This document shows positions 1-64,000 of a stretch of DNA of 64,000 nucleotides, piece by piece; positions within the stretch are counted from its first letter, which is position 1; each line of letters opens with the position of its first letter. Source of the DNA: Gammaproteobacteria bacterium (GTDB lineage: Bacteria; Pseudomonadota; Gammaproteobacteria; SURF-13). Location: positions 531-64,530 of the forward strand of contig JBCKVB010000002.1 in NCBI GenBank assembly GCA_038924245.1. The letters are read 5' to 3'. The position numbers and the translations under genes were made by a program. The notes beneath the pieces were generated by a model. That model searched no databases. It saw only the letters and a program-made list of their open reading frames with translations, and was not told the DNA's origin.

Positions 1-218
1 CTGTTCCATAAAATGGCGCGGGCAGCCTGACGCGTAACCCGCCAAGAGCGGGCGGCTATTGCCGAAAGGCGGCAGGTAAGCGAAAATACTCGCTTTGACC
101 AAGCTGACTTAAAGAAAGCAGCGCAAGCAGCGCGCGGGGCGTTTTCAGGGCCTCCTTAAGGGTCATTGCGGGAGTGAGTCGGCCTCCACGATTTTTATTT
201 TTGTTTAAGGGCAGTGAA

Positions 219-1142
219 ATGAAAAAACCGATCGTACTGGGCATCGTCGGCGACTCCGCCGCGGGCAAGACCACTATTACCAAAGGCATCGCACAGGTGC
301 TGGGCGAAGAGCGCGTCACCACCATCTGCACCGACGACTACCACAAATATAACCGCAAGGACCGCGCGCGCCTGGGGATAACCGCGTTGCATCCGGACTG
401 CAATTATCTCGACATCATCGAGCAGCATCTGCACCTGCTCAAGAACGGCCAGCCCATCCTCAAGCCGCACTACAATCACTCCACCGGCGACTTCGATCCG
501 CCCAACTACGTCGAGGCCAGGGAGTTCATCATCGTCGAGGGGCTGCTGGGTTATTCCAGCAAGGCGATGCGCGATTGCTACGATGTGAAACTGTTTCTCG
601 CCCCGCCGGAAGAGCTGCGCTTCCAGTGGAAGATGAAGCGCGACACCATCAAGCGCGGCCACACCGCGGAGGACGTGCGCAAGGAGATGAAGGCGCGCGA
701 GCCTGACTCCGAGGCCTTCATCCGCCCGCAGCGCAAGTGGGCGGACATGGTGATCTCATTTTATCCGCCACCCGATCACAAGGAAGAGACCGGCGGCCAC
801 CTGAACGCCTCCATCCTGCTGCGCCCCACGCTGCCCACGCATCCCGATTTGTCCAAGGTGCTGGAAGAAGGCGGCAACGGCATCCGCCTGGCGCTGGATC
901 GCGACATGGAACTGCCCGTGGATCGCCTGGAAATCTCCGGCGCGATCTTGGATAAAAAGGCCAAGCAGTTGGAGGACTTGCTGTGGAGCTACATCCCCGG
1001 CGAGCATCACCACCTGCGTAACGATGGCATCGGCACGATTACCGGCACCACCGGAGAAACGCTGAGGTCCCACCCGCTCGCGCTTACGCAGCTGCTCATC
1101 GCCTATCATCTGCTGACTGCCGCCTCCGACGTCGTTAAGTAA
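219..1142 (+). CDS. Phosphoribulokinase/uridine-kinase family protein (class II, cyanobacterial/plant-like PRK type)
   Basis: Track ORF 174..1142; the ATG at 219 gives an MKKPIVLGIVGDSAAGKTT P-loop start. The DDYH, NHSTGDFDPP and IIVEGLL motifs resemble (from memory) class II PRK rather than proteobacterial CbbP. Lies directly upstream of tkt-gap-pgk-pyk-fba. Confidence 0.7.
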   Translation: MKKPIVLGIVGDSAAGKTTITKGIAQVLGEERVTTICTDDYHKYNRKDRARLGITALHPDCNYLDIIEQHLHLLKNGQPILKPHYNHSTGDFDPPNYVEAREFIIVEGLLGYSSKAMRDCYDVKLFLAPPEELRFQWKMKRDTIKRGHTAEDVRKEMKAREPDSEAFIRPQRKWADMVISFYPPPDHKEETGGHLNASILLRPTLPTHPDLSKVLEEGGNGIRLALDRDMELPVDRLEISGAILDKKAKQLEDLLWSYIPGEHHHLRNDGIGTITGTTGETLRSHPLALTQLLIAYHLLTAASDVVK

Positions 1143-1214
1143 AATACCGGGTGGCGCGGAGCTATCCCGCCGCATCCGGCAACGGTTTTCGTCTTTGAAA
1201 TTTAGGAGAAACAC

Positions 1215-3209
1215 ATGTCTTCCCGTAGAGAATTAGCCAACGCCATCCGCGTGCTCAGCATGGACGCGGTGGAGAAGGCCAAGTCCGGCCACCCCGGCAT
1301 GCCCATGGGCATGGCCGACATCGCCGAAGTGTTGTGGAATGATTTCCTGAAACACAACCCGGACCATCCCAAGTGGGCCGACCGCGACCGCTTTATTCTC
1401 TCCAACGGCCACGGCTCCATGCTGCATTACACGCTGCTGCACCTGTCCGGCTATGACCTGCCCATGGACGAGATTAAGCGCTTCCGCCAACTCCATTCCA
1501 AAACGCCCGGCCATCCCGAATACGGTTACACGCCGGGCGTCGAGACCACCACCGGCCCGCTGGGGCAGGGGCTCACCAATGCGGTCGGCATGGCGCTGGC
1601 GGAAAAGCTGCTCGCCGGCCAGTTCAACCGGGACGGCCATCACATCGTGGATCACTACACCTACGTGTTTCTGGGCGACGGCTGTTTGATGGAAGGCATC
1701 TCGCACGAGGCCTGCTCGCTCGCGGGCACACTCGGCCTCGGCAAGCTCATCGCGTTCTATGATGACAACGGCATCTCCATAGACGGCCACGTGGAAGGCT
1801 GGTTCACCGACGACACCCCGAAGCGCTTCGAGGCCTACGGCTGGCACGTGGTGCCGGGTGTGGACGGCCACAACGCCGACGCGGTGAAGAAGGCGATTCT
1901 CGAAGCACGCTCCGTGAACGACAAACCGTCGCTCATCTGCTGCAAGACCGTGATCGGTTTCGGCGCGCCGAATCTGTGCGGCAGTCACGACTGCCACGGT
2001 GCCGCTCTGGGTGAAAAAGAGATTGCCGCCACGCGTGAGAACCTGGGCTGGAAGCACGAGCCGTTTGTCATTCCTGACGAGTACTATAAAGGCTTCGATG
2101 CGCGCCCCAAAGGCGCCAAGGCGGAGGCGGATTGGAACCAGCGCTTCGCCGCGTACCAAAAGGCTTACCCGGAGCTGGCCGCGGAGCTGGAGCGCCGGCT
2201 CAAGGGCGAACTGCCCCAGGACTGGGCGCAAAAGGCGGATGAGTTTATCAAGGCGGTGGACGCCAAGGCCGAGACCATCGCCACGCGCAAGGCTTCGCAA
2301 AACACACTGAACGGCTTTGGCCCGCTGTTACCCGAACTACTCGGCGGCTCGGCGGATTTGGCCGGTTCGAATCTTACTATCTGGAAGGGATCCAAAGGTG
2401 TCAGCAATACCGTCTCCGACGGTAACTACATTTACTACGGCGTGCGCGAATTCGGCATGTCGGCGATCATGAACGGCATCGCGCTGCACGGTGGATTCAT
2501 CCCCTACGGCGCGACGTTCCTCACGTTCTCCGAGTACGCACGCAACGCGCTGCGCATGGCGGCGCTGATGAAGCAGCGCGTGCTGTTCGTTTACACCCAC
2601 GACTCCATTGGCATGGGCGAAGACGGCCCCACGCACCAGCCGGTGGAGCAGACCGCGACCCTGCGCCTGATGCCCAACATGCAGGTGTGGCGTCCGTGCG
2701 ACGCGGTGGAGTCCGCCGTGGCGTGGAAGTGCGCCCTCGAGCGCAAGGACGGACCTTCCAGCCTGATCTTCTCGCGCCAGAATCTGCCGCATCAGAAGCG
2801 CGACGAGCAACAGATCGCCGCCATCGCGCGCGGTGGTTATGTGCTGTTTGAGGCCGAGTATCCGGTACAGGCGATCATCATTGCCACCGGCTCTGAAATC
2901 GCGCTCGCCACCGCCGCCGCTCGCGAATTGAATGACCGCGGCTTCGGTATTCGCGTCGTGTCCATGCCGTGTACGCAGTTGTTCGACGCGCAGGATGAAG
3001 CCTACCGCGAATCGGTGCTGCCCAAGGTGATCAAGGAGCGCGTGGTGGTCGAGGCGGGCGTGACCGACGGCTGGGCCAAATATGTCGGGTTCGAGGGCAA
3101 GGTGATCGGCATCAACCGCTTCGGCGAGTCCGCCCCGGGGGGTGAGTTGTTCAAGCACTTCGGTTTCACCACGGAGAAAGTGATAGAGGCGGTGACGGAT
3201 TTACTATAA
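1215..3209 (+). CDS. tkt: Transketolase
   Basis: 664 aa, full-length transketolase-like. N-terminal ...[18 protein letters not shown] thiamine-PP motif; AGGAGA RBS 5 nt before the ATG. Confidence 0.95.
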
Positions 3210-3212
3210 CTA

Positions 3213-3302
3213 CAGATACAAGAGAAACAGATACAAGAGAAAAGATAAAAGAGAAAAGTAAATGTAAATTTTACTGAATTTTGCTCTTGTATCTTTTCTC
3301 TG
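3213..3302. repeat. AT-rich tandem 15-mers plus inverted arm (long hairpin) in the tkt-gap spacer
   Basis: CAGATACAAGAGAAA at 3213-3227 and 3228-3242, with a degenerate third unit at 3243-3257. 3284-3301 is the reverse complement of 3236-3253 (17 of 18 bases pair). Confidence 0.85.
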
Positions 3303-3353
3303 CTTTAAGCAGGGATTTGCACGCAATTTTTTAGCAATCTTTTGGAGAGTATT

Positions 3354-4364
3354 ATGGCAATTAAAGTGGCAATCAACGGCTATGGCCGCATTGGACGCAA
3401 CGTGTTGCGCGCGGTGTATGAAGGCAAGCGTAATAAAGACATCCAGATCGTGGCGATAAACGATCTCGGCAACGCCGAGACCAACGCCTACCTTACGCAG
3501 TACGACACGGTGCATGGGAAGTTCCCCGGCACGGTGAGCGTGGAAGGCGATTTCATGATCGTGAACGGCGACAAGATTCGTGTCTGCTCCGAGCGCGATC
3601 CGTCGAAGCTGCCGTGGGGCGAGCTGGGCGTGGACGTGGTGCATGAGTGCACCGGCATCTTCACTACCAAGGACAAGGCCGGCCTGCACCTCAAGGCGGG
3701 CGCGAAGAAGGTCATCATCTCCGCGCCGTGCACCGATGTGGACGCGACCATCGTGTACGGCGTGAACCACAAAGTCCTGAAGAGCAGTGACACGGTGATT
3801 TCCAACGGCTCCTGCACCACCAACTGCCTGGCACCGCTCATTGCACCGCTGCATGAAAAGATCGGCATCGTGCACGGCCTGATGACCACGATACACAGCT
3901 ATACCAACGACCAGGTGCTGACCGACGTGTATCACAGCGATCTGCGCCGCGCGCGCTCGGCGACCATGTCGCAGATTCCAACCAAGACCGGCGCCGCCGC
4001 CGCTATCGGCCTGGTGTTGCCGGAACTCGCCGGCAAGCTCGACGGCTTTGCGGTGCGTGTGCCGACCATCAATGTGTCGCTCGTGGATTTGACCTTTGTC
4101 GCCGCACGCGAAACCAGCGTGAGCGAGATCAACGCCATCATGAAAGAGGCGGCCAACGGCGAGTTGAAAGGCGTGTTAAACTACAACGACAAGCCGCTGG
4201 TGTCGGTGGACTTCAACCACGACCCGGCCTCCAGCACCTATGATGCGACGCTGACCAAGGTCGTTGACGGCAAGCTGGTCAAGGTGCTCGCCTGGTACGA
4301 CAACGAGTGGGGTTTCTCCAACCGCATGTTGGACACCACCGTCGCGTTGATGAATGCTAAATAA
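3354..4364 (+). CDS. gap: Glyceraldehyde-3-phosphate dehydrogenase
   Basis: [16 protein letters not shown] Rossmann N-terminus and SCTTNC active site. GGAGAG RBS precedes the ATG at 3354 (track ORF starts at 3342). Confidence 0.95.
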
Positions 4365-4366
4365 AA

Positions 4367-4436
4367 TGTAGGTCGGTTCAAGCGCGTAGCGCGGAACCGA
4401 CTTATGTCTGATCCGCTACGCTTGATCCGACCTACC
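4367..4436. repeat. REP/BIME-like pair (GTAGGTCGG heads in inverted orientation)
   Basis: TGTAGGTCGGTTCAAGCGCGTAGCGCGGAACCGAC ... GATCCGCTACGCTTGATCCGACCTAC. Each half is an imperfect palindrome; related copies lie at 8443-8472 and 26576-26623. Confidence 0.75.
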
Positions 4437-4453
4437 TATAAAAAGAGCCAACC

Positions 4454-5665
4454 ATGTCAATCATCAAACTGGAAGAACTGGGAAATTTAACCGGCATGCG
4501 CGTGTTGATCCGCTGCGATCTCAACGTGCCCATGAAGAACGGCGAGATCACCGACGAGACGCGCATCTACGCCTCGGTGCCGACCATCGAGTACGCGAGG
4601 ATGGTGGGCGCGAAGGTGATGGTGATGTCGCACCTGGGCAGGCCGGAAGAAGGCGTGTACGATGAAAAGTTTTCGCTTGCGCCGATTGCCGAGAAACTCT
4701 CCGAGCATCTCGGTAAAAAGGTGCGCCTGGTGAAGGACTGGCTGAACGGCGTGGAGGTCGAGAACGGCGAGGTGGTGCTGTTGGAAAACGTGCGCTTCAA
4801 CAAGGGCGAAGAGGCCAACGACGATGCGCTGGCGAAAAAGATGGCCGCGTTGTGCGACGTGTTCATCATGGACGCCTTCGGCACCGCGCACCGCGCTCAG
4901 GCTTCCACGCACGGTGTGGCCAAATACGCGCCGGTCGCCTGCGCCGGACCGCTGCTGTGGAAGGAACTCAAGGTCCTGCACACGGCGTTTAAAGCCCCGG
5001 CGCGTCCCATGGTGGCGATAGTCGGCGGCTCCAAGGTGTCGTCCAAGCTCGCCGTGCTGGAGACCCTGTCCGAGGTCGTGGATCAATTGATCGTGGGCGG
5101 CGGCATCGCCAACACCTTTATCGCCGCGGCGGGTTACAACGTGGGCAAGTCGCTGCACGAGCCGGACTTGATCCCGGTCGCCAGGCGCTTGTCGGAAAAG
5201 GCCAAGGCGCGCGGCGCGGAGATACCCGTGCCGGTGGACGTGGTGTGCGCCAAGGAATTTTCCGAAACCGCCAAGGGTACGTTGAAGGACGTGGACCAGG
5301 TCGCTGACGATGACATGATACTGGACATCGGCCCGAAGACCGCCGCGCGTTTGGTGGACATGCTGAAAAATGCCAGGACCATCGTATGGAACGGCCCGGT
5401 GGGCGTGTTTGAATTCGACGAGTTCAACGCCGGCACCGAAACCTTGGCGCGCGCCATTGCCGCCAGCCCCGCGTTCTCGCTCGCGGGCGGCGGCGACACG
5501 CTCGCGGCCATCGCCAAATACGACATTGAACACATGATTACCTATATCTCCACCGGCGGCGGTGCGTTTCTGGAATTCATGGAAGGCAAAACCTTGCCCG
5601 CGGTGGAGATTCTGGAACAGCGCGGAAAAGAGACGGCAGCAAGTGGTAAGTCTAAGTCATCGTAG
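4454..5665 (+). CDS. pgk: Phosphoglycerate kinase
   Basis: 403 aa. [12 protein letters not shown]-terminal motif and C-terminal GGGDT / STGGGA motifs. Confidence 0.95.
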
Positions 5666-5722
5666 GTCACGTTGCGCAGCAACGTGACAGAATGTCAGGT
5701 AGCTGACGTAGCCTGACCTGCT
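5662..5722. repeat. REP pair (GTAGGTCAC / GTCAGG hairpins) overlapping the pgk stop codon
   Basis: GTAGGTCACGTTGCGCAGCAACGTGAC has a perfect 10-bp stem, followed by GTCAGGTAGCTGACGTAGCCTGAC. The pgk TAG (5663-5665) is the TAG of the GTAG head. Confidence 0.75.
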
Positions 5723-5726
5723 AATT

Positions 5727-7166
5727 ATGCTAAGACGCACTAAAATCGTCGCCACTATCGGCCCCGCCACCGATGATCCGAAGGTGCTGGATCGGATGAT
5801 CGAGGCGGGCGTGGACGTGGTGCGCGTCAATTTCTCCCACGGTGAGCCCGAACAGCAGCGCCTGCGCGCCGAGACGGTGCTGAACCGCGCGCGCGCCTAC
5901 GGCAGACAGATCGGTGTGCTGGCCGATTTGCAAGGCCCGAAAATCCGCATTGAGCGTTTCAAGCAAGGCAAGATCACCCTGCGGGAGGGAGACAAGTTCA
6001 CCCTTGATGCGCGCTGCAAGCAGGATGAGGGGACGCAAGAGCGCGTCGGCATCGTCTACAAAGAGCTGGTGCAGGATGTTCGCCGCGGCGATAACCTGCT
6101 GCTCGATGACGGACGCATCGTGCTGTGGGTGGAGCAGGTAGAGGACCATGAGATACGCTGCCGGGTGGTGGTGGGCGGGGGGCTATCGAATAACAAGGGC
6201 ATCAACCGTCAGGGCGGAGGCTTGAGCGCGCCCACGCTCACCGACAAGGATCGCGCCGACATCAAGACCGCGGCGGCGATGCAGGCCGATTACCTGGCGG
6301 TATCTTTTCCACGCACCGCCGAAGACATCCACGAAGCGCGCCGCCTGTTTCAAGCCGCGGGCGGCACCGGCGGCATCGTGGCCAAGATCGAGCGCGCCGA
6401 GGCGCTGAACTGTCTCGAGGAGATCATCGAGGCGAGCGACGTGGTGATGATCGCGCGCGGTGATCTGGGCGTGGAGATCGGCGACGCCGCGCTGCCGCCG
6501 GTGCAGAAGCGCATCATCCAGCTCGCGCGCACCCTGAATCGCGTGGTGATTACCGCCACGCAGATGATGGAGAGCATGATCGAAAGCCCCATCCCGACGC
6601 GCGCCGAGGTGTTCGACGTGGCGAACGCGGTGCTGGACGGCACCGACGCGGTGATGCTCTCGGCCGAGACCGCGACCGGCAAATATCCCGACAAGGCGGT
6701 GGCGGCGATGGATCGCATCTGCCGCGAGGCGGAGAAGCAGCGCGTGACGTGCGTCTCCGATCACCGCATTGATACCGAATTCAAGCGCATAGACGAGGCC
6801 ATCGCCATGGCCACCATGTACACCGCCAACCACCTGGGCGCGAAGGCGATCATCGCGCTCACCGAATCCGGCTCCACACCGCTGTGGATGTCGCGCATCA
6901 GTTCCGGCATCCCCATCTTCGCCCTCACCAAGCACGCCGAGACGCGGCGCAAGGTGACGATCTACCGCGGCGTGTATCCGGTGAGCTTCGACATCCCCAG
7001 CACCAATCACGCCGAGGTCAATAAAGAAGCGGTGGATGAGCTGGTGCGCAGGGGCGTGGTGCGCGAGGGCGATCTGCTTATCATCACCAAGGGCGATCTC
7101 ATGGGCATGCACGGCGGCACCAACGCCATGAAGATCGTGCGCGTGGGGGATATGGTCGCGCCATAA
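5727..7166 (+). CDS. pyk: Pyruvate kinase
   Basis: 479 aa. RRTKIVATIGPA N-terminus and MIARGDLGVEI motif. Confidence 0.93.
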   Translation: MLRRTKIVATIGPATDDPKVLDRMIEAGVDVVRVNFSHGEPEQQRLRAETVLNRARAYGRQIGVLADLQGPKIRIERFKQGKITLREGDKFTLDARCKQDEGTQERVGIVYKELVQDVRRGDNLLLDDGRIVLWVEQVEDHEIRCRVVVGGGLSNNKGINRQGGGLSAPTLTDKDRADIKTAAAMQADYLAVSFPRTAEDIHEARRLFQAAGGTGGIVAKIERAEALNCLEEIIEASDVVMIARGDLGVEIGDAALPPVQKRIIQLARTLNRVVITATQMMESMIESPIPTRAEVFDVANAVLDGTDAVMLSAETATGKYPDKAVAAMDRICREAEKQRVTCVSDHRIDTEFKRIDEAIAMATMYTANHLGAKAIIALTESGSTPLWMSRISSGIPIFALTKHAETRRKVTIYRGVYPVSFDIPSTNHAEVNKEAVDELVRRGVVREGDLLIITKGDLMGMHGGTNAMKIVRVGDMVAP

Positions 7167-7257
7167 AATACCGTATCCGGCGCACTACCTAAACGGTGTG
7201 TGACGCTATACAATAACCTGACTCAGAAATCCACACAGCCTTAAAAGGAGTTCCACA

Positions 7258-8355
7258 ATGCCCTTTATTTCCATGCGCCAATTACTCGATCACGCCGCCG
7301 AACACGGCTACTGTGTGCCCGCCTACAACGTCAACAACATGGAGCAGATGCACTCCATCATGCAGGCCGCCGATGCGGTCAATGCGCCGGTCATCATGCA
7401 GGCCTCCGCCGGCGCGCGCTCCTATGCGGGCGAACCGTTCCTGCGCCATTTGATGTGGGCGGCGGTCGAGATGTATCCGCACATCCCCATCGTCATGCAC
7501 CAGGATCACGGCGCGTCGCCCGAGGTGTGCATACGCTCCATCCAGAGCGGCTTCACCTCGGTGATGATGGACGGCTCGCTCAAGGAAGACATGAAGACGC
7601 CGGCGTCTTACGAATACAACGCCGAAGTCACGCGCAAGGTAGTCGAAATCGCGCACGCCTGCGGCGTGTCGGTGGAAGGCGAGCTCGGCTGCCTGGGTTC
7701 GCTGGAGAGCGGCAAGATGGGCGAGGAAGACGGTCATGGCTCCGATGAGACGCTCGATCACTCCCAGTTGCTCACCGACCCGGAAGAGGCCGCGCAGTTC
7801 GTCGCCGACACCAAGGTGGACAGCCTCGCCATCGCCATCGGCACCAGCCACGGCGCGTACAAATTCACCCGTCCACCGACTGGCGATATCCTCGACATCC
7901 AGCGCATCAAGGAAATTCACGCGCGCATCCCCGACACGCATCTGGTGATGCACGGCTCGTCTTCGGTGCCGCAGGAGTGGCTGGAGATCATCAACAAATA
8001 CGGCGGCGACATCCGCGAGACCTACGGCGTGCCGGTGAAGGAAATCCAGGAAGGCATCAAGCACGGCGTGCGCAAGGTCAACATCGACACCGACTTGCGC
8101 CTCGCCGCCACCGGCGCCATGCGCAAGGCGATGGCGGAAGACCCGTCCGAGTTCGACCCGCGCAAATTCTTCAAGGCCGCCACCAAGGCGATGATGGAAA
8201 TCTGCAAGGCGCGCTTTGAAGCGTTCGGTTGCGCCGGTCAGGCCGCCAAGATCAAACCCGTCAACCTGGAAATCATGACCAAGCGCTACGCCAAGGGCGA
8301 GCTCGACCCGCGCGTTACCGCGAGCAAAGCCAAGGCAGCGGCGGGCAAGCGCTGA
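7258..8355 (+). CDS. fba: Fructose-bisphosphate aldolase, class II (long, Calvin-cycle type)
   Basis: 365 aa. PAYNVNN, HQDHG and GTSHGAYKF motifs; last gene of the tkt-gap-pgk-pyk-fba block. Confidence 0.93.
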
Positions 8356-8377
8356 TACTTAACAAGATGGTTGGAAC

Positions 8378-8415
8378 AAAAAACCCCGTGCAGCAAGCTG
8401 CACGGGGTTTTTTGT
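8378..8415 (+). terminator. Rho-independent (bidirectional) terminator after fba
   Basis: AAAAAACCCCGTGCAG-CAA-GCTGCACGGGGTTTTTTGTT: a GC-rich 10-11 bp stem flanked by an A-run and a T-run, between the convergent fba and VKOR genes. Confidence 0.85.
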
Positions 8416-8442
8416 TACGGCTGAGTTACGGTTTTTTGGGTA

Positions 8443-8590
8443 TCGGATCCGCTACGCTTGATCCGACCTACATTATTACGAGAAAAGAACCCCCTGAACT
8501 CCCTGTGGTTTGCAAATAATTAGCAAGCGTAGCGTGCGCTGTGCGCACGAAACACCACGCCATGAAATGGCGTGCACAGCGCATTCCACG
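8443..8590. repeat. REP elements of two families
   Basis: 8443-8472 TCGGATCCGCTACGCTTGATCCGACCTACA. 8529-8590 GTAGCGTGCGC-TGT-GCGCACG followed by CACGCCAT-GAA-ATGGCGTG. The second family recurs at 45124-45184. Confidence 0.7.
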
Positions 8591-8591
8591 T

Positions 8592-9902
8592 TTACTGTTT
8601 TGGCGGCGGTGGCAATATGCCGAAGGCCGGGTCGTTGCTATCGCCTTGGGCGAGAATCATGCTGTAGATGAAGGCGGGTACGGCGGTGCCTTTGCGGCCG
8701 TTCACGACGACCAGGGGTGTGCCTTCGATGCCATGTTTTTCGGCGAGCTCGATGTCCTCACGCAGTACATTCCCGGTTTCGGGAGAGTTGACGCACGCCT
8801 CAAGCGACTTACGCTTGGCCGTGTCACCACCCGCGGCGATTTGCCAGATGCGCTCCAGGCTAAGGCGGCCTTGTTCGGCGAACATGGCGCCGCGCACGTG
8901 CGCGAATTCCGGCGTACCGTGCAAGCAAATCTGCACCTTGGCGCCGAGGCAACTGATGCCGCCGCCGTCATGCCGCGCGTGCGGATTACATTGCGTGTCG
9001 AGCGGGTAGTGGCGCGACTCTTTCGTCCACGAACCGGCGGGGGTGATGCGCCGTATCTCTTGCAGCGCTTGTTCCATGTTTTTGCAGTGCGAGCAGCGGA
9101 TGTCGGACCACTCGATGAGGTGTACCGGCGCAAGCGCCGGGCCGAAGCTCACGCGTTTTGGATCCGGCATGCCGGGCAGGGACTTGGACTTGCGGTAGAT
9201 ATTGAGTGACGCGCTGGTCGCCTCTTGCACGCCTGGCGGCAGCGAGGTGAGGAATTCTTCCAGCGGCGGCCTTTGCACCACCGGCACCACGGCGCCTGTT
9301 TCTTGCGCCAAAGTGGAGAGCGGCGCCGTGGTCAGGTCTTTGACCGGCGTGCGCAGGCCGGGATAAATGAGCGCCGCCAGGGTGACCACGAGCACGCCAC
9401 CCGTGAGCAGCATGGGCTGTCCCCAGCTTGTGCTTTCGGGTTTCAATTTGAAGAAGGCGAGATAAGCCGAACCCCATACCAAAACATAAAACACGATACA
9501 GGTGGGGCAGAAGACCTTGATCGCCGCGCTGTAACCGAGCAACAGCAGGGCGATGAGCGCGCCCGCGCCGGTGACCAGGCGTAGCGCCTGAATGGTATCC
9601 GCGCCGGGCTGTGAGCGGCGCGCGCGCTGCCAGAGCAGTCCGGATAAAAGCAGCGTGACCACGCTCCAGGCCACGCCCCAGCCCGCAACGGGAATGCCGG
9701 TGTAGCGATGCACGTTCTCGCTCAGCGCCGAGTTCCATACTCCGGCGCAGTTGAACGTGGCGCTGAGGGTGCACAGCGGCGCGCTCCCGCCGCCGCGCAT
9801 GACGACGAGCTCTATCCACTGATAAAGCGTCACGGCGAGCGCGGCCAGGCTGAGTACGATCAGCGCGATGGCGTAGCGTTTAACGGAGGAAGGATTCGTC
9901 AT
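8592..9902 (-). CDS. VKOR (vitamin K epoxide reductase family) fused to a DsbA/thioredoxin-like domain
   Basis: 436 aa. N-terminal multi-TM domain with a loop Cys pair (LCTLSATFNC) and a CPTC motif; C-terminal Trx-like domain with RCSHC. Confidence 0.75.
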   Translation of the reverse strand: MTNPSSVKRYAIALIVLSLAALAVTLYQWIELVVMRGGGSAPLCTLSATFNCAGVWNSALSENVHRYTGIPVAGWGVAWSVVTLLLSGLLWQRARRSQPGADTIQALRLVTGAGALIALLLLGYSAAIKVFCPTCIVFYVLVWGSAYLAFFKLKPESTSWGQPMLLTGGVLVVTLAALIYPGLRTPVKDLTTAPLSTLAQETGAVVPVVQRPPLEEFLTSLPPGVQEATSASLNIYRKSKSLPGMPDPKRVSFGPALAPVHLIEWSDIRCSHCKNMEQALQEIRRITPAGSWTKESRHYPLDTQCNPHARHDGGGISCLGAKVQICLHGTPEFAHVRGAMFAEQGRLSLERIWQIAAGGDTAKRKSLEACVNSPETGNVLREDIELAEKHGIEGTPLVVVNGRKGTAVPAFIYSMILAQGDSNDPAFGILPPPPKQ

Positions 9903-10016
9903 CGCTCAAGGAGTCAAACACATATTTAAACCAACACTCTAGCAGAGTCTTATAATGAGGTACAAGGGCCGTCATGTTAACGGAATGGCCAGGATGCGGA
10001 AAGGGAGCGGAAGCTG

Positions 10017-10412
10017 ATGGCGGGTACGGTGCTGGTCGCGTTGCTGACGTACATGCTGATGCTGTGGGCGTTTTTGCACCCCAAGCGGCGCGCGGTGCAT
10101 GTGCCGGTGATGGTTTCGGTGATGCTGTTTGACCTCGCCATGCCGGTCTATCTGTATCTTACCAAGGACTGGTACCGGCGCTTGATTGAGGAGGGCGAGC
10201 TCACCTCGTTTTTGCTATGGACGCATTTTTTGCTGCTGACCATGCTGTACACCCTGTATATCATGCAGATTAAAACCGCGTTGCGCCTGCTGCGCCGGGA
10301 TGACAGCGCGCGCGCCGAGCACCGCGCGCAAGGCCAGGCGGTGCTGCTGGTGCGCGCCTTTGTAATATTCACCGGTGCGCTGCTGGTGGAAGTGCCGCCC
10401 CCGCCCCTTTGA
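10017..10412 (+). CDS. Hypothetical small membrane protein
   Basis: 131-aa ORF with several hydrophobic segments; no family recognised. Confidence 0.4.
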   Translation: MAGTVLVALLTYMLMLWAFLHPKRRAVHVPVMVSVMLFDLAMPVYLYLTKDWYRRLIEEGELTSFLLWTHFLLLTMLYTLYIMQIKTALRLLRRDDSARAEHRAQGQAVLLVRAFVIFTGALLVEVPPPPL

Positions 10413-10534
10413 GAACTGGCTAAACGGACGGGTTGGAATTATAATGAACGAAAACCCCGGCTGCGCACCGCGCGCTCGCGGTTTCTTTCAAGATGTCTAC
10501 CGTTATGCTCGCACAGTGTGCGATGCGATCAGGC

Positions 10535-10566
10535 TTGACAAAGAATTAGACTTATACTTAGTCTAA
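10535..10566 (+). promoter_or_regulatory. Candidate promoter/operator upstream of the rubrerythrin remnant
   Basis: TTGACA at 10535-10540. Perfect 7-bp inverted repeat TTAGACT-N7-AGTCTAA at 10546-10566. The spacing to any -10 hexamer is not canonical. Confidence 0.2.
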
Positions 10567-10630
10567 GTTTAAACAACCACCACCGTCGAGGCGGTTTCGT
10601 CTATCCCCTAGCCCAATGTGAGGATGTGCT

Positions 10631-10840
10631 ATGCAACTCAAAGGCAGCAAAACCCATGAAAATCTGAAGTACGCCTTCGCGGGCGAATCCCAGGCCAACC
10701 GCCGTTATCTGTACTTCGCCGCCAAGGCCGACGTGGAAGGCTACAACGACGTGTCCGCCGTGTTCCGCTCCACCGCGGAAGGCGAGACCGGCCACGCGCA
10801 CGGCCACCTGGAGTACATGGAGGCCTGCGGCGATCCGGCC
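10631..10840 (+). pseudogene. Rubrerythrin, N-terminal ~70-codon fragment
   Basis: [29 protein letters not shown]...[21 protein letters not shown] is a typical rubrerythrin ferritin-like N-half with GAGGA RBS. Family similarity stops at about 10840 and the frame runs into nonsense. Confidence 0.75.
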
Positions 10841-11028
10841 TGGAGCGCGAGAACGCGGAGAAGACTTCCTCGGTGCACTTTCTGCGCTTTGAGCTGACCC
10901 AGCCGATGATCGCCGCAGTGAAAAAGGGCGCCAACATCGCCGCCGGCATCGCGCATCCGGCCTATGATTATCAAGTCCCTTCCATTGCGGATGACGTGCG
11001 CGCCGCGCTGGCGCGGGACCTGGATTAG
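10840..11028 (+). pseudogene. DUF3501-family protein, C-terminal ~60-codon fragment (different frame)
   Basis: The frame ending at TAG 11026-11028 reads [62 protein letters not shown]. This matches my memory of the DUF3501 C-terminus. No start codon or N-terminal part is present. Confidence 0.7.
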
Positions 11029-11573
11029 TGTATCCCGCGCGCACAGTGGGGGGCGCGCTGCTGTGCGTGTTCATGGCTGCCGCGGCCTGGGCGGACAGAG
11101 AAGACCCGCTACGCCATGATGATGAAGACGGCGTGCGCTGGCAGGAGCAGGAAAAGCCGCTGCCCGCCTACCCGCTGGAAGCCGGCCTGATAGAGGTCAA
11201 GCCCGACGGCGCGCGCGGGTCTTTTCAGTATCGTCTCGATACTGAATCGCTCAGCACCCATCCCGACGGCATCGTCACCTATACGGTGATCGTGCAGTCG
11301 GACAGCGGCGCGCAAAATGTGTTGTTCGAGGGCATCCGCTGTTCCACCAAGGAGTACAAGACTTATGGTGTGGGCACAGCGGAACAACAGCTTCAACCCG
11401 TCAAGGAAACAAGCTGGCGCAAGATATACAACAAGGACCCGATACGCCACCGCATCGAGCTGTACACTTACTACGTATGCGACGCCAACCAGTCGGTTCT
11501 GCCGCCCAAGCGCATCATCGAGCGCCTGCGCCATCCTGATAGAATACCTTCGCCTTATAACTCGGGCCCGTGA
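11028..11573 (+). CDS. CNP1-like family periplasmic/lipoprotein
   Basis: 181 aa, GTG start, signal peptide ...LLCVFMAAAAWA. The Y..D..S........V.YT......GA.N..FEGIRC....YK.Y pattern is typical of the CNP1-like family. Confidence 0.7.
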   Translation: MYPARTVGGALLCVFMAAAAWADREDPLRHDDEDGVRWQEQEKPLPAYPLEAGLIEVKPDGARGSFQYRLDTESLSTHPDGIVTYTVIVQSDSGAQNVLFEGIRCSTKEYKTYGVGTAEQQLQPVKETSWRKIYNKDPIRHRIELYTYYVCDANQSVLPPKRIIERLRHPDRIPSPYNSGP

Positions 11574-11580
11574 TTGACCC

Positions 11581-13467
11581 ATGAGCCGCGCCTATGATGC
11601 TTCCGCGATAGAAGTACTGAGCGGCCTGGAGCCGGTGCGCCGTCGCCCCGGCATGTACACCGAGACCGAGCGCCCGAATCACCTGGCGCAGGAAGTCATA
11701 GACAACAGCGTGGACGAGGCGCTGGGCGGTTATGCAAAACACATCACTGTCACGCTGCACCAGGACGGCTCGCTTTCCGTGGCCGACGACGGACGCGGCA
11801 TGCCGGTGGACATGCATCCTGAAGAAAAGCTGCCGGGGGTGGAGCTGATTCTCACGCGGTTGCACGCGGGCGGCAAGTTTTCCCATCAGACCTACCGTTA
11901 TTCCGGCGGACTGCACGGCGTCGGCGTGTCGGTGGTGAACGCGCTGTCCAAAAAACTCGAAGTCTGGGTGCGCCGCGGCGGCAAGGAATACCACATGGCG
12001 TTCAAGTCCGGCGCCAAGGCGAGTGAACTCAAGGCGACGGGCGCGGTGGCGAAAAACCTCACCGGCAGCACGGTGCGCTTCTGGCCCGAGGAACAATTTT
12101 TCGACACCACCAGATTTTCCGTCCCGCGCCTGAAACACCTGCTGCGCGCCAAGGCCGTGCTGTGCAGCGGCCTCAAGGTGAGTTTTACTGACGAGGCGAG
12201 CGGCGAAAGCGAGAGTTGGCATTACGAAGACGGCATCAAGAGTTATCTGAGCGCGGCGCTCAAGGGCGTTACGACGACGCCCGATGAACCCTACACCGGC
12301 AGTCTCGCGGGCAATAACGAGACCGTGGACTGGGCCGTGACCTGGCTGCCGGAAGACGGCGACCTGGTCACGGAAAGCTACGTCAATTTGATCCCCACCA
12401 CGCAGGGCGGCACGCACGTCAACGGATTCCGCGGCGGCTTGACCGAGGCGTTGCGCGAGTTCTGCGAATTCAGGAACCTGCTGCCGCGCGGCGTGAAGCT
12501 CGCGCCGGAAGACGTGTGGGAGCGCTGCACCTATGTGCTGTCGGTGAAATTGCTTGAACCGCAGTTTACCGGCCAGACCAAGGAACGCCTCACCTCGCGC
12601 GAGTGCGCGGCGTTCGTCGGCGGCGTGGTGAAGGACAGTTTCAGTCTGTGGCTCAACCAGCACACCGTGCAGGGCGAGACCATCGCCAATCTCGCCATCG
12701 CCATCGCCGAGCGGCGTTTGCGCGCGGCCAAAACCGTGGTGCGCAAGAAAATCACCGGCGGCCCGGCGCTGCCCGGCAAGCTCGCGGATTGCGTTTCACA
12801 AGACCTCGCGCGCACCGAATTATTTCTGGTGGAAGGCGACTCGGCCGGCGGCTCCGCCAAGCAGGCGCGCGACCGTAACCATCAGGCGATACTGCCGCTA
12901 CGCGGCAAGATCCTCAACACCTGGGAGGTGACCTCGGCGCAAGTCCTCGCCTCGCAAGAGGTGCACGACATCGCGGTGGCCCTGGGCGTGGATCCCGGCT
13001 CGGCTGATTTAAGCGGCTTGCGTTACGGCAAGGTATGCATCCTGGCCGACGCCGATTCCGACGGCGCACACATCGCAACCCTGCTGTGCGCGCTGTTCCT
13101 GCGCCATTTCCAGCCCTTGGTGGCGGCGGGCCATGTGCACGTCGCCATGCCGCCGCTGTACCGCATTGATGCGGGCAAGGAAGTGTTTTACGCCCTGGAC
13201 GAGGGCGAAAAACAGGGCGTGCTGGATCGCATCGCGGCGGAAAATATCAAAGGCAAGGTGAATATCCAGCGCTTCAAGGGCTTGGGTGAAATGAACCCGC
13301 GGCAGTTGCGCGAGACCACCATCGCGCCGGATACGCGCCGTCTGATTCAGTTGACGCTGGATGAGAGGGATCAGGCGCCGAAGCTGCTCGACATGCTGCT
13401 CGCCAAAAAGCGCGCCGCCGACCGGCGCGAGTGGCTGGAACAAAAAGGCAACCTGGCCGAGGTGTAG
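11581..13467 (+). CDS. parE: DNA topoisomerase IV subunit B
   Basis: 628 aa. GHKL ATPase N-terminus (LEPVRRRPGMYT), TOPRIM (ELFLVEGDSAGGSAK) and a ParE-size C-terminus. Confidence 0.92.
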   Translation: MSRAYDASAIEVLSGLEPVRRRPGMYTETERPNHLAQEVIDNSVDEALGGYAKHITVTLHQDGSLSVADDGRGMPVDMHPEEKLPGVELILTRLHAGGKFSHQTYRYSGGLHGVGVSVVNALSKKLEVWVRRGGKEYHMAFKSGAKASELKATGAVAKNLTGSTVRFWPEEQFFDTTRFSVPRLKHLLRAKAVLCSGLKVSFTDEASGESESWHYEDGIKSYLSAALKGVTTTPDEPYTGSLAGNNETVDWAVTWLPEDGDLVTESYVNLIPTTQGGTHVNGFRGGLTEALREFCEFRNLLPRGVKLAPEDVWERCTYVLSVKLLEPQFTGQTKERLTSRECAAFVGGVVKDSFSLWLNQHTVQGETIANLAIAIAERRLRAAKTVVRKKITGGPALPGKLADCVSQDLARTELFLVEGDSAGGSAKQARDRNHQAILPLRGKILNTWEVTSAQVLASQEVHDIAVALGVDPGSADLSGLRYGKVCILADADSDGAHIATLLCALFLRHFQPLVAAGHVHVAMPPLYRIDAGKEVFYALDEGEKQGVLDRIAAENIKGKVNIQRFKGLGEMNPRQLRETTIAPDTRRLIQLTLDERDQAPKLLDMLLAKKRAADRREWLEQKGNLAEV

Positions 13468-13716
13468 GCGTCAGGTTATTGCAGGTCAGGCTGCCAGACA
13501 GTCAACCTGATGCTGATGAATGCCATCGCCCACCCTCTCCCCAACCCTCTCCCGCCCTGCGGGAGAGGGGGATGTTCCCTCTCCCCGTTTGCGGGGAGAG
13601 GGCCAGGGAGAGGGGTGAGTCATCGTAGATCAGGCTGCGAAGCTGCCTGACAATCTCTGTGTCACGGAGCGCTGCGCGCACCGTGACCTACGCGCTGAGT
13701 ACTCATAAGTCAGTAG
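13463..13716. repeat. Composite repeat cluster (REP hairpins plus CCCTCTCCC/GGGAGAGGG cloverleaf)
   Basis: GTGTAGGCGTCAGGTT...AACCTGATGC overlaps the parE stop. 13531-13619 holds nested CCCTCTCCCG-CCCT-GCGGGAGAGGG and CCCTCTCCCCG-TTT-GCGGGGAGAGGG hairpins. 13625-13693 is nearly identical to 18099-18167. Confidence 0.8.
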
Positions 13717-13717
13717 G

Positions 13718-14287
13718 TCAGGCGAGGCTGTTGCCCAGGCCGGTGAGCGGCGCCACCACCAGCATCAGCAAAAGCTGGAGGGCGATCAATACCGCGACCG
13801 GCGAGAAATCCAGACCGGAGATGGGCGGGATGTAGCGGCGCACGGGTTTGAGCAGCGGCTCGGTCAGGTCGTGCAGCAGCGCGGTGAGCGGATTGTAATC
13901 ACCGGGCCTGACCCAGCTCAAAATCACCTGGATGATAATCCCGATCAGGAATATGTAAATCAGCAGTTGCAGCAGCCCCGCCAGCGCGAGCACCAGCAGG
14001 CCCGGCAGGCGCAACACGTGGCCCAGCGCGATGGCGGTGAGCGTAAGCTCCATCATCTTGAGCGCCAGCAGCAATAGCACGGAGGCGAGGTCTATGCCGA
14101 GCAGGCCAGGGATGATGCGGCGCAAGGGCTTGAGCGGCGGATTGGTGATCTTGACCAGAAATTGCGACAGCGGGTTGTAAAAATCCGCGCGCACCATCTG
14201 CAGCAACAGTCGCAGCATGACGGCGAGGATATACAACCCGAATACGGTTTGAATCAGATAGGCCGCGGCCTGGCCGAAATAATTCAT
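13718..14287 (-). CDS. yggT: YggT family membrane protein
   Basis: 189 aa, duplicated YGGT-type TM repeats; conserved position next to proC and yggS. Confidence 0.85.
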   Translation of the reverse strand: MNYFGQAAAYLIQTVFGLYILAVMLRLLLQMVRADFYNPLSQFLVKITNPPLKPLRRIIPGLLGIDLASVLLLLALKMMELTLTAIALGHVLRLPGLLVLALAGLLQLLIYIFLIGIIIQVILSWVRPGDYNPLTALLHDLTEPLLKPVRRYIPPISGLDFSPVAVLIALQLLLMLVVAPLTGLGNSLA

Positions 14288-15108
14288 GCATCCCCCCCCA
14301 GTTGTTTGGCAAGTTCCACCGAACGCGCCTGTGCCGCCTTGAACGCGGCCTCGAATAATTCCCGCAACCCCCCCTGCTCCAATACCTTGAGCGCCTGTTC
14401 CGTGGTGCCGCCCTTAGACGTGACGCGCGCGCGCAGTTCGGCGGTGCTCTCATTGCTCTCCAGGGCGATCTTCGCCGCGCCGAAGGCGGTTTGCAGCGTC
14501 AGCAGGCGCGCGGTGGCGCGCGTCAGCCCCGCTTTTACCCCGGCTTCCTCCAGCGCCTCCATGACCAGGAAAAAATACGCGGGCCCGCTGCCGGACAGCG
14601 CGGTGACCGCGTCCATGAGCGTTTCGTCTTCCAGCCATACCGCGACGCCCACCGCGCGCAAAATACTCTCCGCCGCGCTCTTTTGCGCGTCACTGGTCAG
14701 GGCGTTGGCATACAACGCGCTGGCGCCGCTTTGCACTAGGGCGGGCGTATTCGGCATGGCGCGCACGATGGCCTGGCCGCCTCCGAGCCAGTGATCCAAA
14801 TCCGCAATATGGACACCCGCGGCGATGGAAATAACCAGCGGCCGGGTTTGCAGCGCCCGCGGCGCGAGTTCGGTGGCGACCTGCTTTATCGCCTGCGGTT
14901 TCACCGCCAGCAGCCACACCGCGCTGTGTTGCGCCGCTTCCAGGTTGGACTGCGTGGTGTGCACGAAAAAGCGCTCGTGCAGGGCGGCGAGTTTCGCATT
15001 ATCAGGATCAGAGACCCAGATGGCCTGGGCGTCATAGCCGTCAGCGATTAATCCGCCGATCAGGCTCGCCGCCATGTTCCCCCCGCCGATGAAGGCCATA
15101 CTATGCAT
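14284..15108 (-). CDS. proC: Pyrroline-5-carboxylate reductase
   Basis: MAFIGGGNMAASLIGGL NADP-binding N-terminus and C-terminal VTSKGGTTE motif. The start is uncertain (ATG 15108, ATG 15099 or TTG 15132). Confidence 0.9.
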   Translation of the reverse strand: MHSMAFIGGGNMAASLIGGLIADGYDAQAIWVSDPDNAKLAALHERFFVHTTQSNLEAAQHSAVWLLAVKPQAIKQVATELAPRALQTRPLVISIAAGVHIADLDHWLGGGQAIVRAMPNTPALVQSGASALYANALTSDAQKSAAESILRAVGVAVWLEDETLMDAVTALSGSGPAYFFLVMEALEEAGVKAGLTRATARLLTLQTAFGAAKIALESNESTAELRARVTSKGGTTEQALKVLEQGGLRELFEAAFKAAQARSVELAKQLGGDA

Positions 15109-15134
15109 GGTAAGTGTTCCTGTTTCTTGCAAGT

Positions 15135-15842
15135 TTAACGCATTTTGGCGCGCGCGCCGAAAATGGCCGTGCCCACGCGCACCAAAGTCGCGCCTTCGGC
15201 TATCGCCGCCTCCACGTTATCCGACATGCCCATGGATAAGGTATCGAGATGCCATCCTTGCGCATCAAGCTCATGGTATGCCTGGTGCAGCTTATGAAAA
15301 GCGCTGCGCTGCGTATTAAAGTCCGGCGTCGGCGCAGGCAGCGTCATGAGTCCGCGCAATCTCAAGCGCGGCAGCCGCGCCACCGCGCGCGCCAGCTCCG
15401 GCAGCTCATCCAGCGTGGTTCCCGCCTTGGTGGCCTCGCCGCTTACGTTGACCTGCAAGCAGATGTTGAGAGGTACCAATGATTCAGGGCGCTGCTCGCT
15501 CAAGCGCCGGGCTATGCCTAAGCGATCAATGCTGTGCACCCAGCTAAAATGCGCGGCGATGAGTCTGGTTTTATTACTTTGTACCGGACCGATAAAGTGC
15601 CACTCAATGCCGCGATCCATAAGTCTAGGGTCAGTTATTTTAGCAAGCGCCTCCTGCACATAGTTTTCCCCGAAGCGCGTAAGCTCGGTCTTGAGCGCCG
15701 CCTCGATATACTCCACCGGGCAGGATTTACTGACCGCGACGATGTCTGCCGAACCGGGCGCGCGGCCGTATGCCGCCTCGGCCTTGGCGATACGTAGTCT
15801 CAGCGCTGCGATGCGTTCGGCGATCAGGGTGGTTGCGTCCAT
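15135..15842 (-). CDS. yggS: YggS family pyridoxal-phosphate homeostasis protein
   Basis: 235 aa. ...VAVSK... PLP-lysine motif, FGENYVQE, HFIGP.QSNK. Confidence 0.9.
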   Translation of the reverse strand: MDATTLIAERIAALRLRIAKAEAAYGRAPGSADIVAVSKSCPVEYIEAALKTELTRFGENYVQEALAKITDPRLMDRGIEWHFIGPVQSNKTRLIAAHFSWVHSIDRLGIARRLSEQRPESLVPLNICLQVNVSGEATKAGTTLDELPELARAVARLPRLRLRGLMTLPAPTPDFNTQRSAFHKLHQAYHELDAQGWHLDTLSMGMSDNVEAAIAEGATLVRVGTAIFGARAKMR

Positions 15843-15891
15843 GACGGTTAAGCGTTACCTTAAACAGACTTAAGAATAAAAAGGGCACACG

Positions 15892-16929
15892 ATGGATATC
15901 GCCGAACTGCTGGCCTTCAGCGTTAAAAACAACGCCTCCGATCTGCACCTCTCTGCGGGCATGCCGCCTATGATCCGCGTGGACGGCGATATGCGCAAGA
16001 TCAATGTGCCGCCGCTGGAGCACAAACAAGTGCACGCGCTGGTGTACGATATCATGAACGACAAGCAGCGCAAGGATTACGAGGAATTTCTGGAAACCGA
16101 TTTTTCGTTTGAAATTCCCGGCCTGGCGCGCTTCCGCGCCAACGCCTTCAACCATCTGCGTGGCGCGGGCGCGGTGTTCCGCACCATTCCCTCCAAGATC
16201 AAGACCCTGGAAGAGTTGGGTTGTCCGCCGATCTTCAAGGAGATCGCCGATCAGATACGCGGCATTGCACTGGTTACCGGCCCCACCGGCTCGGGCAAGT
16301 CTACCACGCTCGCGGCCATGGTTAATTACATCAACGAGACGCGCCACGAGCACATCCTCACCATAGAAGATCCGATTGAATTCGTGCACGAAAGCAAAAA
16401 CTGCCTCATCAATCAGCGCGAGGTGCACCGCGACACGCTGGGCTTCAACGAGGCGCTACGTTCATCCACGCGCGAAGACCCGGACGTGATTCTGGTGGGC
16501 GAGCTGCGCGATCTTGAAACCATCCGCCTCGCGCTCACCGCCGCCGAGACCGGTCACCTGGTATTCGCCACGCTGCACACCAGTTCCGCGGCCAAGACCA
16601 TAGACCGCATCATAGACGTGTTCCCAGCGGCGGAGAAAGACATGGTACGGACGATGTTTTCAGAATCCTTGCGCGCGGTTATTTCTCAGGTGCTGTTGAA
16701 AAGGCCGGGCGGCGGGCGCATCGCTGCGTGGGAGGTCATGATCGGCACGCCCGCGATCCGCAATCTGATCCGCGAAAACAAGGTGGCACAGATGTACTCC
16801 GCGATTCAGACCGGGCAGGCGATTGGCATGCAGACGCTCGATCAATATTTGCAGGGGCTGGTGGCCAAGAATCTGGTGAGCAAGGCCGAGGCGCGTAATT
16901 ACGCGGCCAGCAAAGAAACCTTCAAATAA
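15892..16929 (+). CDS. pilT: Type IV pilus retraction ATPase PilT
   Basis: 345 aa. NASDLHL, Walker A GPTGSGKST, and the AIRNLIRE motif typical of PilT. Confidence 0.93.
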   Translation: MDIAELLAFSVKNNASDLHLSAGMPPMIRVDGDMRKINVPPLEHKQVHALVYDIMNDKQRKDYEEFLETDFSFEIPGLARFRANAFNHLRGAGAVFRTIPSKIKTLEELGCPPIFKEIADQIRGIALVTGPTGSGKSTTLAAMVNYINETRHEHILTIEDPIEFVHESKNCLINQREVHRDTLGFNEALRSSTREDPDVILVGELRDLETIRLALTAAETGHLVFATLHTSSAAKTIDRIIDVFPAAEKDMVRTMFSESLRAVISQVLLKRPGGGRIAAWEVMIGTPAIRNLIRENKVAQMYSAIQTGQAIGMQTLDQYLQGLVAKNLVSKAEARNYAASKETFK

Positions 16930-16942
16930 AAAGGCTCAAGCG

Positions 16943-18097
16943 ATGGATTTTAATACCTTATTGAAGATGATGGTGGAGAAAAACGCCTCCGATTTATTCA
17001 TCACCGCGGGTATGCCGGCGAGCCTGAAAGTGCACGGCAAGATCGCGCCGGTGACGCCCGCGCCGCTCAACGCGGAACAGACGCGCGCCATCGCCTACAG
17101 CCTGATGGACGCCAAACAGCGCGCCGAGTTCGACAAAACCCAGGAGTGCAACTTCGCCATCAACCCGCCCGGCGTGGGGCGTTTCCGCGTCAACGTGTTC
17201 GTGCAGCAGCAGCGCGTCGGCCTGGTGCTGCGCAAGATCGAGACCAGGATACCCAACTTCGAGGAGCTGCGCCTGCCGCCGATACTGAAAGACATCGCCA
17301 TGACCCAGCGTGGCCTGGTGATCTTCGTGGGCGGCACCGGCTGCGGCAAATCCACCTCGCTCGCCGCCATGGTCGGCTACCGCAACGAGAACAGCAGCGG
17401 CCACATCATCACCGTCGAGGACCCGATTGAATTCGTGCACGAGCATAAGGGCTGCATCATCACGCAGCGCGAGGTGGGCGTGGACACGGAAAGCTACGAG
17501 GTAGCATTGAAGAACACCCTGCGCCAGGCCCCGGACGTGATCCTGGTGGGTGAAATCCGCGCGCGCGAAACCATGGAGCACGCCATCGCCTTCGCCGAAA
17601 CCGGGCACCTGTGCCTGTCCACCCTGCACGCCAACAGCGCCAACCAGGCCATGGACCGCATCATCAATTTCTTCCCGGAGGAGCGCCGCCGGCAACTGCT
17701 CATGGACCTCTCGCTTAATCTCAAGGCGGTGATCTCGCAACGCCTGATCCCGACCAAGGACGGCAAGGCGCGGCGCGCGGTGGTGGAAATCCTGCTCAAT
17801 ACGCCGTTGGCCGCCGATTTCATCCTGAAAGGCGAGGTGCATCAACTGAAGGACCTCATGGCGCGTTCCAATGAGCAGGGCATGAAGACCTTCGACCAGG
17901 CGCTGTTTGACCTCTACAAGACGGGCGAGATCAGTTACGAAGAGGCGCTGCGCAACGCCGACTCGCAAAACGAACTGCGCCTGATGATCAAGCTGAGCGA
18001 GGAGGGCGGTGCGCAAAAACTCGCCCAAGCCGCGACGGGCTTGACGCTGCAAGAGACGGATACCGACACCGGAAACCTGATGGTAAAGCGTAAATAG
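16943..18097 (+). CDS. pilU: Type IV pilus ATPase PilU
   Basis: 384 aa PilT paralogue directly after pilT. Walker A GGTGCGKST; longer C-terminus. Confidence 0.88.
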   Translation: MDFNTLLKMMVEKNASDLFITAGMPASLKVHGKIAPVTPAPLNAEQTRAIAYSLMDAKQRAEFDKTQECNFAINPPGVGRFRVNVFVQQQRVGLVLRKIETRIPNFEELRLPPILKDIAMTQRGLVIFVGGTGCGKSTSLAAMVGYRNENSSGHIITVEDPIEFVHEHKGCIITQREVGVDTESYEVALKNTLRQAPDVILVGEIRARETMEHAIAFAETGHLCLSTLHANSANQAMDRIINFFPEERRRQLLMDLSLNLKAVISQRLIPTKDGKARRAVVEILLNTPLAADFILKGEVHQLKDLMARSNEQGMKTFDQALFDLYKTGEISYEEALRNADSQNELRLMIKLSEEGGAQKLAQAATGLTLQETDTDTGNLMVKRK

Positions 18098-18098
18098 T

Positions 18099-18167
18099 TG
18101 TAGGTCAGGCTGCGAAGCTGCCTGACAATCACTGTGTCACGGAACGCTACGCGCACCGTGACCTACG
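18099..18167. repeat. REP/BIME pair (GTAGGTCAGG and GTAGGTCACGG heads)
   Basis: TGTAGGTCAGGCTGCGAAGCTGCCTGACAATCACTGTGTCACGGAACGCTACGCGCACCGTGACCTACG. A near-identical copy lies at 13625-13693. Confidence 0.8.
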
Positions 18168-19059
18168 TGTTTAAACTTGCTACTTGTAAAGCGTCAAACA
18201 CCGGGCCGTCCACGCACACGCGTTTCATGGCCGGGCCGTGCGCGGTGCTGATCTCCACCACGCAACCCGCGCAGCCGCCCACCGCGCAGGCCATGTATTC
18301 TTCCAGCGACACTTGGCAGGGCAAATTGTAATCACGCGCCAGTTGCGCGCTCGCTTTCAGCATCGGGTGCGGGCCGCAGGCGTAGATCTCCACTTCTTTT
18401 CTCCGCGCGTCACTCAAGGCGTCGAGCCAGCGCCGCGCAAGATCAGTCACGTAACCCTCGAAACAGCCGGCATAGCCCTGCATACTGGCGAGGCGGCTCG
18501 CTATGCCCCAGTCTTCCATGAGCGGCATGGCGGCGATCACGCCTTCGGGCAGGCCGGGGATTAATATCTTTGAAGGCCGCGCCGTGAAGGGGAACAGTAC
18601 TTCCGAGCCCATGATGACCAACGGCTGGTATTTTTTTTGCGCGCGCAACACATCGGCGAGAAACACCATGGGCGGAATGCCCACGCCGCCGCCCAACAGT
18701 AATGCGCGCGGCCGCTCCGGGTGCGGTGTGTAGGGCATGCCTATCGGCCCCATCAGGCTGATGGTTTCTCCCGTCTTGCGCCGCGCCAGCAGCCCCAGTC
18801 CCAAACCCGCGGTCTTGTAAAGAAACTCCACCCAGCCGTTGCCGGCGTCCACGCGCATGATGGACAGCGGGCGGCGCATCGGCAGCAGCGGATCGCAAGT
18901 GAGGTGCGCAAAGCTGCCCGGCCTGGCATGGGCCGCGCACTGCGGCGCACGCACGCGCAGCACGTATTGATGGCCTGGATAACTCTGATGCGAGAGCACC
19001 TCGGCGTCTTCGACGAAAATCGTGCCGCGATGATGGGGTTTAGGTTTATTCGAGTTCAT
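18163..19059 (-). CDS. Dihydroorotate dehydrogenase electron-transfer subunit-like (PyrK family) flavoprotein
   Basis: 298 aa. RRPLSIM FAD motif, GGGVGIPP NAD motif and a C-terminal C..GGCAGC...C 2Fe-2S motif. Downstream of pyrC'. Confidence 0.75.
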   Translation of the reverse strand: MNSNKPKPHHRGTIFVEDAEVLSHQSYPGHQYVLRVRAPQCAAHARPGSFAHLTCDPLLPMRRPLSIMRVDAGNGWVEFLYKTAGLGLGLLARRKTGETISLMGPIGMPYTPHPERPRALLLGGGVGIPPMVFLADVLRAQKKYQPLVIMGSEVLFPFTARPSKILIPGLPEGVIAAMPLMEDWGIASRLASMQGYAGCFEGYVTDLARRWLDALSDARRKEVEIYACGPHPMLKASAQLARDYNLPCQVSLEEYMACAVGGCAGCVVEISTAHGPAMKRVCVDGPVFDALQVASLNT

Positions 19060-20323
19060 ACACCACTTCGCCCGCGAGCAGCGTGTGCGTCACGCGTCCC
19101 TTGAATTCCCAGCCCAGGAAAGGCGTGTTGCAGCCGCGGCTACGCAGGGTCTCCGCGCCGAGGGTCCAGTGTTGTTCGGGATCGAAGATGCAGATGTCGG
19201 CGGGTGCGCCTACCTGGAGCGTACCGGCTTCGATGCCGAGGATGCGCGCCGGGCCGATGGTCAGGCGCGCGAGCGCGTCCGGCAGTGAAAGCACGCCCTC
19301 TTGCGCCAAACGCAAGGTGAGCGGCAGCAAGGTTTCCAGCGCCGAGATGCCGGGTTCGGTCTCGCTGAAGGGGCCGAGTTTGGCGTCGGCCTCGTGTGGC
19401 TGATGATCGGAGCAGATGGCGCTCAACGTGTTTTGCGCCAGCGCGTGGCGCAAGCCTTCCAGATCGCGCCGCGCGCGCAGCGGCGGGCGCACGTGGCACA
19501 GGCTGTTGAAGTGGCCGAGATCCATGTCGGTGAGATGCAGGTGGTGTGCGCTCACATCGGCCGTCACCGGCAGGCCGTCATGCTGCGCGTGCCCTATCAT
19601 CTGCACCGCGCGCGCGGAAGATACATGACAGAAATGCGCGCGTACGCCGGTTTGTTCGATCAGGATCAGCTCGCGCGCCACTGCGGCGGTTTCCGCGGAC
19701 TCCGGAATGGCGGGCAGTCCCAGGCGCGTGCTCACCGCGCCCTCGTGCGCGCAACCGCCCGCCGCGAGCTGCGCGTCCTCGGCGTGCAGGAATACGGTGA
19801 GGCCATGCGTGGCCGCGTACTCCATGGCGCGGCGCATGATGAGCGCGTTGCTCACCGGATGCAGCGCATTGCTCACCCCCACGCAGCCCGCCTCTTTAAG
19901 CGCGGCCATTTCGCTCAGCTCCACACCAGCCAGACCCTTGGTGAGCGCGCCCAGCACCAGCACGCGCGCCTTGCCCGCCTGCGTGGCGCGCTGATGGATA
20001 AGCTCCGCCACCGCGGGTGTGTCTATCACCGGCTGGGTATCGGGCGGACAGCACAAGGTGGTGATGCCTCCCGCCGCCGCCGCCGCCGTCTCGCTGGCGA
20101 TGGTCGCCTTGTGCTTGAAGCCCGGCTCGCGCAGCCGCGCCGACAGGTCTATGAGACCCGGGCACACGATGCGCCCCTGCGCGGAGATTGCACGCTCCGC
20201 CTTGAAGCCCGCGGGCGCCTTGCCCAGCGCGACGATGCGCCCGGCGTCGAGATGCAGGTCTTGCACCTGGTCCACGCCATAGCCTGGGTCTATCAATCTT
20301 CCATTTTTGATAGATATTTTCAA
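19046..20323 (-). CDS. Dihydroorotase-like protein (PyrC' type, partner of PyrB)
   Basis: 425 aa amidohydrolase fold, abutting the pyrB stop as in Pseudomonas pyrB-pyrC'. Confidence 0.85.
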   Translation of the reverse strand: MKISIKNGRLIDPGYGVDQVQDLHLDAGRIVALGKAPAGFKAERAISAQGRIVCPGLIDLSARLREPGFKHKATIASETAAAAAGGITTLCCPPDTQPVIDTPAVAELIHQRATQAGKARVLVLGALTKGLAGVELSEMAALKEAGCVGVSNALHPVSNALIMRRAMEYAATHGLTVFLHAEDAQLAAGGCAHEGAVSTRLGLPAIPESAETAAVARELILIEQTGVRAHFCHVSSARAVQMIGHAQHDGLPVTADVSAHHLHLTDMDLGHFNSLCHVRPPLRARRDLEGLRHALAQNTLSAICSDHQPHEADAKLGPFSETEPGISALETLLPLTLRLAQEGVLSLPDALARLTIGPARILGIEAGTLQVGAPADICIFDPEQHWTLGAETLRSRGCNTPFLGWEFKGRVTHTLLAGEVVYELE

Positions 20324-21304
20324 TCAAGCCTCTCCTGAGTTTGTCGAAGGGCTGGGACGCAGGACGAGCGCCATGATGGCCATGCGTACCGCGGTGCCGT
20401 GGGTTACTTGCTGCAAAATCACCGAACGCGCCCCGTCCGCGACGCTGGAGGCGATCTCCACGCCGCGGTTGATCGGGCCGGGGTGCATCACGATGGCGTC
20501 CGGTTTGGCGCGGGAAAGCTTCTCCTCGGTGAGGCCGTACAGATGAAAGTATTCACGCTCGCTGGGAAGAAACGCCCCCTGCATGCGCTCGCGTTGCAGA
20601 CGCAGCATCATCACCACGTCCACGTCGCAAAGGCCCGCACGCAGGTCGTGATACACGTGTACCCCCAGGGTTTCGATGTGTTGCGGGATCAGCGTCCTGG
20701 GCGCGATCACGCGCACGTCGGGCACGCCCAGCGTGGTGAGCGCGTGAATCTGCGAGCGCGCCACGCGCGAGTGCAGGATATCGCCCACGATGGCCACGCT
20801 GAGCGCGCCGAAGTCCGGCTTGTGGCGGCGGATGGTGAACATGTCCAGCATCGCCTGGGTGGGATGCGCGTGGCAGCCGTCACCGGCGTTGATGACGCTC
20901 ACGTGCGGCGCGACGTGACGGGCGATGAAGTGCGCCGCGCCGCTCGCGCCGTGGCGCACCACGAACATGTCGCACTGCATGGCCTGCAGGTTGTGCAGCG
21001 TGTCCAGCAGCGACTCGCCCTTGCTGGCCGAGGAGGTGGACACGGCGATGTTGAGCACGTCGGCGGACAGACGCTTGGCGGCGAGCTCGAACGTGGTGCG
21101 GGTGCGCGTGCTGGGCTCGAAGAACAGGTTGACGATGGTCTTGCCGCGCAGCAGCGGCACCTTTTTCACCGTTTGCTCGCCCACGCTGGTGAACGATTCC
21201 GCCGTGTCGAGGATTTCGGTGAGCAGCGCTGGCTCCAAACCCTCGATGGTGAGGAAGTGGCGCAACCGCCCCTGGTCATCGAGCTGGATATTGTGCGATC
21301 TCAT
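20324..21304 (-). CDS. pyrB: Aspartate carbamoyltransferase catalytic subunit
   Basis: Begins [28 protein letters not shown] and HPTQ motifs. The ATG at 21304 overlaps the pyrR stop (ATGA). The track ORF extends to 21688, but that extension is out-of-family. Confidence 0.93.
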
Positions 21305-21810
21305 GACTTGCGCCGCACCGTGAGCACGAGCGGGTCGGGGCCGCTCAGTTTTACATATTCCTTGTTGCTCAATTCCATGTGTTGACCCACGACGCGCGCC
21401 TCGATGGGGAGTTCGCGCCCGCCGCGCTTCACCAGCACCGCCAGGGTCACGCTGGCCGGGCGTCCGTAGTCGAAGATTTCGTTCAGCGCGGCGCGGATGG
21501 TGCGCCCGGTGTAGAGCACGTCGTCCACCAGGATGATGTGCCGCTCCTCCACGCTGAACGGCAGGCGCGAGGGCTTGACCTCCGGATGCATGCCGATGCG
21601 CGTGAAGTCGTCGCGGTAAAACGAGATGTCCAGCACGCCCAGCGGTTCGGGCAGTTGCAACAGACGATGCAGTTTTTCCGCCACCCACACCCCGCCGGTG
21701 TGGATGCCGATCATGAGCGGGTCAGGCATGTCTTGCCGTTCGATCAGCGCGCGCAGCTCGCGCGCCAGGGTCTCGATCAGGTGCTGAACGTCCGGCGTGG
21801 CATTGCTCAT
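21301..21810 (-). CDS. pyrR: Bifunctional pyr operon regulator / uracil phosphoribosyltransferase PyrR
   Basis: 169 aa. PRTase motif [12 protein letters not shown]. Confidence 0.9.
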
Positions 21811-22274
21811 CGGGCGCGCGTCTCATCCAGCCAGGTCTGCAAGATGACCTGCGCGGCGATATGGTCAATGGCGGGTTGACGACCGGCGGTCGCTCCCGGC
21901 CTCCTGCCTCCCGCGACACTAAGCCGTCCTTGGCTGGCGCGCCGGTTGTCGTTTTGTGACGCGCGCTGTGCGGCGTGCGAAGAGAGCCGCTCGTCCACGG
22001 TGTACACCGGCAGGCCGTAGCGCTGACCGAGTTGCAGGCTGAAACGCCGCGCCGCGCGCGCGACCGGGTGTTCTCCGCCCTCGCCCAGCGGCACGCCCAC
22101 CACCAGCGCGCTCGGATGCCATTCCTGGATCAGGCGCGTGATCGCCTCCCAGTCCGGCTTGTTGCCGCGCGTGGGCAGGGTGACGAGCGGCGTGGCGCTG
22201 TGGGTGAGCTTCTGCCCCACCGCCACGCCGATGCGCCGGGTTCCGTAATCAAAACCGAGCAGGGTGGAGGTCAT
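21807..22274 (-). CDS. ruvX: Holliday junction resolvase-like RuvX (YqgF), carrying an 18-codon element insertion
   Basis: LGFDYGTRRIGVAVG N-terminus and DERLSS motif. The C-terminal region is interrupted by [18 protein letters not shown], encoded by element E1. Confidence 0.88.
   Translation of the reverse strand: MTSTLLGFDYGTRRIGVAVGQKLTHSATPLVTLPTRGNKPDWEAITRLIQEWHPSALVVGVPLGEGGEHPVARAARRFSLQLGQRYGLPVYTVDERLSSHAAQRASQNDNRRASQGRLSVAGGRRPGATAGRQPAIDHIAAQVILQTWLDETRAR
21888..21941 (+). repeat. Intragenic palindromic element E1 (54 nt, subfamily III) inside ruvX
   Basis: GGTCGCTCCCGGCCTCCTGCCTCCCGCGACACTAAGCCGTCCTTGGCTGGCGCG. In-frame in ruvX, whose mRNA carries the G-rich strand. Confidence 0.9.
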
Positions 22275-22834
22275 GCGTGACCCACGTCGCCGGACAGGCG
22301 CGTGACATCCACGCCGAGCGAGGCCGCCGCCATGCTCCAGCGCTGTTCGGCGGGGGCGTGAAACAGGATGTGCGTATCGGCTTGCACGCTGAGCCAGGCG
22401 TTATCCAGCAGTTCCTGCTCCAGTTGTCCCGGCGCCCAGCCCGCGTAACCGAGCGCGGCGAGCGCCGCGCCGGGGAAGGCGTCTTGCGCGAGGGCGTTGA
22501 GAATATCGGGCGAGGTGGTGAGACTGATCCCGTCGTTCACCGGCAGGCTGCTCTCCCATTGCAACGGCGGCTGATGCAGGACAAACAGCGCGCCGGTTTG
22601 CACCGGTCCGCCGAGATAAACCGGGCGGGCGGCGATGTCCTCGCGCGCGGGGCGGAGGGAGATCTGTTCCAGCAGATAGCCGAAGTTCAGGTCGAGCGGA
22701 CGGTTGATAACGATGCCGAGCGCGCCCTCGTCATCGTGTTGACACAGGTAAATGACGCTGTGGAAAAAGTGGGGGTCCGCCAAGGAGGGCATGGCGATCA
22801 GGAAGTGATTCCGCAGGGACCCTGATTCAATCAT
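22271..22834 (-). CDS. algH: YqgE/AlgH family protein (UPF0301)
   Basis: 187 aa. LIAMPSL.DP.F..SV.Y.C.H...GA.G..INRP pattern. Confidence 0.88.
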   Translation of the reverse strand: MIESGSLRNHFLIAMPSLADPHFFHSVIYLCQHDDEGALGIVINRPLDLNFGYLLEQISLRPAREDIAARPVYLGGPVQTGALFVLHQPPLQWESSLPVNDGISLTTSPDILNALAQDAFPGAALAALGYAGWAPGQLEQELLDNAWLSVQADTHILFHAPAEQRWSMAAASLGVDVTRLSGDVGHA

Positions 22835-22921
22835 GTATCCGCATAGTATCGGTCAAAACCGCCCTGTAGCACAAGGTGCGGCAGGCTGTTTTTTTCGCCG
22901 GCGGGCCTGTGGCTCATCCGG

Positions 22922-23866
22922 CTATTGCGTGGCGAAGCGGTTGTCGTGCAAAAACTGCCAGGTGCGCGTGATGTGCAGGATATCGGTCTCTTGCAGGATG
23001 TCCTTGGGGAAGGGGGCGAAGGGGGCGGCGAGCTGCACGATGCGCATCGCGGCGTCGTCCAGCGCCTTGTGGCCGGAGGAGCGGCGCAGTTCGACGCTGC
23101 GTACCTTGCCGTCGGGATTGAGCGCCACGTCCAGCACCAGATTGCCGGAGAGATTGTTGCGCTTGGCCTCCTCCGGGTAATTGAGATTGCCGATGCGCTC
23201 CACCTTGGCGCGCCATGCCTCCATGTAGGCGGCGTATTTGTATTCGCGCGTGGCCGCGGAGATGAATTTCGCGCGCGGGCGCCGCGCGTAGGCGGCGCGC
23301 GCGTGGTTGATTTCGGCGCTTAAGCTGGCGATTTGCTGCATACTCTGCGCCACCAAATCTTGCGCGGAGGGCCTGGCGTCCGCTTGCGCATCATCAGCGG
23401 GGCTTGCCTGCGGCGCGGAGCCCGTCTTGGGCTGCGTTTTGGCGGACGGGGCGGTCTGGTGCGCGGATGGGGTGTCGGCGCTCAGCACCGGCGGTGTGGA
23501 TTTCACCTGCTCCGCGGCGGCGGGCGGCGGCGCCGTCTGTTCCACAGTGGCGGGGGGCGGCAGTTCCGGAGGCACGTCGGCATCGGTGTTGCCGCCGCCC
23601 TGCTGCTGGACGTTGGCCAGGGTGTCGGCGCGCTCCGGTTTCTGCGCCGAGGACTGGGTGACCAGCGTGATCTCCAGCGTGGACACGTGGTTTTGCAGGT
23701 TGTTTTTAAGCGCCTCGAAGTTTACGCCCAGAATCAGGATGGCGTGCAGCACGGCGGCAAAAAACAGCGTCAGCCCCAGCCGGTCATGCGTGCTCACGCC
23801 CGCACCCGCCGGGCGCGACAGGCGCTGGTCATTCCAGGGCGGCGGACTCGCTATTACCGCGGCCAT
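22922..23866 (-). CDS. tonB: TonB family energy transducer
   Basis: 314 aa. N-terminal TM segment, Pro/Ala-rich spacer, and a C-terminal TonB domain (YPEEAKRNNLSGNLVLDVALNPDGKV...). Confidence 0.8.
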   Translation of the reverse strand: MAAVIASPPPWNDQRLSRPAGAGVSTHDRLGLTLFFAAVLHAILILGVNFEALKNNLQNHVSTLEITLVTQSSAQKPERADTLANVQQQGGGNTDADVPPELPPPATVEQTAPPPAAAEQVKSTPPVLSADTPSAHQTAPSAKTQPKTGSAPQASPADDAQADARPSAQDLVAQSMQQIASLSAEINHARAAYARRPRAKFISAATREYKYAAYMEAWRAKVERIGNLNYPEEAKRNNLSGNLVLDVALNPDGKVRSVELRRSSGHKALDDAAMRIVQLAAPFAPFPKDILQETDILHITRTWQFLHDNRFATQ

Positions 23867-24003
23867 AGGCTGGTGTGCAACCTCTTTAACATGGCGTGGC
23901 TAATGATACCGCTCAGCACGCCAAAGATCACGGCCGCCGTCATGAACACCGGCAATAAATAGAACAGGCCGGGATGCGGGATGAACCAGGCATAGGCGAG
24001 CCA

Positions 24004-24068
24004 GAAGTAGCAAGAGCACTGATCTTTGTGTTTTTTCTTGCCACTTGCTACTTGCTACTTGACACTTG
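24004..24068. repeat. GCAAGT-heptad palindromic element, copy i (overlaps the gshB stop)
   Basis: GAAGTAGCAAGAGCACTGATCTTTGTGTTTTTTCTTGCCACTTGCTACTTGCTACTTGACACTTG. The arms AAGTAGCAAG / CTTGCTACTT are inverted repeats. Confidence 0.8.
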
Positions 24069-24999
24069 TTTCTCAACCGCATCGAGAAACGCCGCTGAAA
24101 TGTTTAACCCATACAATGCATCCAGTTCACGCGCGCACGTAGGGCTGGTGACGTTGATCTCGGTCAGGTAATCGCCAATCACGTCCAGGCCCACGAACAG
24201 CAAACCTTTCTCGCGCAGGGTGGGGCCAACCTGTTCGCAAATCCAGCGGTCGCGCGCCGAGAGCGGCACGCCCACGCCGTGCCCGCCCGCGGCGAGGTTG
24301 GCGCGCGTCTCGCCCGGTGCCGGCAGGCGCGCCAATGCATAGGGTACCGGCTCGCCGTTGATGAGCAGAATGCGTTTGTCGCCCGCGCTGATCTCCGGTA
24401 GGTAACGCTGCGCCATGACGAAATGCCGCGCGTACCCGGTCATGGTTTCGATAATCACGCCGATGTTGGGGATCATCCGCGCGCACGCGGAACACCGAGC
24501 TGCCGCCCATGGCGCCGAGCGGCTTTAAAATGATGTCGCCCTGCTCGTGCAAAAAATCGCGCAGTTGTCGCGGATTGCGCGTCACCAGGGTGGGCGGCGT
24601 GCACTGCGGGAACCAGGCGGTGAACAACTTTTCATTGCAGTCGCGCAGCGCGCGCGGTTTATTCACCACCAGCACGCCTTCCGCCTCGGCGCGTTCCAGC
24701 AGGTACGTGGTGTACACGTACTCCATGTCAAACGGCGGGTCTTTGCGCATCAGAATCACATCCAGCGCGGCGAGCGGCTCCGTGGTCTCCGCGCCGAAAT
24801 CAAACCAGTGCGCGGGGTCGTCCCGCACGCGTAAGCCGCGCATGCGCGCGAAGCCGCGCCCGTCGCGCAGAAACAGGTCGCCCTGTTCCATGTAGGAAAT
24901 TTTCCAGCCGCGCGCCTCCGCCGCGAGCAGCATGGCGAAGGTGGTGTCTTTTTCGATGTGTATCGTGGTGATGGGGTCCATCACCACGCCTATATGCAA
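24048..24999 (-). pseudogene. gshB: Glutathione synthetase, interrupted by a +1 frameshift in a C4 run (or sequencing error)
   Basis: The N-part (track ORF 24127..25044) matches GshB through ...[13 protein letters not shown]. The C-part (24048..24476) continues [10 protein letters not shown]...EINVTSPTC in another frame. The junction is GATGATCCCCAACATC (plus-strand GGGG at 24468-24471). The start is uncertain (TTG 24999 or ATG 24981). Confidence 0.85.
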
Positions 25000-25074
25000 G
25001 TTGCAAGTAGCAAGAGTGCTAACTGTTATGTTTTTCTTTGCCACTTGCTACTTGCTACTTACTACTTGACACTG
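24996..25074. repeat. GCAAGT-heptad palindromic element, copy ii (overlaps the gshA stop and gshB start)
   Basis: GCAAGTTGCAAGTAGCAAGAGTGCTAACTGTTATGTTTTTCTTTGCCACTTGCTACTTGCTACTTACTACTTGACACTG. Same orientation as copy i. Confidence 0.8.
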
Positions 25075-26353
25075 CTTTCAGTTCCCTAGCCGCCGCCACT
25101 AAAGCCAGGCGCGCGATCACGCCGTAGGCGTAGAAGCGGTTCGGCTTGGCGTCCGGGGCTTGCGTGCGGTCGGGGTTGTTGCAGCTTTCGGCGAAGGCGA
25201 GCGGTTCAAAATAGCTGCCTGGCGCATTGAGGTTCTCATCCGTGCCGCGGTTTTGGTGTACGCGATAAAAGCCGCCCACCACGAATTGATTAATCATGTA
25301 CACCACCGGCTCGGCCACCGCCTCGTCCCAGCTCTCGAAGGTGTACACGCCCTCCTGCAGGATCACCTTGCTCACCGCCTGGCCGCCCTTGGAGGCCGCC
25401 ATCCCGGTGCGCTGCTTGCGGTTGAGATCGCGCACCTCGTCCGCCGAGCGCACCGTCATCACCCCCATGCCATAGGTGCCGGCGTCGGCCTTGACCACCA
25501 CGAACGGTTTGTGCGGCAAGTGATATTCGTCGTATTTACGCTGGATGGCTTCGATGAGCGCGGCCACGTTTTTGGCCAGGCAATCCTCGCCCTTGCGCGT
25601 CATGAAATTGATCTCGCCGCACTGGCGGAACAGCGGGTCTATGAGCCAGGGGTCTATGTCTATCAGCTCGGCGAACTCGGCCGCCGCTAAGCTGTAATGG
25701 GTAAAGTGCGTGGATTTGAGCCGGTTCGACCAGCCCATGGCGAGCGGCGGAATCACCGGCTGCTCCAGGCCTTCCAGTATCCCGGGCCGTCCCTCCGAGA
25801 GGTCGTTGTTGAGCAGCACCATGCACGGGCTGAAGCCCTTCACGCCCACGCGGTCGCCGCCGCGGATGAGCGGCTCCATGCGCAGGCTGCGCCCGGAGGG
25901 CAGGGGGATGTCGCGCATCTGCTCAAGGTTGGGTATCAGCGAGCCGATGCGTATGTCGAAGCCCGCTTTTTGGATGACATCGCGCAGCGTGGCCAGGCTT
26001 TCCAGATAGTACACGTTGCGCGTGTGACTCTCCGGGATCAGCAGCACCTTGGCGGCCTGCGGACAGGTGCGCTCAATGGAGGTCTGCATCGCCTGCACGC
26101 ACAGCGGCAGAAAGGCCGGGTTGAGATTGTTGAAGCCAGCCGGAAACAGGTTGGTGTCCACCGGCGCGAGCTTGTAGCCTGCGTTGCGCAGATCCACCGA
26201 GGTGTAAAACGGCGCCGGGGTGGCGCGCCACTGCGCGCGCAGCCAGTGTTCGATGAGGGTCTGCCGCGTGAGCAGGTGCGACTCTAAATCCTGCAACGGC
26301 CCGCTTAACGCCGTTGTGAGATGAGGCACCCTGGCCAAGGCGTCCTGATTCAT
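25055..26353 (-). CDS. gshA: Glutamate--cysteine ligase (proteobacterial ~430-aa type)
   Basis: Begins MNQDALARVPHL... (ATG 26353; the track ORF starts at 26407). Adjacent to gshB. The family call comes from overall similarity as remembered. Confidence 0.8.
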   Translation of the reverse strand: MNQDALARVPHLTTALSGPLQDLESHLLTRQTLIEHWLRAQWRATPAPFYTSVDLRNAGYKLAPVDTNLFPAGFNNLNPAFLPLCVQAMQTSIERTCPQAAKVLLIPESHTRNVYYLESLATLRDVIQKAGFDIRIGSLIPNLEQMRDIPLPSGRSLRMEPLIRGGDRVGVKGFSPCMVLLNNDLSEGRPGILEGLEQPVIPPLAMGWSNRLKSTHFTHYSLAAAEFAELIDIDPWLIDPLFRQCGEINFMTRKGEDCLAKNVAALIEAIQRKYDEYHLPHKPFVVVKADAGTYGMGVMTVRSADEVRDLNRKQRTGMAASKGGQAVSKVILQEGVYTFESWDEAVAEPVVYMINQFVVGGFYRVHQNRGTDENLNAPGSYFEPLAFAESCNNPDRTQAPDAKPNRFYAYGVIARLALVAAARELKAVSSSK

Positions 26354-26531
26354 AGACTTGATCCTGATCCTTTCTCTATTCAGCCGAAGATTGGCCGGGG
26401 TCGCCAAAGCATCATATCATAAGGGCAAGCCCTAACTTCGGGTCAGGTTAAAAATCGTGTCGCAAGATGCTGATAGTCCTGTTAATCTTGTCATGATAAT
26501 CATGTCAAGACAGCGCAAACAAAGGTAGTAT

Positions 26532-26693
26532 CTAGTGTAGTGTTGCATTCTTGATGGAACTTTCGAGCAACACCTTGTAGGTCGGACTTCAGCCCGACAT
26601 GTCGCCCTGAAGGGCGACCTACAGGACGAGCCACACGTCGGCATAAGTTCCACATAGCGTGCAACACTACACTAGCACGTCCCTGTGCGTCGC
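26532..26693. repeat. MITE-like unit: 16-bp perfect terminal inverted repeats around a REP hairpin, followed by an isolated hairpin-2 module (E9)
   Basis: CTAGTGTAGTGTTGCA (26532-26547) and TGCAACACTACACTAG (26660-26675). Inner hairpin TGTAGGTCGGACTTCAGCCCGACA/TGTCGCCCTGAAGGGCGACCTACA (26576-26623). Then GCACGTCCCTGTGCGTCGC (26675-26693). Confidence 0.75.
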
Positions 26694-26740
26694 AAAAAGC
26701 GCCGGCGCATGCGGGCGCAGCCGCTGGAGGCGTTGGGCTG

Positions 26741-27204
26741 ATGGCCAGCACACTTGCCCTGCGTACCCAACTGATCCCGCTGCGGGACGGGCGGCTCATC
26801 CTGCCCAACACCGCCATTGCCGAGATCGTGCCTTATATCGAGCCGGAACCCCTGGAGCACGCGCCTTCGTTTCTGCTGGGTCGCGTGAGCTGGCGCGGAC
26901 ACGGCATTCCGCTGACTTCCTTCGAGGCCGCTTGCGGCGCTGCCGTGCCCGCGCTGAACCCGCGTGCGTGCCTGGCGGTGCTGAATACCTTGAACGGCAA
27001 TGCGGCGCTGCCGTTCTTCGCCGTGCTGACACAGGAGATCCCGGGTTGCTCAAGGTGGATGAAACCAATCTGCAACCCATCGAGCATGAAACCATGCTGA
27101 GCCCGCTGACCTTGTGTCAGGTGCTGGTGAATGGCGAACCCGCCACGATACCCAATCTGGACGCCCTGGAAACCGAGCTGCTCAAAGCCAGCGCGGGACG
27201 TTAG
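26741..27204 (+). pseudogene. CheW-like coupling protein (PilI-like?), 1-nt frameshift (or sequencing error)
   Basis: Frame A (26741..) reads a CheW-like domain up to ...FFAVLTQEIPG. Frame B continues LLKVDETNLQPIEHE...LVNGEPATIPNLDALE to stop 27204. The shift lies in the CCCGGG run at about 27040-27045. Confidence 0.65.
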
Positions 27205-27216
27205 CGCGGTTTATTT

Positions 27217-28542
27217 TTAGCTGTCCCGCGGCAGCGCGCGCGCACCGATGTCGCGCCGGTAAAACACGCCATTCCAGCGCAGGGACTGCGCCAATTGATA
27301 GGCATTGGATTGCGCGGCGCGGTAACTCTCTCCCAGCGCGCAGGCGCACAGCACGCGCCCGCCCGCGGTGACGATATCTTTTCCCTGTTGCGCGGTACCG
27401 GCGTGAAATATCTTGGTCGCTCCCGGCATCCTGCCTCCCGCGACACTAGCACATCCCTGTGCGTCGCCGCTTGCTTTATCCAGACCATGAATCACGTCAC
27501 CCTTGCGGTAAGCGCCGGGATAGCCTTGCGCGGCGAGCACGATGCCTAAGGCAATGCGTTCATCCCACTCCGCGTGTACCTGATCGAGCCGTTTACTCAG
27601 CGCCGCCTCGGTCAGCATCACCAGATCGGAACGCAGACGCAGCAGGATGGGTTGCGCTTCCGGATCGCCCAGGCGGCAATTGAACTCCAGCACCTTGGGC
27701 GCGCCATCGGGAGCAATCATGAGACCGGCATAGAGAAAGCCGGTGTAGGGTTTGCCCTCCGCCGCCATGCCGCGCAGCGTGGGTTCGATCACCTCGCGCA
27801 GCACGCGCGCGTGTACCGCGGGCGTCACCACCGGCGCGGGCGAATACGCGCCCATGCCGCCGGTGTTCGGCCCCTGGTCGCCGTCGTCGCGGCGTTTGTG
27901 ATCCTGCGCGGTGGCGAGCGCCAGCGCGTGTTCGCCGTCCGCCAGCACGATGAAGCTCGCCTCTTCGCCGGTCAGGAATTCTTCAATCACCACGCGGCTG
28001 CCCGCCTCGCCGAGCAGCGCGCCGCTCAGCATTTCGCTTACCGCGGCGAGCGCCGTTGGCTTGTCCTCTGCGATCACCACGCCCTTGCCCGCCGCGAGGC
28101 CATCGGCCTTGATGACCAGCGGTACGCCTGTTTTGTGGATGTACGCGACGGCTTGATCGAGATCGCTGAACACCGCGTAAGCGGCGGTGGGGATGTGGTG
28201 GCGCGCCATGAAATCCTTGGCGTAGGACTTGGAGGCTTCAAGCTGCGCGGCTTCCCGCGTTGGCCCGAAGCAGCGCAAACCCGCCGCTTGAAACTGATCC
28301 ACGATACCCAGCGACAGCGGCGCCTCCGGCCCGATGATGGTGAGATCAATCTTATTGCCGCGCGCGAAGTTGACCAGCGACCCGATATCATCGGCGTCTA
28401 TGGCGATGTTTTCTGTTTTCGGCTCCTGCGCCGTGCCGGGATTGCCCGGCGCCACGAACACTCTGGTCACCCTGGGTGATTGCGCCACCTTCCACGCCAA
28501 GGCGTGCTCGCGCCCGCCGGAGCCGATGATTAAAACGCGCAT
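27217..28542 (-). CDS. purD: Phosphoribosylamine--glycine ligase, carrying an 18-codon element insertion
   Basis: 441 aa. MRVLIIGSGGREHALAWK N-terminus and ATP-grasp core. Insert [18 protein letters not shown] sits just before ...KIFHAGTA. Confidence 0.93.
   Translation of the reverse strand: MRVLIIGSGGREHALAWKVAQSPRVTRVFVAPGNPGTAQEPKTENIAIDADDIGSLVNFARGNKIDLTIIGPEAPLSLGIVDQFQAAGLRCFGPTREAAQLEASKSYAKDFMARHHIPTAAYAVFSDLDQAVAYIHKTGVPLVIKADGLAAGKGVVIAEDKPTALAAVSEMLSGALLGEAGSRVVIEEFLTGEEASFIVLADGEHALALATAQDHKRRDDGDQGPNTGGMGAYSPAPVVTPAVHARVLREVIEPTLRGMAAEGKPYTGFLYAGLMIAPDGAPKVLEFNCRLGDPEAQPILLRLRSDLVMLTEAALSKRLDQVHAEWDERIALGIVLAAQGYPGAYRKGDVIHGLDKASGDAQGCASVAGGRMPGATKIFHAGTAQQGKDIVTAGGRVLCACALGESYRAAQSNAYQLAQSLRWNGVFYRRDIGARALPRDS
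27415..27468 (+). repeat. Intragenic palindromic element E2 (54 nt, subfamily I) inside purD
   Basis: GGTCGCTCCCGGCATCCTGCCTCCCGCGACACTAGCACATCCCTGTGCGTCGCC. Confidence 0.9.
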
Positions 28543-28545
28543 GAC

Positions 28546-30180
28546 TTAGTGCCGGAAATGGCGCATGCCGGTGAACACCATGGCGATGCCGTGCTCATTC
28601 GCCGCCGCGATCACTTCCGCGTCGCGCACCGAGCCGCCGGGCTGGATGATGGCGCTGATGCCCGCTTGCGCGGCGGTGTCCACGCCGTCGCGGAACGGGA
28701 AGAAGGCGTCGCTCGCCACCACCGCGTGCTTCAGTATGAGCCCGGCCTCCTCGGCCTTCAGCACCGCGATGCGCGCGCTGTACACGCGGCTCATCTGTCC
28801 GGCGCCGATACCGAGAGTCCGCGCATCCCTGCCGTACACGATGGCGTTGGATTTCACGAATTTGGCCACCTTCCACACAAACAGCAGGTCTTGCAGTTGT
28901 TGCGGCGTGGGTTGTCTTTCCGTCACGATCTTGAGTTGCGCGGCGCTGATGGACGCCGCATCGCACTCCTGCACCAGCAGCCCGCCCGTGACGCGCTTGT
29001 AGTCCATCCCGCCTTGCGCCGGTCGCTCCCGGCATCCTGCCTCCCGCGACACTAGCAGAACCCTTCGCTGGCGCTCTTCCCTGTGCGTCGCCGCCGGCCA
29101 CTCGCCGCAGGCCAGTACGCGCACGTTGGGTTTGCCGCTGAGCACAGCGCGCGCTTCATCCGTCACCTGTGGGGCGATGATGACCTCCACGAATTGACCC
29201 TGCACAATGCTTTGCGCCGTCTCGGCGTCGAGCGCCTGATTAAAGGCGATGATGCCGCCGAACGCCGAGGTGGGGTCGGTGGCGTGGGCGCGCCGATAGG
29301 CTTCTGAAATATTTTTCCCCAGCGCCGCCCCGCATGGATTGGCGTGCTTCACGATCACGCAGGCCGGTACCGCGCCGAAGGATTTGACGCACTCCAGCGC
29401 GGCGTCGGCGTCCACGATGTTGTTAAAGGACAGGGGTTTGCCTTGCAGTTGCGTGGCGCTTGCCACGCAGCCGCTCGGCGGACTCGGTTCGCTGTAAAAG
29501 GCGGCCTGCTGGTGCGGGTTTTCGCCGTAGCGTAGCGCTTGCAGCTTGTGGAATGAAGCAACGAAGCGCTCAGGAAACAAGTCACGCGTATTCGCATCAT
29601 GAGTGTGGCGGCCCAGATATTCGGCAATCGCCGCGTCATATTGCGCGCTATGCGCAAAGGCCTTTTGCGCCAGCATGAAGCGCGTGTCCTGGCTCACCGC
29701 GCCTTGATGGGCGCGCATCTCGGCCAACACGCGCGCATAGTCCGCGCTCTCCACCAGTACCGTGACGGCGGCATGATTTTTCGCCGCCGCGCGCAGCAGG
29801 GCCGGGCCGCCGATGTCTATGTTTTCAATCGCCGTGGCGAGATCACAGCCGGGCGTGGCGATGGTTTGGGCGAAGGGATAGAGGTTCACCGCCAGAAGAT
29901 CAATCGGCGGGATGCCGTGTTCGGCCATCACCGCGTCGTCCGTGCCGCGCCGCCCCAGCAGGCCGCCGTGGATTTTGGGGTGCAGGGTTTTCACGCGCCC
30001 CGCCATCAGCTCCGGAAAGCCGGTGTAATCGGAGACCTCGGTCACCGCGATGCCGTGTTGTGCAAGCAGTCTGGCGGTGCCGCCGGTGGAGAGTATCTGT
30101 ACGCCCAGCTCCACCAGACCGCGCGCGAACTCGACGATTCCGGATTTGTCTGAAACGCTAAGGAGGGCGCGGGTAATCAT
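28546..30180 (-). CDS. purH: Bifunctional AICAR formyltransferase / IMP cyclohydrolase, carrying a 24-codon element insertion
   Basis: 544 aa. [11 protein letters not shown]-terminus and C-terminal ...TGMRHFRH. Insert [24 protein letters not shown] lies between ACGEWPA and [16 protein letters not shown]. Confidence 0.93.
29021..29092 (+). repeat. Intragenic palindromic element E3 (72-nt long form) inside purH
   Basis: GGTCGCTCCCGGCATCCTGCCTCCCGCGACACTAGCAGAACCCTTCGCTGGCGCTCTTCCCTGTGCGTCGCC. Confidence 0.9.
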
Positions 30181-30241
30181 TTAGAGGCAGGGGCTAGGGG
30201 CTGGGGGCTTGGCTGTTTTTCCCTAGCCCCCAATCCCTTAT

Positions 30242-30526
30242 TCATTTATCCAATCCATGCTGGCTGAGTTTTTTGCGCAGCGTGCTGCGGTTGAGGCCGA
30301 GAATCTGCGCCGCCTTGCTCTGGTTGCCGCGCGTGTAGCGCAGCACGGTTTGCAGCAGCGGCGGCTCCACTTCATTGATCACCATCTGGTACAGGTCGGC
30401 GGGTATATGACCGTCCATGTCATGCAGATAATTTTCCAGCGCCTGCTGTACCCAGGCGCTCAGCGGCTTTCTGCCGCGTTCGTGCGCGGGATCGGTGTGC
30501 CTGTGTTCGCCGTCGGGCTTGCTCAC
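30242..30526 (-). CDS. fis: DNA-binding protein Fis
   Basis: C-terminal ...VLRYTRGNQSKAAQILGLNRSTLRKKLSQHGL HTH. The GTG start at 30526 overlaps the dusB TGA (GTGA). The track ORF (422 aa) is an out-of-family upstream extension. Confidence 0.85.
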   Translation of the reverse strand: MSKPDGEHRHTDPAHERGRKPLSAWVQQALENYLHDMDGHIPADLYQMVINEVEPPLLQTVLRYTRGNQSKAAQILGLNRSTLRKKLSQHGLDK

Positions 30527-31593
30527 GCCGCGAGTTCCTCCGACGCACAGGGAAGAGCGACAGCGAAGGGTCCTGCTAGTGTCGCGGGAGGCAGGATGCC
30601 GGGAGCGACGCCGCCGCCGCGTTCGGCATGCTGCAGACCGTCGAAAAATTGCCGGGTGATGGCCAATTGTTGCGCGCTGCTGGCGGCCGCGTTGATGGTT
30701 TGGCGAAACTGCGCGCTGCCGTTCTGCCCCTTGCTGTACCAGGACAGATGTTTGCGCGCCATCAGCACGCCGGTGTGCTCGCCGTAAAAGGCGTACAGGT
30801 TGCGCATGTGGCCCATCAGAATGGCGCGGATTTCGGCCACGCCCGGCTCCGGCATGATCCGGCCCGTTTCCAGATAATGCTGGATGGCGCGGAACAGCCA
30901 CGGGCGGCCTTGCGCCGCGCGCCCGATCATGATCCCGTCGGCGCGCGTGTAGTCGAGCACGAATTGCGCCTGTTCGGGTGTGCTGATGTCGCCGCCCGCG
31001 ATCACCGGGATGCGTACTTCTGATTTGATCGCGGCGATGGTGTCGTATTCGGCCTCGCCGCCGAAGGCGCAGGCGCGCGTGCGCCCGTGCACCGCCAGCG
31101 CCTGGATGCCGCATTGCTCCGCGATGCGCGCCACGGCGACGCCGTTGCGGTGCTGTCTGTCCCAGCCGGTGCGGATTTTTAATGTCACCGGCGCCGGCGC
31201 CGCGCGCACCACAGCTTCGAGAATACGCGCGACCAGTGATTCGTCCTGCAACAGCGCCGAGCCCGCCATCACGTTGCACACCTTCTTCGCCGGACAGCCC
31301 ATGTTGATGTCTATGATCTGCGCGCCGTTGTCCACGTTGTATTTGGCCGCTTCGGCCATGAGCCTGGGATCGGCCCCGGCGATCTGGATGATACGCGGCT
31401 CGGTCTCGCCCTCGTGGTTGGCGCGGCGCCGGGTTTTCGCGCTGCCCCACAGGAGTGAATTGGAAGACACCATCTCCGACACCGCCATGCCCGCGCCGAG
31501 CTGTTTGCACAACTGGCGGAACGGACGGTCGGTGACGCCCGCCATGGGCGCCAGAATCAGATTGTTGCTTAATTTATACGGGCCGATTTGCAT
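30523..31593 (-). CDS. dusB: tRNA-dihydrouridine synthase B, with an element insertion in the C-terminal tail
   Basis: 356 aa. LAPMAGVTDRPFR N-terminus. The tail ...[35 protein letters not shown] is encoded by element E4. Confidence 0.9.
   Translation of the reverse strand: MQIGPYKLSNNLILAPMAGVTDRPFRQLCKQLGAGMAVSEMVSSNSLLWGSAKTRRRANHEGETEPRIIQIAGADPRLMAEAAKYNVDNGAQIIDINMGCPAKKVCNVMAGSALLQDESLVARILEAVVRAAPAPVTLKIRTGWDRQHRNGVAVARIAEQCGIQALAVHGRTRACAFGGEAEYDTIAAIKSEVRIPVIAGGDISTPEQAQFVLDYTRADGIMIGRAAQGRPWLFRAIQHYLETGRIMPEPGVAEIRAILMGHMRNLYAFYGEHTGVLMARKHLSWYSKGQNGSAQFRQTINAAASSAQQLAITRQFFDGLQHAERGGGVAPGILPPATLAGPFAVALPCASEELAA
30540..30610 (-). repeat. Intragenic palindromic element E4 (long form) at the 3' end of dusB
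   Basis: The minus strand reads GTCGCTCCCGGCATCCTGCCTCCCGCGACACTAGCAGGACCCTTCGCTGTCGCTCTTCCCTGTGCGTCG. Boundaries are good to about 2 nt. Confidence 0.85.
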
Positions 31594-31654
31594 GGTGTTG
31601 AGTACAACTTTTTTAGTTGTTTACGGCGCATCATGCGCCCGGACTGCTTCTGTA

Positions 31655-31969
31655 TCAGGCGATTTTCGTCTCGCCGCTGCCGCTCATTTCCTTGTTGTCT
31701 GTCCAGGAGACCTTGACCGTATCACCCGCCGCCCCGCCCTGAAAGGAGAAAGACAGATAAGGATTCTTGGATACGGCGATGCCCCACGCCGCTTCCAGCA
31801 CCAGCTTGCCGTTGTGCTCGCATTTGACTTCCTTGATGAAGTGCGCCGGAATCACGTTGCCGGTCTTCCTGTCCTTGAACAGGCCGGTGTCCATGGGATG
31901 CAGGATTTGCAGCTTCACCGTGGTGATGCCGTTTTCCAGCGTGGCGCGGATTTTAATGGTGTTTTCCAT
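31655..31969 (-). CDS. soxZ: Thiosulfate-oxidation carrier complex protein SoxZ
   Basis: 104 aa. ...HPM.TG...D..G..IPAHFI... SoxZ pattern, 31 nt downstream of soxY. Confidence 0.85.
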   Translation of the reverse strand: MENTIKIRATLENGITTVKLQILHPMDTGLFKDRKTGNVIPAHFIKEVKCEHNGKLVLEAAWGIAVSKNPYLSFSFQGGAAGDTVKVSWTDNKEMSGSGETKIA

Positions 31970-32000
31970 GCGGGGCAGGGGTCGGTAATCGGGCGCGGCG

Positions 32001-32471
32001 CTAATCGCTGCAGCCGTCGAGCGTCACTTTGACCTTTTTGTTGGTGCTGTACAGCTTTCCCTCCGACCTGACCAGCGCGATCACGCGCGAGGTCTCCGCC
32101 ATCTTGATGTTGGTCTTGATGAACGGCTTGACGCCGGGCGCCAGCATGAACCGCGCCACCATGGCGTTGGGGTTCTTGTCCACCAGGAGGATGATGCTGT
32201 CCACGCCGGGCAGCGTGCTGGTCACCGTGACCGGCACCACGGCGCCGTTTTCAGCCAGATCGATGACGCTGAGCGCGATGCCCCTGGTGTCGGTGATCAC
32301 GCTCGCCGTGCCGAGCAAGGCGTGCAAGGTGTCTGGCACGCTTTTGGCGCGAAACGCCTGCTCCGGCCAGGCCCCAAACGCAAAGCGCGGCAGCGCGGCG
32401 ACGAGAGCCGCGACGGCGCCGCTTAATACGCCTTTGAGCAGTGATCTGCGGGCAGGATTCATTAACGGCAT
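32001..32471 (-). CDS. soxY: Sulfur carrier protein SoxY (variant C-terminus)
   Basis: 156 aa. Tat-like signal (RRSLLKG), SoxY-type body, and a C-terminal ...VKVTLDGCSD* with the carrier Cys retained. Confidence 0.8.
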   Translation of the reverse strand: MPLMNPARRSLLKGVLSGAVAALVAALPRFAFGAWPEQAFRAKSVPDTLHALLGTASVITDTRGIALSVIDLAENGAVVPVTVTSTLPGVDSIILLVDKNPNAMVARFMLAPGVKPFIKTNIKMAETSRVIALVRSEGKLYSTNKKVKVTLDGCSD

Positions 32472-32562
32472 GGTTTACCGGGTATCTGCAAAGCGGAATC
32501 GTGCTGTGCAATAAAACGAAGGCCAGTATACCGCATTGGTGTTTTTTTCGCCATTAGGGAAG

Positions 32563-32705
32563 CTCTGAATAAGTCCATCCTGGACTTCTCAGAGCACGAA
32601 AAGCAAAAACGTGGCCATAAGAATTATTATGGTGCTTTTCTTCATTTTTCAAACACTTCCGTGTTTGAAAAATGGCGGCACATCCCTGTGCCGCAGGAAC
32701 CTCTA
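32563..32705 (+). repeat. Modular multi-hairpin element, copy A (C-rich loops on the plus strand)
   Basis: H1 32563-32594 CTCTGAATAAGTCC-ATCCT-GGACTTCTCAGAG. H2 GAAAAGCA...TGCTTTTC. H3 TTTTTCAAACAC-TTCC-GTGTTTGAAAAA. H4 32676-32693 CGGCAC-ATCCCT-GTGCCG. Confidence 0.85.
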
Positions 32706-32720
32706 ACTTAATCAGGTTCA

Positions 32721-34166
32721 TTACTGCTTGGTTTCCAGTGCCAACTGCGCCTCCAGGTCCTTGAGCCGCGCCTCGATTCTGGATCCCTGATAGAAATCGT
32801 TTTCCTTGAAGCGCGAGGCGATCTTGAGCTGCTCTATGGCGGAGGCCGTGGCGCCGTTTAAATAGTAGTATTCGGCCAGCGCCTGATGCGCCTCGCCGGG
32901 CAGCCCCGCCGCGCCGCGCGCCTCGGCCAGCAGCTTGTAGGTCTCGGCATCGTTGTATTGCGCGCGCCCGTGCCTTTCCAGCAGCGCCGCCGCCTCGCGT
33001 GCCTGCCCTGCTTGCAGCAGGGCGCGCCCGTAGCCCAGGGTCAACGCATGATTGCCGGGATGGAGCTTGAGCGCGTCATGGTAGATACTCACCGCCTGCG
33101 CCGTGCGCCGGCCGGCGAGCTCGATCTCGGCCAGCAGCAGCGCGTAGGCGGACTGATCCGGGCTCTTGTCCAGCAGCGCGCGCGCCTCCTTGCGCGCCGA
33201 TTCATAATCGCCGTTGCGCAGCAGCGCCCAGGCGTAACCATAGCGCTCCGCCGCGCGATCCGGGTTTTGCTTCAGGCCTTGCGCGGAACGTTTCAGCGCC
33301 TCTTTGGGATTTTTCTCACCCAGCACGCGCAGCTTGGCGCGCACCAGGTGATAGCTGAGGCTGTCGCTCACCTGGCGGTACGGATACTGTTCAGCGCGGT
33401 TACGCGTATCGGCGATACGCGCCACGGTGACGGGGTGAGTGCGCAAATAGTCGGGCAAGTTGGAACCGGCATAACGCGTGGCCTGCTGCAGGCGCTCGAA
33501 AAACACCGGCGTGGCGCGCGGGTCGAAACCGGCGCGCGCCAGGGTCTGGATGCCGATACGGTCCGCCTCCTCTTCATTGGAGCGCGTGAAATTGATCTGG
33601 GTCTGCACGATGCCGGCCTGGGTGGCGGCGAGCGCCGCCTGCCCCATTTGACTGTTCTGCGTGCTGAGCAGAATGCCGGCGATGAGCGCCGCCGCCGCGG
33701 GCAGGCTGAGCTTGTCCGCCGCCTCGAAGGCGCGCGCCAGGTGGCGCTGCGTCACGTGCGCGATTTCATGCGCGATCACCGAGGCCAGCTCGCTTTCCGA
33801 TTCGGAGGCGAGGATCAGCCCGCTGTTCACGCCGATGTAACCGCCCGGCCCGGCGAAGGCGTTGATGCTAGGGTCTTGCACCACGAAGAAGTGATAGTCG
33901 CGCGCCGCATCGTCGCTGTTGGAGGCAATGCGGTAGCCGAGCGCTCGCAGGTAGCCGGTGACTTCCGCGTCATCCATGATGGTGATCTGCTGGCGCAGCT
34001 CACGCATGAAGGCTTCGCCCATGCGCCGGTCCTGTTCGGCGGAAAGCGTGCTGGCGGCGCTATCGCCGATATCGGGCAGGTCGAGGTTAAGCCGCGCTTC
34101 GCCCTGCGCGGACATCCACAGCAGGCTGAGCAGGCAGAGCAAGGCAAGGCGTACGGTTGAGTTCAT
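32721..34166 (-). CDS. M48 family metalloprotease with TPR repeats (BepA/YfgC-like)
   Basis: 481 aa. Signal peptide, HEIAHVTQRH zinc motif, TPR-like C-terminal half. Confidence 0.85.
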   Translation of the reverse strand: MNSTVRLALLCLLSLLWMSAQGEARLNLDLPDIGDSAASTLSAEQDRRMGEAFMRELRQQITIMDDAEVTGYLRALGYRIASNSDDAARDYHFFVVQDPSINAFAGPGGYIGVNSGLILASESESELASVIAHEIAHVTQRHLARAFEAADKLSLPAAAALIAGILLSTQNSQMGQAALAATQAGIVQTQINFTRSNEEEADRIGIQTLARAGFDPRATPVFFERLQQATRYAGSNLPDYLRTHPVTVARIADTRNRAEQYPYRQVSDSLSYHLVRAKLRVLGEKNPKEALKRSAQGLKQNPDRAAERYGYAWALLRNGDYESARKEARALLDKSPDQSAYALLLAEIELAGRRTAQAVSIYHDALKLHPGNHALTLGYGRALLQAGQAREAAALLERHGRAQYNDAETYKLLAEARGAAGLPGEAHQALAEYYYLNGATASAIEQLKIASRFKENDFYQGSRIEARLKDLEAQLALETKQ

Positions 34167-34246
34167 GGCGTTATAGGCTTAAGACCCTGTCCGTGGCCAA
34201 TAGGTTCGAGTGCGCGCTCGCCTGTGCCATCTGCTTAGCTTAAGAA

Positions 34247-34440
34247 CTCTGAAAAACCCGTCCCTGGGATTTTTCAGAGACGGCCGCTCCTGCGCGTCCC
34301 TGCGCCCGCGGCATTGGGGCGTCCTGCCCGGCAAAAATAAAAAAACGTGGTTTTTTATTTTCTTCATTTTTCAAACACTTGACGTGTTTGAAAAATGGCG
34401 GTGCCTCCATGCACCGCACGGAACCTCTGACACATCAGAG
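34247..34440 (+). repeat. Modular multi-hairpin element, copy B (expanded)
   Basis: CTCTGAAAAACCC-GTCCCT-GGGATTTTTCAGAG; GCGC-GTCCCT-GCGC; GGGC-GTCCT-GCCC; an A/T hairpin; TTTTTCAAACAC-TTGAC-GTGTTTGAAAAA; CGGTGC-CTCCAT-GCACCG; CTCTGA-CACA-TCAGAG. Confidence 0.85.
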
Positions 34441-34496
34441 ATTCCTTTATACTGTTCAATTTTAGCGCAATCTGTATTCCAACCCAAGGAAAGTTC

Positions 34497-35882
34497 ATGC
34501 TCGAAAACCTCACCGCGCGCATTCCGGCGCGTTACTGGATACTGCCGCTGCTATTGCTGTGGGGCGGCTTGGTCTTGCTGGCGCTGCGCTTTGACGTGTA
34601 TGGGCTGGATGAAAATGCCGCGCAGGCGCTGCTGCTCAACTGGTCTATCGCGGGCGACGTGGCCAATCCGATTGTGGTGTTCGGGGTGCCCGATTTTCGC
34701 GCGCTGCTGTACATCCCGCTCGGCATCTACTGGCCGGGCAGCGTGGTGGCGGCCAAGGTGTTCACCGTGCTGCTCGGCTTTGCCGCCGTGTTGCTGTTTT
34801 ACCGCTGGAGCGCGCGCCGCTTCACGCCAGAGATTGCCTTGATCGGCAGCGGCCTGCTGCTGCTCGCGCCGTTTTTATTGAGTCAGCTGGACGGCCTGGG
34901 CGCGGGCGTGTATCTGCTGTTTGTGTTGGGCGCGGGCGTGTGGCTGGATGACACTTACCGCGCCGCGCCGCGTCCCTTGGGCGGCAAGTATTTTTTACAG
35001 CTACTGTTGATCGCCATCGCCGTGACGCTGCACCCGGCCGGTCTGGCCTACCCCGCGGCGCTGGTCTGGCGCTGGTACAAAGAGCCCGTGGACGCGCGTC
35101 AGCAGCAGCACATTTATGCCGGCGTCGCCCTGGCGGTGTTGTTCGTACTGCTGCTGCGTCAGGGCTGGAAAAATCTGGCCTGGTGGAGCAATCCCGTCGA
35201 GACGCTCGGCAATGCGCTGGGGGCGGCGTTTTACACCCCCTGGCTGGGGTGGCTCGTGGGCGCGCTGCTGGTCCTTATTGTGCTGATTAACCTGCGCCGG
35301 CTCATGAACGATTTCATGGGGCTGATGTTGCTCGCCGCATTGGGGCTGGGCGCGTTCGCTGCCGATGCCGCCTGGGCCACGCTAGGACTCACCCTGGCGC
35401 TCTATTATGGCAGCGCGTCGCTCATCGCGCTCAATCAAAAATGGCGCGGCGGCTTCCTCGCGCAGCGCGGCGTGACGCTGTTTATAGTCACGCTGGTCTC
35501 GTTATTATTTATGAGCGCGAACAAGCAACATTACGCGTTTAACATGGCGGGCGTGCTCAGCCCGGAGGACCGGCTGATCGCGCGCCTGGCCGAAGAGGCG
35601 GGCGCTACAGAGCGTCCGTTCCACGCCGCCAGCCAGTGGCCCGCGCGCACCATGTTGGCCGCCAAGCGCGCCGCACTGCCGCTGCCGCCGCCCGCCCAGG
35701 ACGCCGAGGCCTTTTTAAAGCAGATTCAGGGTGTTACGCATCTGATCTTTAATCCGTACCAGATTGATGAACGGCTCACGCGCAACCTGGCCGAGGTGGG
35801 AGGCGAGATGGAGACGCTGGCGCGCGAGCCGGGCGGAGTGATACTGCGCGTGCGCGCGCAGGAGCCGCACGCGCGGTTTTAG
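34497..35882 (+). CDS. Hypothetical polytopic membrane protein (possibly a GT-C / ArnT-PMT-like glycosyltransferase)
   Basis: 461 aa with many TM segments. An acidic DE motif (GLDENAA) sits in the first loop as in GT-C enzymes. Weak family call. Confidence 0.4.
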   Translation: MLENLTARIPARYWILPLLLLWGGLVLLALRFDVYGLDENAAQALLLNWSIAGDVANPIVVFGVPDFRALLYIPLGIYWPGSVVAAKVFTVLLGFAAVLLFYRWSARRFTPEIALIGSGLLLLAPFLLSQLDGLGAGVYLLFVLGAGVWLDDTYRAAPRPLGGKYFLQLLLIAIAVTLHPAGLAYPAALVWRWYKEPVDARQQQHIYAGVALAVLFVLLLRQGWKNLAWWSNPVETLGNALGAAFYTPWLGWLVGALLVLIVLINLRRLMNDFMGLMLLAALGLGAFAADAAWATLGLTLALYYGSASLIALNQKWRGGFLAQRGVTLFIVTLVSLLFMSANKQHYAFNMAGVLSPEDRLIARLAEEAGATERPFHAASQWPARTMLAAKRAALPLPPPAQDAEAFLKQIQGVTHLIFNPYQIDERLTRNLAEVGGEMETLAREPGGVILRVRAQEPHARF

Positions 35883-35885
35883 GAG

Positions 35886-36368
35886 CTATTCCTGTTTGGG
35901 CGGCGGCGGGCTGGACATCTTCATCTCGCTTTGGTGCACCACGATGGAGCTGATGCGCAACGCGCCCAGCACAAACAGCAGCGCGCTCAAGGCATACAGC
36001 TCTTCGACGGTGATTTTGTGCTCGAAGAGTTTTATCATGACCTCGCGCAGGATGAACACGATGCCCGCGTCCACGATGAAGGTCATGCGCAAGCGGTGGG
36101 TGGTGAAATAATTCGCCAGCGAGCGCGATAGCTCGACCAGGATAAACAGCGTGAGCACGTCCGTGATGAGGCGCTGATATTGGCGCGTGAGGTCTTCATG
36201 GAGCGCCAGGTCGCCCAGGTTGAGAAACAGGCGCAGTACGCCGATGATGATGCCGAGGGTGATGAACGCCAGCAGCACGCCCAATGCCCAGCTTATCACC
36301 TTTTCAAACAGCGCTAATGGACGGATCTTCATGACGTGTTCAAACAGCGCTAATGGACGGATCTTCAT
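35886..36368 (-). CDS. PsiE-like (phosphate-starvation-inducible E family) membrane protein with a duplicated N-terminus
   Basis: 160 aa with 4 predicted TM segments. The N-terminus MKIRPLALFEHV-MKIRPLALFEKV arises from a 36-bp tandem duplication. Confidence 0.6.
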   Translation of the reverse strand: MKIRPLALFEHVMKIRPLALFEKVISWALGVLLAFITLGIIIGVLRLFLNLGDLALHEDLTRQYQRLITDVLTLFILVELSRSLANYFTTHRLRMTFIVDAGIVFILREVMIKLFEHKITVEELYALSALLFVLGALRISSIVVHQSEMKMSSPPPPKQE

Positions 36369-36374
36369 GACGTG
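36303..36374. repeat. Perfect 2 x 36-bp tandem duplication spanning the plsY stop / psiE-like start
   Basis: TTCAAACAGCGCTAATGGACGGATCTTCATGACGTG occurs at 36303-36338 and again at 36339-36374. Confidence 0.95.
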
Positions 36375-36979
36375 GATGTCCTTTTAAAGTTTATTTTCGG
36401 CTCCCCGCCGTGCAGCAGGTTATGGATGTTGACGCGGTGGCGCCACAGCAGAAAGGTGCTCATGATGACCGCCACCGCGACAAACGGCAGCGGCGCTCCC
36501 AGCCAGTGCAGATAGAGCGGCGCCATGAAGGCCGCGCCGAGCGCGGCGAGCGAGGAGAAGCGGAACAACAGCGCGAGCACAATCCAGGTTGCCATTGCCG
36601 CGAGGCCGGTGATCCAGTGCAGGCCGAGCAGCACGCCGAGAAAGGTCGCCACCCCCTTGCCGCCCTGAAAATCGAAATAGGCCGGGTACAAATGACCGAG
36701 GAAGGCGGCGAGCGCGATGCCGACAAAGGCCATCGGCGGCAGATGCAGCGCATGGGCCACGAGCAGCATGGGTACGCCCTTCAGCAGGTCTCCCGCGAGC
36801 ACCAGCAGCGCGGGCTTGACGCCGCCGAGGCGCAGCACGTTGGTGGCGCCCGGGTTGCGCGAGCCCTGGCTGCGCGGGTCGGGCAGGCCCATCAGCTTGC
36901 TGACGATGATGGCGCAGGACAGCGAGCTCAGCAGATAGCCCGCGACCATGAGCAGGAAGGTGTAGAAGGGGACGATCAT
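36365..36979 (-). CDS. plsY: Glycerol-3-phosphate acyltransferase PlsY
   Basis: 204 aa. GS.NPGATNV motif and GGKG motif. Confidence 0.9.
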   Translation of the reverse strand: MIVPFYTFLLMVAGYLLSSLSCAIIVSKLMGLPDPRSQGSRNPGATNVLRLGGVKPALLVLAGDLLKGVPMLLVAHALHLPPMAFVGIALAAFLGHLYPAYFDFQGGKGVATFLGVLLGLHWITGLAAMATWIVLALLFRFSSLAALGAAFMAPLYLHWLGAPLPFVAVAVIMSTFLLWRHRVNIHNLLHGGEPKINFKRTSTS

Positions 36980-37097
36980 GGAACTGTATTGGAACCCGTC
37001 TGCGCGCCGAGGTCAATAGCTTAAGCGCAGCATGTGTCATTTTCATGGCCGTTGATTTGCGGTATAACTAGAGCCTCCTCTCAAAATATCGGCGCGC

Positions 37098-37454
37098 ATG
37101 GATATCATTTATTTACACAATGTACAAATCGAGACCGTGATCGGCATCTTCGCGTGGGAACGGCGCGTCAAACAGACCGTCAGCTTCGATCTGGACATGG
37201 CCACCGACGTGCGCAAGGCGGCGGCGAGCGACAGCATTCAGGATACGCTGGATTACAAGAAGGTGGCCAAACGCCTGATTGAGTTTGTAGGGCAGAGCGA
37301 GTTCCATCTGGTGGAGACCCTCGCGGAGCGCGTTGCGGAACTGGTGTTGAAGGAGTTCAGCGTGAGTTGGGTGCGCCTGCGTCTCAACAAGCAGGGCGCG
37401 ATACGCGGCGCGCGCGACGTGGGGGTGATTATCGAGCGCGGAAAAAAGATTTGA
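37098..37454 (+). CDS. folB: Dihydroneopterin aldolase
   Basis: 118 aa. MDIIYLHN....VIG...WER pattern; followed by folK. Confidence 0.88.
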   Translation: MDIIYLHNVQIETVIGIFAWERRVKQTVSFDLDMATDVRKAAASDSIQDTLDYKKVAKRLIEFVGQSEFHLVETLAERVAELVLKEFSVSWVRLRLNKQGAIRGARDVGVIIERGKKI

Positions 37455-37455
37455 T

Positions 37456-37971
37456 ATGGCGCGCGTCTACGTCGGCATCGGCAGTAATATCGAGCGCGAA
37501 AAATATATCCGTCTGGGCGTCGCCGCCCTGCGCGGGCTGTACGGCGCGCTGACTTTGTCCTCGGTGTACGAAAGCGCGGCGTTGGGGTTCGAGGGCGACG
37601 ATTTTTACAATCTGGTGGCCGGTTTCGATACACGGCATACGGTATACCGGGTGGCGGATGAGTTGCAGGAGATCGAGGCACGGCATGGATGCGCGCGCGG
37701 AGCGGAGCGTTTTTGCGCGCGCACCCTGGATATTGATTTGCTGCTGTATGATGATCTAGTGCTGCGCGAGCCGAGCCTCATCGTGCCGCGCGATGAGATT
37801 ACCGAGTACGCCTTTGTATTGGAGCCGCTGGCGGAGAGCGCGGGCGATGAGATGCATCCGCTGCTCGGAAAAAGCTACCGTGATCTTTGGGGCGGTTACG
37901 ACCGGCGCCGGCAGCCCTTGCGCAAAGTGGCGTTCTCCTTCGCCGCACAGCCTGATGAAATCAGGATTTAA
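37456..37971 (+). CDS. folK: 2-amino-4-hydroxy-6-hydroxymethyldihydropteridine diphosphokinase
   Basis: 171 aa. YVGIGSNI start and RTLDIDLLLY motif. Confidence 0.88.
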   Translation: MARVYVGIGSNIEREKYIRLGVAALRGLYGALTLSSVYESAALGFEGDDFYNLVAGFDTRHTVYRVADELQEIEARHGCARGAERFCARTLDIDLLLYDDLVLREPSLIVPRDEITEYAFVLEPLAESAGDEMHPLLGKSYRDLWGGYDRRRQPLRKVAFSFAAQPDEIRI

Positions 37972-38713
37972 CCGAGCGTCCGCCGTCCACGGTGATGGTT
38001 TGCCCGGTGACGTAGTCCGCGTCGCGGATCAGGTACAGAGCGGCACGCGCCACGTCCAGCGGATCGCCGGCGCGCTTTAACAGAGTGCGCGCAATAATTT
38101 TCTGGCGCGCAGCCTCGTCCATCTCCTCCGGCCACAGTATCGGCCCCGGCGCGATGGCGTTCACGCGCACGGCGGGCGCGAGTTCGCGCGCCAGGGCCTG
38201 GGTGAGCATGATGAGCCCGGCCTGCGCGGTGCTGTACACCGGATAGTTTTTGAGCGGATGCGCGCCGTGGATGTCGGCGATATTGATGATGCAGCCGCGC
38301 TGCGCGGCCAGCGCGCCGCTGGCCGCCTGAGAGAGAAAAAACGGCGCCTTGAGGTTGCTGCTCAGCAGGTCATCCCATTGCGCATCGGTAACGGCGCCGA
38401 ACGGCGTGGGGTAAAAACCGGAGGCGTTGTTGATGAGCGCGTCGAGCCTGTCCCAGCCGCCCAGCGCCTCCCCCACCAGGCGCGCGAGGCCCGCGCTGTA
38501 CAATAAATCGGCTTGCAGCAAAATAACGGAACGGGCGCGCACGCCGTTGAGTTTCGCGGCCAACGCCTCGGCTTCGGGTCTGGAATGACGGTAGTGCAGC
38601 GCGATGTTCATGCCGTGGCCGTGCAGAAACTCCGCCACCGCTGCCCCCACGCGCCGCGCCGCGCCGGTAATCAACACTACTTTGTCCGTCACGCCGGCTG
38701 TATTATCGTGCAT
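37961..38713 (-). CDS. Short-chain dehydrogenase/reductase, pteridine-reductase-like
   Basis: 250 aa. VVLITGAARRVG Rossmann motif and Y...Q/K SDR catalytic region. Neighbour of folBK. Confidence 0.7.
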   Translation of the reverse strand: MHDNTAGVTDKVVLITGAARRVGAAVAEFLHGHGMNIALHYRHSRPEAEALAAKLNGVRARSVILLQADLLYSAGLARLVGEALGGWDRLDALINNASGFYPTPFGAVTDAQWDDLLSSNLKAPFFLSQAASGALAAQRGCIINIADIHGAHPLKNYPVYSTAQAGLIMLTQALARELAPAVRVNAIAPGPILWPEEMDEAARQKIIARTLLKRAGDPLDVARAALYLIRDADYVTGQTITVDGGRSVKS

Positions 38714-38758
38714 GGCCTAAAGCCTAACCTAAATCACACATTACCGGAACCCCGTGCC

Positions 38759-39940
38759 ATGAATATCGCGCCCGTCGGCGGCTTGCCCGCGCCGGATGCT
38801 GAATCCCTGGAGGTCAGCCGCCGGCTGGGCGAGCTTGTCCGTGACGAAATTGAAGCCGGCGGCGGGCAAATCAGTTTTGCACGCTACATGGAACTCGCCC
38901 TGTACGCGCCGGGCCTGGGCTATTACAGCGCGGGCGCGCGCAAGTTCGGCGCACAAGGCGATTTTGTCACCGCGCCGGAGATTTCCCCGCTATTCGCGCG
39001 CTGCGTGGCGCGCCAGTGCGCGCAGGTTTTGCAGGCTTTAGGTGGCGGAGACATGCTGGAAGCGGGCGCGGGTTCCGGCGTGCTGGCCTGCGACGTGTTG
39101 CAGGAGCTGGAGCGGCAGGACTGCTTGCCGCGGCATTATCTTATTCTGGAATTAAGCGCGGAGCTGCGCGCGCGCCAGCAGGCGCTTATCCAGCAACGCA
39201 TCCCCCATCTCGCGCGGCGCGTTGTATGGCTGGATGCGTTTCCACCCGCGGGGTTTCGCGGCGTGATGTTCGCCAACGAGCTGCTCGACGCCATGCCGGT
39301 GCACCGTTTCCGTCTGGAAGAGAACGGTGCCTGTGAACTCCATGTGACGTGGCGGAATCCAGGCTTTACCTGGCGCGCCGGAGCGCTGAGCAGCGCGGAG
39401 CTGAACGAGCGCGTCGGGGCGTTACGCGCGGCGTGCGATCTCACCCTCGGCTTTATCTCGGAGATCAGCCTCAGTGTACCCGCCTGGATACACAGCGCCG
39501 CGGAATTACTGGAGGCGGGACTGATATTGCTGGTTGATTACGGTTTTCCGCGCCGCGAGTTGTACCACGCGCAGCGCTCCAGCGGTACGTTGCTATGTCA
39601 TTACCGCCATCGCGCGCACGCCGACCCGTTTTTATATCCCGGCTTGCAAGACATCACCAGCCACGTGGATTTCACCGCCATCGCCGAGGCCGCGCACGCC
39701 GTGGGTTTGACGGTTGCCGGTTACACCACGCAAGCGCATTTTCTCTTGTCCTGCGGACTGGCCGGGATGACGGCGGGGCTGGAGATGAATACGCGAGCGC
39801 AGGTGCAGTTCGCGCAACAGATCAAAAGGCTCACGCTGCCGGATGAGATGGGCGAGGTGTTCAAGGTCATCGCGCTCACGCGCGGCATGAATGCGCCGCT
39901 CCGCGGCTTCGCGCTCAAGGACGACCGCGCGCGGCTGTGA
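38759..39940 (+). CDS. Class I SAM-dependent methyltransferase (DUF185 / NDUFAF7-like)
   Basis: Begins MNIAPVGG... (ATG 38759). ISFARYMELALYAPGLGYY and GDFVTAPEIS motifs. The track ORF start at 38513 is antisense overlap. Confidence 0.75.
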   Translation: MNIAPVGGLPAPDAESLEVSRRLGELVRDEIEAGGGQISFARYMELALYAPGLGYYSAGARKFGAQGDFVTAPEISPLFARCVARQCAQVLQALGGGDMLEAGAGSGVLACDVLQELERQDCLPRHYLILELSAELRARQQALIQQRIPHLARRVVWLDAFPPAGFRGVMFANELLDAMPVHRFRLEENGACELHVTWRNPGFTWRAGALSSAELNERVGALRAACDLTLGFISEISLSVPAWIHSAAELLEAGLILLVDYGFPRRELYHAQRSSGTLLCHYRHRAHADPFLYPGLQDITSHVDFTAIAEAAHAVGLTVAGYTTQAHFLLSCGLAGMTAGLEMNTRAQVQFAQQIKRLTLPDEMGEVFKVIALTRGMNAPLRGFALKDDRARL

Positions 39941-39945
39941 CGCAA

Positions 39946-39982
39946 GTAGGGTGGGCAGACGATAACCCTGTCTGCCCACCCT
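39946..39982. repeat. REP hairpin (GTAGGGTGGGCAGAC family)
   Basis: GTAGGGTGGGCAGAC-GATAACCCT-GTCTGCCCACCCT with a 13-bp perfect stem. A related copy lies at 51512-51545. Confidence 0.8.
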
Positions 39983-39987
39983 TGACT

Positions 39988-41208
39988 TCAGGCCGGGCGA
40001 TGCAAGGCCTGTTGAACAGCCAGAACGCGCTGTTGGTGCAGTTTCCGCGCAATGTTTTCGCCGCTGAGGCCGGGGGTGATGAGGGACTGGATATCAACGG
40101 AAGCGCAGGCCTGGTGCGCCTTGCGGAATAACTCCGCCTGCGGATAGGGCTTGTCTTCGTAGCCGGTGCGGCCGCGCGCATCGGCTTCGCAGGCGAGCAG
40201 AAACTGCTCGAAGCGTTCCGGGCGGCGGAAGGCGTCCAGCGCCTCCAGCGTCTCCAGCAGGGTTCCTGGGCGGAGTTTATCGGCGCCGTGACAGAGGGCG
40301 TGATACTTCGCGGCGAGCACGGCAAGGTCGCGGTAATCATTCGGTATTCTAAAGCGCGCGCACAGCGCCTTGACCATCTCCGCGCTACGTTCTTCGTGCC
40401 CAATGTGACGCGGCCACTCTTCTTTGGGTGTTGTGCCTTTGCCCAAATCGTGCAGCAGGGCCGCGAAGCGCACGCGCGTATCGGGCGAGATACGGACGGC
40501 TTGATCGAGCACCATCATGGTGTGTACGCCGGTGTCTATTTCGGGGTGATGCTTTTCCGGTTGCGGTACGCCGTACAGGCGCTCCAGTTCGGGGAATAAT
40601 TTCTCCAGCGCGCCGCAGTCACGCAGCACCTCGAAAAAGCGCGTGGGCCTTTTTTCGCCCAGCGCGCGCTCCAGCTCCGCCCACACGCGTTCAGGTACCA
40701 GCGCATCCACTTCGCCGTTATTCGCCATGCGGCGCATCAGGGCGCTGGTCTCGTCGGCAACACGGAAATCCAGGAAACGCGCGGCGAAGCGGGCCACGCG
40801 CAAAATGCGCACCGGGTCTTCCGCGAAGGCGGGGGAGACGTGACGCAGTAGTTTATTTTTCAGGTCTTGCGCGCCGTGGAAGGGGTCTATGAGCGCGCCG
40901 TTTTCACCCAGGGCCATGGCGTTGACGGTGAGGTCACGCCGCTTTAAATCCTCCTCCAGGGTGACATCGGGCGCGGCATGCACGGTGAAGCCCTTGTAGC
41001 CGGGCGCGGTTTTGCGCTCGGTGCGCGCGAGGGCGTATTCCTCGCGGGTTTCGGGATGCAGGAATACCGGGAAATCCGCGCCCACCAGCTTGAAACCGCG
41101 CGCCTCCATATCCGCGGGCGTTGCGCCCACCACCACCCAGTCGCGGTCTTGTACCGGGAGTCCCAGGAGTTGATCGCGTACCGAACCGCCCACTTGATAG
41201 ATTTTCAT
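39988..41208 (-). CDS. cca: Multifunctional CCA-adding tRNA nucleotidyltransferase
   Basis: [19 protein letters not shown] start (ATG 41208) and a C-terminal HD domain (LLHDLGKG). Confidence 0.9.
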
Positions 41209-42149
41209 GCGTGACGGCGGTAATCCGCGTAACGGCTCCTGGAGGTGTGGTGCGTGAGATAGCCGGGTACCACCGCTTCGAGCGGCGCCGGTTGTATGCC
41301 GAAGGGGAAACCGTCGCGGCACACGCTGTCAATTTGCAATGACCGGTAGTTGTCCCAGGAAAACGGTTTGCCGGGCAGATATTCGAAAATGCGCGCCTGC
41401 CAGCGCGACAGAAAATTACCGAGCCCGATCACGCGGCGCCTGACACCGATGACGCTCGCCGTGTATTCCACGAGCTGCTTCAGGGTATAGGGGTGCGGCC
41501 CGCACAGGTCGTAACGGCGTCCGAAGCTGTGGCGATCTTGCAGCGCATGGGCAAAGGCCCGCGCCACGTCATCCACGTATACCGGCGCGAAGCGCGCGTT
41601 GGGGCAGGCGAGCGGGAACAGCCAGGGCGTGACTTTTAACAGCTTTGCGAAGCGGTTGAAGAAGCTGTCTTTAGGGCCGAAGATGACCGAAGGGCGGAAG
41701 CTGGTGACATGGATGTTGCGCGTATTGTGCAGGAAGTCTTCCGCCTGTCCCTTGCTGCGCAGATAAAAGCTTAGGCCCTGGCACGCATCGGCGTTGAGCG
41801 CGCTCATGTGCAGCAGGCGCTTGATGTTTTGTTTATGGCAGGCGTCGGCGATTTTATGCGCCAACTCGACGTGCACGCGGTAGAAGCCGTGGCCGTTATG
41901 GCCCTTTTCATTGAGGATGCCGACCAGGTTGATGACCGCCTCGCAACCCGCGAAGTGTTGCGCCAGTATTTTAGGGTCATGGATGTCCGCCTCGATGAGA
42001 TCCAGGGAGGGCAACACCAGTAGATCACGATGCCGCTCACGGCGCCGCGTGAGCACGCGCACGCGGTAGCCGCGTTCGGCCAGGTGGTAGATGAGGTGGT
42101 GCCCGACAAAGCCCGTGCCCCCCAATATGCAAACGCCTTGCATGTTCAT
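41205..42149 (-). CDS. NAD(P)-binding epimerase/dehydratase family protein (complex I NDUFA9-like)
   Basis: 314 aa. ILGGTGFVG Rossmann N-terminus. Confidence 0.75.
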
Positions 42150-44209
42150 TATGGTTGAGGCGTCACGTCCGGCATACGCACACGTAAAGGCACTATCTCC
42201 CGCCCCATGCGGCTGCTGAAGATAGTGGTGTAGGCCATCACCTGCTGCACATAATTGCGTGTTTCAGTAAAGGGTATATTCTCCACCCAGATGTCGGAGG
42301 GCAGGTCTTGCTCTTCCGGACGCCACTGCCGGGCGCGTTGCGGCCCGGCGTTATAGGATGCCGTGGCGAGCGCCTGATGTTGTTCATTTTTGTCCAGCAC
42401 GTGGCGTAGATAGGCGGCGCCGAATTCGATATTTTTATCCACGTCGAATAACTCCTTCACGTGCCTGATCGGGTCGCCCAGCAGACGTGCAACGGCTTTT
42501 CCAGTGGCGGGCATGAGCTGCATCAAGCCGATCGCACCCGCGCTCGAGCGTGCATCGCTCACGAATGCGCTCTCCTGGCGTATCACGCCATACACCCAGG
42601 CCGGGTCGAGATCCTGTTGTTGTGCATTGGCCAGCACTTGTTCGCGGTACAGCAGGGGAAAGCGCAACTCAAGATCGTCCGTCACCTTGGCCTTGATCAG
42701 CGTGAGGATGGCGCGATCATGCCAGCCCCAGCGCGCGGCGAGCGACGCGGCCATGTGCAAGTGGCGTTGGTCCAGGGTGCGCGGCAAGTGATCCCACTCG
42801 CGCCGTGCTTCGCTTATCAGGCCAAGCTGATAAAGCTCATAGGCTTGCGCCACGCCCAAATACCGGCTCAACACCGCCAATTCTTCTTCGCTCGCCGCCA
42901 CGGATGAGTGGTTCATCTGATACGGCTGATTAAGCCGGTCGGCGGCGAGAAAACCGTAATAGCTGCGCTCGCGCGCGAGCTCCGAAAAAATCCGCTCAGC
43001 CTTGGATAGTCGCTCATGGCGTCCTGCCTCCCGCGACACTGGCACGTCCCTGTGCGGCGCAGGATGAGCCTGTGCGGAGGAGGGCTTGCTCTGGACGGGG
43101 GCGGTTTGCGCCAGCGCGCGCGCCTTCCAGTAGCGCCACGAGGGTTTATCACGCAGGGCCGCCGGCATGTCCGCAATGGCGCTCAGTACCGCGGGCCAGT
43201 CTTGTTGCAGCAACGCCGCGCGTACGCGCCATTCATGCGCGTTGTCGTCCAGCACCGTGCCGGGTACGGCGGCGAACAAGGTTGCCGCGAGAGGATCATG
43301 CTGCATGGCGGCGGCGAGCGCGATGTCGCGTTCGGTTTCGCCTGTCTCCTGCGCGCTGAAGGCGTAGCGGGGCTTGATGCTCCACCACTTATTATGAGCG
43401 AGACCGGCGTTGCCGCGCGCCATGCGTTTGATCGCGTAGCGCAGGATTTCACGCGCGCGCTGATGATCTTTTTTAAAGTCGGGATGATCGAGCAATGCGG
43501 CGGGGTCTTTATATGAACGCCGCCAGTGCTCCGCCCATTTACGATCCGCCGCGCCGAGGTCTTTGGAAAAATGCGCGGCCAAGCCCGGCTCGCGGTTGTC
43601 CATGGCGAGCCGGACACGCTGCCAGATCATGTCATTGGTCAGGCCGCCTTGAGCGCGCCAGCTTTTAAACACCGCGTCGCATTCCGCCGGTTGCGAGCGC
43701 CCCACCAGCCACAGTGTCTTGGCTTCATCGAGCCAGTCGGCGGCGGATGTTTGCCCGATCCCGGTTGCGAGACGCGCGCGTAACTGCAAACAATGCAGCG
43801 CCACGCCCTGCATGCCTGGATAGGGCTGGTAAACGCGCAGGAAATCTCCCCAGCGTTTCTGTTGCGCGAGATGCGTCAGCCAGGCGGCGCGCAAGCGGTT
43901 GCTCACCGAGGACTGGACGTAATCCTGAATAAATTGCTCTATTTCCCGTTCCGGCGTCTCGGCGAGATGATCCCTGATCTCGTCATAGCGCAGATAGCTT
44001 TGCAGCGGGTAACCTTCCAGGCGATTGAGCAGGCGCTGAAAAGTTTTTTGGTCGTCCACCTGGTATGCCTTGCGTGCGGCGAGAAAGTCATCGCGCTGCC
44101 GCTCGGTTTTCGCCTGTTTGCCCGGGTCGTCGGCTGGCGCGGTGGAGGGAAACAGCAGGGTGAGGGCGCCCAGCAGGACTCCCGCCAGACAGTGGTGCAT
44201 CCATTTCAT
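42149..44209 (-). CDS. slt: Soluble lytic murein transglycosylase (Slt70-like), carrying an element insertion
   Basis: 686 aa. Signal peptide, superhelical repeats, and a C-terminal SLT domain (VIRQESAF...GLMQL...YNAG). Insert APHRDVPVSREAGRHERL lies in the repeat region. Confidence 0.88.
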   Translation of the reverse strand: MKWMHHCLAGVLLGALTLLFPSTAPADDPGKQAKTERQRDDFLAARKAYQVDDQKTFQRLLNRLEGYPLQSYLRYDEIRDHLAETPEREIEQFIQDYVQSSVSNRLRAAWLTHLAQQKRWGDFLRVYQPYPGMQGVALHCLQLRARLATGIGQTSAADWLDEAKTLWLVGRSQPAECDAVFKSWRAQGGLTNDMIWQRVRLAMDNREPGLAAHFSKDLGAADRKWAEHWRRSYKDPAALLDHPDFKKDHQRAREILRYAIKRMARGNAGLAHNKWWSIKPRYAFSAQETGETERDIALAAAMQHDPLAATLFAAVPGTVLDDNAHEWRVRAALLQQDWPAVLSAIADMPAALRDKPSWRYWKARALAQTAPVQSKPSSAQAHPAPHRDVPVSREAGRHERLSKAERIFSELARERSYYGFLAADRLNQPYQMNHSSVAASEEELAVLSRYLGVAQAYELYQLGLISEARREWDHLPRTLDQRHLHMAASLAARWGWHDRAILTLIKAKVTDDLELRFPLLYREQVLANAQQQDLDPAWVYGVIRQESAFVSDARSSAGAIGLMQLMPATGKAVARLLGDPIRHVKELFDVDKNIEFGAAYLRHVLDKNEQHQALATASYNAGPQRARQWRPEEQDLPSDIWVENIPFTETRNYVQQVMAYTTIFSSRMGREIVPLRVRMPDVTPQP
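43008..43060 (+). repeat. Intragenic palindromic element E5 (subfamily II variant) inside slt
   Basis: AGTCGCTCATGGCGTCCTGCCTCCCGCGACACTGGCACGTCCCTGTGCGGCGC. It has CTGG instead of CTAG. Confidence 0.85.
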
Positions 44210-44312
44210 GGCGCTATACTAAACCTTCTCTCGTCCCAGGGGAATCCAATTCCGGTCTGGACGGTGGATTCCAGGACGAATATCCAGGCAAGATTGAAAA
44301 GGGGTTATCACC

Positions 44313-45104
44313 ATGGACAGTTTCCTGCTCTACCCGATGGCCGGGGCCTTGGTGGGCGTCATCGCCGGCCTGTTCGGCGTGGGCGGCGGCCTGGTCATCG
44401 TGCCGCTGCTGGTGTTCATTTTTCACGGCCAAGGCATGGCGCCCGCGCTCATGATGCATCTGGCCATCGGCACCTCGCTCGCCACCATCATGGTGACCTC
44501 GCTCTCCTCGGTGCGCGCGCATCACCGTCACGGCGCGGTGCTATGGCCCGTGTTCCGGCGGCTTGCGCCCGGCATCGTCGCGGGCACGCTGCTCGGCGCC
44601 TATATCGTGGATCAGTTGCCGAACACCACGCTGCGTATCATCTTCAGCGTGTTTGCGCTGCTGGTCGCCGCGCAGATGGGCTTCGGCGTCAAGGCCGCGC
44701 CGCATCGGCGGCTGCCGGGTTGGGCGGGCATGAGCATCGCCGGAGCCGTCATCGGCAAGGTTTCCGCCATCATCGGCATCGGCGGCGGCACGCTCACCGT
44801 GCCGTTTCTGGCGTGGTGCAACGTGGGCATGCGCCAGGCGGTGGCCACCTCCGCCGCCTGCGGTCTGCCGATAGCGGTGGCCGGCACCATAGGGTTTGTC
44901 ATCGCAGGATGGAACGCGGCGCCGCTTCCCGCCTGGAGCACGGGCTACATCTATTGGCCCGCCTTCGCGGGTATCGCCGCGGCGAGCGTGGTGTTTGCGC
45001 CGCTCGGCGCCAAGCTCGCGCATACCTTGCCCGCCGAAAAATTGAAAAGATATTTCGCGCTGCTTCTCGCTTTTCTGGGGGTAGGCATGTTGCTTATGGG
45101 ATAA
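44313..45104 (+). CDS. Sulfite exporter TauE/SafE family membrane protein
   Basis: 263 aa. GxxxG-rich TM repeats (GLFGVGGG ... IGIGGG). Confidence 0.85.
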   Translation: MDSFLLYPMAGALVGVIAGLFGVGGGLVIVPLLVFIFHGQGMAPALMMHLAIGTSLATIMVTSLSSVRAHHRHGAVLWPVFRRLAPGIVAGTLLGAYIVDQLPNTTLRIIFSVFALLVAAQMGFGVKAAPHRRLPGWAGMSIAGAVIGKVSAIIGIGGGTLTVPFLAWCNVGMRQAVATSAACGLPIAVAGTIGFVIAGWNAAPLPAWSTGYIYWPAFAGIAAASVVFAPLGAKLAHTLPAEKLKRYFALLLAFLGVGMLLMG

Positions 45105-45123
45105 TTATAAAAGAATCAGTATT

Positions 45124-45184
45124 GTAGCGTGCGTCATGCGCACGAGTTTGACGGAGGATATCTCAATCGTGCGCACAGCGCACC
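45124..45184. repeat. REP pair (GTAGCGTGCG family)
   Basis: GTAGCGTGCGTCATGCGCACG ... CGTGCGCACAGCGCACC. Confidence 0.7.
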
Positions 45185-45201
45185 AGACTGGAGCGAAAAC
45201 C

Positions 45202-45320
45202 GTGAGCGAATTCATCCTTATCAGCGGTAACAAGAATTATTCCTCTTGGTCGCTGCGGCCTTGGCTGGCGCTCAGGCGGGCGGGTATACCGTTCAAGGAA
45301 ATCCAATTGTCGTTTGGCGC
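45202..45320 (+). pseudogene. Glutathione S-transferase (YfcF-like), N-terminal fragment only
   Basis: GTG-SEFILISGNKNYSSWSLRPWLALRRAGIPFKEIQLSF matches the GST N-terminal domain start. Similarity is lost after about 40 codons and the next gene begins about 100 nt later. Confidence 0.55.
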
Positions 45321-45392
45321 CGGTATTGAAAGATGGCGGACATGGATGGCATGGGGCGGTTGGTGCTGGCCGTGTCCGCGCGGGCCTGATGC

Positions 45393-46748
45393 GTGCGCCG
45401 TAGCCGCCACCGCACGCGACCTGGTCACGAGATCGTGAGCCACTCTCCGCCGGCCGGCGACGCACCGGCCTCGCGGCGCGAGATTTTTGCCTGGGCGATG
45501 TTCGACTTCGCGAACTCCGGTTACACCACCGTGGTGCTGACCGCGATCTACAACGCCTATTTCGTCGGAGTTATCGCCCGCGCCAGCGATGCCGACAACG
45601 GCACGGCTACGCTGCTCTGGACGCTGGCCATGGGCATCGCCAATTTTTTCGTGCTGGCGAGCGCGCCGGTGATCGGCGCCATCGCCGATCACCGCGCGTG
45701 GAAGAAACATTTTCTGCTCATGACCACCATCGGTTGCGTCGTCTTCACCGGGCTGCTGGGCTTGGCCGGTCCCGGCGACATCGGTCTCGCCATGCTGCTG
45801 GTGATACTCGCGAGCTTCATGTTCGCGAGCGGCGAGAATCTCATCGCCGCCTTTCTGCCCGAGATCGCGCGCCAGGATGACATGGGACGCATATCGGGCT
45901 ACGGCTGGACGCTGGGCTACATCGGCGGGCTGCTGGTGCTCGGGTTGTGTTTGGGCTACATCGCCTGGGCGGAAACGCAAGGTCAGGGCGCCGCCCAGTA
46001 TGTGCCGGTAACGCTCTGGATCACCGCCGGGGCTTTTGCGCTGACGGCTCTGCCGACATTTCTCTGGCTGCGCGAGCGCGCCGCGCCGGCGCCGCTTCCG
46101 CCGGGAGAGGGATATGTCGCCGCGGGTCTTTTGCGTGTGCGCCGCACGCTCTCCGAGGCGCGCCGCTTCCGTGACCTGTTCCGTTTCCTGGGGGCGTTCG
46201 CCATTTATTCCTGCGGCATCAATACGGTGGTGGTGCTCGCGGCGGTGTACGCGCAGCAGGTGATGGGTTTCGACACGCAGGAGACCATCCTGCTCATCAT
46301 GGTGGTGAACGTGACCGCGGCCGCCGGCGCGTTTCTGTTCGGTCAGTTCCAGGACCGCCTCGGCTCGGTGCGCACGCTCGCGCTCACGCTGCTGTTGTGG
46401 ATCGCCGCGCTCGTGCTCGCCTACGCGACCGAGAGCCGCGCGAGCTTCTGGCTGGTGGCGAACCTCGTGGGGCTGGCGCTCGGTTCGAGCCAGTCGGCCG
46501 GCCGCGCGCTCGTGGGCCAGTTCTCGCCACCGGAGCGCGCCGCCGAGTTTTTCGGCCTCTGGGGACTGGCCGGCAAGCTCGCGGGCATCATTGGCCCGGT
46601 CAGCTACGGCGTGATCGCCTGGCTGTCGCGCGGTGATCATCGCCTGGCGCTGCTGTCAACCACGATATTTTTTATTGCCGGCCTCGCGCTGCTGCTGACC
46701 GTCAACGAGGGCCGCGGGCGCGCCGCGGCCCGGTCGTCCGGTGCGTGA
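45393..46748 (+). CDS. MFS transporter (UMF1 / Atg22-like family)
   Basis: EIFAWAMFDFANSGYTTVV motif and about 12 TM segments. The start is uncertain (ATG 45393 or GTG about 45436). Confidence 0.8.
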   Translation: MRRSRHRTRPGHEIVSHSPPAGDAPASRREIFAWAMFDFANSGYTTVVLTAIYNAYFVGVIARASDADNGTATLLWTLAMGIANFFVLASAPVIGAIADHRAWKKHFLLMTTIGCVVFTGLLGLAGPGDIGLAMLLVILASFMFASGENLIAAFLPEIARQDDMGRISGYGWTLGYIGGLLVLGLCLGYIAWAETQGQGAAQYVPVTLWITAGAFALTALPTFLWLRERAAPAPLPPGEGYVAAGLLRVRRTLSEARRFRDLFRFLGAFAIYSCGINTVVVLAAVYAQQVMGFDTQETILLIMVVNVTAAAGAFLFGQFQDRLGSVRTLALTLLLWIAALVLAYATESRASFWLVANLVGLALGSSQSAGRALVGQFSPPERAAEFFGLWGLAGKLAGIIGPVSYGVIAWLSRGDHRLALLSTTIFFIAGLALLLTVNEGRGRAAARSSGA

Positions 46749-46817
46749 ACGCATGCTTGCCGCCCCGGCCCTGCTTGACGTTCTGGCCGCCGGATTCGCG
46801 GCGGCGAATACCGGGGC

Positions 46818-47746
46818 TCAGCCGGTTGCGCGTCCCGCCGCCTGCAGATCGGCGTGATAGGAGGAGCGCACCATCGGGCCGCTGGCTACGTTGCTGAAGC
46901 CCATGTGCTTGCCGAGTTCGGCCAGACGGTCGAGTTCATCCGGGGTGACGAGGCGCGCCACCGGCAGATGATGGCGACTCGGTTGCAGGTATTGACCGAG
47001 GGTGAGCATGTCCACGTCATGGGCGCGCAAATCGCGCATGACCTGTTCAATTTCGCTGATTTCTTCGCCCAGACCCAGCATCAGCCCGGACTTGGTGGGG
47101 AGGCGGGATGCAGCGCCTTGAAGCGCTTAAGCAGCGTGAGCGAATACTGGTAATCGGCGCCGGGGCGCGCCTGCTTGTATAAGCGCGGCACGGTTTCGAG
47201 GTTATAGTTGAACACATCGGGCGGCGCCTGGGTGACGATAGCGAGCGCAACGTCCATGCGGCCGCGGAAGTCCGGTGTGAGGATTTCTATTTTTGTGCGC
47301 GGCGAGTGACGGCGCACGGCCTGAATGCAACTCACAAAATGCTGCGCGCCGCCGTCGCGTAAATCGTCACGGTCCACCGAGGTGATGACTACATACTTAA
47401 GCCCCATCTCCTTGATGACGCGCGCCAGGTTTTCCGGCTCATTGATATCGAGCGGGTTGGGCTTGCCGTGCGCCACGTCACAGAACGGGCAGCGCCGCGT
47501 GCAGATCGCGCCCATGATCATGAAGGTGGCCGTGCCGCGGCCGAAGCACTCGCCGAGGTTGGGGCAGGAGGCCTCTTCGCACACGGTGTGTAGATGGTGT
47601 TCACGTAATACGCCCTTGAGGCGCGCCACCTCCGGGCTTGCCGTGGACTTGGCACATATCCAGGCGGGTTTGCGCACAAGTGTCGTGCTCGGGACAATCT
47701 TGATGGGGATGCGCGCGACTTTGGCAGCACCCCTCAGGTGATTCAA
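46818..47746 (-). pseudogene. lipA: Lipoyl synthase, interrupted by a 1-nt deletion frameshift (or sequencing error)
   Basis: The N-part (47081..47746) has [13 protein letters not shown] and CTRRCPFC and ends ...[13 protein letters not shown]. The C-part (46818..47081) reads MLGLGEE...[11 protein letters not shown]...RSSYHAD. The other frame reads [13 protein letters not shown] across about 47095-47105. Confidence 0.88.
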
Positions 47747-47790
47747 ATTTTATTTTTCCGTGGGTTCCATGAAAAGTTATGCGCCTCGAT

Positions 47791-48582
47791 TCACGCGTGC
47801 GCCGCACAGGGAGGTGCCAGTGTCGCGGGAGGCAGGACGCCGGGAGCGACCAGTCGCTCTGCAATAGCTTCGCCGTCCCCGATGGGCGGTTCGTCACCGT
47901 CTTTTAAAGTGTATCCCAAGCATACGCCAATCTGCTCGGCGAGTTTATCTCCAATCTCGGAAAGCTTCGCCGTGATTCCCAGGCTGCGCATATCGGTTAC
48001 GTGCAGGTCGGCATGACCACACGGGTGGATACGTGTAAACGGCTCCAAGTCCATCGCCACATTGAGGCTCACGCCGTGATAGCTACAGCCTTGCCGAACG
48101 CGCAGCCCCAGGGCCGCAATCTTCGCGCCGTTGACATAAACGCCTGGCGCCTCACGGCGAGCCTCACCCGGTACGCTGTAGTCCGCAAGCAGCTCGATCA
48201 CGGACTGTTCCAATGCGTTCACCAACTGGCGCACGCCGAGGCCGCGCCGCCGCAAGTCGAGCAGCACGTAGCACACGAGCTGGCCGGGGCCATGATAAGT
48301 CACTTGTCCGCCGCGGTCGGCGTGAATCACGGGAATGTCTCGCGGCGGTCGCTCCCGGCGTCCTGCCTCCCGCGACACTAGCACGTCCCTGTGCGGCGCA
48401 GGCACGTGTTCACGCTTTGCGTTGAGACCAAGGGTATATACCGGCGGATGTTCTACCAGCCAGATTTCATCGGGTGTGGAGTTTGTGCGCGCCGCGCTGA
48501 ACTCGCGCATCGCCTCCCACACCGGCAGGTAGTCACGCAAGCCGAGTTCACGCACGATGATATCGGTGTGTGCGTTAGACAT
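47791..48582 (-). CDS. lipB: Octanoyltransferase LipB, carrying two element insertions
   Basis: 263 aa (about 50 aa longer than usual). WLVEHPPVYTLG and ADRGGQVTYHGPGQ motifs. One internal insert (E7) and one C-terminal insert (E6). Confidence 0.88.
   Translation of the reverse strand: MSNAHTDIIVRELGLRDYLPVWEAMREFSAARTNSTPDEIWLVEHPPVYTLGLNAKREHVPAPHRDVLVSREAGRRERPPRDIPVIHADRGGQVTYHGPGQLVCYVLLDLRRRGLGVRQLVNALEQSVIELLADYSVPGEARREAPGVYVNGAKIAALGLRVRQGCSYHGVSLNVAMDLEPFTRIHPCGHADLHVTDMRSLGITAKLSEIGDKLAEQIGVCLGYTLKDGDEPPIGDGEAIAERLVAPGVLPPATLAPPCAAHA
47799..47851 (-). repeat. Intragenic palindromic element E6 (subfamily II) in the last ~20 codons of lipB
   Basis: The minus strand reads GGTCGCTCCCGGCGTCCTGCCTCCCGCGACACTGGCACCTCCCTGTGCGGCGC, translated [17 protein letters not shown]. 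Confidence 0.88.
48347..48399 (+). repeat. Intragenic palindromic element E7 (subfamily II) inside lipB
   Basis: GGTCGCTCCCGGCGTCCTGCCTCCCGCGACACTAGCACGTCCCTGTGCGGCGC. 51 of 53 bases are identical to E6, in inverted orientation. Confidence 0.9.
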
Positions 48583-49453
48583 GGCTGCCGCTGCGCAGCT
48601 TGTGCTTATAGTCTTGAAACAGCGCGGTCATGCGCCGCCACATCGGGCCGGGCTTGCCGCCGCCGACCGATGCGTCATCGAGTTTGGTCACCGGCATGAT
48701 CTCCTTGGTGGAGCTGGTGAGCCAGATTTCATCCGCCTGGCGCAAGGCGCTCTCGCTGACTGACGCTTCGCGCCAGGCGATGCCGTTTTGCGCCGCCAGT
48801 TCCAGTATCAGGTCGCGCGTGATGCCGGGCAGCAGCAGCGGGCCTTTGGGCGGCGTGATAAGGATATTATTTTTCACGATAAATAAATTACTCGCCGCGC
48901 CTTCGGTGACTTCGCCGCCGCGTACCAGAATGGCCTCTACCGCGCCCTTATCCACCGCTTCCTGGCGCAGCAGGATATTCGGCAGCAAGGTGATGGCCTT
49001 GATGTGACAATACTTCCAGCGGATGTCGTCCAGGGTGACGGCCGCGATGCCGTGCGTGGCATAGCTGTCCGGAATCGGCGGCAGCGGGTTACTCATGGCG
49101 AATACAGTCGGCGTCACGTCCTTGGGAAAGGCGTGGTCGCGCTTGGCCACGCCACGCGTGACTTGCAGATAAATATATTGATCGGGATTTCCGTTGGCGG
49201 CGTTTTTGCCGATTAACTCCACGAGTACCTTTTCCCATGCCGCGTGCGTCAGCGGGTTGGCGATGCGCACGCCACCGAGGCTGTGATCGAGGCGGGCAAG
49301 ATGTTGCGCGAGGCGGAATAATCGTCCGCCATAGGCGGGGATCACTTCGTACACGCCGTCGCCGAAGATAAAGCCACGGTCCAGCACCGGCACAAAGGCC
49401 TGGTCGAGCGGCAGGAACGCGCCGTTCAGATAGACGATGGGCGAGCCGGACAT
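48575..49453 (-). CDS. Class IV aminotransferase (D-amino-acid / branched-chain type)
   Basis: 292 aa. DRGFIFGDGVYEV motif typical of fold-type IV PLP enzymes. Confidence 0.8.
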   Translation of the reverse strand: MSGSPIVYLNGAFLPLDQAFVPVLDRGFIFGDGVYEVIPAYGGRLFRLAQHLARLDHSLGGVRIANPLTHAAWEKVLVELIGKNAANGNPDQYIYLQVTRGVAKRDHAFPKDVTPTVFAMSNPLPPIPDSYATHGIAAVTLDDIRWKYCHIKAITLLPNILLRQEAVDKGAVEAILVRGGEVTEGAASNLFIVKNNILITPPKGPLLLPGITRDLILELAAQNGIAWREASVSESALRQADEIWLTSSTKEIMPVTKLDDASVGGGKPGPMWRRMTALFQDYKHKLRSGSHV

Positions 49454-49466
49454 GTATCTGTGGTGG

Positions 49467-50651
49467 TTAATTAAGCCAACGATTGATCCAGAGCCGGATA
49501 CTGTCCACCAGGCGCCGCCACCAGCCGCCTTGCTCGACGGCTTGCAGCGCGATCAGCGGCTGTTCGGCCACGACTTCATCGCCCAGGGTGATTTTCACCG
49601 TACCGTATTTTGCCTCCTTTGCGGCGGGCGCGATGATGATCTTGTCCATCTCTATCAAAGCCTTGAGTAGTCCGTATTGGCCGCGCGGGATGGTGACATA
49701 CAGGTCTTCACTCAGGCCCAGCTTTAATTCGTTGCTTGCGCCTTTCCAGATGGTGGTGGTTTTGAGCGGCTGCGCGGCGCTGTACAGGCGTTGGGTTTCA
49801 AAAAACCGGAAACCGTAATTGAGCAGTTCCTGGCTCTGATCGGCGCGCTCCTTCTCGTTTGTGGCGCCAAGCACCGCGGCGATCAGGCGCATGTTGTCGC
49901 GCAGCGCGGAGGAAACCAGACAGAAGCCCGCGCTTTCGGTGTGTCCGGTCTTGACGCCGTCGGCCCCGATATCGCGCCATAACAGCAAGTTGCGGTTGTA
50001 TTGCTTGATGTTGTTGTAGCTGAATTCCTTGATGGCGTAGTATTTGTAGTAATCTGGGAAGTCCCTGATCAGCGCGCGCGCGAGCAGAGTGATGTCACGC
50101 GCCGTGATGTAAAGCTCCGGGTCGGGCAGGCCGGTGCTGTTGGTGAAATGACTGTTTTTCATGCCCAGCAGTTGCGCGGTTTGATTCATCAGCGCGACGA
50201 AGGTGGTTTCGCCGCCCGCGGTATGCTCGGCCAGCGCGATGGTGGCGTCGTTGCCGGACTGTACGATCATGCCCTTGAGCAGGTCATCCACGCTCACCTG
50301 GGTGCCCACCTGCACGAACATGCGCGAGCCTTCGCTCTTCCAGGCCTTTTTGCTGATGGTCACATGGTCGCTGAGCTTGATCTTGCCGGAGGCCAGAGCC
50401 TGAAACACGGTGTAGGCGGTGAGCAGCTTGGTGAGACTGGCCGGTTCCATGCGCTCGTCGGCCTTTTGCTCCGCGAGTACCTTGCCGCTGTGAAAGTCGA
50501 GCAGGATGTAGGCGCGCGCGGGCAGCAACGGCGCCGCGGGGGCGGGCCGTAAAGCGGGCGCGGCGGGTATGGCCGCGGGAGCGGTCGCCGATAGGGCGCT
50601 GAAGGCGAGCAAAACGGTGCACAGCAAGGCTTTCATAGAAGAAGTGTCCAT
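49467..50651 (-). CDS. dacA: D-alanyl-D-alanine carboxypeptidase (PBP5/6 family)
   Basis: 394 aa. Signal peptide; SLTK (SxxK), SGN and KTG motifs. Confidence 0.88.
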   Translation of the reverse strand: MDTSSMKALLCTVLLAFSALSATAPAAIPAAPALRPAPAAPLLPARAYILLDFHSGKVLAEQKADERMEPASLTKLLTAYTVFQALASGKIKLSDHVTISKKAWKSEGSRMFVQVGTQVSVDDLLKGMIVQSGNDATIALAEHTAGGETTFVALMNQTAQLLGMKNSHFTNSTGLPDPELYITARDITLLARALIRDFPDYYKYYAIKEFSYNNIKQYNRNLLLWRDIGADGVKTGHTESAGFCLVSSALRDNMRLIAAVLGATNEKERADQSQELLNYGFRFFETQRLYSAAQPLKTTTIWKGASNELKLGLSEDLYVTIPRGQYGLLKALIEMDKIIIAPAAKEAKYGTVKITLGDEVVAEQPLIALQAVEQGGWWRRLVDSIRLWINRWLN

Positions 50652-50690
50652 GTTATTTAAGGTTTGTGGGTCAATCTACAGGTTTGCGGG

Positions 50691-51482
50691 TCAATCCACC
50701 ACGATGCGTGCGCCGTTTATGCCGGAACGCGTGAGGGTTTTGGTTAGGCGGCCGGCGTCGTCCAGGTTCGCCATCGGGCCGATACGCACCCGGTACAAGA
50801 CGGTGTCATTGAGACGGGTTTTGATGATTTCAATCTCATCCACGATCTTGTCGAGCAACTGCGTGCGCAGGCGTTCGGCGTTGTCCAGACTCTGGAAGGC
50901 GCCCGCCTGGATATAAAGCTTCGTTGCAGGCGAAGTTTCTTCCGGCGCATCCGGACTGAGCGCGCGCACCTCTACCAGTCCGGTGCCGTGATCGAGAATA
51001 CCGAGCTTGGTGGCGGCGGCGTAGGAGAGATCAATCAGACGATTGTCTATGAACGGTCCACGGTCATTGACGCGCACGATGAGCGAGCGGCCGTTTTGTA
51101 AATTGGTCACGCGCACATAGCTCGGTAGCGGCAGGGTCTTGTGCGCGGCGCTCATGGCGTACATGTCGTAAGGTTCGCCGCTGGAGGTGCGCCTACCGTG
51201 AAATTTGGTGCCGTACCAGGAGGCGGTGCCGCGCTCCACGTAACCCGCGCTGCTGGTCAGCGTGCGGTAGGTTTGTCCATTCACCGTGTAAGAAGGAGGA
51301 TTGCCGTATTTGCCGAGAGGTTCAACACGCGGCGTCGGTTCGGGAATGGAGGCGACGTCGAGCGGCGCGGAAGGCGCCGCGTCGCCCTTGCCGAAACCGC
51401 TGTCGCTGGGTAGCGAGGTAGTGGTTTTGGGCGCGGTGCTACAGGCGTTGAGCATGACAACGAGCAGTAGTAGGGTGGGCAC
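50691..51482 (-). CDS. rlpA: Septal ring lytic transglycosylase RlpA (DPBB + SPOR)
   Basis: Lipobox ...VVMLNAC from GTG 51482 (the track ORF runs to 51584 through repeat sequence). GTASWYG...FHGRRTSSGE...VRVNDRGPF, plus a C-terminal SPOR domain. Confidence 0.85.
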   Translation of the reverse strand: MPTLLLLVVMLNACSTAPKTTTSLPSDSGFGKGDAAPSAPLDVASIPEPTPRVEPLGKYGNPPSYTVNGQTYRTLTSSAGYVERGTASWYGTKFHGRRTSSGEPYDMYAMSAAHKTLPLPSYVRVTNLQNGRSLIVRVNDRGPFIDNRLIDLSYAAATKLGILDHGTGLVEVRALSPDAPEETSPATKLYIQAGAFQSLDNAERLRTQLLDKIVDEIEIIKTRLNDTVLYRVRIGPMANLDDAGRLTKTLTRSGINGARIVVD

Positions 51483-51511
51483 GTTTTTGTGCCCACGCGT
51501 TTTGCCACCGC

Positions 51512-51575
51512 GTGGGCAGACGATAACCCTGTCTGTCCACCCTACCCACTTGCCACTTGCTACTTGCCTCTTGTG
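51512..51575. repeat. REP hairpin plus GCAAGT-heptad element (copy iii)
   Basis: GTGGGCAGACGATAACCCTGTCTGTCCACCCTAC followed by CCACTTGCCACTTGCTACTTGCCTCTTGTG. Confidence 0.7.
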
Positions 51576-51583
51576 ATCCATCA

Positions 51584-52579
51584 TTACTTTTGCGCCTTGA
51601 TCTCCTGGCTCAGTTGGTACACGGCCATGGCATACAGGAGGCTTCTATTATAACGTGTAATGACGTAAAAATTTTGCAGCCCCACCCAATGTTCCGCGCC
51701 AGACTCGGCCGCGAGCTCAAGCAGCAGGGCGGGTTCGATATCAAACAGCGGCTCGGCGACGCTCACGCCCAGGCGGCGCAGATCACCCAGGCTGTACTGC
51801 AATTGTATGCCGCTGCCGAGCAGGGCCTGGTACTGCTCACCGTTTACCTCGGCGCGCACGGCGACCGGCGCGTCTTTTTGCCAGCCGTGTTCGCTCAGGT
51901 AATGCGCCGCGCTGCCGATGGCGTCCGCGCTGCTGTTCCACAGGTCGCGGTGTCCGTCGTGGTCGAAATCCACCGCGAAGTGACGATAGCTGCTGGAGAT
52001 AAACTGCGCCTGCCCCATCGCCCCGGCATAAGAGCCTTTAACCGCGAGCGGATTGAGACGTTCTTCGCGCGCGAGGAGTAAATACTGCTCCAGTTCGGCG
52101 CGGAAAAAGGCCGCGCGCGGCGGGTAGTCAAAGGCGAGCGTGGTGAGCGCGTCCAGCACGCGGTATTTGCCCATATTTCCGCCGTAGCGCGTTTCCACGC
52201 CAATGATGGCCACGATGATCTCCGCGGGTACGCCATACACCTGCTGCGCGCGCGCGAGCGTTTCGGCGTTGGCCCGCCAAAATTCGACGCCGCCCGCAAT
52301 GCGCGCGCGGTTGACGAAGATCGGGCGGTATTCGTGCCAGGCCTTGCCCTCGGCGGGCGTGGTGATGGCGGCGATGATGTCCGGGCGCGGCTCCACGGCG
52401 TTGAACATGCGCACCAGCTCCGCGCCGTCAAAGGCGTGCCGCTGCTCCATTTCGCTGATGAAGGCGCGCACTTCGGCGCGTTCGCCCGCTGATGCCGGCG
52501 CTGATGTCGGCGCGGCCAGGGAAGGCGCGGCATAGGCGAGGCAGATCAACAGACAACATAAGACAGGGTTCATGGGCAT
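51584..52579 (-). CDS. mltB: Lytic murein transglycosylase B
   Basis: Starts MPMNPVLCCLLICLAYAAPSLA (ATG 52579). GVETRYG and GAMGQAQF motifs. The 501-aa track ORF is an upstream extension overlapping rodA. Confidence 0.88.
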   Translation of the reverse strand: MPMNPVLCCLLICLAYAAPSLAAPTSAPASAGERAEVRAFISEMEQRHAFDGAELVRMFNAVEPRPDIIAAITTPAEGKAWHEYRPIFVNRARIAGGVEFWRANAETLARAQQVYGVPAEIIVAIIGVETRYGGNMGKYRVLDALTTLAFDYPPRAAFFRAELEQYLLLAREERLNPLAVKGSYAGAMGQAQFISSSYRHFAVDFDHDGHRDLWNSSADAIGSAAHYLSEHGWQKDAPVAVRAEVNGEQYQALLGSGIQLQYSLGDLRRLGVSVAEPLFDIEPALLLELAAESGAEHWVGLQNFYVITRYNRSLLYAMAVYQLSQEIKAQK

Positions 52580-52581
52580 GG

Positions 52582-53697
52582 TCAGACCGGTTTTTTGGGG
52601 TGGGTGTGAATCGCCATGAGCATACCGAAAGAGGCCATCAGTGTCACGAGCGCGGTGCCGCCGTAACTGATGAGCGGCAACGGCACGCCTACCACCGGCA
52701 GCAGGCCGCTCACCATGCCGATATTGACGAAGATGTACAGTGAAAAACTCAGGATCAAACTGCCCGCCAACAGGCGCGTGAAATGATCCGGCGCGCACAG
52801 CGCGATGTACAGCCCGCGCGCGATCACCGCGATGAAGAGTATCAGCAGCAGCAGGATGCCGATCAGGCCGAACTCCTCGGCGTACACGGCGAAGACGAAG
52901 TCGGTGGTGCGCTCGGGGATAAAATCCAGATACGACTGCGTGCCGTTCAGCCAGCCCTTGCCGAACACGCCGCCGGAGCCGATGGCGATGGTGGACTGGG
53001 TGATGTGATAACCCGCGCCGAGCGGGTCGCTTTCCGGATTTATAAAGGTGAGCAGGCGCGTGCGCTGATAGTCGTGCATGAAATGCCACATGAACGGCGC
53101 GGCGATGGCGGCGAGCAACGCGCCGACGCCGACGATCCGCCAGCGGATGCCGGACAACAGCAGCACGAACAAACCCGATCCCAGGATTAATAACGCCGTG
53201 CCCAGATCAGGTTGTTCGGCGATCAGCGCCACCGGGATCAGAATCAGCGCGCCGCTCACCAGCAGCCGCTTGGCGCCGGGCGGCAAGCGCCGTTGGCCGA
53301 GATAGCGCGCCAACATGAGCGGCAGCGCCAGCTTCATCAACTCCGAGGGCTGAAAGCGGATTACGCCCAGATCGAGCCAGCGCTGCGCGCCCTTGGCATG
53401 GTCGCCAAACAGCAGCACGGCCACCAGCAGAGCTAAGGCGGCGCTATAAACCCAAGGTGCGGCCTCCTGTAAACGTTGCGGCGGCACTTGCGCGATCATC
53501 AGCATCAACCCAAAGCCGAGCGTCAGGCGCAGGGCGTGGCGCAGCAGCAGATCAGGGTCTTGCCCGCCGGCGCTGTAGAGTACCAGCAAGCCCACGGCGG
53601 ACAGGAGCAGCAGGCCCGTCAGCAGGGGAAGGTCCACGTGCAACTTTTGCGCGAGATTGCGCGCCGGGGTTCTATAGTCGGATTCCAGGGTGGTCAT
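52582..53697 (-). CDS. rodA: Peptidoglycan glycosyltransferase RodA (SEDS family)
   Basis: 371 aa, FtsW/RodA/SpoVE topology; follows mrdA. Confidence 0.93.
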   Translation of the reverse strand: MTTLESDYRTPARNLAQKLHVDLPLLTGLLLLSAVGLLVLYSAGGQDPDLLLRHALRLTLGFGLMLMIAQVPPQRLQEAAPWVYSAALALLVAVLLFGDHAKGAQRWLDLGVIRFQPSELMKLALPLMLARYLGQRRLPPGAKRLLVSGALILIPVALIAEQPDLGTALLILGSGLFVLLLSGIRWRIVGVGALLAAIAAPFMWHFMHDYQRTRLLTFINPESDPLGAGYHITQSTIAIGSGGVFGKGWLNGTQSYLDFIPERTTDFVFAVYAEEFGLIGILLLLILFIAVIARGLYIALCAPDHFTRLLAGSLILSFSLYIFVNIGMVSGLLPVVGVPLPLISYGGTALVTLMASFGMLMAIHTHPKKPV

Positions 53698-55556
53698 GGC
53701 GCAGGGGTGAGTAAATATTGATCCATGAGTTTGCGTGCGATGGGCGCCGCCGCGCCGCTGCCGCTGCCGCCGTTTTCTACGATTACCGCGAGCGCAATGC
53801 GCGGATTGTCCACCGGCGCGAAGGCGATGAACAGGGCGTGGTCGCGCAGGCGCGGCGCGACTTTATCCTTGTCGTATTTTTCATCCTGTTTCAGGCCGAA
53901 CACCTGCGCGGTGCCGGTTTTCCCGGCGATTTTGTAAGTCGCCCCCGCGCCGCTGCCGCGCGCCGTGCCGCGTTCACCGTGCATCACCTGGACCATGGCG
54001 TTGATAATAATATCCCAGCGGTCGCTCCTGGCGAGCTGAATGGTATTCAACGGCGCACTGGATCGCGCGACCTTATTGTGCGTGAGCGGGTCTTCGATGG
54101 CGGCGACGATGCGCGGCGCTATGCGTTTACCGCGATTGGCGAGCGCCGCGGTGACCACCGCCAGTTGCAGCGGAGTGGCCAGCATATAGCCCTGACCGAT
54201 GCCCGCGATGATGGTTTCGCCGGGGAACCAGGCTTCCTTGCGCGCACCGCGTTTCCATGCGCTGGACGGCAACAGGCCGGCAAGCTCGCCGGGCGCGTCC
54301 ATGGCGCTCTTCTGGCCGAAACCGAATTGCGCGAGGAAGTTGTGCAGGCGATCTATCCCCAGGCGCTGCGCGAGATCGTAAAAATACACGTCGCAGGACT
54401 CGCTGATGGCGCGCGTGATGTCCACCGCGCCATGGCCTTCGTGTCTCCAGTCGCGGTATTTGCGTTCATGGCCCGGCAACCGGAACCAACCCGGACAAAA
54501 GGTGCTGCGCTGCGCGTCGGTGACGCCAAGCTCCAGGCCGGCCAGAGCCACGAAGGGTTTGATGGTGGAGGCGGGCGGATACTGGCCGCGCAGGGCGCGG
54601 TTGTAGAGTGGTTGGCCGGACGAGTTTTGCAGCGCCTGATAATCCCTGGGCTCGATGCCGTTCACGAACAGATTGGGGTCGAAGCCTGGCTGGCTGACCA
54701 GCGCCAGCACCGCGCCAGTGCCGGGTTCCAGCGCCACCACCGCGCCGCTGTTATCGCCCAGCGCCTGTTCGGCGAGCTGTTGCAGGCGTATGTCCATATT
54801 GAGATGCAGGTTCCGGCCGGGTTGCGCCGGGGTGCGTTCCAGCACGCGCAGCCGGTGGCCCTGTGAGTTGGTCTCGATTTGCTCGAAACCCACTGTACCA
54901 TGCAGCACGTCTTCGTAGGTATGCTCGACGCCGGTCTTGCCGATGTGCGTGGTGCCGCTGTAGTTGGAATCGCCGAGCTGGTCGAGGTCGTCTTCGCTGA
55001 TGCGTCCCACGTAACCCACGGCGTGCGCCGTGCTCGCGCCGAGCGGATAGTCGCGCGTCACCCCCGCGACGATGTCCACTCCGGGAAACTGCGGGCGGTT
55101 CACCGCGAAACGCGCCAGTTCTTCCTCGCTCAGACGCAGCCGCAGCATCACGCCGTGCGTGGTGCGCTTTTGCTTGAGCAGGCGGCGGAAGCGCTTGATG
55201 TCGGCGGGGCTGATGGCGACGATCTGGTTCAGCGCGCGCAGCGTGGCCTCGATATCGTCCACCTGTTCGGGTATTACCTCCAGGCCAAACGTGGGCAGGT
55301 TGCGCGCCAGCAGCACGCCATTGCGGTCGTAGATCAGGCCGCGCGTGGGCGGGATCGCCACCACGCTGATGCGGTTGCTCTGCGCCAGGGTGAGATAGTG
55401 TTCCTGGTTGAGCACCTGCAGATAAATCAGGCGCGCCAGCAGCGCGAACATGAGCAGCAGCACCATGACCGCCGCCGCCAGCGTGCGATTCTGCAGCAGG
55501 CGGGTTTCGCGGATGTAATCGCGCAGCCGGTCGGATTCACTGATGCGCGCGTACAT
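53694..55556 (-). CDS. mrdA: Penicillin-binding protein 2 (elongasome transpeptidase)
   Basis: 620 aa. STIKP (SxxK) and KTGTAQ motifs. Confidence 0.93.
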   Translation of the reverse strand: MYARISESDRLRDYIRETRLLQNRTLAAAVMVLLLMFALLARLIYLQVLNQEHYLTLAQSNRISVVAIPPTRGLIYDRNGVLLARNLPTFGLEVIPEQVDDIEATLRALNQIVAISPADIKRFRRLLKQKRTTHGVMLRLRLSEEELARFAVNRPQFPGVDIVAGVTRDYPLGASTAHAVGYVGRISEDDLDQLGDSNYSGTTHIGKTGVEHTYEDVLHGTVGFEQIETNSQGHRLRVLERTPAQPGRNLHLNMDIRLQQLAEQALGDNSGAVVALEPGTGAVLALVSQPGFDPNLFVNGIEPRDYQALQNSSGQPLYNRALRGQYPPASTIKPFVALAGLELGVTDAQRSTFCPGWFRLPGHERKYRDWRHEGHGAVDITRAISESCDVYFYDLAQRLGIDRLHNFLAQFGFGQKSAMDAPGELAGLLPSSAWKRGARKEAWFPGETIIAGIGQGYMLATPLQLAVVTAALANRGKRIAPRIVAAIEDPLTHNKVARSSAPLNTIQLARSDRWDIIINAMVQVMHGERGTARGSGAGATYKIAGKTGTAQVFGLKQDEKYDKDKVAPRLRDHALFIAFAPVDNPRIALAVIVENGGSGSGAAAPIARKLMDQYLLTPAP

Positions 55557-55609
55557 GGTTAATCATAAGTGGTAAGATAGACTGGCGGCGGCGATTATAA
55601 CCCGTGGTG

Positions 55610-55727
55610 CGGTGCAGGGACGCACCGCCATTTTTTAAATGCGTTAAGCATTTAAAAAATGGAGAAAAGCAAAAATCGCATTTTTGCTTTTCGTGCTGAA
55701 AAAGAGCCAAGGAGGCCTTTTTCAGCA
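55610..55727 (-). repeat. Modular multi-hairpin element, copy C (C-rich loops on the minus strand) between mreD and mrdA
   Basis: The plus strand reads CGGTGC-AGGGAC-GCACCG; CCATTTTTTAAATGC-GTTAA-GCATTTAAAAAATGG; GAAAAGCAAAAAT-CGC-ATTTTTGCTTTTC; TGCTGAAAAAGAGCC-AAGGA-GGCCTTTTTCAGCA. Confidence 0.85.
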
Positions 55728-55730
55728 TAT

Positions 55731-56219
55731 TTAGGCGACGCGGTAACGGTGCCGTACATAACGCAGCGTGAGATACACCGTGGGCCAGATCAGCATGCTG
55801 GTGGGAGTGGCGAGCCAGTAACTCCAGCTCCACGGCGCCACCTGCGACATGCCTTTTACCCAAAAGCCGAGCATTTGATCGAAGAAAAGAATCAGCACCG
55901 CCACCGCCAGCGCTTGGTGCAAAAGAGGCAGTTGGCGGATGCCGAGATGGAGGTGCGTGGCGCTGTAGGCTATCAACGCAAAGCTCAGCGCGTGCTGGCC
56001 GAGCAGGGTGCCCTGCGCGGCGTCGAGCAACAGGCCCACCGCCCAGGCGCCGCCCACGCCGATGCTTCCGGGCAGTGCGAGACACCAGTAGATCAGGGTC
56101 ATGGCCATCCAGGCCGGCCGCGCGGCGGCCAGCGCATCGGGCAGCGGCAGCAGGGTCAGCAGCAGCGCCACTGCGAAGCTTGAGATGATGATCCACGGGT
56201 GGTGCGCCTTGCGTATCAT
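55731..56219 (-). CDS. mreD: Rod shape-determining protein MreD
   Basis: 162 aa polytopic membrane protein following mreC. Confidence 0.88.
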   Translation of the reverse strand: MIRKAHHPWIIISSFAVALLLTLLPLPDALAAARPAWMAMTLIYWCLALPGSIGVGGAWAVGLLLDAAQGTLLGQHALSFALIAYSATHLHLGIRQLPLLHQALAVAVLILFFDQMLGFWVKGMSQVAPWSWSYWLATPTSMLIWPTVYLTLRYVRHRYRVA

Positions 56220-57109
56220 GGCGCGCTCGCGGGAGCGCCCGTGTCAGCGCTTGCCGCCTCCTTGCTCTGTTCTGGCCAGAGCAATAGCACCTCGCGGTTG
56301 CGCTCCAGTCCCGCGCTGGGTTCGGCGCTCACCTCGGCGAACGGCTCGTTCGGGTCCAGTTTCACGCTCACCACCTTGCCCACCGGATAGTCCGCCGGGA
56401 AACGCCCGCCCAGACCTGAGCTTACCAGCAGGTCGCCCACTTGAATGTCCGCGTTGTTGGCGAGATAGGGCAGATCGAGGCGATTGGACGAGCCGCTGCC
56501 GAAGGCGATGCTGCGCAGGCCGTTACGCAGCACCTGCACCGGCAGCGCGTGCGTGGGGTCGGTAATCAGCAATGCGCTGCTGGTATAGGGTGCGGCGTGC
56601 ACCACCTGGCCCAGGATGCCGTGCGCATCCAGCAATGGCTGGCCGACGGTGACGCCATCACGCGTACCCTTGTTGAGCACTATTTGACGTTTAAAGGGGT
56701 CGAGGTCCACGGCGATGATTTCCGCCACCGAGGTGTGGCCGCCCACCTTTACCGATGACTGCAACAATTCGCGCAGGCGCCGGTTTTCCACCTCCAGCGT
56801 CTCATATCTTTGCATGCGCGCCATGAGCGCGAGGTTATCTTCCCGCAGGCGGCTGTTATCGTCCATTAAAGAGTTACGCGAGGCGAGGGCGTCGCTCAGC
56901 CAGGCGCCCGCGGCAAAGGGCAGGTTGACAAGATATTGCAGGGGTGAGATCAACAGCGACAAACCGGCGCGCAAAGGCTCCAGGTGCGCGCCGCGGTGAT
57001 CAACGGTCATCATGGCGACGGATAACAGTACCCATATCAACAGCCGCAGGGTGATGGAAGGCCCGCGCTGAAACAGGGGCTTCATCTGCTCTTCGAAGCG
57101 CTGTTTCAT
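56216..57109 (-). CDS. mreC: Rod shape-determining protein MreC
   Basis: 297 aa. N-terminal TM segment, coiled coil and beta-barrel domains; follows mreB. Confidence 0.9.
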   Translation of the reverse strand: MKQRFEEQMKPLFQRGPSITLRLLIWVLLSVAMMTVDHRGAHLEPLRAGLSLLISPLQYLVNLPFAAGAWLSDALASRNSLMDDNSRLREDNLALMARMQRYETLEVENRRLRELLQSSVKVGGHTSVAEIIAVDLDPFKRQIVLNKGTRDGVTVGQPLLDAHGILGQVVHAAPYTSSALLITDPTHALPVQVLRNGLRSIAFGSGSSNRLDLPYLANNADIQVGDLLVSSGLGGRFPADYPVGKVVSVKLDPNEPFAEVSAEPSAGLERNREVLLLWPEQSKEAASADTGAPASAP

Positions 57110-57179
57110 ATAACTAACCCGTTACCCGATATGGAGGGTGGAGTGAAGGGCACCTCTATAAATCTCCTGTCTGGCGGCG

Positions 57180-58262
<1,083 letters not shown>

Positions 58263-58335
58263 TTACCAATGCGGGGGACTTTGGGCAAGCGCCGAAGTAT
58301 GATAAGTTGCCTATTTTCACGGATCAGGGTGAACC

Positions 58336-58626
58336 ATGGCGCTTACTGCCTCCGACGTCAAAAAAATCGCTCACCTGGCGCGGCTCGCCGTCGCCGAACG
58401 GGACATCCCGGCTTATGCGCGCAATCTGTCCAATATCATGGGTCTGGTGGAGCAGATGAGCGCGGTGGATACCCGCGAGGTGCAGCCCATGGCGCACCCG
58501 CTGGAACTGCCCGCGCGCCTCAGGCCTGACCAAATCAGCGAAACCAATCAGCGCGAACTGTTTCAATCCATTGCGCCCAGGGTGGAGGCCGGGCTGTATC
58601 TGGTGCCTAAAGTTATAGAGCAGTAG
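58336..58626 (+). CDS. gatC: Glu-tRNA(Gln)/Asp-tRNA(Asn) amidotransferase subunit C
   Basis: 96 aa. ...VKKIAHLARL... start; divergent from mreB and followed by gatA. Confidence 0.9.
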   Translation: MALTASDVKKIAHLARLAVAERDIPAYARNLSNIMGLVEQMSAVDTREVQPMAHPLELPARLRPDQISETNQRELFQSIAPRVEAGLYLVPKVIEQ

Positions 58627-58662
58627 CAAGTGACAAGTAGTAAGTGGCAAGAATAAAAAACC
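58621..58662. repeat. GCAAGT-heptad element, copy iv (supplies the gatC stop codon)
   Basis: CAGTAGCAAGTGACAAGTAGTAAGTGGCAAGAATAAAAAACC, in reverse orientation relative to copies i-iii. Confidence 0.75.
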
Positions 58663-58700
58663 AGCCTTAGCCGCTCACCGCCAGCAAATTACTAAAAAAT

Positions 58701-60155
<1,455 letters not shown>

Positions 60156-60211
60156 ACAAGACGCGATAGCTTGCTTTGAGGCGGCATGCTTGCATGCCGG
60201 GCATACGCCTA

Positions 60212-60244
60212 TATAACGCTTGACGTAAAACGTATGGCGTTATA
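60212..60244 (+). promoter_or_regulatory. Candidate higBA promoter/operator
   Basis: Inverted repeat TATAACGC-N17-GCGTTATA (60212-60219 / 60237-60244) enclosing TTGACG, 12 nt upstream of the higB GTG. Confidence 0.4.
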
Positions 60245-60255
60245 CCCTGAAGCGG

Positions 60256-60534
60256 GTGATTAAAGCCTTTCGCTGCAAAGATACCGAAGCCCTGTTTCAG
60301 GGCAAGGGCTGTGCAAGATTTCGCAATATCGAACGGGTTGCACAGCGCAAACTAAAACAGCTTGACGCCGCGACCCGGCTCGCCGATCTCACGATCTTCC
60401 CCGGCAGCCGGCTGGAGGCTTTACGCGGCAATCGCAAAGGCCAGCACAGTATTCGCATTAACGCCCAATGGCGTGTTTGTTTTTCATGGCGCGGCGGATT
60501 CGCCTATGAGGTCGAGATTGTCGATTACCATTGA
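60256..60534 (+). CDS. higB: HigB-type toxin (RelE/ParE superfamily, plasmid-killer family)
   Basis: 92 aa. MIKAFRCKDTEALFQG...RINAQWRVCF...VEIVDYH is the typical HigB pattern. The toxin is encoded first. Confidence 0.85.
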   Translation: MIKAFRCKDTEALFQGKGCARFRNIERVAQRKLKQLDAATRLADLTIFPGSRLEALRGNRKGQHSIRINAQWRVCFSWRGGFAYEVEIVDYH

Positions 60535-60546
60535 AGGAGCGAAATT

Positions 60547-60849
60547 ATGAGGACTAAACAGTTGCCGCCTGTTCATCCGGGAGAGATACTGCTTGAAGAA
60601 TTGATGATCCCTCTGGGCATCACGGCCAATGCCTTGGCGCGCGACCTGCGGGTGCCTGCCACGCGCATCTCCGAGATCATCAAGGGCAACCGGGCCGTCA
60701 CCGCGGACACCGCCTTGCGTCTGGCGCGCTACTTCGGCAATTCACCCCAGTTCTGGATGAATCTGCAATCCAGCCACGACTTGGACGTGGTGCAGCGGCT
60801 ATCCATGCCGGAGATAACGAGGTCGGTATTGCCGAGGAAAGCCGCTTAG
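60547..60849 (+). CDS. higA: HigA-type antitoxin (XRE-family HTH)
   Basis: 100 aa. PVHPGEILLEE...GITANALARDLRVPATRISEIIKGNRAVTADTALRLARYFG. Confidence 0.85.
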   Translation: MRTKQLPPVHPGEILLEELMIPLGITANALARDLRVPATRISEIIKGNRAVTADTALRLARYFGNSPQFWMNLQSSHDLDVVQRLSMPEITRSVLPRKAA

Positions 60850-60855
60850 GCGCCG

Positions 60856-62361
60856 ATGCCGATGGAATGGGAAACCGTCATTGGCCTTGAAGTTCACGCG
60901 CAGCTGGCCACGCGCAGCAAAATCTTTTCCGGCGCGCCTACCGCCTATGGCGCGCTACCCAACACCCAGGCCTGCGCCATTGATCTGGGGATGCCCGGCG
61001 TGCTGCCGGTGTTGAACGAAGAGGCGGTGCGCATGGCGGTGAAGTTCGGCCTCGCCGTCGGCGCCAAGGTCGCGCCGCGCTCGGTGTTCGCGCGCAAGAA
61101 TTATTTTTATCCAGATCTGCCAAAAGGCTATCAGATCAGCCAGTACGAATTGCCGGTGGTGGCGCAAGGCAAGATCGAGATCGAGCTGGAGGACGGCGGC
61201 GCCAAGACTATCGGCATCACGCGCGCGCACCTGGAAGAGGACGCGGGTAAATCACTGCACGAAGATGCCATTGGGAAGACGGGCGGCATGAGCGCCATTG
61301 ATCTCAATCGCGCCGGCACGCCGTTATTGGAGATCGTCTCCGAGCCCGACATGCGCTCGGCCAAGGAGGCGGTGGCCTACATGAAAAAAATCCACTCGCT
61401 GGTGCGTTATCTGGAAATCTGCGACGGCAACATGCAGGAAGGCTCGTTCCGCTGCGACGCCAACGTCTCGGTGCGGCCCAAGGGCCAGCATGAATTCGGC
61501 ACGCGCGCCGAGTTGAAAAACATCAACTCATTCCGCTTTGTCGAGAAGGCCATCAACTATGAAGTGCGGCGCCAGATCGAACTGCTGGAAGGCGGCGGCA
61601 GCGTGGCGCAGGAGACGCGTTTATATGATGCCGACAAGGACGAGACGCGGCCCATGCGCAGCAAGGAAGAAGCCAACGACTACCGCTATTTCCCCGACCC
61701 GGATTTGCTGCCGCTGGAAATTGACGCGGGGTTTATTGAAACCGTGCGCAAGACCCTGCCGGAATTGCCGGACCAGAAAAAACAGCGCTTCATCAAAGAC
61801 TACGCACTGACGCCCTATGAAGCGGGCGTGTTGACCTCCAGCCGCGAACTCGCGGCTTATTATGAAGACGCGGTGCGCGGCGGTCGCTCCCGGCGTCCTG
61901 CCTCCCGCGACACTAAGCCGTCCTTGGCTGGCGCGGGGGGCGGGGAGCCCAAGCTGTGCGCCAACTGGGTGCTGGGCGAGCTGCTGGGCGCGCTCAACAA
62001 AAATAACCTGGACATCAACGCCAGCCCGGTCAGCCCCGCGCAGCTTGCCGGTATGCTCAAGCGCATCGGCGACAACACCATCTCCGGCAAGATCGCCAAA
62101 CAGGTGTTCGATGCCATGTGGCACGGCGAGGGCGATGCGGACGCGGTGATCGCCGCCAAGGGCTTGAAACAAGTCACCGACAGCGGCGCGATTGAAAAGG
62201 TGATTGATGAGGTGATTAAAAAATTCCCAGAACAGCTCGCGCAATACCGCAGCGGTCAGGAAAAATTATTCACCTTCTTCGTCGGCCAGGTGATGAAGGC
62301 GAGCCAGGGCAAGGCCAACCCGGCGCAGGTCAATGAACTGCTGAAGGAAAAGCTCAAGTAG
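60856..62361 (+). CDS. gatB: Amidotransferase subunit B, carrying an 18-codon element insertion
   Basis: 501 aa. [14 protein letters not shown]-terminus. Insert [18 protein letters not shown] lies between ...YYEDAVRG and [16 protein letters not shown]. The start is 6 nt after the higA stop. Confidence 0.93.
61882..61935 (+). repeat. Intragenic palindromic element E8 (54 nt, subfamily III) inside gatB
   Basis: GGTCGCTCCCGGCGTCCTGCCTCCCGCGACACTAAGCCGTCCTTGGCTGGCGCG. gatB mRNA carries the C-rich strand. Confidence 0.9.
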
Positions 62362-62426
62362 CCGGTTTTGTTCGCATATTCCGCGATTCTTACAGGTTCC
62401 GCCTGCGAAATAGTGATCAGCGGCCG

Positions 62427-62821
62427 TTACCGCAGGGCGACAACGCGATTACGACCCAGATGTTTCGCCTGATAAAGGGCTTCGTCGGCCGCCGCAACCA
62501 GTTGATCCGCGGTGATAACCGTTCCGGGCGGATAGACGGCAACGTCGGCGCTAATAGTGACATGCGACGCCACTTTTGAATGCTCGTGGGTAAGCCGCAA
62601 CTGTGCAACCGCATTTCCGACTTCTTCGGCAATCCGGGTTCCACCGCTCAACTCCGTTTCCGGAAGGATAAGCGCAAACTCCTCGCCGCCGTAGCGTGTG
62701 GCAAAATCCGCCGGGCGCCGGCAGCAGGAGCGTATTGCGGCGGCAACCTGTCAGAGGCACTGATCGCCTGCCTGATGGCCGTAGTGATCGTGGTGGAATC
62801 GTCAACGAGCAGTATTTTCAT
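62427..62821 (-). pseudogene. Response-regulator diguanylate cyclase remnant (REC N-terminus joined out of frame to the GGDEF C-half)
   Basis: ATG 62821 gives MKILLVDDSTTITTAIRQAIS (REC start) and then nonsense. Another frame reads QVAAAIRSCCRRPADFATRYGGEEFALILPET...DEALYQAKHLGRNRVVALR* (the GGDEF domain from mid-domain to its end). Confidence 0.7.
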
Positions 62822-62855
62822 GATCTAACAGCCTCCGGCATTCCGTGGGCAGCGA

Positions 62856-62928
62856 GTAGCCCGGATGGAATGAAATGAAATCCGGGAATCAAAAGCCCCC
62901 GGGTTGTGCTGCGCTTCACCCAGGCTAC
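62856..62928. repeat. REP/BIME pair (GTAGCC heads)
   Basis: GTAGCCCGGAT-GGAATGAAATGAA-ATCCGGG ... CCCCCGGGTTGTGCTGCGCTTCACCCAGGCTAC. Confidence 0.7.
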
Positions 62929-62946
62929 GTTCGCTCATCTGACGGG

Positions 62947-64000
62947 TTAATCGAGGCTAAGTTTTTTTAGGCGATAGCGCAACGCGCGGAAGGTGATGCC
63001 GAGCAGCTTTGCGGCGGCGGTTTTGTTGTAGCGCGTTTGTTCCAATGCCTTCATGATGCGCTGTTTCTCGACGCTGTCGAGTTCGTCTTCCAGCAGCAGC
63101 TTTTCCTGCTCTTGGTGCCGCGTGTGTTCCGGCAGGTGCAGGTCTTGTACATCAATTGAGTTGCCTTCGCGCAGGGTGAGCGCGCGCTCCAGAATATTTT
63201 CCAGTTCGCGCACGTTGCCGGGAAAGGAGTACCGGCACAGCGCTTCGCTGGCGCGCGGCGTGAGTGTGGCGACCGGCGTGCCTCCTTGGGCGGCGAGGCG
63301 CTGCAAGAAATGTCCGGCGAGCAGCGGGATATCTTCCACGCGTTCGCGTAGCGCGGGCACATGCAGCTCGATGACGTTGATACGGTAATATAAATCCTGG
63401 CGGAAGCCGCCCTGCTTGACCAGCGCGCCGAGGTCTTTGTGGGTGGCGCTCAGGATGCGCACGTCCACCGGAATCTCTTTTTGCGCGCCCACCGGGCGCA
63501 CGGCTTTTTCCTGAATGGCGCGCAACAGCTTCACCTGCATGTACAATGGCAGGTCGGCGACCTCGTCCAGAAACAGCGTGCCGCCCTGCGCGGCCTGGAA
63601 CAGGCCGAGTTTGTCCGCCACCGCGCCAGTGAAGCTGCCCTTTTTGTAGCCGAAGAATTCGCTTTCCAGCAGTTGTTCGGGAATCGCGCCGCAGTTGACG
63701 GCGACGAAGGACGCGTCGCGTCGCGGCCCCTGCCCGTGAATCAGGCGCGCGGCCAGCTCTTTCCCGGTGCCGGATTCGCCGCTGATGTAAACCGGCGCCT
63801 GACTGCGCGCCAGCTTGGCGATGGTGGCGCGGACGGTTTGCATCGGCGCCGAGCCGCCGAGCAGATTTTGCGTCTCCGGCTGCGCCGGCGTGGCGAGCTT
63901 GAGCGCGCCGTTGACCAGGTTGCGCAGCATGTGCAAGTCCACCGGCTTGGAGACGAAATCAAACGCGCCCGCCTTCAACGCCTGAACCGCGGATTCCATG
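62947..64000 (-). CDS. Sigma-54-dependent Fis-family response regulator (NtrC/PilR-like), N-terminus outside the window
   Basis: AAA+ sigma-54 interaction domain (GESGTGKE, GAFTGA-like GSFTGA, ESEFFGY) and a C-terminal Fis-type HTH (AAKLLGITFRALRYRLKK). The ORF is open to the window edge. Confidence 0.88.
   Translation of the reverse strand, partial: MESAVQALKAGAFDFVSKPVDLHMLRNLVNGALKLATPAQPETQNLLGGSAPMQTVRATIAKLARSQAPVYISGESGTGKELAARLIHGQGPRRDASFVAVNCGAIPEQLLESEFFGYKKGSFTGAVADKLGLFQAAQGGTLFLDEVADLPLYMQVKLLRAIQEKAVRPVGAQKEIPVDVRILSATHKDLGALVKQGGFRQDLYYRINVIELHVPALRERVEDIPLLAGHFLQRLAAQGGTPVATLTPRASEALCRYSFPGNVRELENILERALTLREGNSIDVQDLHLPEHTRHQEQEKLLLEDELDSVEKQRIMKALEQTRYNKTAAAKLLGITFRALRYRLKKLSLD

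Follow-up and report, generated by a model that had tools for sequence, protein, structure and literature searches.

How does one short sequence come to stand, in frame, inside a series of housekeeping genes? The question is raised by a sequence-only reading of the 64,000-nucleotide stretch of DNA analyzed here (the window), which had listed eight stop-free copies of a palindromic element. All eight were recovered at the claimed places. Each contains an exact match to the 17-nt core CCTGCCTCCCGCGACAC; allowing up to 3 mismatches, 0.51 matches to this core are expected by chance, and none of the shuffles reached eight. In addition, a covariance model was trained on copies from other genomes and then run on the window, where the eight copies scored 55 to 82 bits. 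NCBIfam identified the hosts as ruvX, purD, purH, dusB, slt, lipB (two copies), and gatB, and every host open reading frame (ORF) remains open, in line with the earlier description.

E1 (51 nt; 21888 to 21938, plus strand; core at 21903+; 70.5 bits) lies inside ruvX, a gene on the minus strand, with its C-rich strand on the plus strand; the alignment of RuvX with Escherichia coli YqgF stops at this insert. E2 (51 nt, 17 residues; 27415 to 27465, plus strand; core at 27430+; 82.1 bits) is inside purD, and PurD has 14 additional residues at this spot relative to 3mjf_A. E3, a 69-nt long form (29021 to 29089, plus strand), was found inside purH by both the exact core (29036+) and the covariance model, and the alignment of PurH with 3zzm_A breaks there, at residues 360/386. 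A second 69-nt long form, E4 (30542 to 30610, minus strand; core at 30579-), occupies the C-terminal tail of dusB, with 5 codons left before the stop; the overlapping start of fis (GTGA) follows about 20 nt downstream. E5 (51 nt; 43008 to 43058, plus strand; core at 43023+; 71.5 bits) is inside slt, which codes for a lytic transglycosylase. The two copies in lipB, each of 51 nt and 17 residues, are E6 (47801 to 47851, minus strand; core at 47820-), two codons ahead of the stop, and E7 (48347 to 48397, plus strand; core at 48362+), inside the gene. Finally, E8 (51 nt, 17 residues; 61882 to 61932, plus strand; core at 61897+; 73.1 bits) lies inside gatB, itself on the plus strand, where Pseudomonas aeruginosa GatB (4wj3_B) shows a gap of about 19 residues. 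Solved orthologues are without the inserted segments, in agreement with the earlier reading, which gave E. coli orthologues only about 5 to 8 residues at these spots.

The statement that no full copy is intergenic holds for the window, which also contains two weaker intergenic relatives. One is a variant that we call type B (GGCCGCTCCTGCGCGTCCCTGCGCCCGCGGCATTGGGGCGTCCTGCCCGGC; 34282 to 34333, plus strand; 28.8 bits, E = 4e-4 with the covariance model), nested within a larger intergenic insertion of 207 nt that the relative L120 lacks; the variant itself also occurs in L028, L032, and L094. The other is a 3' half, ACTAGCACGTCCCTGTGCGTCGC, with a decayed 5' half (26660 to 26694, plus strand; covariance score 26.3 bits), which L119 and L120 share. 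At a coding density of about 90%, the location of all eight full copies in genes is not significant by itself (0.9^8, about 0.43). In other genomes, 77% of copies fall in ORFs of at least 200 codons; for positions drawn at random from the same loci, the figure is 87%. True GTAG REP dimers are present elsewhere in the window.

The element is not special to this genome. A 19-mer from it occurs in at least 114 contigs, which include many Gammaproteobacteria, a Nitrosomonas isolate, and a Lonsdalea plasmid, in which the copy sits in a primase gene. Near-identical copies are found in many Gammaproteobacteria and beyond, and the element is spread over several orders of Gamma- and Betaproteobacteria.

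Filled and empty sites in relatives

Comparison with near-identical strains proves that the copies are insertions. E6 is missing, as a clean 51-nt gap, from L115, which shows 12 mismatches in 11,774 nt; the empty site reads GAGCGACT up to the junction and GCACGCG after it, with no target duplication. L116 also lacks E6, again as a clean 51-nt gap. E7 is present in L115 and missing from L116 and L117 as 51-nt gaps, and a protein alignment gives the same pattern of filled and empty sites, with E7 missing from most LipB homologues. L120, at about 97% identity, has no E3; the gap there measures 72 nt, made up of 69 nt and one CCG/GGC triplet, so that a 3-nt duplication is possible at this site. 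These insert-free alleles of E6, E7, and E3 bear out the claim of clean in-frame insertions rather than ancestral segments.

Filled sites also differ in form between relatives. Both L119 and L120 have E2, and in L120 its hairpin 1 is enlarged by an additional 18-nt module. E4 in L120 contains this module twice, for a total of 87 nt, and the slt site in L116 that is orthologous to E5 carries the 69-nt form.

Anatomy, folding, and reading frames of the unit

Empty-site alleles, together with tandem arrays of 51-nt period, set the basic unit at 51 nt (17 codons) and the long form at 69 nt (23 codons), one codon less than the 54 and 72 nt first proposed. The 51-nt consensus is G-GTCGC-TCCC-GGCR-TCC-TGCC-TCCC-GCGAC-ACTW-GYRCN-TCCC-TGYRC-RKC. 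Instead of a single palindrome, the unit is made of two adjacent, separate, and different hairpins. Hairpin 1 is long and has a symmetric internal loop, while hairpin 2 is short, with a 5-bp stem that opens with G-C and a 4-nt loop, TCCC; TCC/TCCC loops are conserved in both. The 18-nt module lengthens the unit to 69 or 87 nt, and all forms are multiples of 3. The conserved block comprises positions e1 to e51 and one G flanking on either side, position -1 being a pyrimidine in 77% of copies. At the 3' end, positions e48 to e51 (C 0.90, G 0.68, T 0.73, C 0.92) give the consensus CGTC, the first C of which doubles as the final stem base. The ends are not inverted repeats of each other (5' GGTCGC versus 3' ..GCGTC), and GTAG/CTAC is absent from the consensus, the linker being ACT[A/T/G]G. 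The copy number in the tandem arrays varies between orthologous sites, and nested copies were also found.

Both hairpins show compensatory base changes. For hairpin 2, the stem pairs were GCAC/GTGC (32), GTAC/GTAC (14), GTGC/GCAC (12), and others. We counted 55 cells altered on both sides compared to 14 in shuffles, and 96% pairing compared to 19 to 58% with the partner slid. In the unfiltered set, 107 of 131 copies kept all four hairpin-2 pairs. In diverged copies, hairpin 1 covaries as GGCCGC/GCGGC, GGTCCC/GGGAC, and GGTCAC/GTGAC. Covariation also links the base on the 5' side of the hairpin-2 foot to the 3' terminal bases (A-GT 30, G-GG 11, T-AT 12). Wobble pairs (G.T 16, A.C 29) do not indicate which strand folds.

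Four of the six reading frames of the element are free of stops; one frame on each strand has a stop (within CTAG), and variants that lack CTAG are free of stops. Across coding copies the element is read in four different frames. Insertion was at a codon boundary in 23 of 28 high-confidence coding copies, and no copy of this set lies in a stop frame. The inserts are presumably translated. In the AlphaFold model of LipB, pLDDT falls below 50 only at the two inserts (residues 66 to 79 for E7 and 246 to 262 for E6), and the fold is intact. The inserts are thus predicted to be disordered, E7 internally and E6 as a C-terminal tail, although low pLDDT may partly reflect empty alignment columns.

Proposed mobilization and competing explanations

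The copies probably represent a REP/RPE-type family of very small mobile DNA elements that are non-autonomous and moved in trans. According to our model, insertion at a new site would take place at a Y^G step and leave the target unduplicated. The element could also land beside or within an existing copy, which would produce the tandem arrays of 51-nt period and the nested copies. As its length is divisible by 3 and only one frame per strand contains a stop, genic insertions would be read through, adding to loops or tails 17 or 23 residues, among which G, A, S, P, and R are abundant. Selection would purge insertions that hit a stop frame or a structural core.

The trans-acting enzyme would recognize the single strand in its folded state, by way of the conserved loops and the variable stems. 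Our best guess, a tentative one, is an HUH/Y1 transposase of the IS200/IS605-RAYT type. No transposase was found and no protein family recurs beside the copies in about 0.9 Mb of loci, and neither these loci nor the window holds a RAYT gene flanked by the element. The sole RAYT-like ORF seen, in L058, is flanked by a different REP. Target enrichment is confined to Y at -1 and G at e1, a weak motif unlike the well-defined 4- to 5-nt targets of IS200/IS605 elements. In 10 of 95 copies, compared to 3.5 expected, the four nucleotides of the left flank are identical to the 3' end of the copy itself.

The repeat might instead be a portable pair of CsrA/RsmA-binding RNA hairpins, whose G-rich transcript would either bring host mRNAs under the control of Csr/Rsm or titrate that regulator. 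Such a role would account for the conservation of the loops across orders. Read on the G-rich strand, the loops are GGA/GGGA, with xxACAGGGAUGUxx in hairpin 2 and CAGGAUG at the tip of hairpin 1, and the same loop type occurs in other repeats of this genome. The SELEX consensus of CsrA is RUACARGGAUGU, with GGA preferred in hairpin loops (PMC4347634). Among 108 distinct copies, RUACARGGAUGU was present in 13, CARGGAUG in 38, and CAGGA[UAC]G in 101, and GGA motifs numbered 3.8 per copy on the G strand versus 0.04 on the C strand. The G-rich strand is also the mRNA sense in 21 of the 28 high-confidence coding copies (21:7). However, about a quarter of the coding copies, and 3 of the 8 in the window, have the opposite orientation, and the bias could arise equally from peptide tolerance or from gene or replication strand bias. 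The conserved GTCGC/GCGAC stems and ACACT linker are left unexplained, and insertion polymorphism among near-identical strains looks selfish rather than regulatory. We regard this putative function as an unlikely explanation of the repeat.

A quite unlikely alternative is that the repeat spreads mainly by homologous exchange or gene conversion, filled and empty alleles recombining between strains and the copies becoming homogenized. The insertion point of E6 is exactly the same in the window and in L117, a distant relative, yet L115 and L116, which are closer, lack E6; this distribution requires precise excision, allele exchange, or repeated insertion. Furthermore, short and long forms swap at one slt site, and one tgt site holds orthologous copies in four divergent genomes. 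Recombination, however, cannot seed eight unrelated genes with copies at sites that are new and non-homologous; nor does it explain the tandem and nested copies or the rare hairpin-2 variant that E1 and E8 have in common at unrelated loci. Where selection bias is absent, identity within the element (0.75) is close to that of the flanks (0.79), so strong homogenization is unnecessary.

Removal of the element before synthesis or maturation of the protein, in the manner of an intron, an intein, or a translational-bypass element, is very improbable. In its favor are strong structure and a size close to that of known bypass gaps, such as that of T4 gene 60. Yet removal would require neither a length that is always a multiple of 3 (51, 69, or 87 nt) nor the restriction to stop-free frames. 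Genic copies also occur in both orientations, Rfam gave no ribozyme or intron match, and the element is much too small for an intein. We give equally little credit to a classical MITE derived by deletion from a DDE insertion sequence: the element is small, repeated, polymorphic, and non-coding by itself, but it lacks terminal inverted repeats and the clean E6 case has no target duplication. That the segments are ancestral protein parts or assembly artifacts, for which nothing speaks beyond their presence in MAG-type assemblies, is refuted by the insert-free alleles in close relatives, and the solved orthologues, the reading of one DNA sequence in four frames, and the occurrence of the element in independent assemblies, isolates, and a finished plasmid all argue against it.

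Comparison with known systems

The sequence-only reading named Rickettsia as the chief known source of in-frame coding insertions of this kind. Intragenic GTAG/CGTC REPs, however, have been catalogued in many species, among them a Thioalkalivibrio, by Di Nocera, De Gregorio, and Rocco (2013), in a set that also contains Rickettsia RPE-4/RPE-6 (PMC3733652). The suggestion that the case is possibly undescribed thus fails for the phenomenon. For the family it stands, as we could not find a description in that paper, its supplements, or full-text sequence searches; the peptides and sequences of the element are absent from the tables of PMC3733652. The REPs in this catalogue are mostly intergenic single stem-loops of 20 to 40 nt, and those of the CGTC class have 8- to 9-bp stems starting with A-T pairs, a 4- to 5-nt loop, and a CCA tail. 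The element resembles them as a short, hairpin-forming interspersed repeat, some of which are wholly intragenic and in frame, and both form dimers, clusters, and nested units. The CGTC class has no transposase of its own, and the element likewise ends in the consensus C-G-T-C. It differs in its two unlike hairpins, its fixed 51-nt unit, the genic location of all eight full window copies, the 5-bp, G-C-starting stem of hairpin 2, the TCC/TCCC loops, and the lack of a CCA tail. Unlike a classical REP, it has no GTAG tag, is not a single 20- to 40-nt palindrome, and is not predominantly extragenic.

With REP/REPIN-RAYT systems and IS200/IS605 PATEs the element shares the absence of terminal inverted repeats and target duplication, and presumably hairpin recognition; as in an IS200/IS605-type PATE, subterminal hairpins lie at both ends. 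The covariation of the hairpin-foot base with the terminal bases recalls the pairing of guide and cleavage site in IS608, which Barabas and colleagues reportedly described in 2008. Unlike these systems, it has no GTAG tag, no flanked RAYT/TnpA was found in the window or the loci surveyed, and its target is only Y^G; it is also much shorter than known PATEs. Like CsrB/RsmZ-type RNAs, it presents several GGA motifs in hairpin loops that match RUACARGGAUGU/CAGGAUG, but it sits in coding DNA in both orientations and is not an independent sRNA gene.

The likeness to the Rickettsia palindromic elements, drawn in the sequence-only reading, is apt. Those of the RPE-1 type (Ogata et al. 2000) measure about 100 to 150 bp, occur in Rickettsia only, and encode one conserved peptide in one frame (PMC10969869). 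Both are selfish, lie in frame in unrelated housekeeping genes whose ORFs are kept, and add a peptide predicted to fall where the fold stays undisturbed. The element described here differs in its size of 51 or 69 nt, in its use of four frames, and in its occurrence in several orders of Gamma- and Betaproteobacteria.

Eight copies in housekeeping genes

The 17-nt core of the element (CCTGCCTCCCGCGACAC) has eight exact matches in the window, six on the + strand and two on the - strand. With up to three mismatches allowed, 0.51 matches would be expected in the window, and eight were reached in no shuffle. Similarity among the copies (E1 to E8) spans about 52 aligned columns and then vanishes entirely. 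A covariance model trained on copies from other genomes was then applied to the window, where the eight copies scored 55 to 82 bits. NCBIfam profiles identified the host open reading frames (ORFs) as RuvX, PurD, PurH, DusB, an Slt-type transglycosylase, LipB (two copies, E6 and E7) and GatB, and every host ORF exceeds its family profile in length. These results confirmed both the count of eight and the housekeeping hosts proposed in the sequence-only reading. E4 falls within the final 28 codons of dusB, a short distance upstream of the fis start that overlaps this gene. E1 and E8 (21884-21941 and 61878-61935) match at 98% over a span that takes in 4 nt of left flank, and both show an uncommon form of hairpin 2, AAGCC GTCC TTGGCT, which suggests either recent copying of one from the other or descent of both from one source lineage. 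The covariance model also gave two weak intergenic matches, one to a sequence variant of the element (34282-34333) and one to a 3' half (around 26660-26694).

Other repeats were observed in the window. GTAG-tagged REPs form head-to-head intergenic dimers at 13625-13692, 18100-18167 and 26574-26622, and these fall into two types. The dimer at 26.57 kb (TGTAGGTCGGACTTCAGCCCGAC..GTCGCCCTGAAGGGCGACCTACA) would read VGRASAR.., which resembles the Thioalkalivibrio GTAG-5 peptides (Di Nocera et al. 2013, PMC3733652). A MITE-like intergenic element of about 150-207 nt is present at 32558-32724 and 34238-34444, as well as at 4249-4396 in the related contig L117, and is missing from another related contig, L120. 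Its hairpins have GG(G)A loops (GCGGCACAGGGATGTGCCGC, GTCCAGGATGGAC), and a variant of the 51-nt element is nested within the 34-kb copy. Intergenic arrays of ACTTGC-type short repeats (CACTTGCTACTTGCTACTTG...), at about 23992-24068, 24992-25068, about 51549 and about 58646, vary in copy number among near-identical strains, with indels of 14, 21 and 41 nt. A 36-nt tandem duplication in a gene start region (36295-36366) is missing from L120, and a 32-nt intergenic hairpin repeat (GTGGGCAGACGATAACCCTGTCTGCCCACCCT) has two copies, 97% identical, at 39951-39982 and 51512-51543.

Empty sites and anatomy of the element

E1 to E8 are insertions, and recent ones. The segments are missing from solved orthologues (P. 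aeruginosa GatB, M. tuberculosis PurH, LipB, YqgF, and Y. pestis/E. coli PurD). One LipB homologue, 100% identical to the window protein, is without E6; another, at 88% identity, is without E6 and E7; and a third, at 75%, is without E7, and its E6 site holds a copy that is nested and longer. The related contig L115 has 12 substitutions relative to the window across 11,774 nt, and where E6 would lie it has a gap of exactly 51 nt. Its empty site reads GAGCGACT followed directly by GCACGCG, and the filled site in the window reads ACT[GGTCGC...GTGCGGC]GCAC; a target duplication is absent from this pair, which shows just a one-base G ambiguity. Two further relatives, one without E6 and E7 (L116) and one without E7 (L117), likewise have gaps of 51 nt. 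E3 is missing from L120 (about 97% identical), where the gap of 72 nt covers the 69 nt of the element and one more triplet, from a CCG run; this extra triplet stems either from duplication of 3 nt or from a separate slippage event. Over the approximately 45 kb compared with relatives, three window copies are missing there, and none of the relatives' copies is missing from the window. Better conservation of the element than of its flanks at shared sites was unsupported in the sole unbiased pair, the other comparisons being biased by the choice of loci. Recent mobility of the element is demonstrable, and the earlier proposal of insertion was borne out by insert-free alleles in near-identical relatives and by solved orthologues without the segments.

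The sizes of 54 and 72 nt first proposed had to be revised, as the unit measures 51 nt and its long form 69 nt: tandem arrays elsewhere have a 51-nt period, with orthologous sites carrying two or three units, and the empty sites show 51-nt gaps. Among 132 copies, the conserved block extends from position 1 of the unit (G, 82%) to position 51, plus a G at +1 (89%), and position -1 is a pyrimidine in 77%. The ends of this block and the pyrimidine at -1 point to insertion at a Y^G step that the element recreates at both ends, and this regeneration would explain tandem and nested copies. Two to three such copies per gene were observed in L074 (about 2128-2400, in a valyl-tRNA synthetase-like ORF), L038, L079, L097, L107 and L111, all contigs of other genomes, and their number varies between orthologous sites of other genomes.

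The element comprises two hairpins, GTCGC-TCCC-GGCR-TCC-TGCC-TCCC-GCGAC (hairpin 1) and GYRCN-TCCC-TGYRC (hairpin 2). Compensatory change is abundant in hairpin 2 and, in hairpin 1, is seen among diverged copies. This covariation is the support for the structure; single-sequence folding gave a z-score that was not significant, and a tally of wobble pairs in the stems singles out neither strand as the folding strand. The stems vary, with loops, internal loops and linker conserved, which is the pattern expected of a folded strand read by a protein. Covariation also links the base on the 5' side of the hairpin-2 foot to the last bases at the 3' end of the element, and the left-flank tetranucleotide equals the copy's own 3' end in 10 copies, versus 3.5 expected by chance. 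Terminal inverted repeats are absent. The long form arises by insertion of an 18-nt module (roughly AGAGCGNNAGCGAAGGGW on the G strand) after a GGGA loop, at 29053-29072 and 30559-30578 in the window and at about 9309 and about 12395 in L120. The module is doubled in tandem in one relative, giving 87 nt, and lies within hairpin 1 in another copy.

Coding compatibility and possible mobilisation

All forms of the element are multiples of three in length. In the consensus reading, CTAG puts a stop in one frame per strand, and CTAG-free variants have none; the eight copies of the window occupy exactly the four open frames. We judged coding placement by strict criteria plus a random-position control. 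None of the 28 high-confidence coding copies from all genomes is inserted in a stop frame, 18 of them yield the peptide DAQGxASVAGGRxPGAT, and 23 are inserted at a codon boundary, which agrees with what a Y^G/C^R target would produce in GC-rich genes. In other genomes, 77% of copies fall within ORFs 200 or more codons long, compared to 87% of random positions, indicating that the family barely avoids genes. The AlphaFold2 model of LipB (mean pLDDT, 82) is confident everywhere but in the two element inserts (residues 66-79 and 246-262).

The element is best read as mobile but non-autonomous, with its movement driven in trans. The favoured mobiliser would be a single-strand DNA enzyme of the HUH/Y1 type that recognises hairpins. 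We infer that such an enzyme may act in trans because the ends of the element are asymmetric, two hairpins lie subterminally, the target is not duplicated, the covariation is guide-like and E6 may have been lost precisely. The search beside the copies found no transposase: clustering of all ORFs of 114 loci did not reveal a recurrent one, and the inverted copy pairs in two of the contigs (L066 and L067) enclose none. A phmmer search with approximate sequences of IS608 TnpA and E. coli RAYT (REP-associated transposase) as queries returned one RAYT-like ORF, at 5326-6114 in contig L058. It was rejected as the mobiliser of the element: its own flanking REPs (TTCCCACGCTCCAGCGTGGGAA) are an unrelated family, and, as translated, it had no Pfam match that would confirm it.

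In a second reading, hairpins formed by the G-rich strand would be binding sites for CsrA/RsmA. Their loops fit RUACARGGAUGU and CAGGAUG, a loop type also shown by other repeats of the window's genome, and 21 of the 28 coding copies have the G strand in mRNA sense orientation; however, the element occurs in genes in both orientations, contrary to this reading. If the GGA loops do bind CsrA/RsmA, the element would tie mobile DNA to global post-transcriptional regulation. We consider improbable the broader proposal of a widespread mobile element built for coding sequence (modules in multiples of three, stop-free frames, disordered peptides), in which GGA-loop hairpins would double as portable putative CsrA/RsmA sites, each insertion would add a protein loop and rewire control of the host mRNA, and a hairpin-specific enzyme capable of precise excision would drive movement. 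The filled and empty alleles in near-identical strains provide a tractable case for the movement of transposase-less small repeats. How transposase-less CGTC-type REPs move was a question left open by Di Nocera et al. (PMC3733652).

Distribution and relation to known in-frame repeats

An exact 19-mer of the element occurs in at least 114 contigs of a species-representative genome collection, and any claim of its uniqueness has to be corrected accordingly. The metagenome-assembled genomes bearing it include Acidiferrobacterales, Sedimenticolaceae, Thiohalomonadales, Ectothiorhodospiraceae, Lysobacterales/Rhodanobacter and Cellvibrionales, and the isolates include Nitrosomonas eutropha Nm57, Lacimicrobium alkaliphilum, Gilvimarinus xylanilyticus and HTCC2207. 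A variant lies in frame within the DNA primase gene of a Lonsdalea populi plasmid. Copies were not found in the phage records, IMG/VR viral contigs and E. coli genomes searched. Some sites, such as that in tgt, are common to divergent genomes; thus, the family spans old and very recent insertions. In many uncultured Gammaproteobacteria, gene annotation and protein alignments will include "loops" of 17 or 23 residues that are in fact selfish DNA, which a covariance model such as ours can flag, and the element bears on the tolerance of proteins for random loop insertions.

Repeats inserted in frame are known as the Rickettsia palindromic elements (RPEs) and, on a wider scale, among the GTAG/CGTC-tagged REPs that Di Nocera et al. 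(PMC3733652) catalogued in many species, including a Thioalkalivibrio. The literature retrieved on in-frame repeats consisted of RPE and REP work only. The element has the terminal CGTC in common with the transposase-less CGTC class but departs from the structural definition of that class, and, unlike GTAG-tagged REPs, it is missing the GTAG tag. Its peptides and sequences are absent from the tables of PMC3733652, a full-text search with its sequence strings returned no relevant paper, and Rfam at gathering and permissive thresholds gave nothing except a chance 16-bit match. Since in-frame RPEs and REPs are already known and the sequences of the element are absent from these tables and searches, we conclude that it represents a new family within an already known class of in-frame repeats, not a new class.

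Follow-up and report, generated by a model that had tools for sequence, protein, structure and literature searches.

The locus and the dispersed repeat

The window analysed here, a 64,000-nt stretch of a gammaproteobacterial genome assembly, carries within its ruvX gene a 51-nt sequence with two different predicted hairpins, which recurs in and around other housekeeping genes. The copy in ruvX, referred to as E1, lies on the plus strand at 21889-21939 and reads GTCGC-TCCC-GGC-C-TCC-T-GCC-TCCC-GCGAC-ACTA-AGCC-GTCCTT-GGCT-GGCG; hairpin 1 occupies 21889-21917 and an extended hairpin 2 occupies 21919-21939. The hairpin-1 pattern was found at eight sites of the window (21889+, 27416+, 29022+, 30581-, 43009+, 47822-, 48348+ and 61883+), as against 0.02 expected by chance from shuffled sequences. 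The two-hairpin repeat that a first-pass annotation had placed at 21888-21941 is thus confirmed, with its limits moved to 21889-21939. A repeat finder groups the same eight window copies. The host genes are ruvX, purD, purH, dusB, slt, lipB (twice) and gatB, and the copies are arranged as follows.

E1, 21889..21939, plus strand: 51 nt, hairpin-2 stem AGCC/GGCT; in frame and antisense in ruvX (22274..21807, minus strand); site empty in related genomes G001 and G003
E2, 27416..27466, plus strand: 51 nt, hairpin-2 stem GCAC/GTGC; in frame and antisense in purD; site empty in G001 and G003
Solo hairpin 2, 26669..26692, plus strand: with 5' ACACTAG and 3' GTCG, without hairpin 1
E3, 29022..29090, plus strand: 69 nt; in frame and antisense in purH; site empty in G001, G003, G004 and G013
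E4, 30541..30609, minus strand: 69 nt; in the sense of dusB, at whose 3' end it lies; missing from G001 and G004
E5, 43009..43059, plus strand: 51 nt; in frame and antisense in slt (soluble lytic transglycosylase); the cleanest empty site, in G001, G002 and G003
E6, 47800..47850, minus strand: 51 nt; in the sense of lipB, at whose very 3' end it lies, 6 nt short of the stop codon
E7, 48348..48398, plus strand: 51 nt; in frame and antisense in lipB (5' part); site empty in G002 and G004
E8, 61883..61933, plus strand: 51 nt; in frame and in the same sense in gatB, in the linker between two domains; site empty in G001, G003, G004 and G013

Across the assembly (1.38 Mb in 78 contigs, 60% G+C, 83% completeness) there are 45 copies at no more than two mismatches and 48 at no more than five. 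The solo hairpin 2 at 26669..26692 has no counterpart elsewhere in the assembly and probably represents a copy truncated at its 5' end; with this single exception, the unit moves as a whole.

The boundaries of the unit were profiled on 157 distinct short-form copies from the genome itself and from 114 loci of other genomes. A steep gain in information content at position 1 and a loss beyond position 51 fix its length at exactly 51 nt. The 5' end is GTCGC and the 3' end G(T/G)CG; the following base, which had been annotated as a final C of the unit, belongs to the flank and is C in only 51% of copies. Longer forms measure 69 nt (E3 and E4) and, elsewhere in the same genome, 87 nt, and the 18 extra nucleotides of E3 and E4 do sit within hairpin 2, as first noticed, and there in its loop. 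The annotated layout of hairpin 1 holds for its outer stem, its TCCC internal loops and its apical TCC, but not for a 4-bp inner stem, as position 13 may be any base (A 69, G 60, T 19 and C 9 in the 157 copies); the inner stem consists of 3 bp and an optional fourth pair. Hairpin 2 forms an extended irregular stem that reaches from position 31 to position 51. The predicted minimum-free-energy folds contain exactly these two hairpins on both strands, whether the unit is treated as DNA or as RNA, and the folding z-scores are modest, at -2.3 for the C-rich strand and -0.6 to -1.0 for the G-rich strand.

Covariation of the stems and constancy of the loops

Pair counts were taken from an alignment of 128 distinct copies. 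In the window, the stem of hairpin 2 is GCAC/GTGC in E2, E5, E6 and E7 and AGCC/GGCT in E1 and E8 (the latter two being 98% identical), so that both arms differ between copies while pairing is kept, as the annotation had proposed. In the full alignment, the pair 35-46 occurs as UA (66 copies), CG (44), GC (7) and AU (3), the pair 36-45 as AU (84), GC (22), CG (12) and UA (2), the pair 34-47 as GC (116) and AU (7), and the outermost pair 31-51, C-G or T-A in the DNA, as CG (101) and UA (24). Mutual information reaches 1.0 bit for 35-46, 0.85 for 36-45 and 0.56 for 31-51, with a null maximum of 0.16, and it also flags 33-48/49 and 34-47. None of 500 shuffles attained the observed values for hairpin 2, and the signal collapsed when the 3' partners were slid out of register. 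The outer pair 31-51 had been missed in the annotation.

Hairpin 1 is almost invariant in this local sample. The outside loci (L001-L114) had been fetched by exact match to positions 8-29, so this near-invariance is partly a selection artefact, and because of this bias a covariance model was built and weaker hits in other genomes were examined. These divergent relatives carry compensatory variants of the outer stem (GCCGC/GCGGC, ATCGC/GCGAT, GTCGT/ACGAC, GCCTT/AAGGC and GCTGC/GCAGC) as well as of the inner stem (GAC/GTC, TGAC/GTCA, GCGC/GCGC, GGCC/GGCC, CACA/TGTG and GCACA/TGTGC). While the stems vary, TCC is kept in four loops, namely both internal loops of hairpin 1 (TCC[C/T] on the 5' side), its apical loop (NTCCN) and the loop of hairpin 2 (NTCCNT); a 5' ACTAG and a 3' GTCG are likewise fixed throughout the family. 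From the compensatory changes in stems whose TCC loops are kept, it follows that both hairpins represent real, selected structures, and selection for nucleic-acid structure is real.

The covariation expected by the first-pass annotation is therefore borne out by the aligned copies, strongly for hairpin 2 and in divergent relatives for the stems of hairpin 1. Two of its structural details fared differently. Its three subfamilies apply to the window only; genome-wide and in other genomes there are at least ten stem variants. An alternative pairing of the terminal G(T/G)CGC with the central GCGAC is not supported: at four of the five pairs 20-26% of cells are unpaired, the helix shows a single double change in 128 sequences, confined to one pair, and position 51 covaries with position 31 instead.

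Insertion sites, targets and arrays

Empty sites were sought by joining the flanks of the eight window copies and searching five related genomes. Such sites exist in sister species for E1, E2, E3, E5, E7 and E8, with flanks 72-91% identical, and none of seven window copies tested is present at the same site in the two to four sister species compared for each. The element has therefore been inserted recently. At E5, GGATA|element|CAGG corresponds to GGATA|CAGG in G001, G002 and G003, an exact insertion of 51 nt. Alignments of filled and empty sites for the six copies show that all insertions are exact (51 or 69 nt) and occurred without target duplication and without inverted termini. Positions are not conserved between sister species: the dusB gene of G003 holds an independent copy near the E4 site in the opposite orientation, and G013 holds a nested pair of copies 20 nt from the E7 site.

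In 81% of copies the element is preceded by G (background 30%), and in 65% by YG (background 17%). Among left-flank tetranucleotides, GTCG, GGCG and GCCG are enriched 6- to 19-fold (GTCG 19-fold, GGCG 6.6-fold) and CTTG 9-fold. The target preference is strong yet degenerate, with GNCG favoured, and many GTCG flanks belong to further copies. Head-to-tail arrays at a spacing of exactly 51 nt are frequent, with the GTCG at the end of another copy as target, and so are nested pairs in which insertion took place just after the GTCG of a reverse copy's stem; from these arrays and nested insertions it follows that the element itself provides many of the GTCG targets. The possibility that the target is read by the same guide as the right end was rejected, since the left-flank base covaries with neither position 31 nor position 51. 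In the closed genome G182, with 61 copies, and within contigs of G007, copies on the two strands are intermingled, and no clear replication-related orientation bias was seen there or in a GC-skew test of the element's own genome (20 versus 9, p = 0.06).

Copies inside genes and the encoded peptide

A log-odds model of codon usage, with the genome's long ORFs as its training set, served to assess the coding context of the copies. Of the 48 copies of this genome, 26 are embedded in uninterrupted ORFs whose coding signal extends to either side of the copy, 18 are at gene edges and 4 between genes; 60 of 112 copies from other genomes are also confidently inside coding frames. Only stop-free phases are used, and the single copy found in a phase containing TAG has TGG instead. 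The inserts fall in loops, linkers and tails of unrelated host proteins, and the residues encoded by E2 form an extra loop relative to the solved PurD structure 3mjf. Both the unit and the 18-nt modules have lengths divisible by three, and stops are confined to two of the six frames; therefore many in-frame insertions persist in a compact genome.

Orientation within genes is biased, 60 of 86 confidently intragenic copies (26 here and 60 elsewhere) being antisense to the gene (p = 3e-4). The expectation for each frame combines the dinucleotide preference seen at the targets with the composition by codon position in genes of this genome, and the frames are distributed as follows.

Antisense phase 2 (Gly/Ala/Ser/Arg-rich peptide): observed 51, expected 25
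Antisense phase 1: observed 9, expected 15
Sense phase 0: observed 14, expected 21
Sense phase 1: observed 11, expected 23.5
Sense phase 2: observed 1

The bias across the four open frames is pronounced (chi-square p = 4e-8). The excess is confined to one frame and the other antisense frame is depleted; the bias therefore points to how well the encoded loop is tolerated rather than to the strand present in the mRNA. Of the copies at gene 5' ends, four are sense and four antisense. The frame counts indicate a peptide-level filter acting alongside structure. The earlier proposal that structure and not the peptide is selected accordingly needs qualifying: the stems do covary, but a single reading frame accounts for 51 of the 86 intragenic copies.

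Distribution

The hairpin-1 pattern (no more than two mismatches) occurs in 18 of 20 genomes of the same family, with up to 108 copies, and in 2 of 21 genomes of other families in the same search. Its 22-nt core was found in more than 114 stretches when one genome per species was scanned, the carriers including Acidiferrobacterales, Thiohalophilus, Sedimenticola, Rhodanobacter and Gilvimarinus. The covariance model matched 59 of 301 evenly sampled genomes of the class, or 55 of 271 genera (about 20%). Cultured carriers exist, such as Sedimenticola hydrogenitrophicus SN1189 with about 47 model hits and Gilvimarinus xylanilyticus with 5.

Single near-consensus copies occur in Nitrosomonas eutropha Nm57 and Halomonas casei, in ORFs that we take to encode type I restriction-modification methylases (hsdM), at different positions, and another in Photobacterium, in a gene that is presumably prophage-like to judge by its translation. 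Given such host genes, these isolated copies have probably spread together with horizontally transferred genes. The plasmid and phage collections gave no match to a 56-nt query. Rfam, searched over the whole window at the gathering threshold, gave no match, and in E-value mode over E6 and E7 only one at chance level (E = 1.1). Searches of the literature by sequence strings retrieved no published description of the element, and keywords retrieved only general papers on REPs, RPEs and MITEs.

Candidate enzymes

A search of the assembly for Y1 transposase genes, in line with the type of enzyme that the first-pass annotation had suggested, revealed three Y1_Tnp genes. They encode long proteins, one with a Bac_DnaA_C-like tail, and belong to the TIRYT type, also described as TnpA_REP subclass 2.1 (PMC3733652, PMC6006769). 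These genes and 17 of 20 homologues retrieved from genomes with the element (no ORF was obtained at the other three loci) have AAAGGGGTCA(A/G)G and TGACCCC repeats at their flanks, mostly at both; the repeats correspond to the published GGGGWSAS motif. The same assembly contains separate repeat families of the TIRYT inverted-repeat type and a GTAG-headed doublet. The covariance model, run with filters off on 50 kb around the 20 TIRYT genes, found no copy of the 51-nt element at E <= 1. With no copies around these genes, which have repeats of their own, there is thus no physical link between the element and the transposase. A hairpin-1-like sequence lies 40 nt downstream of a Y1 gene on another contig of this genome (C14, outside the window), a single case.

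Statistically, however, the two are linked. TIRYT-like genes (E <= 1e-10) are present in 48 of 59 element-positive genomes versus 91 of 241 element-negative ones, an odds ratio of 7.2 (p = 1.5e-9) that ignores kinship, and within the family the number of Y1 genes tracks the number of copies (rho 0.61, p = 0.03, kinship likewise ignored). Eleven of the 59 element-positive genomes have no TIRYT-like gene, and G001 holds 19 copies with no Y1 match at 98% completeness. Other enzymes were considered in the same genomes, again with kinship ignored. IS110 was rejected, as its occurrence is not associated with that of the element (odds ratio 1.5, p = 0.21), and so was IS91, whose association is weak (odds ratio 2.5) and whose Y2 genes are absent from the assembly itself and from G004 and G009, genomes carrying 13-45 copies. 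The mobilising enzyme is probably of the HUH class, and by co-occurrence the TIRYT/RAYT-like Y1 proteins are the best candidates.

Interpretation and alternatives

We favour, with some reserve, the reading that the feature in ruvX is one copy of a non-autonomous mobile DNA element of 51 nt with two different hairpins, moved as single-stranded DNA by an HUH-type tyrosine nuclease acting in trans. Such a nuclease would excise or copy the element and integrate it as single-stranded DNA; it would recognise the hairpins with their loops, and each end would be cut 3' of ...CG. Copies losing the fold would stop propagating, which would produce the covariation, and survival within genes would then be filtered by the encoded peptide, the Gly/Ala/Ser/Arg-rich frame predominating. 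The TIRYT/RAYT-like Y1 proteins that co-occur with the element family would be the best candidates for this task. The suggestion of the first-pass annotation that the repeat is a substrate of single-strand HUH/Y1 enzymes is consistent with the precise insertion 3' of a short motif, the lack of target duplication and of terminal inverted repeats, the 51-nt arrays and the guide-like pair 31-51, but no Y1 gene is flanked by the element.

This last point, together with the lack of a clear replication-strand bias and the 19 copies in the Y1-free G001, would fit mobile DNA that is moved by an agent other than a Y1 enzyme, that is, by an IS91-type rolling-circle (Y2) transposase, by a hairpin-targeting DEDD recombinase of the IS110 type or by template switching of the host replication or repair machinery at hairpins. 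IS91 inserts beside a tetranucleotide without duplication, and the enrichment of CTTG at the left flank would suit it. We nevertheless consider such an agent unlikely: Y2 genes are missing from three genomes that carry the element, IS110 does not follow the distribution of the element, and template switching does not account for single copies that are scattered over unrelated sites and yet have a defined boundary at 51 nt. A conventional MITE derived from an insertion sequence with a DDE transposase would share the small size, high copy number and patchy distribution, but its ends should be inverted repeats, whereas those of the element are not (5' GTCGCTCC, 3' GTGCGTCG), and the empty sites show no target duplication; this origin is extremely improbable.

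The constancy of the TCC loops, which read GGA on the other strand, amid covarying stems might also be seen as the mark of an RNA module, with the G-rich strand as the transcript, kept for binding of CsrA/RsmA or for another action in mRNAs, with mobility as a secondary trait. The apical hairpin GGC-AGGAU-GCC resembles the CsrA consensus hairpin, and the 60 antisense copies among the 86 intragenic ones place the G-rich strand in the mRNA. We regard this as decidedly improbable, because the excess in orientation concerns one frame only (the other antisense frame has 9 copies versus 15 expected) and so reflects the peptide and not the RNA strand, copies at gene 5' ends are evenly divided, positions are not kept between sister species, no Rfam family matches, and the G-rich strand folds no better than shuffled sequences (z = -0.6 to -1.0). 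The RNA-level function offered by the first-pass annotation thus finds no support in the orientation or position of copies. The twofold excess of one frame would also suit a repeat kept for its peptide, a selected 17-residue protein module that spreads by recombination between genes. That reading is very improbable, given that the copies use four frames in both orientations and also lie at gene edges and between genes, that covariation keeps base pairs and not residues, and that the host proteins are unrelated and receive the inserts in loops, linkers and tails. The single-stranded DNA element moved in trans accordingly remains the reading we prefer.

Comparison with known systems

Among described repeats, the Rickettsia palindromic elements (RPEs; Ogata et al. 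2000, summarised in PMC10969869 and PMC3733652) are close in their way of life. According to these summaries, they are palindromic dispersed repeats that lie in frame in housekeeping genes and add short peptides, and, like the 51-nt element, they have no assigned transposase. Judged by the published descriptions, the 51-nt element differs in its size, its two unlike hairpins, its four conserved TCC loops and its occurrence in Gammaproteobacteria, and its insertion anatomy, 3' of YG and without duplication, is defined here. RPE-4 and RPE-6 were placed among CGTC-headed single hairpins by Di Nocera et al. (PMC3733652), a class to which the 51-nt element does not belong.

The REP/REPIN-RAYT systems, including intragenic GTAG and CGTC REPs (Di Nocera et al. 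2013, PMC3733652), share with the element short structured repeats, subfamilies with compensatory stem changes, some intragenic copies and a presumed link to Y1 HUH enzymes. A REP is a single imperfect palindrome of 20-40 nt with a GTAG (or CGTC) tag at one end (PMC3733652), whereas the 51-nt element has neither head and two hairpins in place of one 5-13-bp stem-loop; its copies are mostly single or head-to-tail, not inverted doublets, and about half of them (26 of 48 and 60 of 112) are intragenic, while REPs are predominantly extragenic. Unlike in REPtrons, copies never flank a RAYT gene, neither in the 50 kb around 20 Y1 genes nor at the inspected flanks of the assembly's own Y1 genes. TIRtrons with their TIRYT genes (TnpA_REP subclass 2.1; PMC3733652, PMC6006769) resemble the Y1 genes of this assembly in combining Y1_Tnp with a Bac_DnaA_C-like tail and in their GGGGTCA inverted repeats. 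The 51-nt element, however, is not a TIRYT terminal repeat and is not adjacent to TIRYT genes, the repeat families of which are separate.

PATEs, non-autonomous derivatives of IS200/IS605, likewise lack terminal inverted repeats and target duplication and have a hairpin at each end. They insert 3' of a specific tetra- or pentanucleotide, the 51-nt element 3' of a preferred but degenerate sequence. Moreover, in both, bases on the 5' side of the right hairpin covary with those at the 3' terminus, in the fashion of a guide and a cleavage site. The 51-nt element departs from PATEs in that no parent insertion sequence with the same ends and a tnpA gene was found, and its hairpins are dissimilar and, apart from the solo hairpin 2, always adjacent. 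A bias in orientation relative to the replication fork, expected of PATEs, was not clearly seen. The ends of IS608 carry similar hairpins, unlike the two of the 51-nt element. In the latter, moreover, the first base already belongs to the left hairpin, which leaves no space for a guide on that side. The terminal inverted repeats and target duplications of DDE-type MITEs are lacking. In common with CsrA/RsmA-binding RNAs of the CsrB, RsmY and RsmZ type, the element has several GGA loops, on the G-rich strand only (predicted loops GGGA, AGGAY, GGGA and AGGGAN), a resemblance and nothing more; it matches no curated family and has no consistent sense of transcription, as both orientations occur. 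The 51-nt element combines an RPE-like lifestyle with a REP/PATE-like anatomy, while lacking defining features of each of these groups.

Biological significance

TIRYT proteins are, to our knowledge, the largest RAYT-like group, and we know of no REP-like partner on record for them. A bolder view, speculative and in our opinion quite unlikely, is that the element family forms a cross-order population of minimal single-strand-DNA transposons whose code consists of four TCC loops, two covarying hairpins and a guide-like 3' pair, which would be serviced in trans by TIRYT-class Y1 enzymes and would also, where the transcript has the G-rich sequence, deliver CsrA-type hairpins into mRNAs. If TIRYT enzymes did service the element, they would therefore drive in-frame peptide insertions in essential genes across Gammaproteobacteria.

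On the preferred reading of a mobile DNA element moved in trans, the 51 nt would represent a minimal mobile unit that carries all signals for movement. With a length divisible by three and stops in only two of its six frames, such a unit may remodel essential proteins without breaking them. The family offers an unusually clean data set for separating layers of selection, that is, DNA fold, choice of target and encoded peptide, and, with cultured carriers at hand, it provides a testable lead on the role of TIRYT-type tyrosine transposases.

Add-on module and other repeats

The longer forms of the 51-nt element are accounted for by an 18-nt add-on module (GAACCCTTCGCTGGCGCT-like), which is placed within the hairpin-2 loop of the 69-nt forms and is present twice in the 87-nt forms. 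A module related to it is located inside hairpin 1, in its 3' half, in two element copies. The add-on always stands ahead of CCCTG, and its length is a multiple of three in every case. The own-genome sites of these modules are C11:22156 and C25:4223, C3:31185, and C5:30737 (contig:position). The module may be a second-order insert.

The window also contains other repeats:

13625-13692 and 18100-18167, 68-nt repeat, 94% identity between both copies
32660-32695 and 34383-34418, inverted repeat and hairpin
23992-24068, 24992-25068 and 51546-51574, ACTTGCT-like heptamers in arrays (CCACTTGCTACTTGCTACTTG)

The 68-nt repeat (GTAGRTCAGGC...GCCTGAC ... GTCACGG...CCGTGACCTAC), built from a pair of inverted hairpins with GTAG and CTAC at their heads and present in at least one further copy on contig C1, is a classical REPIN-like doublet. 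The second repeat consists of the inverted repeat TTTTTCAAACAC/GTGTTTGAAAAA followed by the hairpin GCGGCAC-ATCCCT-GTGCCGC, which has a loop of the hairpin-2 type. In other genomes, too, element copies have hairpins nearby whose loops read (N)TCC(N)T and whose stems are free. On contig C3 (59793) and in locus L107, element copies are bordered by 'caagtagcaagt' strings similar to the ACTTGCT-like heptamers.

Transposase genes and single element copies

The own genome encodes three Y1 transposases of the TIRYT type, each gene with its own flanking inverted repeats:

C14:639-1640, TIRYT-type Y1 gene
C11, TIRYT-type Y1 gene
C53, TIRYT-type Y1 gene

The C14-type end (AAAGGGGTCAAGTTCATTGTATGAC) also occurs in gene-less copies on other contigs (C7, C10, C13). 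Downstream of the C14 gene, at a distance of 40 nt, is a sequence resembling hairpin 1, GTCGCGCGTGCAGGGATGCGCAGGAGCGAC.

In the G002 genome, the ruvX orthologue (L138/L133) carries a different insertion of around 120 nt, which includes a stretch of N and falls in the same part of ruvX as E1, the in-frame antisense copy at window 21889..21939 (+). Nitrosomonas eutropha Nm57 (L051) and Halomonas casei FME64 (L110) each contain one near-consensus element copy per genome. Both copies lie within ORFs which, from reading of the sequence, we take to encode type I restriction-modification methylases (hsdM); they share a common reading frame, with a peptide that includes DAQGSA(S/N), and are located close to the ORF C-terminus, at positions differing between the two.

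Follow-up and report, generated by a model that had tools for sequence, protein, structure and literature searches.

A very probable IS5-family MITE with a conserved multi-hairpin interior in a gammaproteobacterial genome

Short repeats related to the present family

MITEPsy1 of Pseudomonas syringae pv. phaseolicola 1448A is a 100-nt element with GGAAGGTCTGAAAAAGCC ends, a 4-nt CTAG/YTAA duplication and about six copies; its presumed parent is ISPsy2, an IS5-family insertion sequence of about 1.2 kb, and its transposition has been trapped in vivo (Bardaji et al., 2011; PMC3189936). Because its transposition was shown experimentally, MITEPsy1 provides a direct precedent for the mechanism proposed here. 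The family described below resembles MITEPsy1 in being non-coding and multicopy and in its probable IS5-family parent, and GGAAGGTCTGAAAAAGCC agrees with the subfamily 1b end GGAAACTCTGAAAAATCC at 15 of 18 positions. The available part of the source mentions neither a conserved multi-hairpin interior nor modules of intragenic repeats (PMC3189936). The present family is also longer, at about 150-210 nt, has five to seven hairpins, occurs in small genomes at 7-90 copies each, and combines a single interior with two or more different IS5-type ends.

Further MITEs related to the IS5 family are BrickBuilt, MITE239/464/PgRS (Porphyromonas gingivalis) and ATR (Neisseria meningitidis, parent ISNme1) (PMC4596501). 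They too are short and non-coding, with terminal repeats matching resident IS5-family insertion sequences, but they have GAGACCTTTGCA-type ends, tandem-minisatellite interiors and variable duplications (PMC4596501). The regulatory RNAs CsrB, RsmY and RsmZ offer a likeness of another kind: they carry several GGA-loop hairpins, and one strand of the present elements fits the CsrA/RsmE consensus. The genes for those RNAs are syntenic, number one or a few in each genome, and have a GacA/UvrY-dependent promoter and a terminator of their own, whereas the present elements are mobile, multicopy, randomly oriented and without such a promoter.

Abundant intergenic repeats of about 100-160 bp with inverted ends include the Correia elements (CREE/NEMIS) of Neisseria, ERIC, and the pneumococcal BOX and RUP repeats. 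These are often found in operons and at gene ends, are co-transcribed and exert effects through secondary structure, and BOX, like BIME, is modular. They differ from the present family in end sequences, host lineages and target duplications (TA for Correia), and we know of none that has hairpin modules in common with an in-frame intragenic repeat family.

Copies in the window and their dispersal

The window, a stretch of 64,000 nt of contig JBCKVB010000002.1 (assembly GCA_038924245.1), had been described in a sequence-only reading as holding three intergenic copies (A, B and C) of a four-hairpin element. Their positions and hairpin order (H1 to H4) were confirmed in the window sequence (Table 1), and a covariance model of H2-H3-H4 found exactly these three copies with E values of 1e-16 to 1e-20, the next match having E = 0.025. 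What had been overlooked is a terminal hairpin, H5 (GGAACCTCTGA-loop-TCAGAGGTTCC), which is intact in B, degenerate in A and absent in C, together with terminal inverted repeats and 4-bp flanking duplications. The complete unit of about 150 bp runs from a left end GGAAnCTCTGA, forming the outer arm of H1, through H2, H3 and H4 to H5, a terminal palindrome with the right terminal repeat as its outer arm. Copy C has no recognizable right end, and its boundaries are partly uncertain.

Table 1. Features of copies A, B and C and of adjoining genes in the window (z, fold energy relative to shuffled sequence)
Feature	Position	Strand	Details
Copy A, left target-site duplication TTAG	32554..32557	.	partner TTAC 32721-32724; empty site in G001 GCCA-TCAG-CG, single copy
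Copy A, whole element, probable MITE, subfamily 1, degenerate right end	32558..32720	+	nhmmer 152.9 bits; covariance model 79.7 bits; fold -65.8 kcal/mol, z -9.5 (- strand, z -8.2)
Copy A, left terminal inverted repeat GGAAGCTCTGA	32558..32568	+	GGAAnCTCTGA core; IS end match
Copy A, H1	32562..32595	+	outer stem GCTCTGA/TCAGAGC, inner AAGTCC/GGACTT, loop ATCCT; sequence and fold
Copy A, H2 (AAAAGC.../...GCTTTT)	32598..32640	+	optional AT-rich palindrome insert CCATAAGAATTATTATGG at 32615-32632
Copy A, H3	32643..32674	+	perfect 14-bp A/T-rich hairpin CATTTTTCAAACAC-TTCC-GTGTTTGAAAAATG; sequence and fold
Copy A, H4	32675..32694	+	GCGGCAC-ATCCCT-GTGCCGC; module common to intragenic repeats
Copy A, degenerate H5 / right terminal repeat GGAACCTCTAACTTAATCAGGTTCA	32696..32720	+	alignment with intact copies
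Copy A, right target-site duplication TTAC	32721..32724	.	empty-site comparison; 32721-32723 is the TAA stop of the M48/TPR protease ORF
M48/TPR protease ORF	32721..34166	-	
Copy B, left target-site duplication TTAA	34240..34243	.	partner TTTA 34446-34449; G001/G002 empty site GCTTTATACTG once
Copy B, whole element, probable MITE, long variant with nested unit	34244..34445	+	nhmmer 125.1 bits; covariance model 95.1 bits; fold -89.1 kcal/mol, z -8.1
Copy B, H1	34247..34279	+	CTCTGAAAAACCC-GTCCCT-GGGATTTTTCAGAG; sequence and fold
Copy B, nested two-hairpin unit, ~51 nt	34282..34332	+	GGCCGC-tcct-GCGC-GTCCCT-GCGC-cc-GCGGC ... GGGC-GTCCT-GCCC; intragenic-repeat type
Copy B, H2	34334..34361	+	sequence and fold
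Copy B, H3	34365..34397	+	sequence and fold
Copy B, H4	34398..34417	+	GCGGTGC-CTCCAT-GCACCGC; sequence and fold
Copy B, H5 / right terminal repeat	34420..34445	+	GGAACCTCTGA-CACA-TCAGAGATTCC; sequence and fold
Copy B, right target-site duplication TTTA	34446..34449	.	empty-site comparison
Copy C, probable MITE, second-subfamily type	55609..55730	-	H1 outer stem TGCTGAAAAA; covariance model 96.8 bits; fold -62.3 kcal/mol, z -11.3
Copy C, hairpins	H4 55609-55628; H3 55629-55661; H2 55664-55692; H1 55695-55727	-	
Copy C, flanking TTAG (CTAA on - strand)	55731..55734	.	contains mreD stop codon
MreD ORF	55731..56219	-	

The elements measure 122-202 bp in the window and showed no coding capacity: among ORFs of at least 50 codons, they are touched only by overlapping frames of 52-62 aa and by a GTG frame of 210 aa that overlaps a neighboring gene, and our own crude ORF scorer called none of these frames a gene. 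The AT-rich insert in H2 of copy A recurs in two other copies (C9:7225 and C5:5523).

The count of three holds for the window only, as the 1.38-Mb draft assembly contains about 30 loci. Among the 19 other genomes of the bacterial family, 17 contain 7-90 core matches apiece, another contains one and the last none; elsewhere in the class Gammaproteobacteria the occurrence is patchy. The sites of A, B and C are all empty in same-genus genomes: copy A is missing from the orthologous site in G001 and G002, and the mreD-mrdA spacer that copy C occupies is only about 31 nt long in G001 and G003. Empty sites were likewise found for at least six further loci (six or seven), while some other insertion sites are occupied in a sister genome and long copies of the B type are present at several places in G001-G003. 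The family also displays turnover of insertions among the species of a single genus. Neither conserved flanks nor synteny of the copies was found. Relative to flanking genes in tandem contexts, the copies are oriented at random (28 sense, 23 antisense). Convergent spacers hold 23 of the 86 placed copies but make up 14% of all spacers, an enrichment of about 2-fold. The elements explain many contig breaks, as among relatives 35 of 119 copies lie at locus ends or have no called neighbor gene.

Transposon ends, target sites and cognate insertion sequences

We consider it very probable that copies A, B and C belong to an IS5-family MITE, derived from and moved in trans by IS5-group DDE transposases. 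Multicopy dispersal, terminal repeats, target duplications and the empty sites of sister species were observed directly, as were intact IS5-family insertion sequences with matching ends in other bacteria; mobilization in trans by an IS5-family transposase is inferred, with MITEPsy1 as the precedent. Subfamily 1 has the terminal inverted repeats GGAAnCTCTGA ... TCAGAGnTTCC and subfamily 2 has CAGKYTGYTGAAAAA at both ends, such that left and right ends co-vary between subfamilies. In complete subfamily-1 copies, the 4-bp target-site duplications are identical in 22 of 30 cases and agree at three or more of four positions in 29 of 30. They include TTAA as well as the non-palindromic CTAA, TTAT, TTAG, TAAG and TTTC, and complete subfamily-2 copies are flanked by CTAA/CTAT duplications. 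The genome also contains a second short element that combines the ends of the MITE with another interior and a TTAG duplication.

The ends match those of autonomous insertion sequences. The first 22 nt of copy A agree with the IRR of E. coli IS5 at 16 positions. Four insertion sequences, L255, L256 and L261 (1,158 bp each) and L267 (1.18 kb), have GGAACCTCTG... ends and TTAG/CTAA/TTAA duplications, and encode transposases of 319-320 aa that score 342-370 bits on the IS5 family model NF033581 (cut-off, 140 bits). The 11-nt GGAAnCTCTGA core is identical to the right end of L255, and the left ends of L255 and L261 (GGAACCTCTGC) show one difference from it beyond the variable n. Genome G034, with about 100 core copies, carries a 719-bp internally deleted insertion sequence with MITE-type ends and a CTAA duplication, whose ORF pieces are 44% and 53% identical to residues 1-108 and 257-314 of E. 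coli InsH. For subfamily 2, the end CAGGCTGTTGAAAAA agrees at 14 of 15 positions with the CAGGCCGTTGAAAAA end of L155, an intact IS5-family insertion sequence from the same bacterial family.

Insertion sequences with subfamily-1 ends were found in other lineages of the Gammaproteobacteria only, outside this genome and genus, and most insertion sequence matches within the bacterial family have other ends. No intact cognate IS5-family transposase was detected in the assembly or in three same-genus assemblies; the DDE_Tnp_1 (PF01609) genes of the assembly, unclassified and judged by eye, resemble frameshifted IS4-type genes. Metagenome-assembled genomes commonly lose insertion sequences. Recent mobility within the genus is indicated only by insertion polymorphism.

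In the proposed mechanism, the transposase would recognize the two ends and insert the unit at YTAR-like tetranucleotides (TTAA, CTAA, TTAG, TTAT), duplicating the target. Such targets contain TAA or TAG and would be rare inside the genes of a 60% G+C genome, which would explain why surviving insertions gather at stop codons and in spacers. The target duplication would also restore the stop codon, as for the M48 protease gene at copy A and apparently mreD at copy C. By the gene calls of our crude ORF scorer, which underlie the orientation counts as well, 31 of 130 ends of the elements have the stop codon of an ORF of 80 codons or more within the flanking tetranucleotide or a few bases from it. 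Stop codons at first seemed to adjoin the H1 end in sense orientation, but this did not survive the addition of more copies (28 versus 23), and both ends abut stops. We attribute the stop-codon pattern to the YTAR target and not to a function in 3'-UTRs. The family exhibits a target preference by which, in a compact, G+C-rich genome, insertions come to lie exactly on stop codons. For annotation, hairpin clusters of this kind in uncultured Acidiferrobacterales-like genomes should be labeled as IS5-type MITEs and not as sRNA genes.

Alternative explanations and the conserved interior

An origin from the IS200/IS605 side has some initial appeal, as the genome contains three Y1_Tnp (PF01797) genes, hairpins lie at both element ends as they do at IS200/IS605 ends, and a RAYT-like gene has a partial element (C14:1690-1745) about 50-100 nt downstream of it. 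The elements would then have been moved by the genome's RAYT-like Y1 transposases as units of the REP/BIME/REPIN type, or be PATE-type derivatives of IS200/IS605. PATE and other IS200/IS605 derivatives have one fixed target tetra- or pentanucleotide, located 5' of the left end only, and to our knowledge neither RAYT-moved nor IS200/IS605 elements have target duplications or terminal inverted repeats. Against this, terminal repeats are present here, variable 4-bp direct repeats are found on both sides in 29 of 30 copies, and the ends match IS5-family insertion sequences instead, leaving this explanation very improbable. RAYT genes are bordered by the REP units that they mobilize, but the three Y1_Tnp genes here have unrelated inverted repeats as their flanks, and the target duplications led us to reject them as mobilizers.

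The sequence-only reading had likened the copies to CsrB/RsmY/RsmZ-type genes for sponge RNAs, transcribed from the GGA-loop strand and sequestering CsrA. The likeness of the loops stands as a matter of sequence: on one strand the apices ACAGGGAUGU (H4) and CCAGGAUGG (H1) fit the CsrA/RsmE consensus, which is reportedly (A/U)CANGGANG(U/A) with the GGA placed in the loop of a hairpin. There are five consensus-like loops in copy B, the genome contains 78 hairpins with a CA[N]GGATG apex as compared to 3-31 for control motifs, and csrA was found in 3/3 same-genus genomes. What fails is any preference for that strand. Genic apex hairpins are 14 sense and 17 antisense, orientation relative to genes is random (28 versus 23), and G-U and A-C intermediates are equally common (43 versus 51), so there is no strand-specific RNA signature. 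No GacA/UvrY box within 3 mismatches was found near any copy, such matches being fewer than expected by chance, and no conserved promoter emerged, the only promoter-like site being one internal match in copy A at chance level. The TATAAA beside copy B, offered earlier as a candidate promoter, belongs to the ancestral flank plus target duplication; it is no promoter of the element, since it is already present at the empty site of sister genomes. Rfam gave 0 matches at gathering score in the window. Not finding csrA in the 82.6%-complete assembly would count against a sponge, but we discount it as evidence against CsrA because all same-genus genomes have the gene; the motif nevertheless persists in genomes of the family in which no csrA was found, one of them 97% complete. 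The transposon hallmarks and the absence of the elements from orthologous sites in sister species weigh further against it. Numerous, randomly oriented copies without conserved flanks are what the earlier reading had itself named as contrary evidence, and they are what we found; we regard sponge RNA genes as highly unlikely.

Elements of the MITE kind are known, but the hairpin interior of this family shows unusually strong conservation. The compensatory stem differences previously seen between copies are real: in a set of 87 distinct copies drawn from many genomes, paired cells make up 96.6% and double changes occur at 23 of 32 pairs, values that none of 500 shuffles reached. The interior is conserved at least as much as the ends, with co-varying stems and almost invariant loop motifs, and the H2-H3-H4 core structure is kept across subfamilies with different ends. 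Transposition alone does not explain such an interior, and a plain MITE needs none.

The proposed identity of H4 with hairpin 2 of the in-frame intragenic elements also held, reinforced by an alternative long apex GAACCCTTCGCT...GCTCTTCCCT that H4 of some copies has in common with the 72-nt intragenic form. The extra GC hairpins reported for copy B are present and represent a nested copy of a two-hairpin unit with the architecture of the intragenic copies E1-E5; shorter, one-hairpin versions occupy the same position in C62 and C65. The elements form one modular multi-hairpin family with hairpin modules in common with in-frame intragenic repeats, as had been suggested. What makes the family mildly interesting is compensatory conservation that covers the interior and not just the ends, combined with CsrA-consensus-like loops and with whole modules in common with the intragenic repeats.

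The reading that we prefer is that the interior, rather than being a strand-specific RNA gene, would have a property independent of orientation and act as a bidirectional terminator-like or insulating core. It is based on the T-runs of H3, which in copy A directly follow H2 on one strand and the H4 complement on the other; on the - strand, H4 reads GCGGCACAGGGATGTGCCGC followed by CATTTTT, a terminator-like arrangement. Such a core could make insertions tolerable, or could be needed at the DNA level.

A functional role within host mRNAs is possible but tentative: the hairpins of the MITEs may have been co-opted as putative terminators or 3'-end stabilizers or, in one orientation, as scattered sites for CsrA binding through which regulation is rewired. 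Terminator-like sites exist in every copy (the H4 complement then CATTTTT, H2 then a T-run), the H4-complement site of copy A follows the M48 protease stop codon by about 26 nt on the strand of that gene, compensatory changes preserve the core structure across subfamilies with different ends, and convergent spacers are enriched about 2-fold. Conversely, the H2 stem is nearly all A-U and would be a weak terminator, copy C lies within the mreBCD-mrdA operon, where a strong terminator would harm, and palindrome arms can stay complementary through template switching without selection. Co-option of this kind is compatible with the IS5-MITE explanation.

A nearly invariant apex is common to H1, H4, the nested unit of copy B and the in-frame intragenic repeats. 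More speculatively, and with little likelihood in our estimation, this apex, (A)CA-N-GGA-UG(U) with the complement CA-UCC-N-UG, may be the putative site of a sequence-specific hairpin-binding factor, with the IS5-type MITE and the unrelated in-frame repeats both spreading the module through small sulfur-oxidizer genomes as a distributed decoy or regulon-rewiring system. If so, the nested unit and the +18-nt apex variant that the MITE and intragenic families have in common would also imply that modules are exchanged between these families by hairpin-targeted copying, a mechanism separate from IS5 transposition. Candidate factors for binding the apex are CsrA/RsmA acting on RNA, the obvious one, or a protein acting on single-stranded DNA.

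A dispersed five-hairpin unit

The three hairpin-rich stretches (copies A, B and C) described by the sequence-only reading were found where and as it placed them; the observation therefore stands, and the analysis extends it. The hairpin row of each copy is far more stable than shuffled sequence on either strand (z -8 to -11). A covariance model of the H2-H3-H4 core matches the window at exactly these three copies, and an Rfam search of the window returned no matches. From an alignment of this genome's copies we derived a complete unit of ~150 bp. Its left end, GGAAnCTCTGA, doubles as the 5' arm of H1, whose inner stem carries an RTCCYT loop. H1 is followed by H2, which has arms AAAAGCAAAAA/TTTTTGCTTTT and in some copies, copy A among them, an A/T palindrome insert. 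Next come H3, a perfect hairpin rich in A/T, and H4 (GGCGGYRC-ATCCCT-GYRCCGCC). The unit closes with the palindrome H5, GGAACCTCTGA-loop-TCAGAGGTTCC; the outer arm of H5 is the right end. The order of H1 to H4 is as originally stated; H5, found in copy B, degenerate in copy A and missing from copy C, had been overlooked.

Using nhmmer, we located ~30 loci in this 1.38-Mb, 82.6%-complete draft. Of 19 other genomes of the bacterial family, 17 hold 7-90 matches to the core model, one a single match and one none; a few further families of the class also have the core (e.g. ~100 matches in the Chromatiales MAG G034 and 74 in genome G038). Same-genus genomes have no insertion at the sites orthologous to those of A, B and C. 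For 14 further copies, the flanks were joined and the concatenate searched against these sister genomes: at seven loci the sequence is unbroken in one to three sisters, and at two the element is present in one. Empty sites have one tetranucleotide, occupied sites one on each side. These comparisons indicate a repeat that is both dispersed and mobile.

Where copy C ends on its right side is uncertain, because the adjoining 32 nt match no part of the element and have no equivalent in sister genomes, whose mreD-mrdA spacer is ~31 nt long. Solo H5 palindromes, with no other element part, also occur, one of them (C5:34400) inside a larger perfect palindrome of ~50 nt; such solos could be remnants, or else minimal end-to-end derivatives.

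Locations of the elements and associated features (window coordinates, or contig and position in this assembly unless another genome is named)
Feature	Location	Context
Copy A	window 32558-32720 (+)	between stop codon of M48/TPR (BepA-like) protease gene and soxY; genes all on minus strand
Copy B	window 34244-34445 (+)	between start of M48/TPR protease gene and divergent gene without assigned function
H5 of copy B	window 34420-34445	
Copy C	window 55609-55730 (-)	occupies mreD-mrdA spacer
Stretch adjoining copy C	window 55577-55608	ATAGACTGGCGGCGGCGATTATAACCCGTGGT
Alternative apex, intragenic repeats E3, E4	window 29021-29092, 30540-30610	
Alternative apex, MITE H4 copies	C11:30653-30837, C1:66512-66646, C65:2924-3105	
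Solo H5 palindromes	C5:34400-34450, C33:8359-8391, C46:~625-655, C5:46304-46332	
GGAACCTCTGA-ended ~130-nt element	C11:4837-4975; also C1:22754, C6:33535, C39:7640-7700	outside window (C11 copy)
DDE_Tnp_1 genes	C17:19447-20617, C54:903-1679	frameshifted or truncated
Y1 transposase genes L001, L002, L003	C14:669-1640, C53:1-616, C11:16428-17282	RAYT/IS200-like, 205-323 aa
Partial MITE	C14:1690-1745	H1 and nested-unit-like hairpin
Core copy with other ends (L023)	genome G016 (C1), L023 positions 1430-1650	
Subfamily-2-like IS (L155/L164)	genome G009 (MAG120), 286-1614	1.33 kb

Ends, target duplications and transposase relatives

The element has at least two end types. The flanks of 30 complete subfamily-1 copies, drawn from several genomes, were compared: 22 copies are flanked by identical 4-bp direct repeats (TTAA, CTAA, TTAT, TTAG, TAAG or TTTC) and 29 by repeats agreeing at at least three of four positions. 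Since non-palindromic repeats are included, these are true duplications rather than a longer inverted repeat. Subfamily 2, to which copy C is assigned from its H1, has CAGKYTGYTGAAAAA at H1 and H5 alike, with CTAA/CTAT flanks; the two ends thus differ jointly between subfamilies, which is what recognition of both by a single protein would produce. The position of copies on stop codons follows from the target tetranucleotides, which include TAA or TAG. Of 130 element ends, 31 have the stop codon of an ORF (80 codons or longer) inside the flanking tetranucleotide or no more than a few bases from it; copy A, at the M48 protease gene, and copy C, at mreD, are cases of this. Convergent spacers are enriched about twofold among placed copies.

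The ends of E. coli IS5 are GGAAGGTGCGAATAAG and GGAAGGTGCGAACAAGTCCCTG, and the element's GGAAGCTCTGAATAAGTCCATC matches at 16 of 22 positions. The core-rich G034 carries a 719-bp element with a CTAA duplication and ends GGAACCTCTGAACAAG and GGAACCTCTGCATAAG; its reading frame is in pieces, with 44% and 53% identity to InsH residues 1-108 and 257-314, and it is therefore an IS5-group IS with an internal deletion. In other Gammaproteobacteria MAGs, transposases related to this one belong to intact 1,158-1,184-bp ISs with ends as in our element, flanked by TTAG, CTAA or TTAA duplications, and these 319-320-aa transposases score 342-370 bits on the IS5 family model NF033581 (cut-off 140 bits). 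At 14 of 15 positions, the subfamily-2 end agrees with the end of L155, an intact IS5-family IS from another member genome of this bacterial family. Taken together, the ends, duplications and relatives identify the element as a new, apparently unnamed IS5-family MITE. Such MITEs are already known as a kind, and further IS5-related examples are recorded (PMC4596501). The closest described element is MITEPsy1 of Pseudomonas syringae, with its presumed parent ISPsy2; the ends of MITEPsy1 are GGAAGGTCTGAAAAAGCC, it duplicates 4 nt of CTAG/YTAA targets, and its transposition was trapped in vivo (PMC3189936).

An intact cognate IS was not found in this assembly or in three same-genus assemblies. The assembly's only DDE_Tnp_1 genes, disrupted and by eye resembling IS4-type genes, were ruled out as the cognate enzyme. 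A third short element has GGAACCTCTGA ends and a TTAG duplication around a different interior (hairpins GTCATTCCGGGCG...CCCGGAAT and ATTCCCGCG...CGCGGGAATGAC); this element is presumably moved by the same IS5-type transposase as a second passenger, which fits one transposase with several passengers. The protein of the subfamily-2-like IS is 97-100% identical in Tepidiphilus, Fontimonas, Tepidimonas and Acidovorax temperans and 92-93% in Xenophilus, so that this IS has spread widely by recent transfer or, as it lies in a MAG, is possibly a binning contaminant. Of the Y1 transposase genes, that on C14 lies between inverted repeats of its own (AAAAGGGGTCAAGTTCATTGTATGAC / GTCATACAATGAACATGACCCCTTTTG), which bear no relation to the MITE; ~50-100 nt downstream there is a partial MITE.

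The conserved interior

In the core alignment, which had been fitted to the model, 96.6% of cells are paired and compensatory double changes occur at 23 of 32 pairs, values reached by 0 of 500 shuffles; palindromes can also stay complementary through template switching. The H4 apex CATCC.TG is at least 90% conserved except at one position (~60%), with variable stems. IS5-type ends of at least two and probably three kinds surround the same interior. The L023 copy has another terminal hairpin pair (H1 GTTAGAGAAAGACC-ATCCCC-..., H5 CTAGCAGGGTGCTGAGAAGCACCGTGCTAG), suggesting a third end type.

The sequence-only reading had proposed CsrB/RsmY/RsmZ-type sponge RNAs that bind CsrA through GGA loops. 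The apices of one strand read ACAGGGAUGU and CCAGGAUGG, which we take to fit the CsrA/RsmE consensus, and the CA[N]GGATG apex is over-represented (78 hairpins versus 3-31 for control motifs). However, this motif is kept in family genomes without detectable csrA, and neither strand is favoured: with respect to co-directional neighbours the copies are randomly oriented (28 sense, 23 antisense), apex hairpins inside genes divide 14 to 17 by strand, and stem G-U and A-C mismatches are equally frequent (43 versus 51). A search for a GacA box and a consistent promoter found neither, and the TATAAA adjoining copy B, noted as a possible promoter, belongs to the ancestral flank. csrA was not found in this assembly yet is present in the genus, and is therefore neutral. 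The sponge reading is thus not supported. The core has terminator-like sites in both directions (H2 with a T-run; the complement of H4 with CATTTTT), and our preferred candidate role is an orientation-independent terminator/insulator, or a role at the DNA level.

Modules shared with the in-frame repeats

The proposal that the MITE and the in-frame intragenic two-hairpin repeats share a module holds, since H4 is hairpin 2 of those repeats and both have a common alternative apex. This long apex (GAACCCTTCGCT...GCTCTTCCCT), present in H4 of some copies, extends the intragenic form from 54 to 72 nt; it consists of 18-19 nt, GAACCCTTCGCTnnnGCTCT, placed before TCCCTG. Its occurrence in both implies exchange or parallel insertion between two differently moving repeat families. 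The two 'extra' GC hairpins of copy B are a nested ~51-nt two-hairpin unit, whose architecture matches the window's in-frame intragenic repeats.
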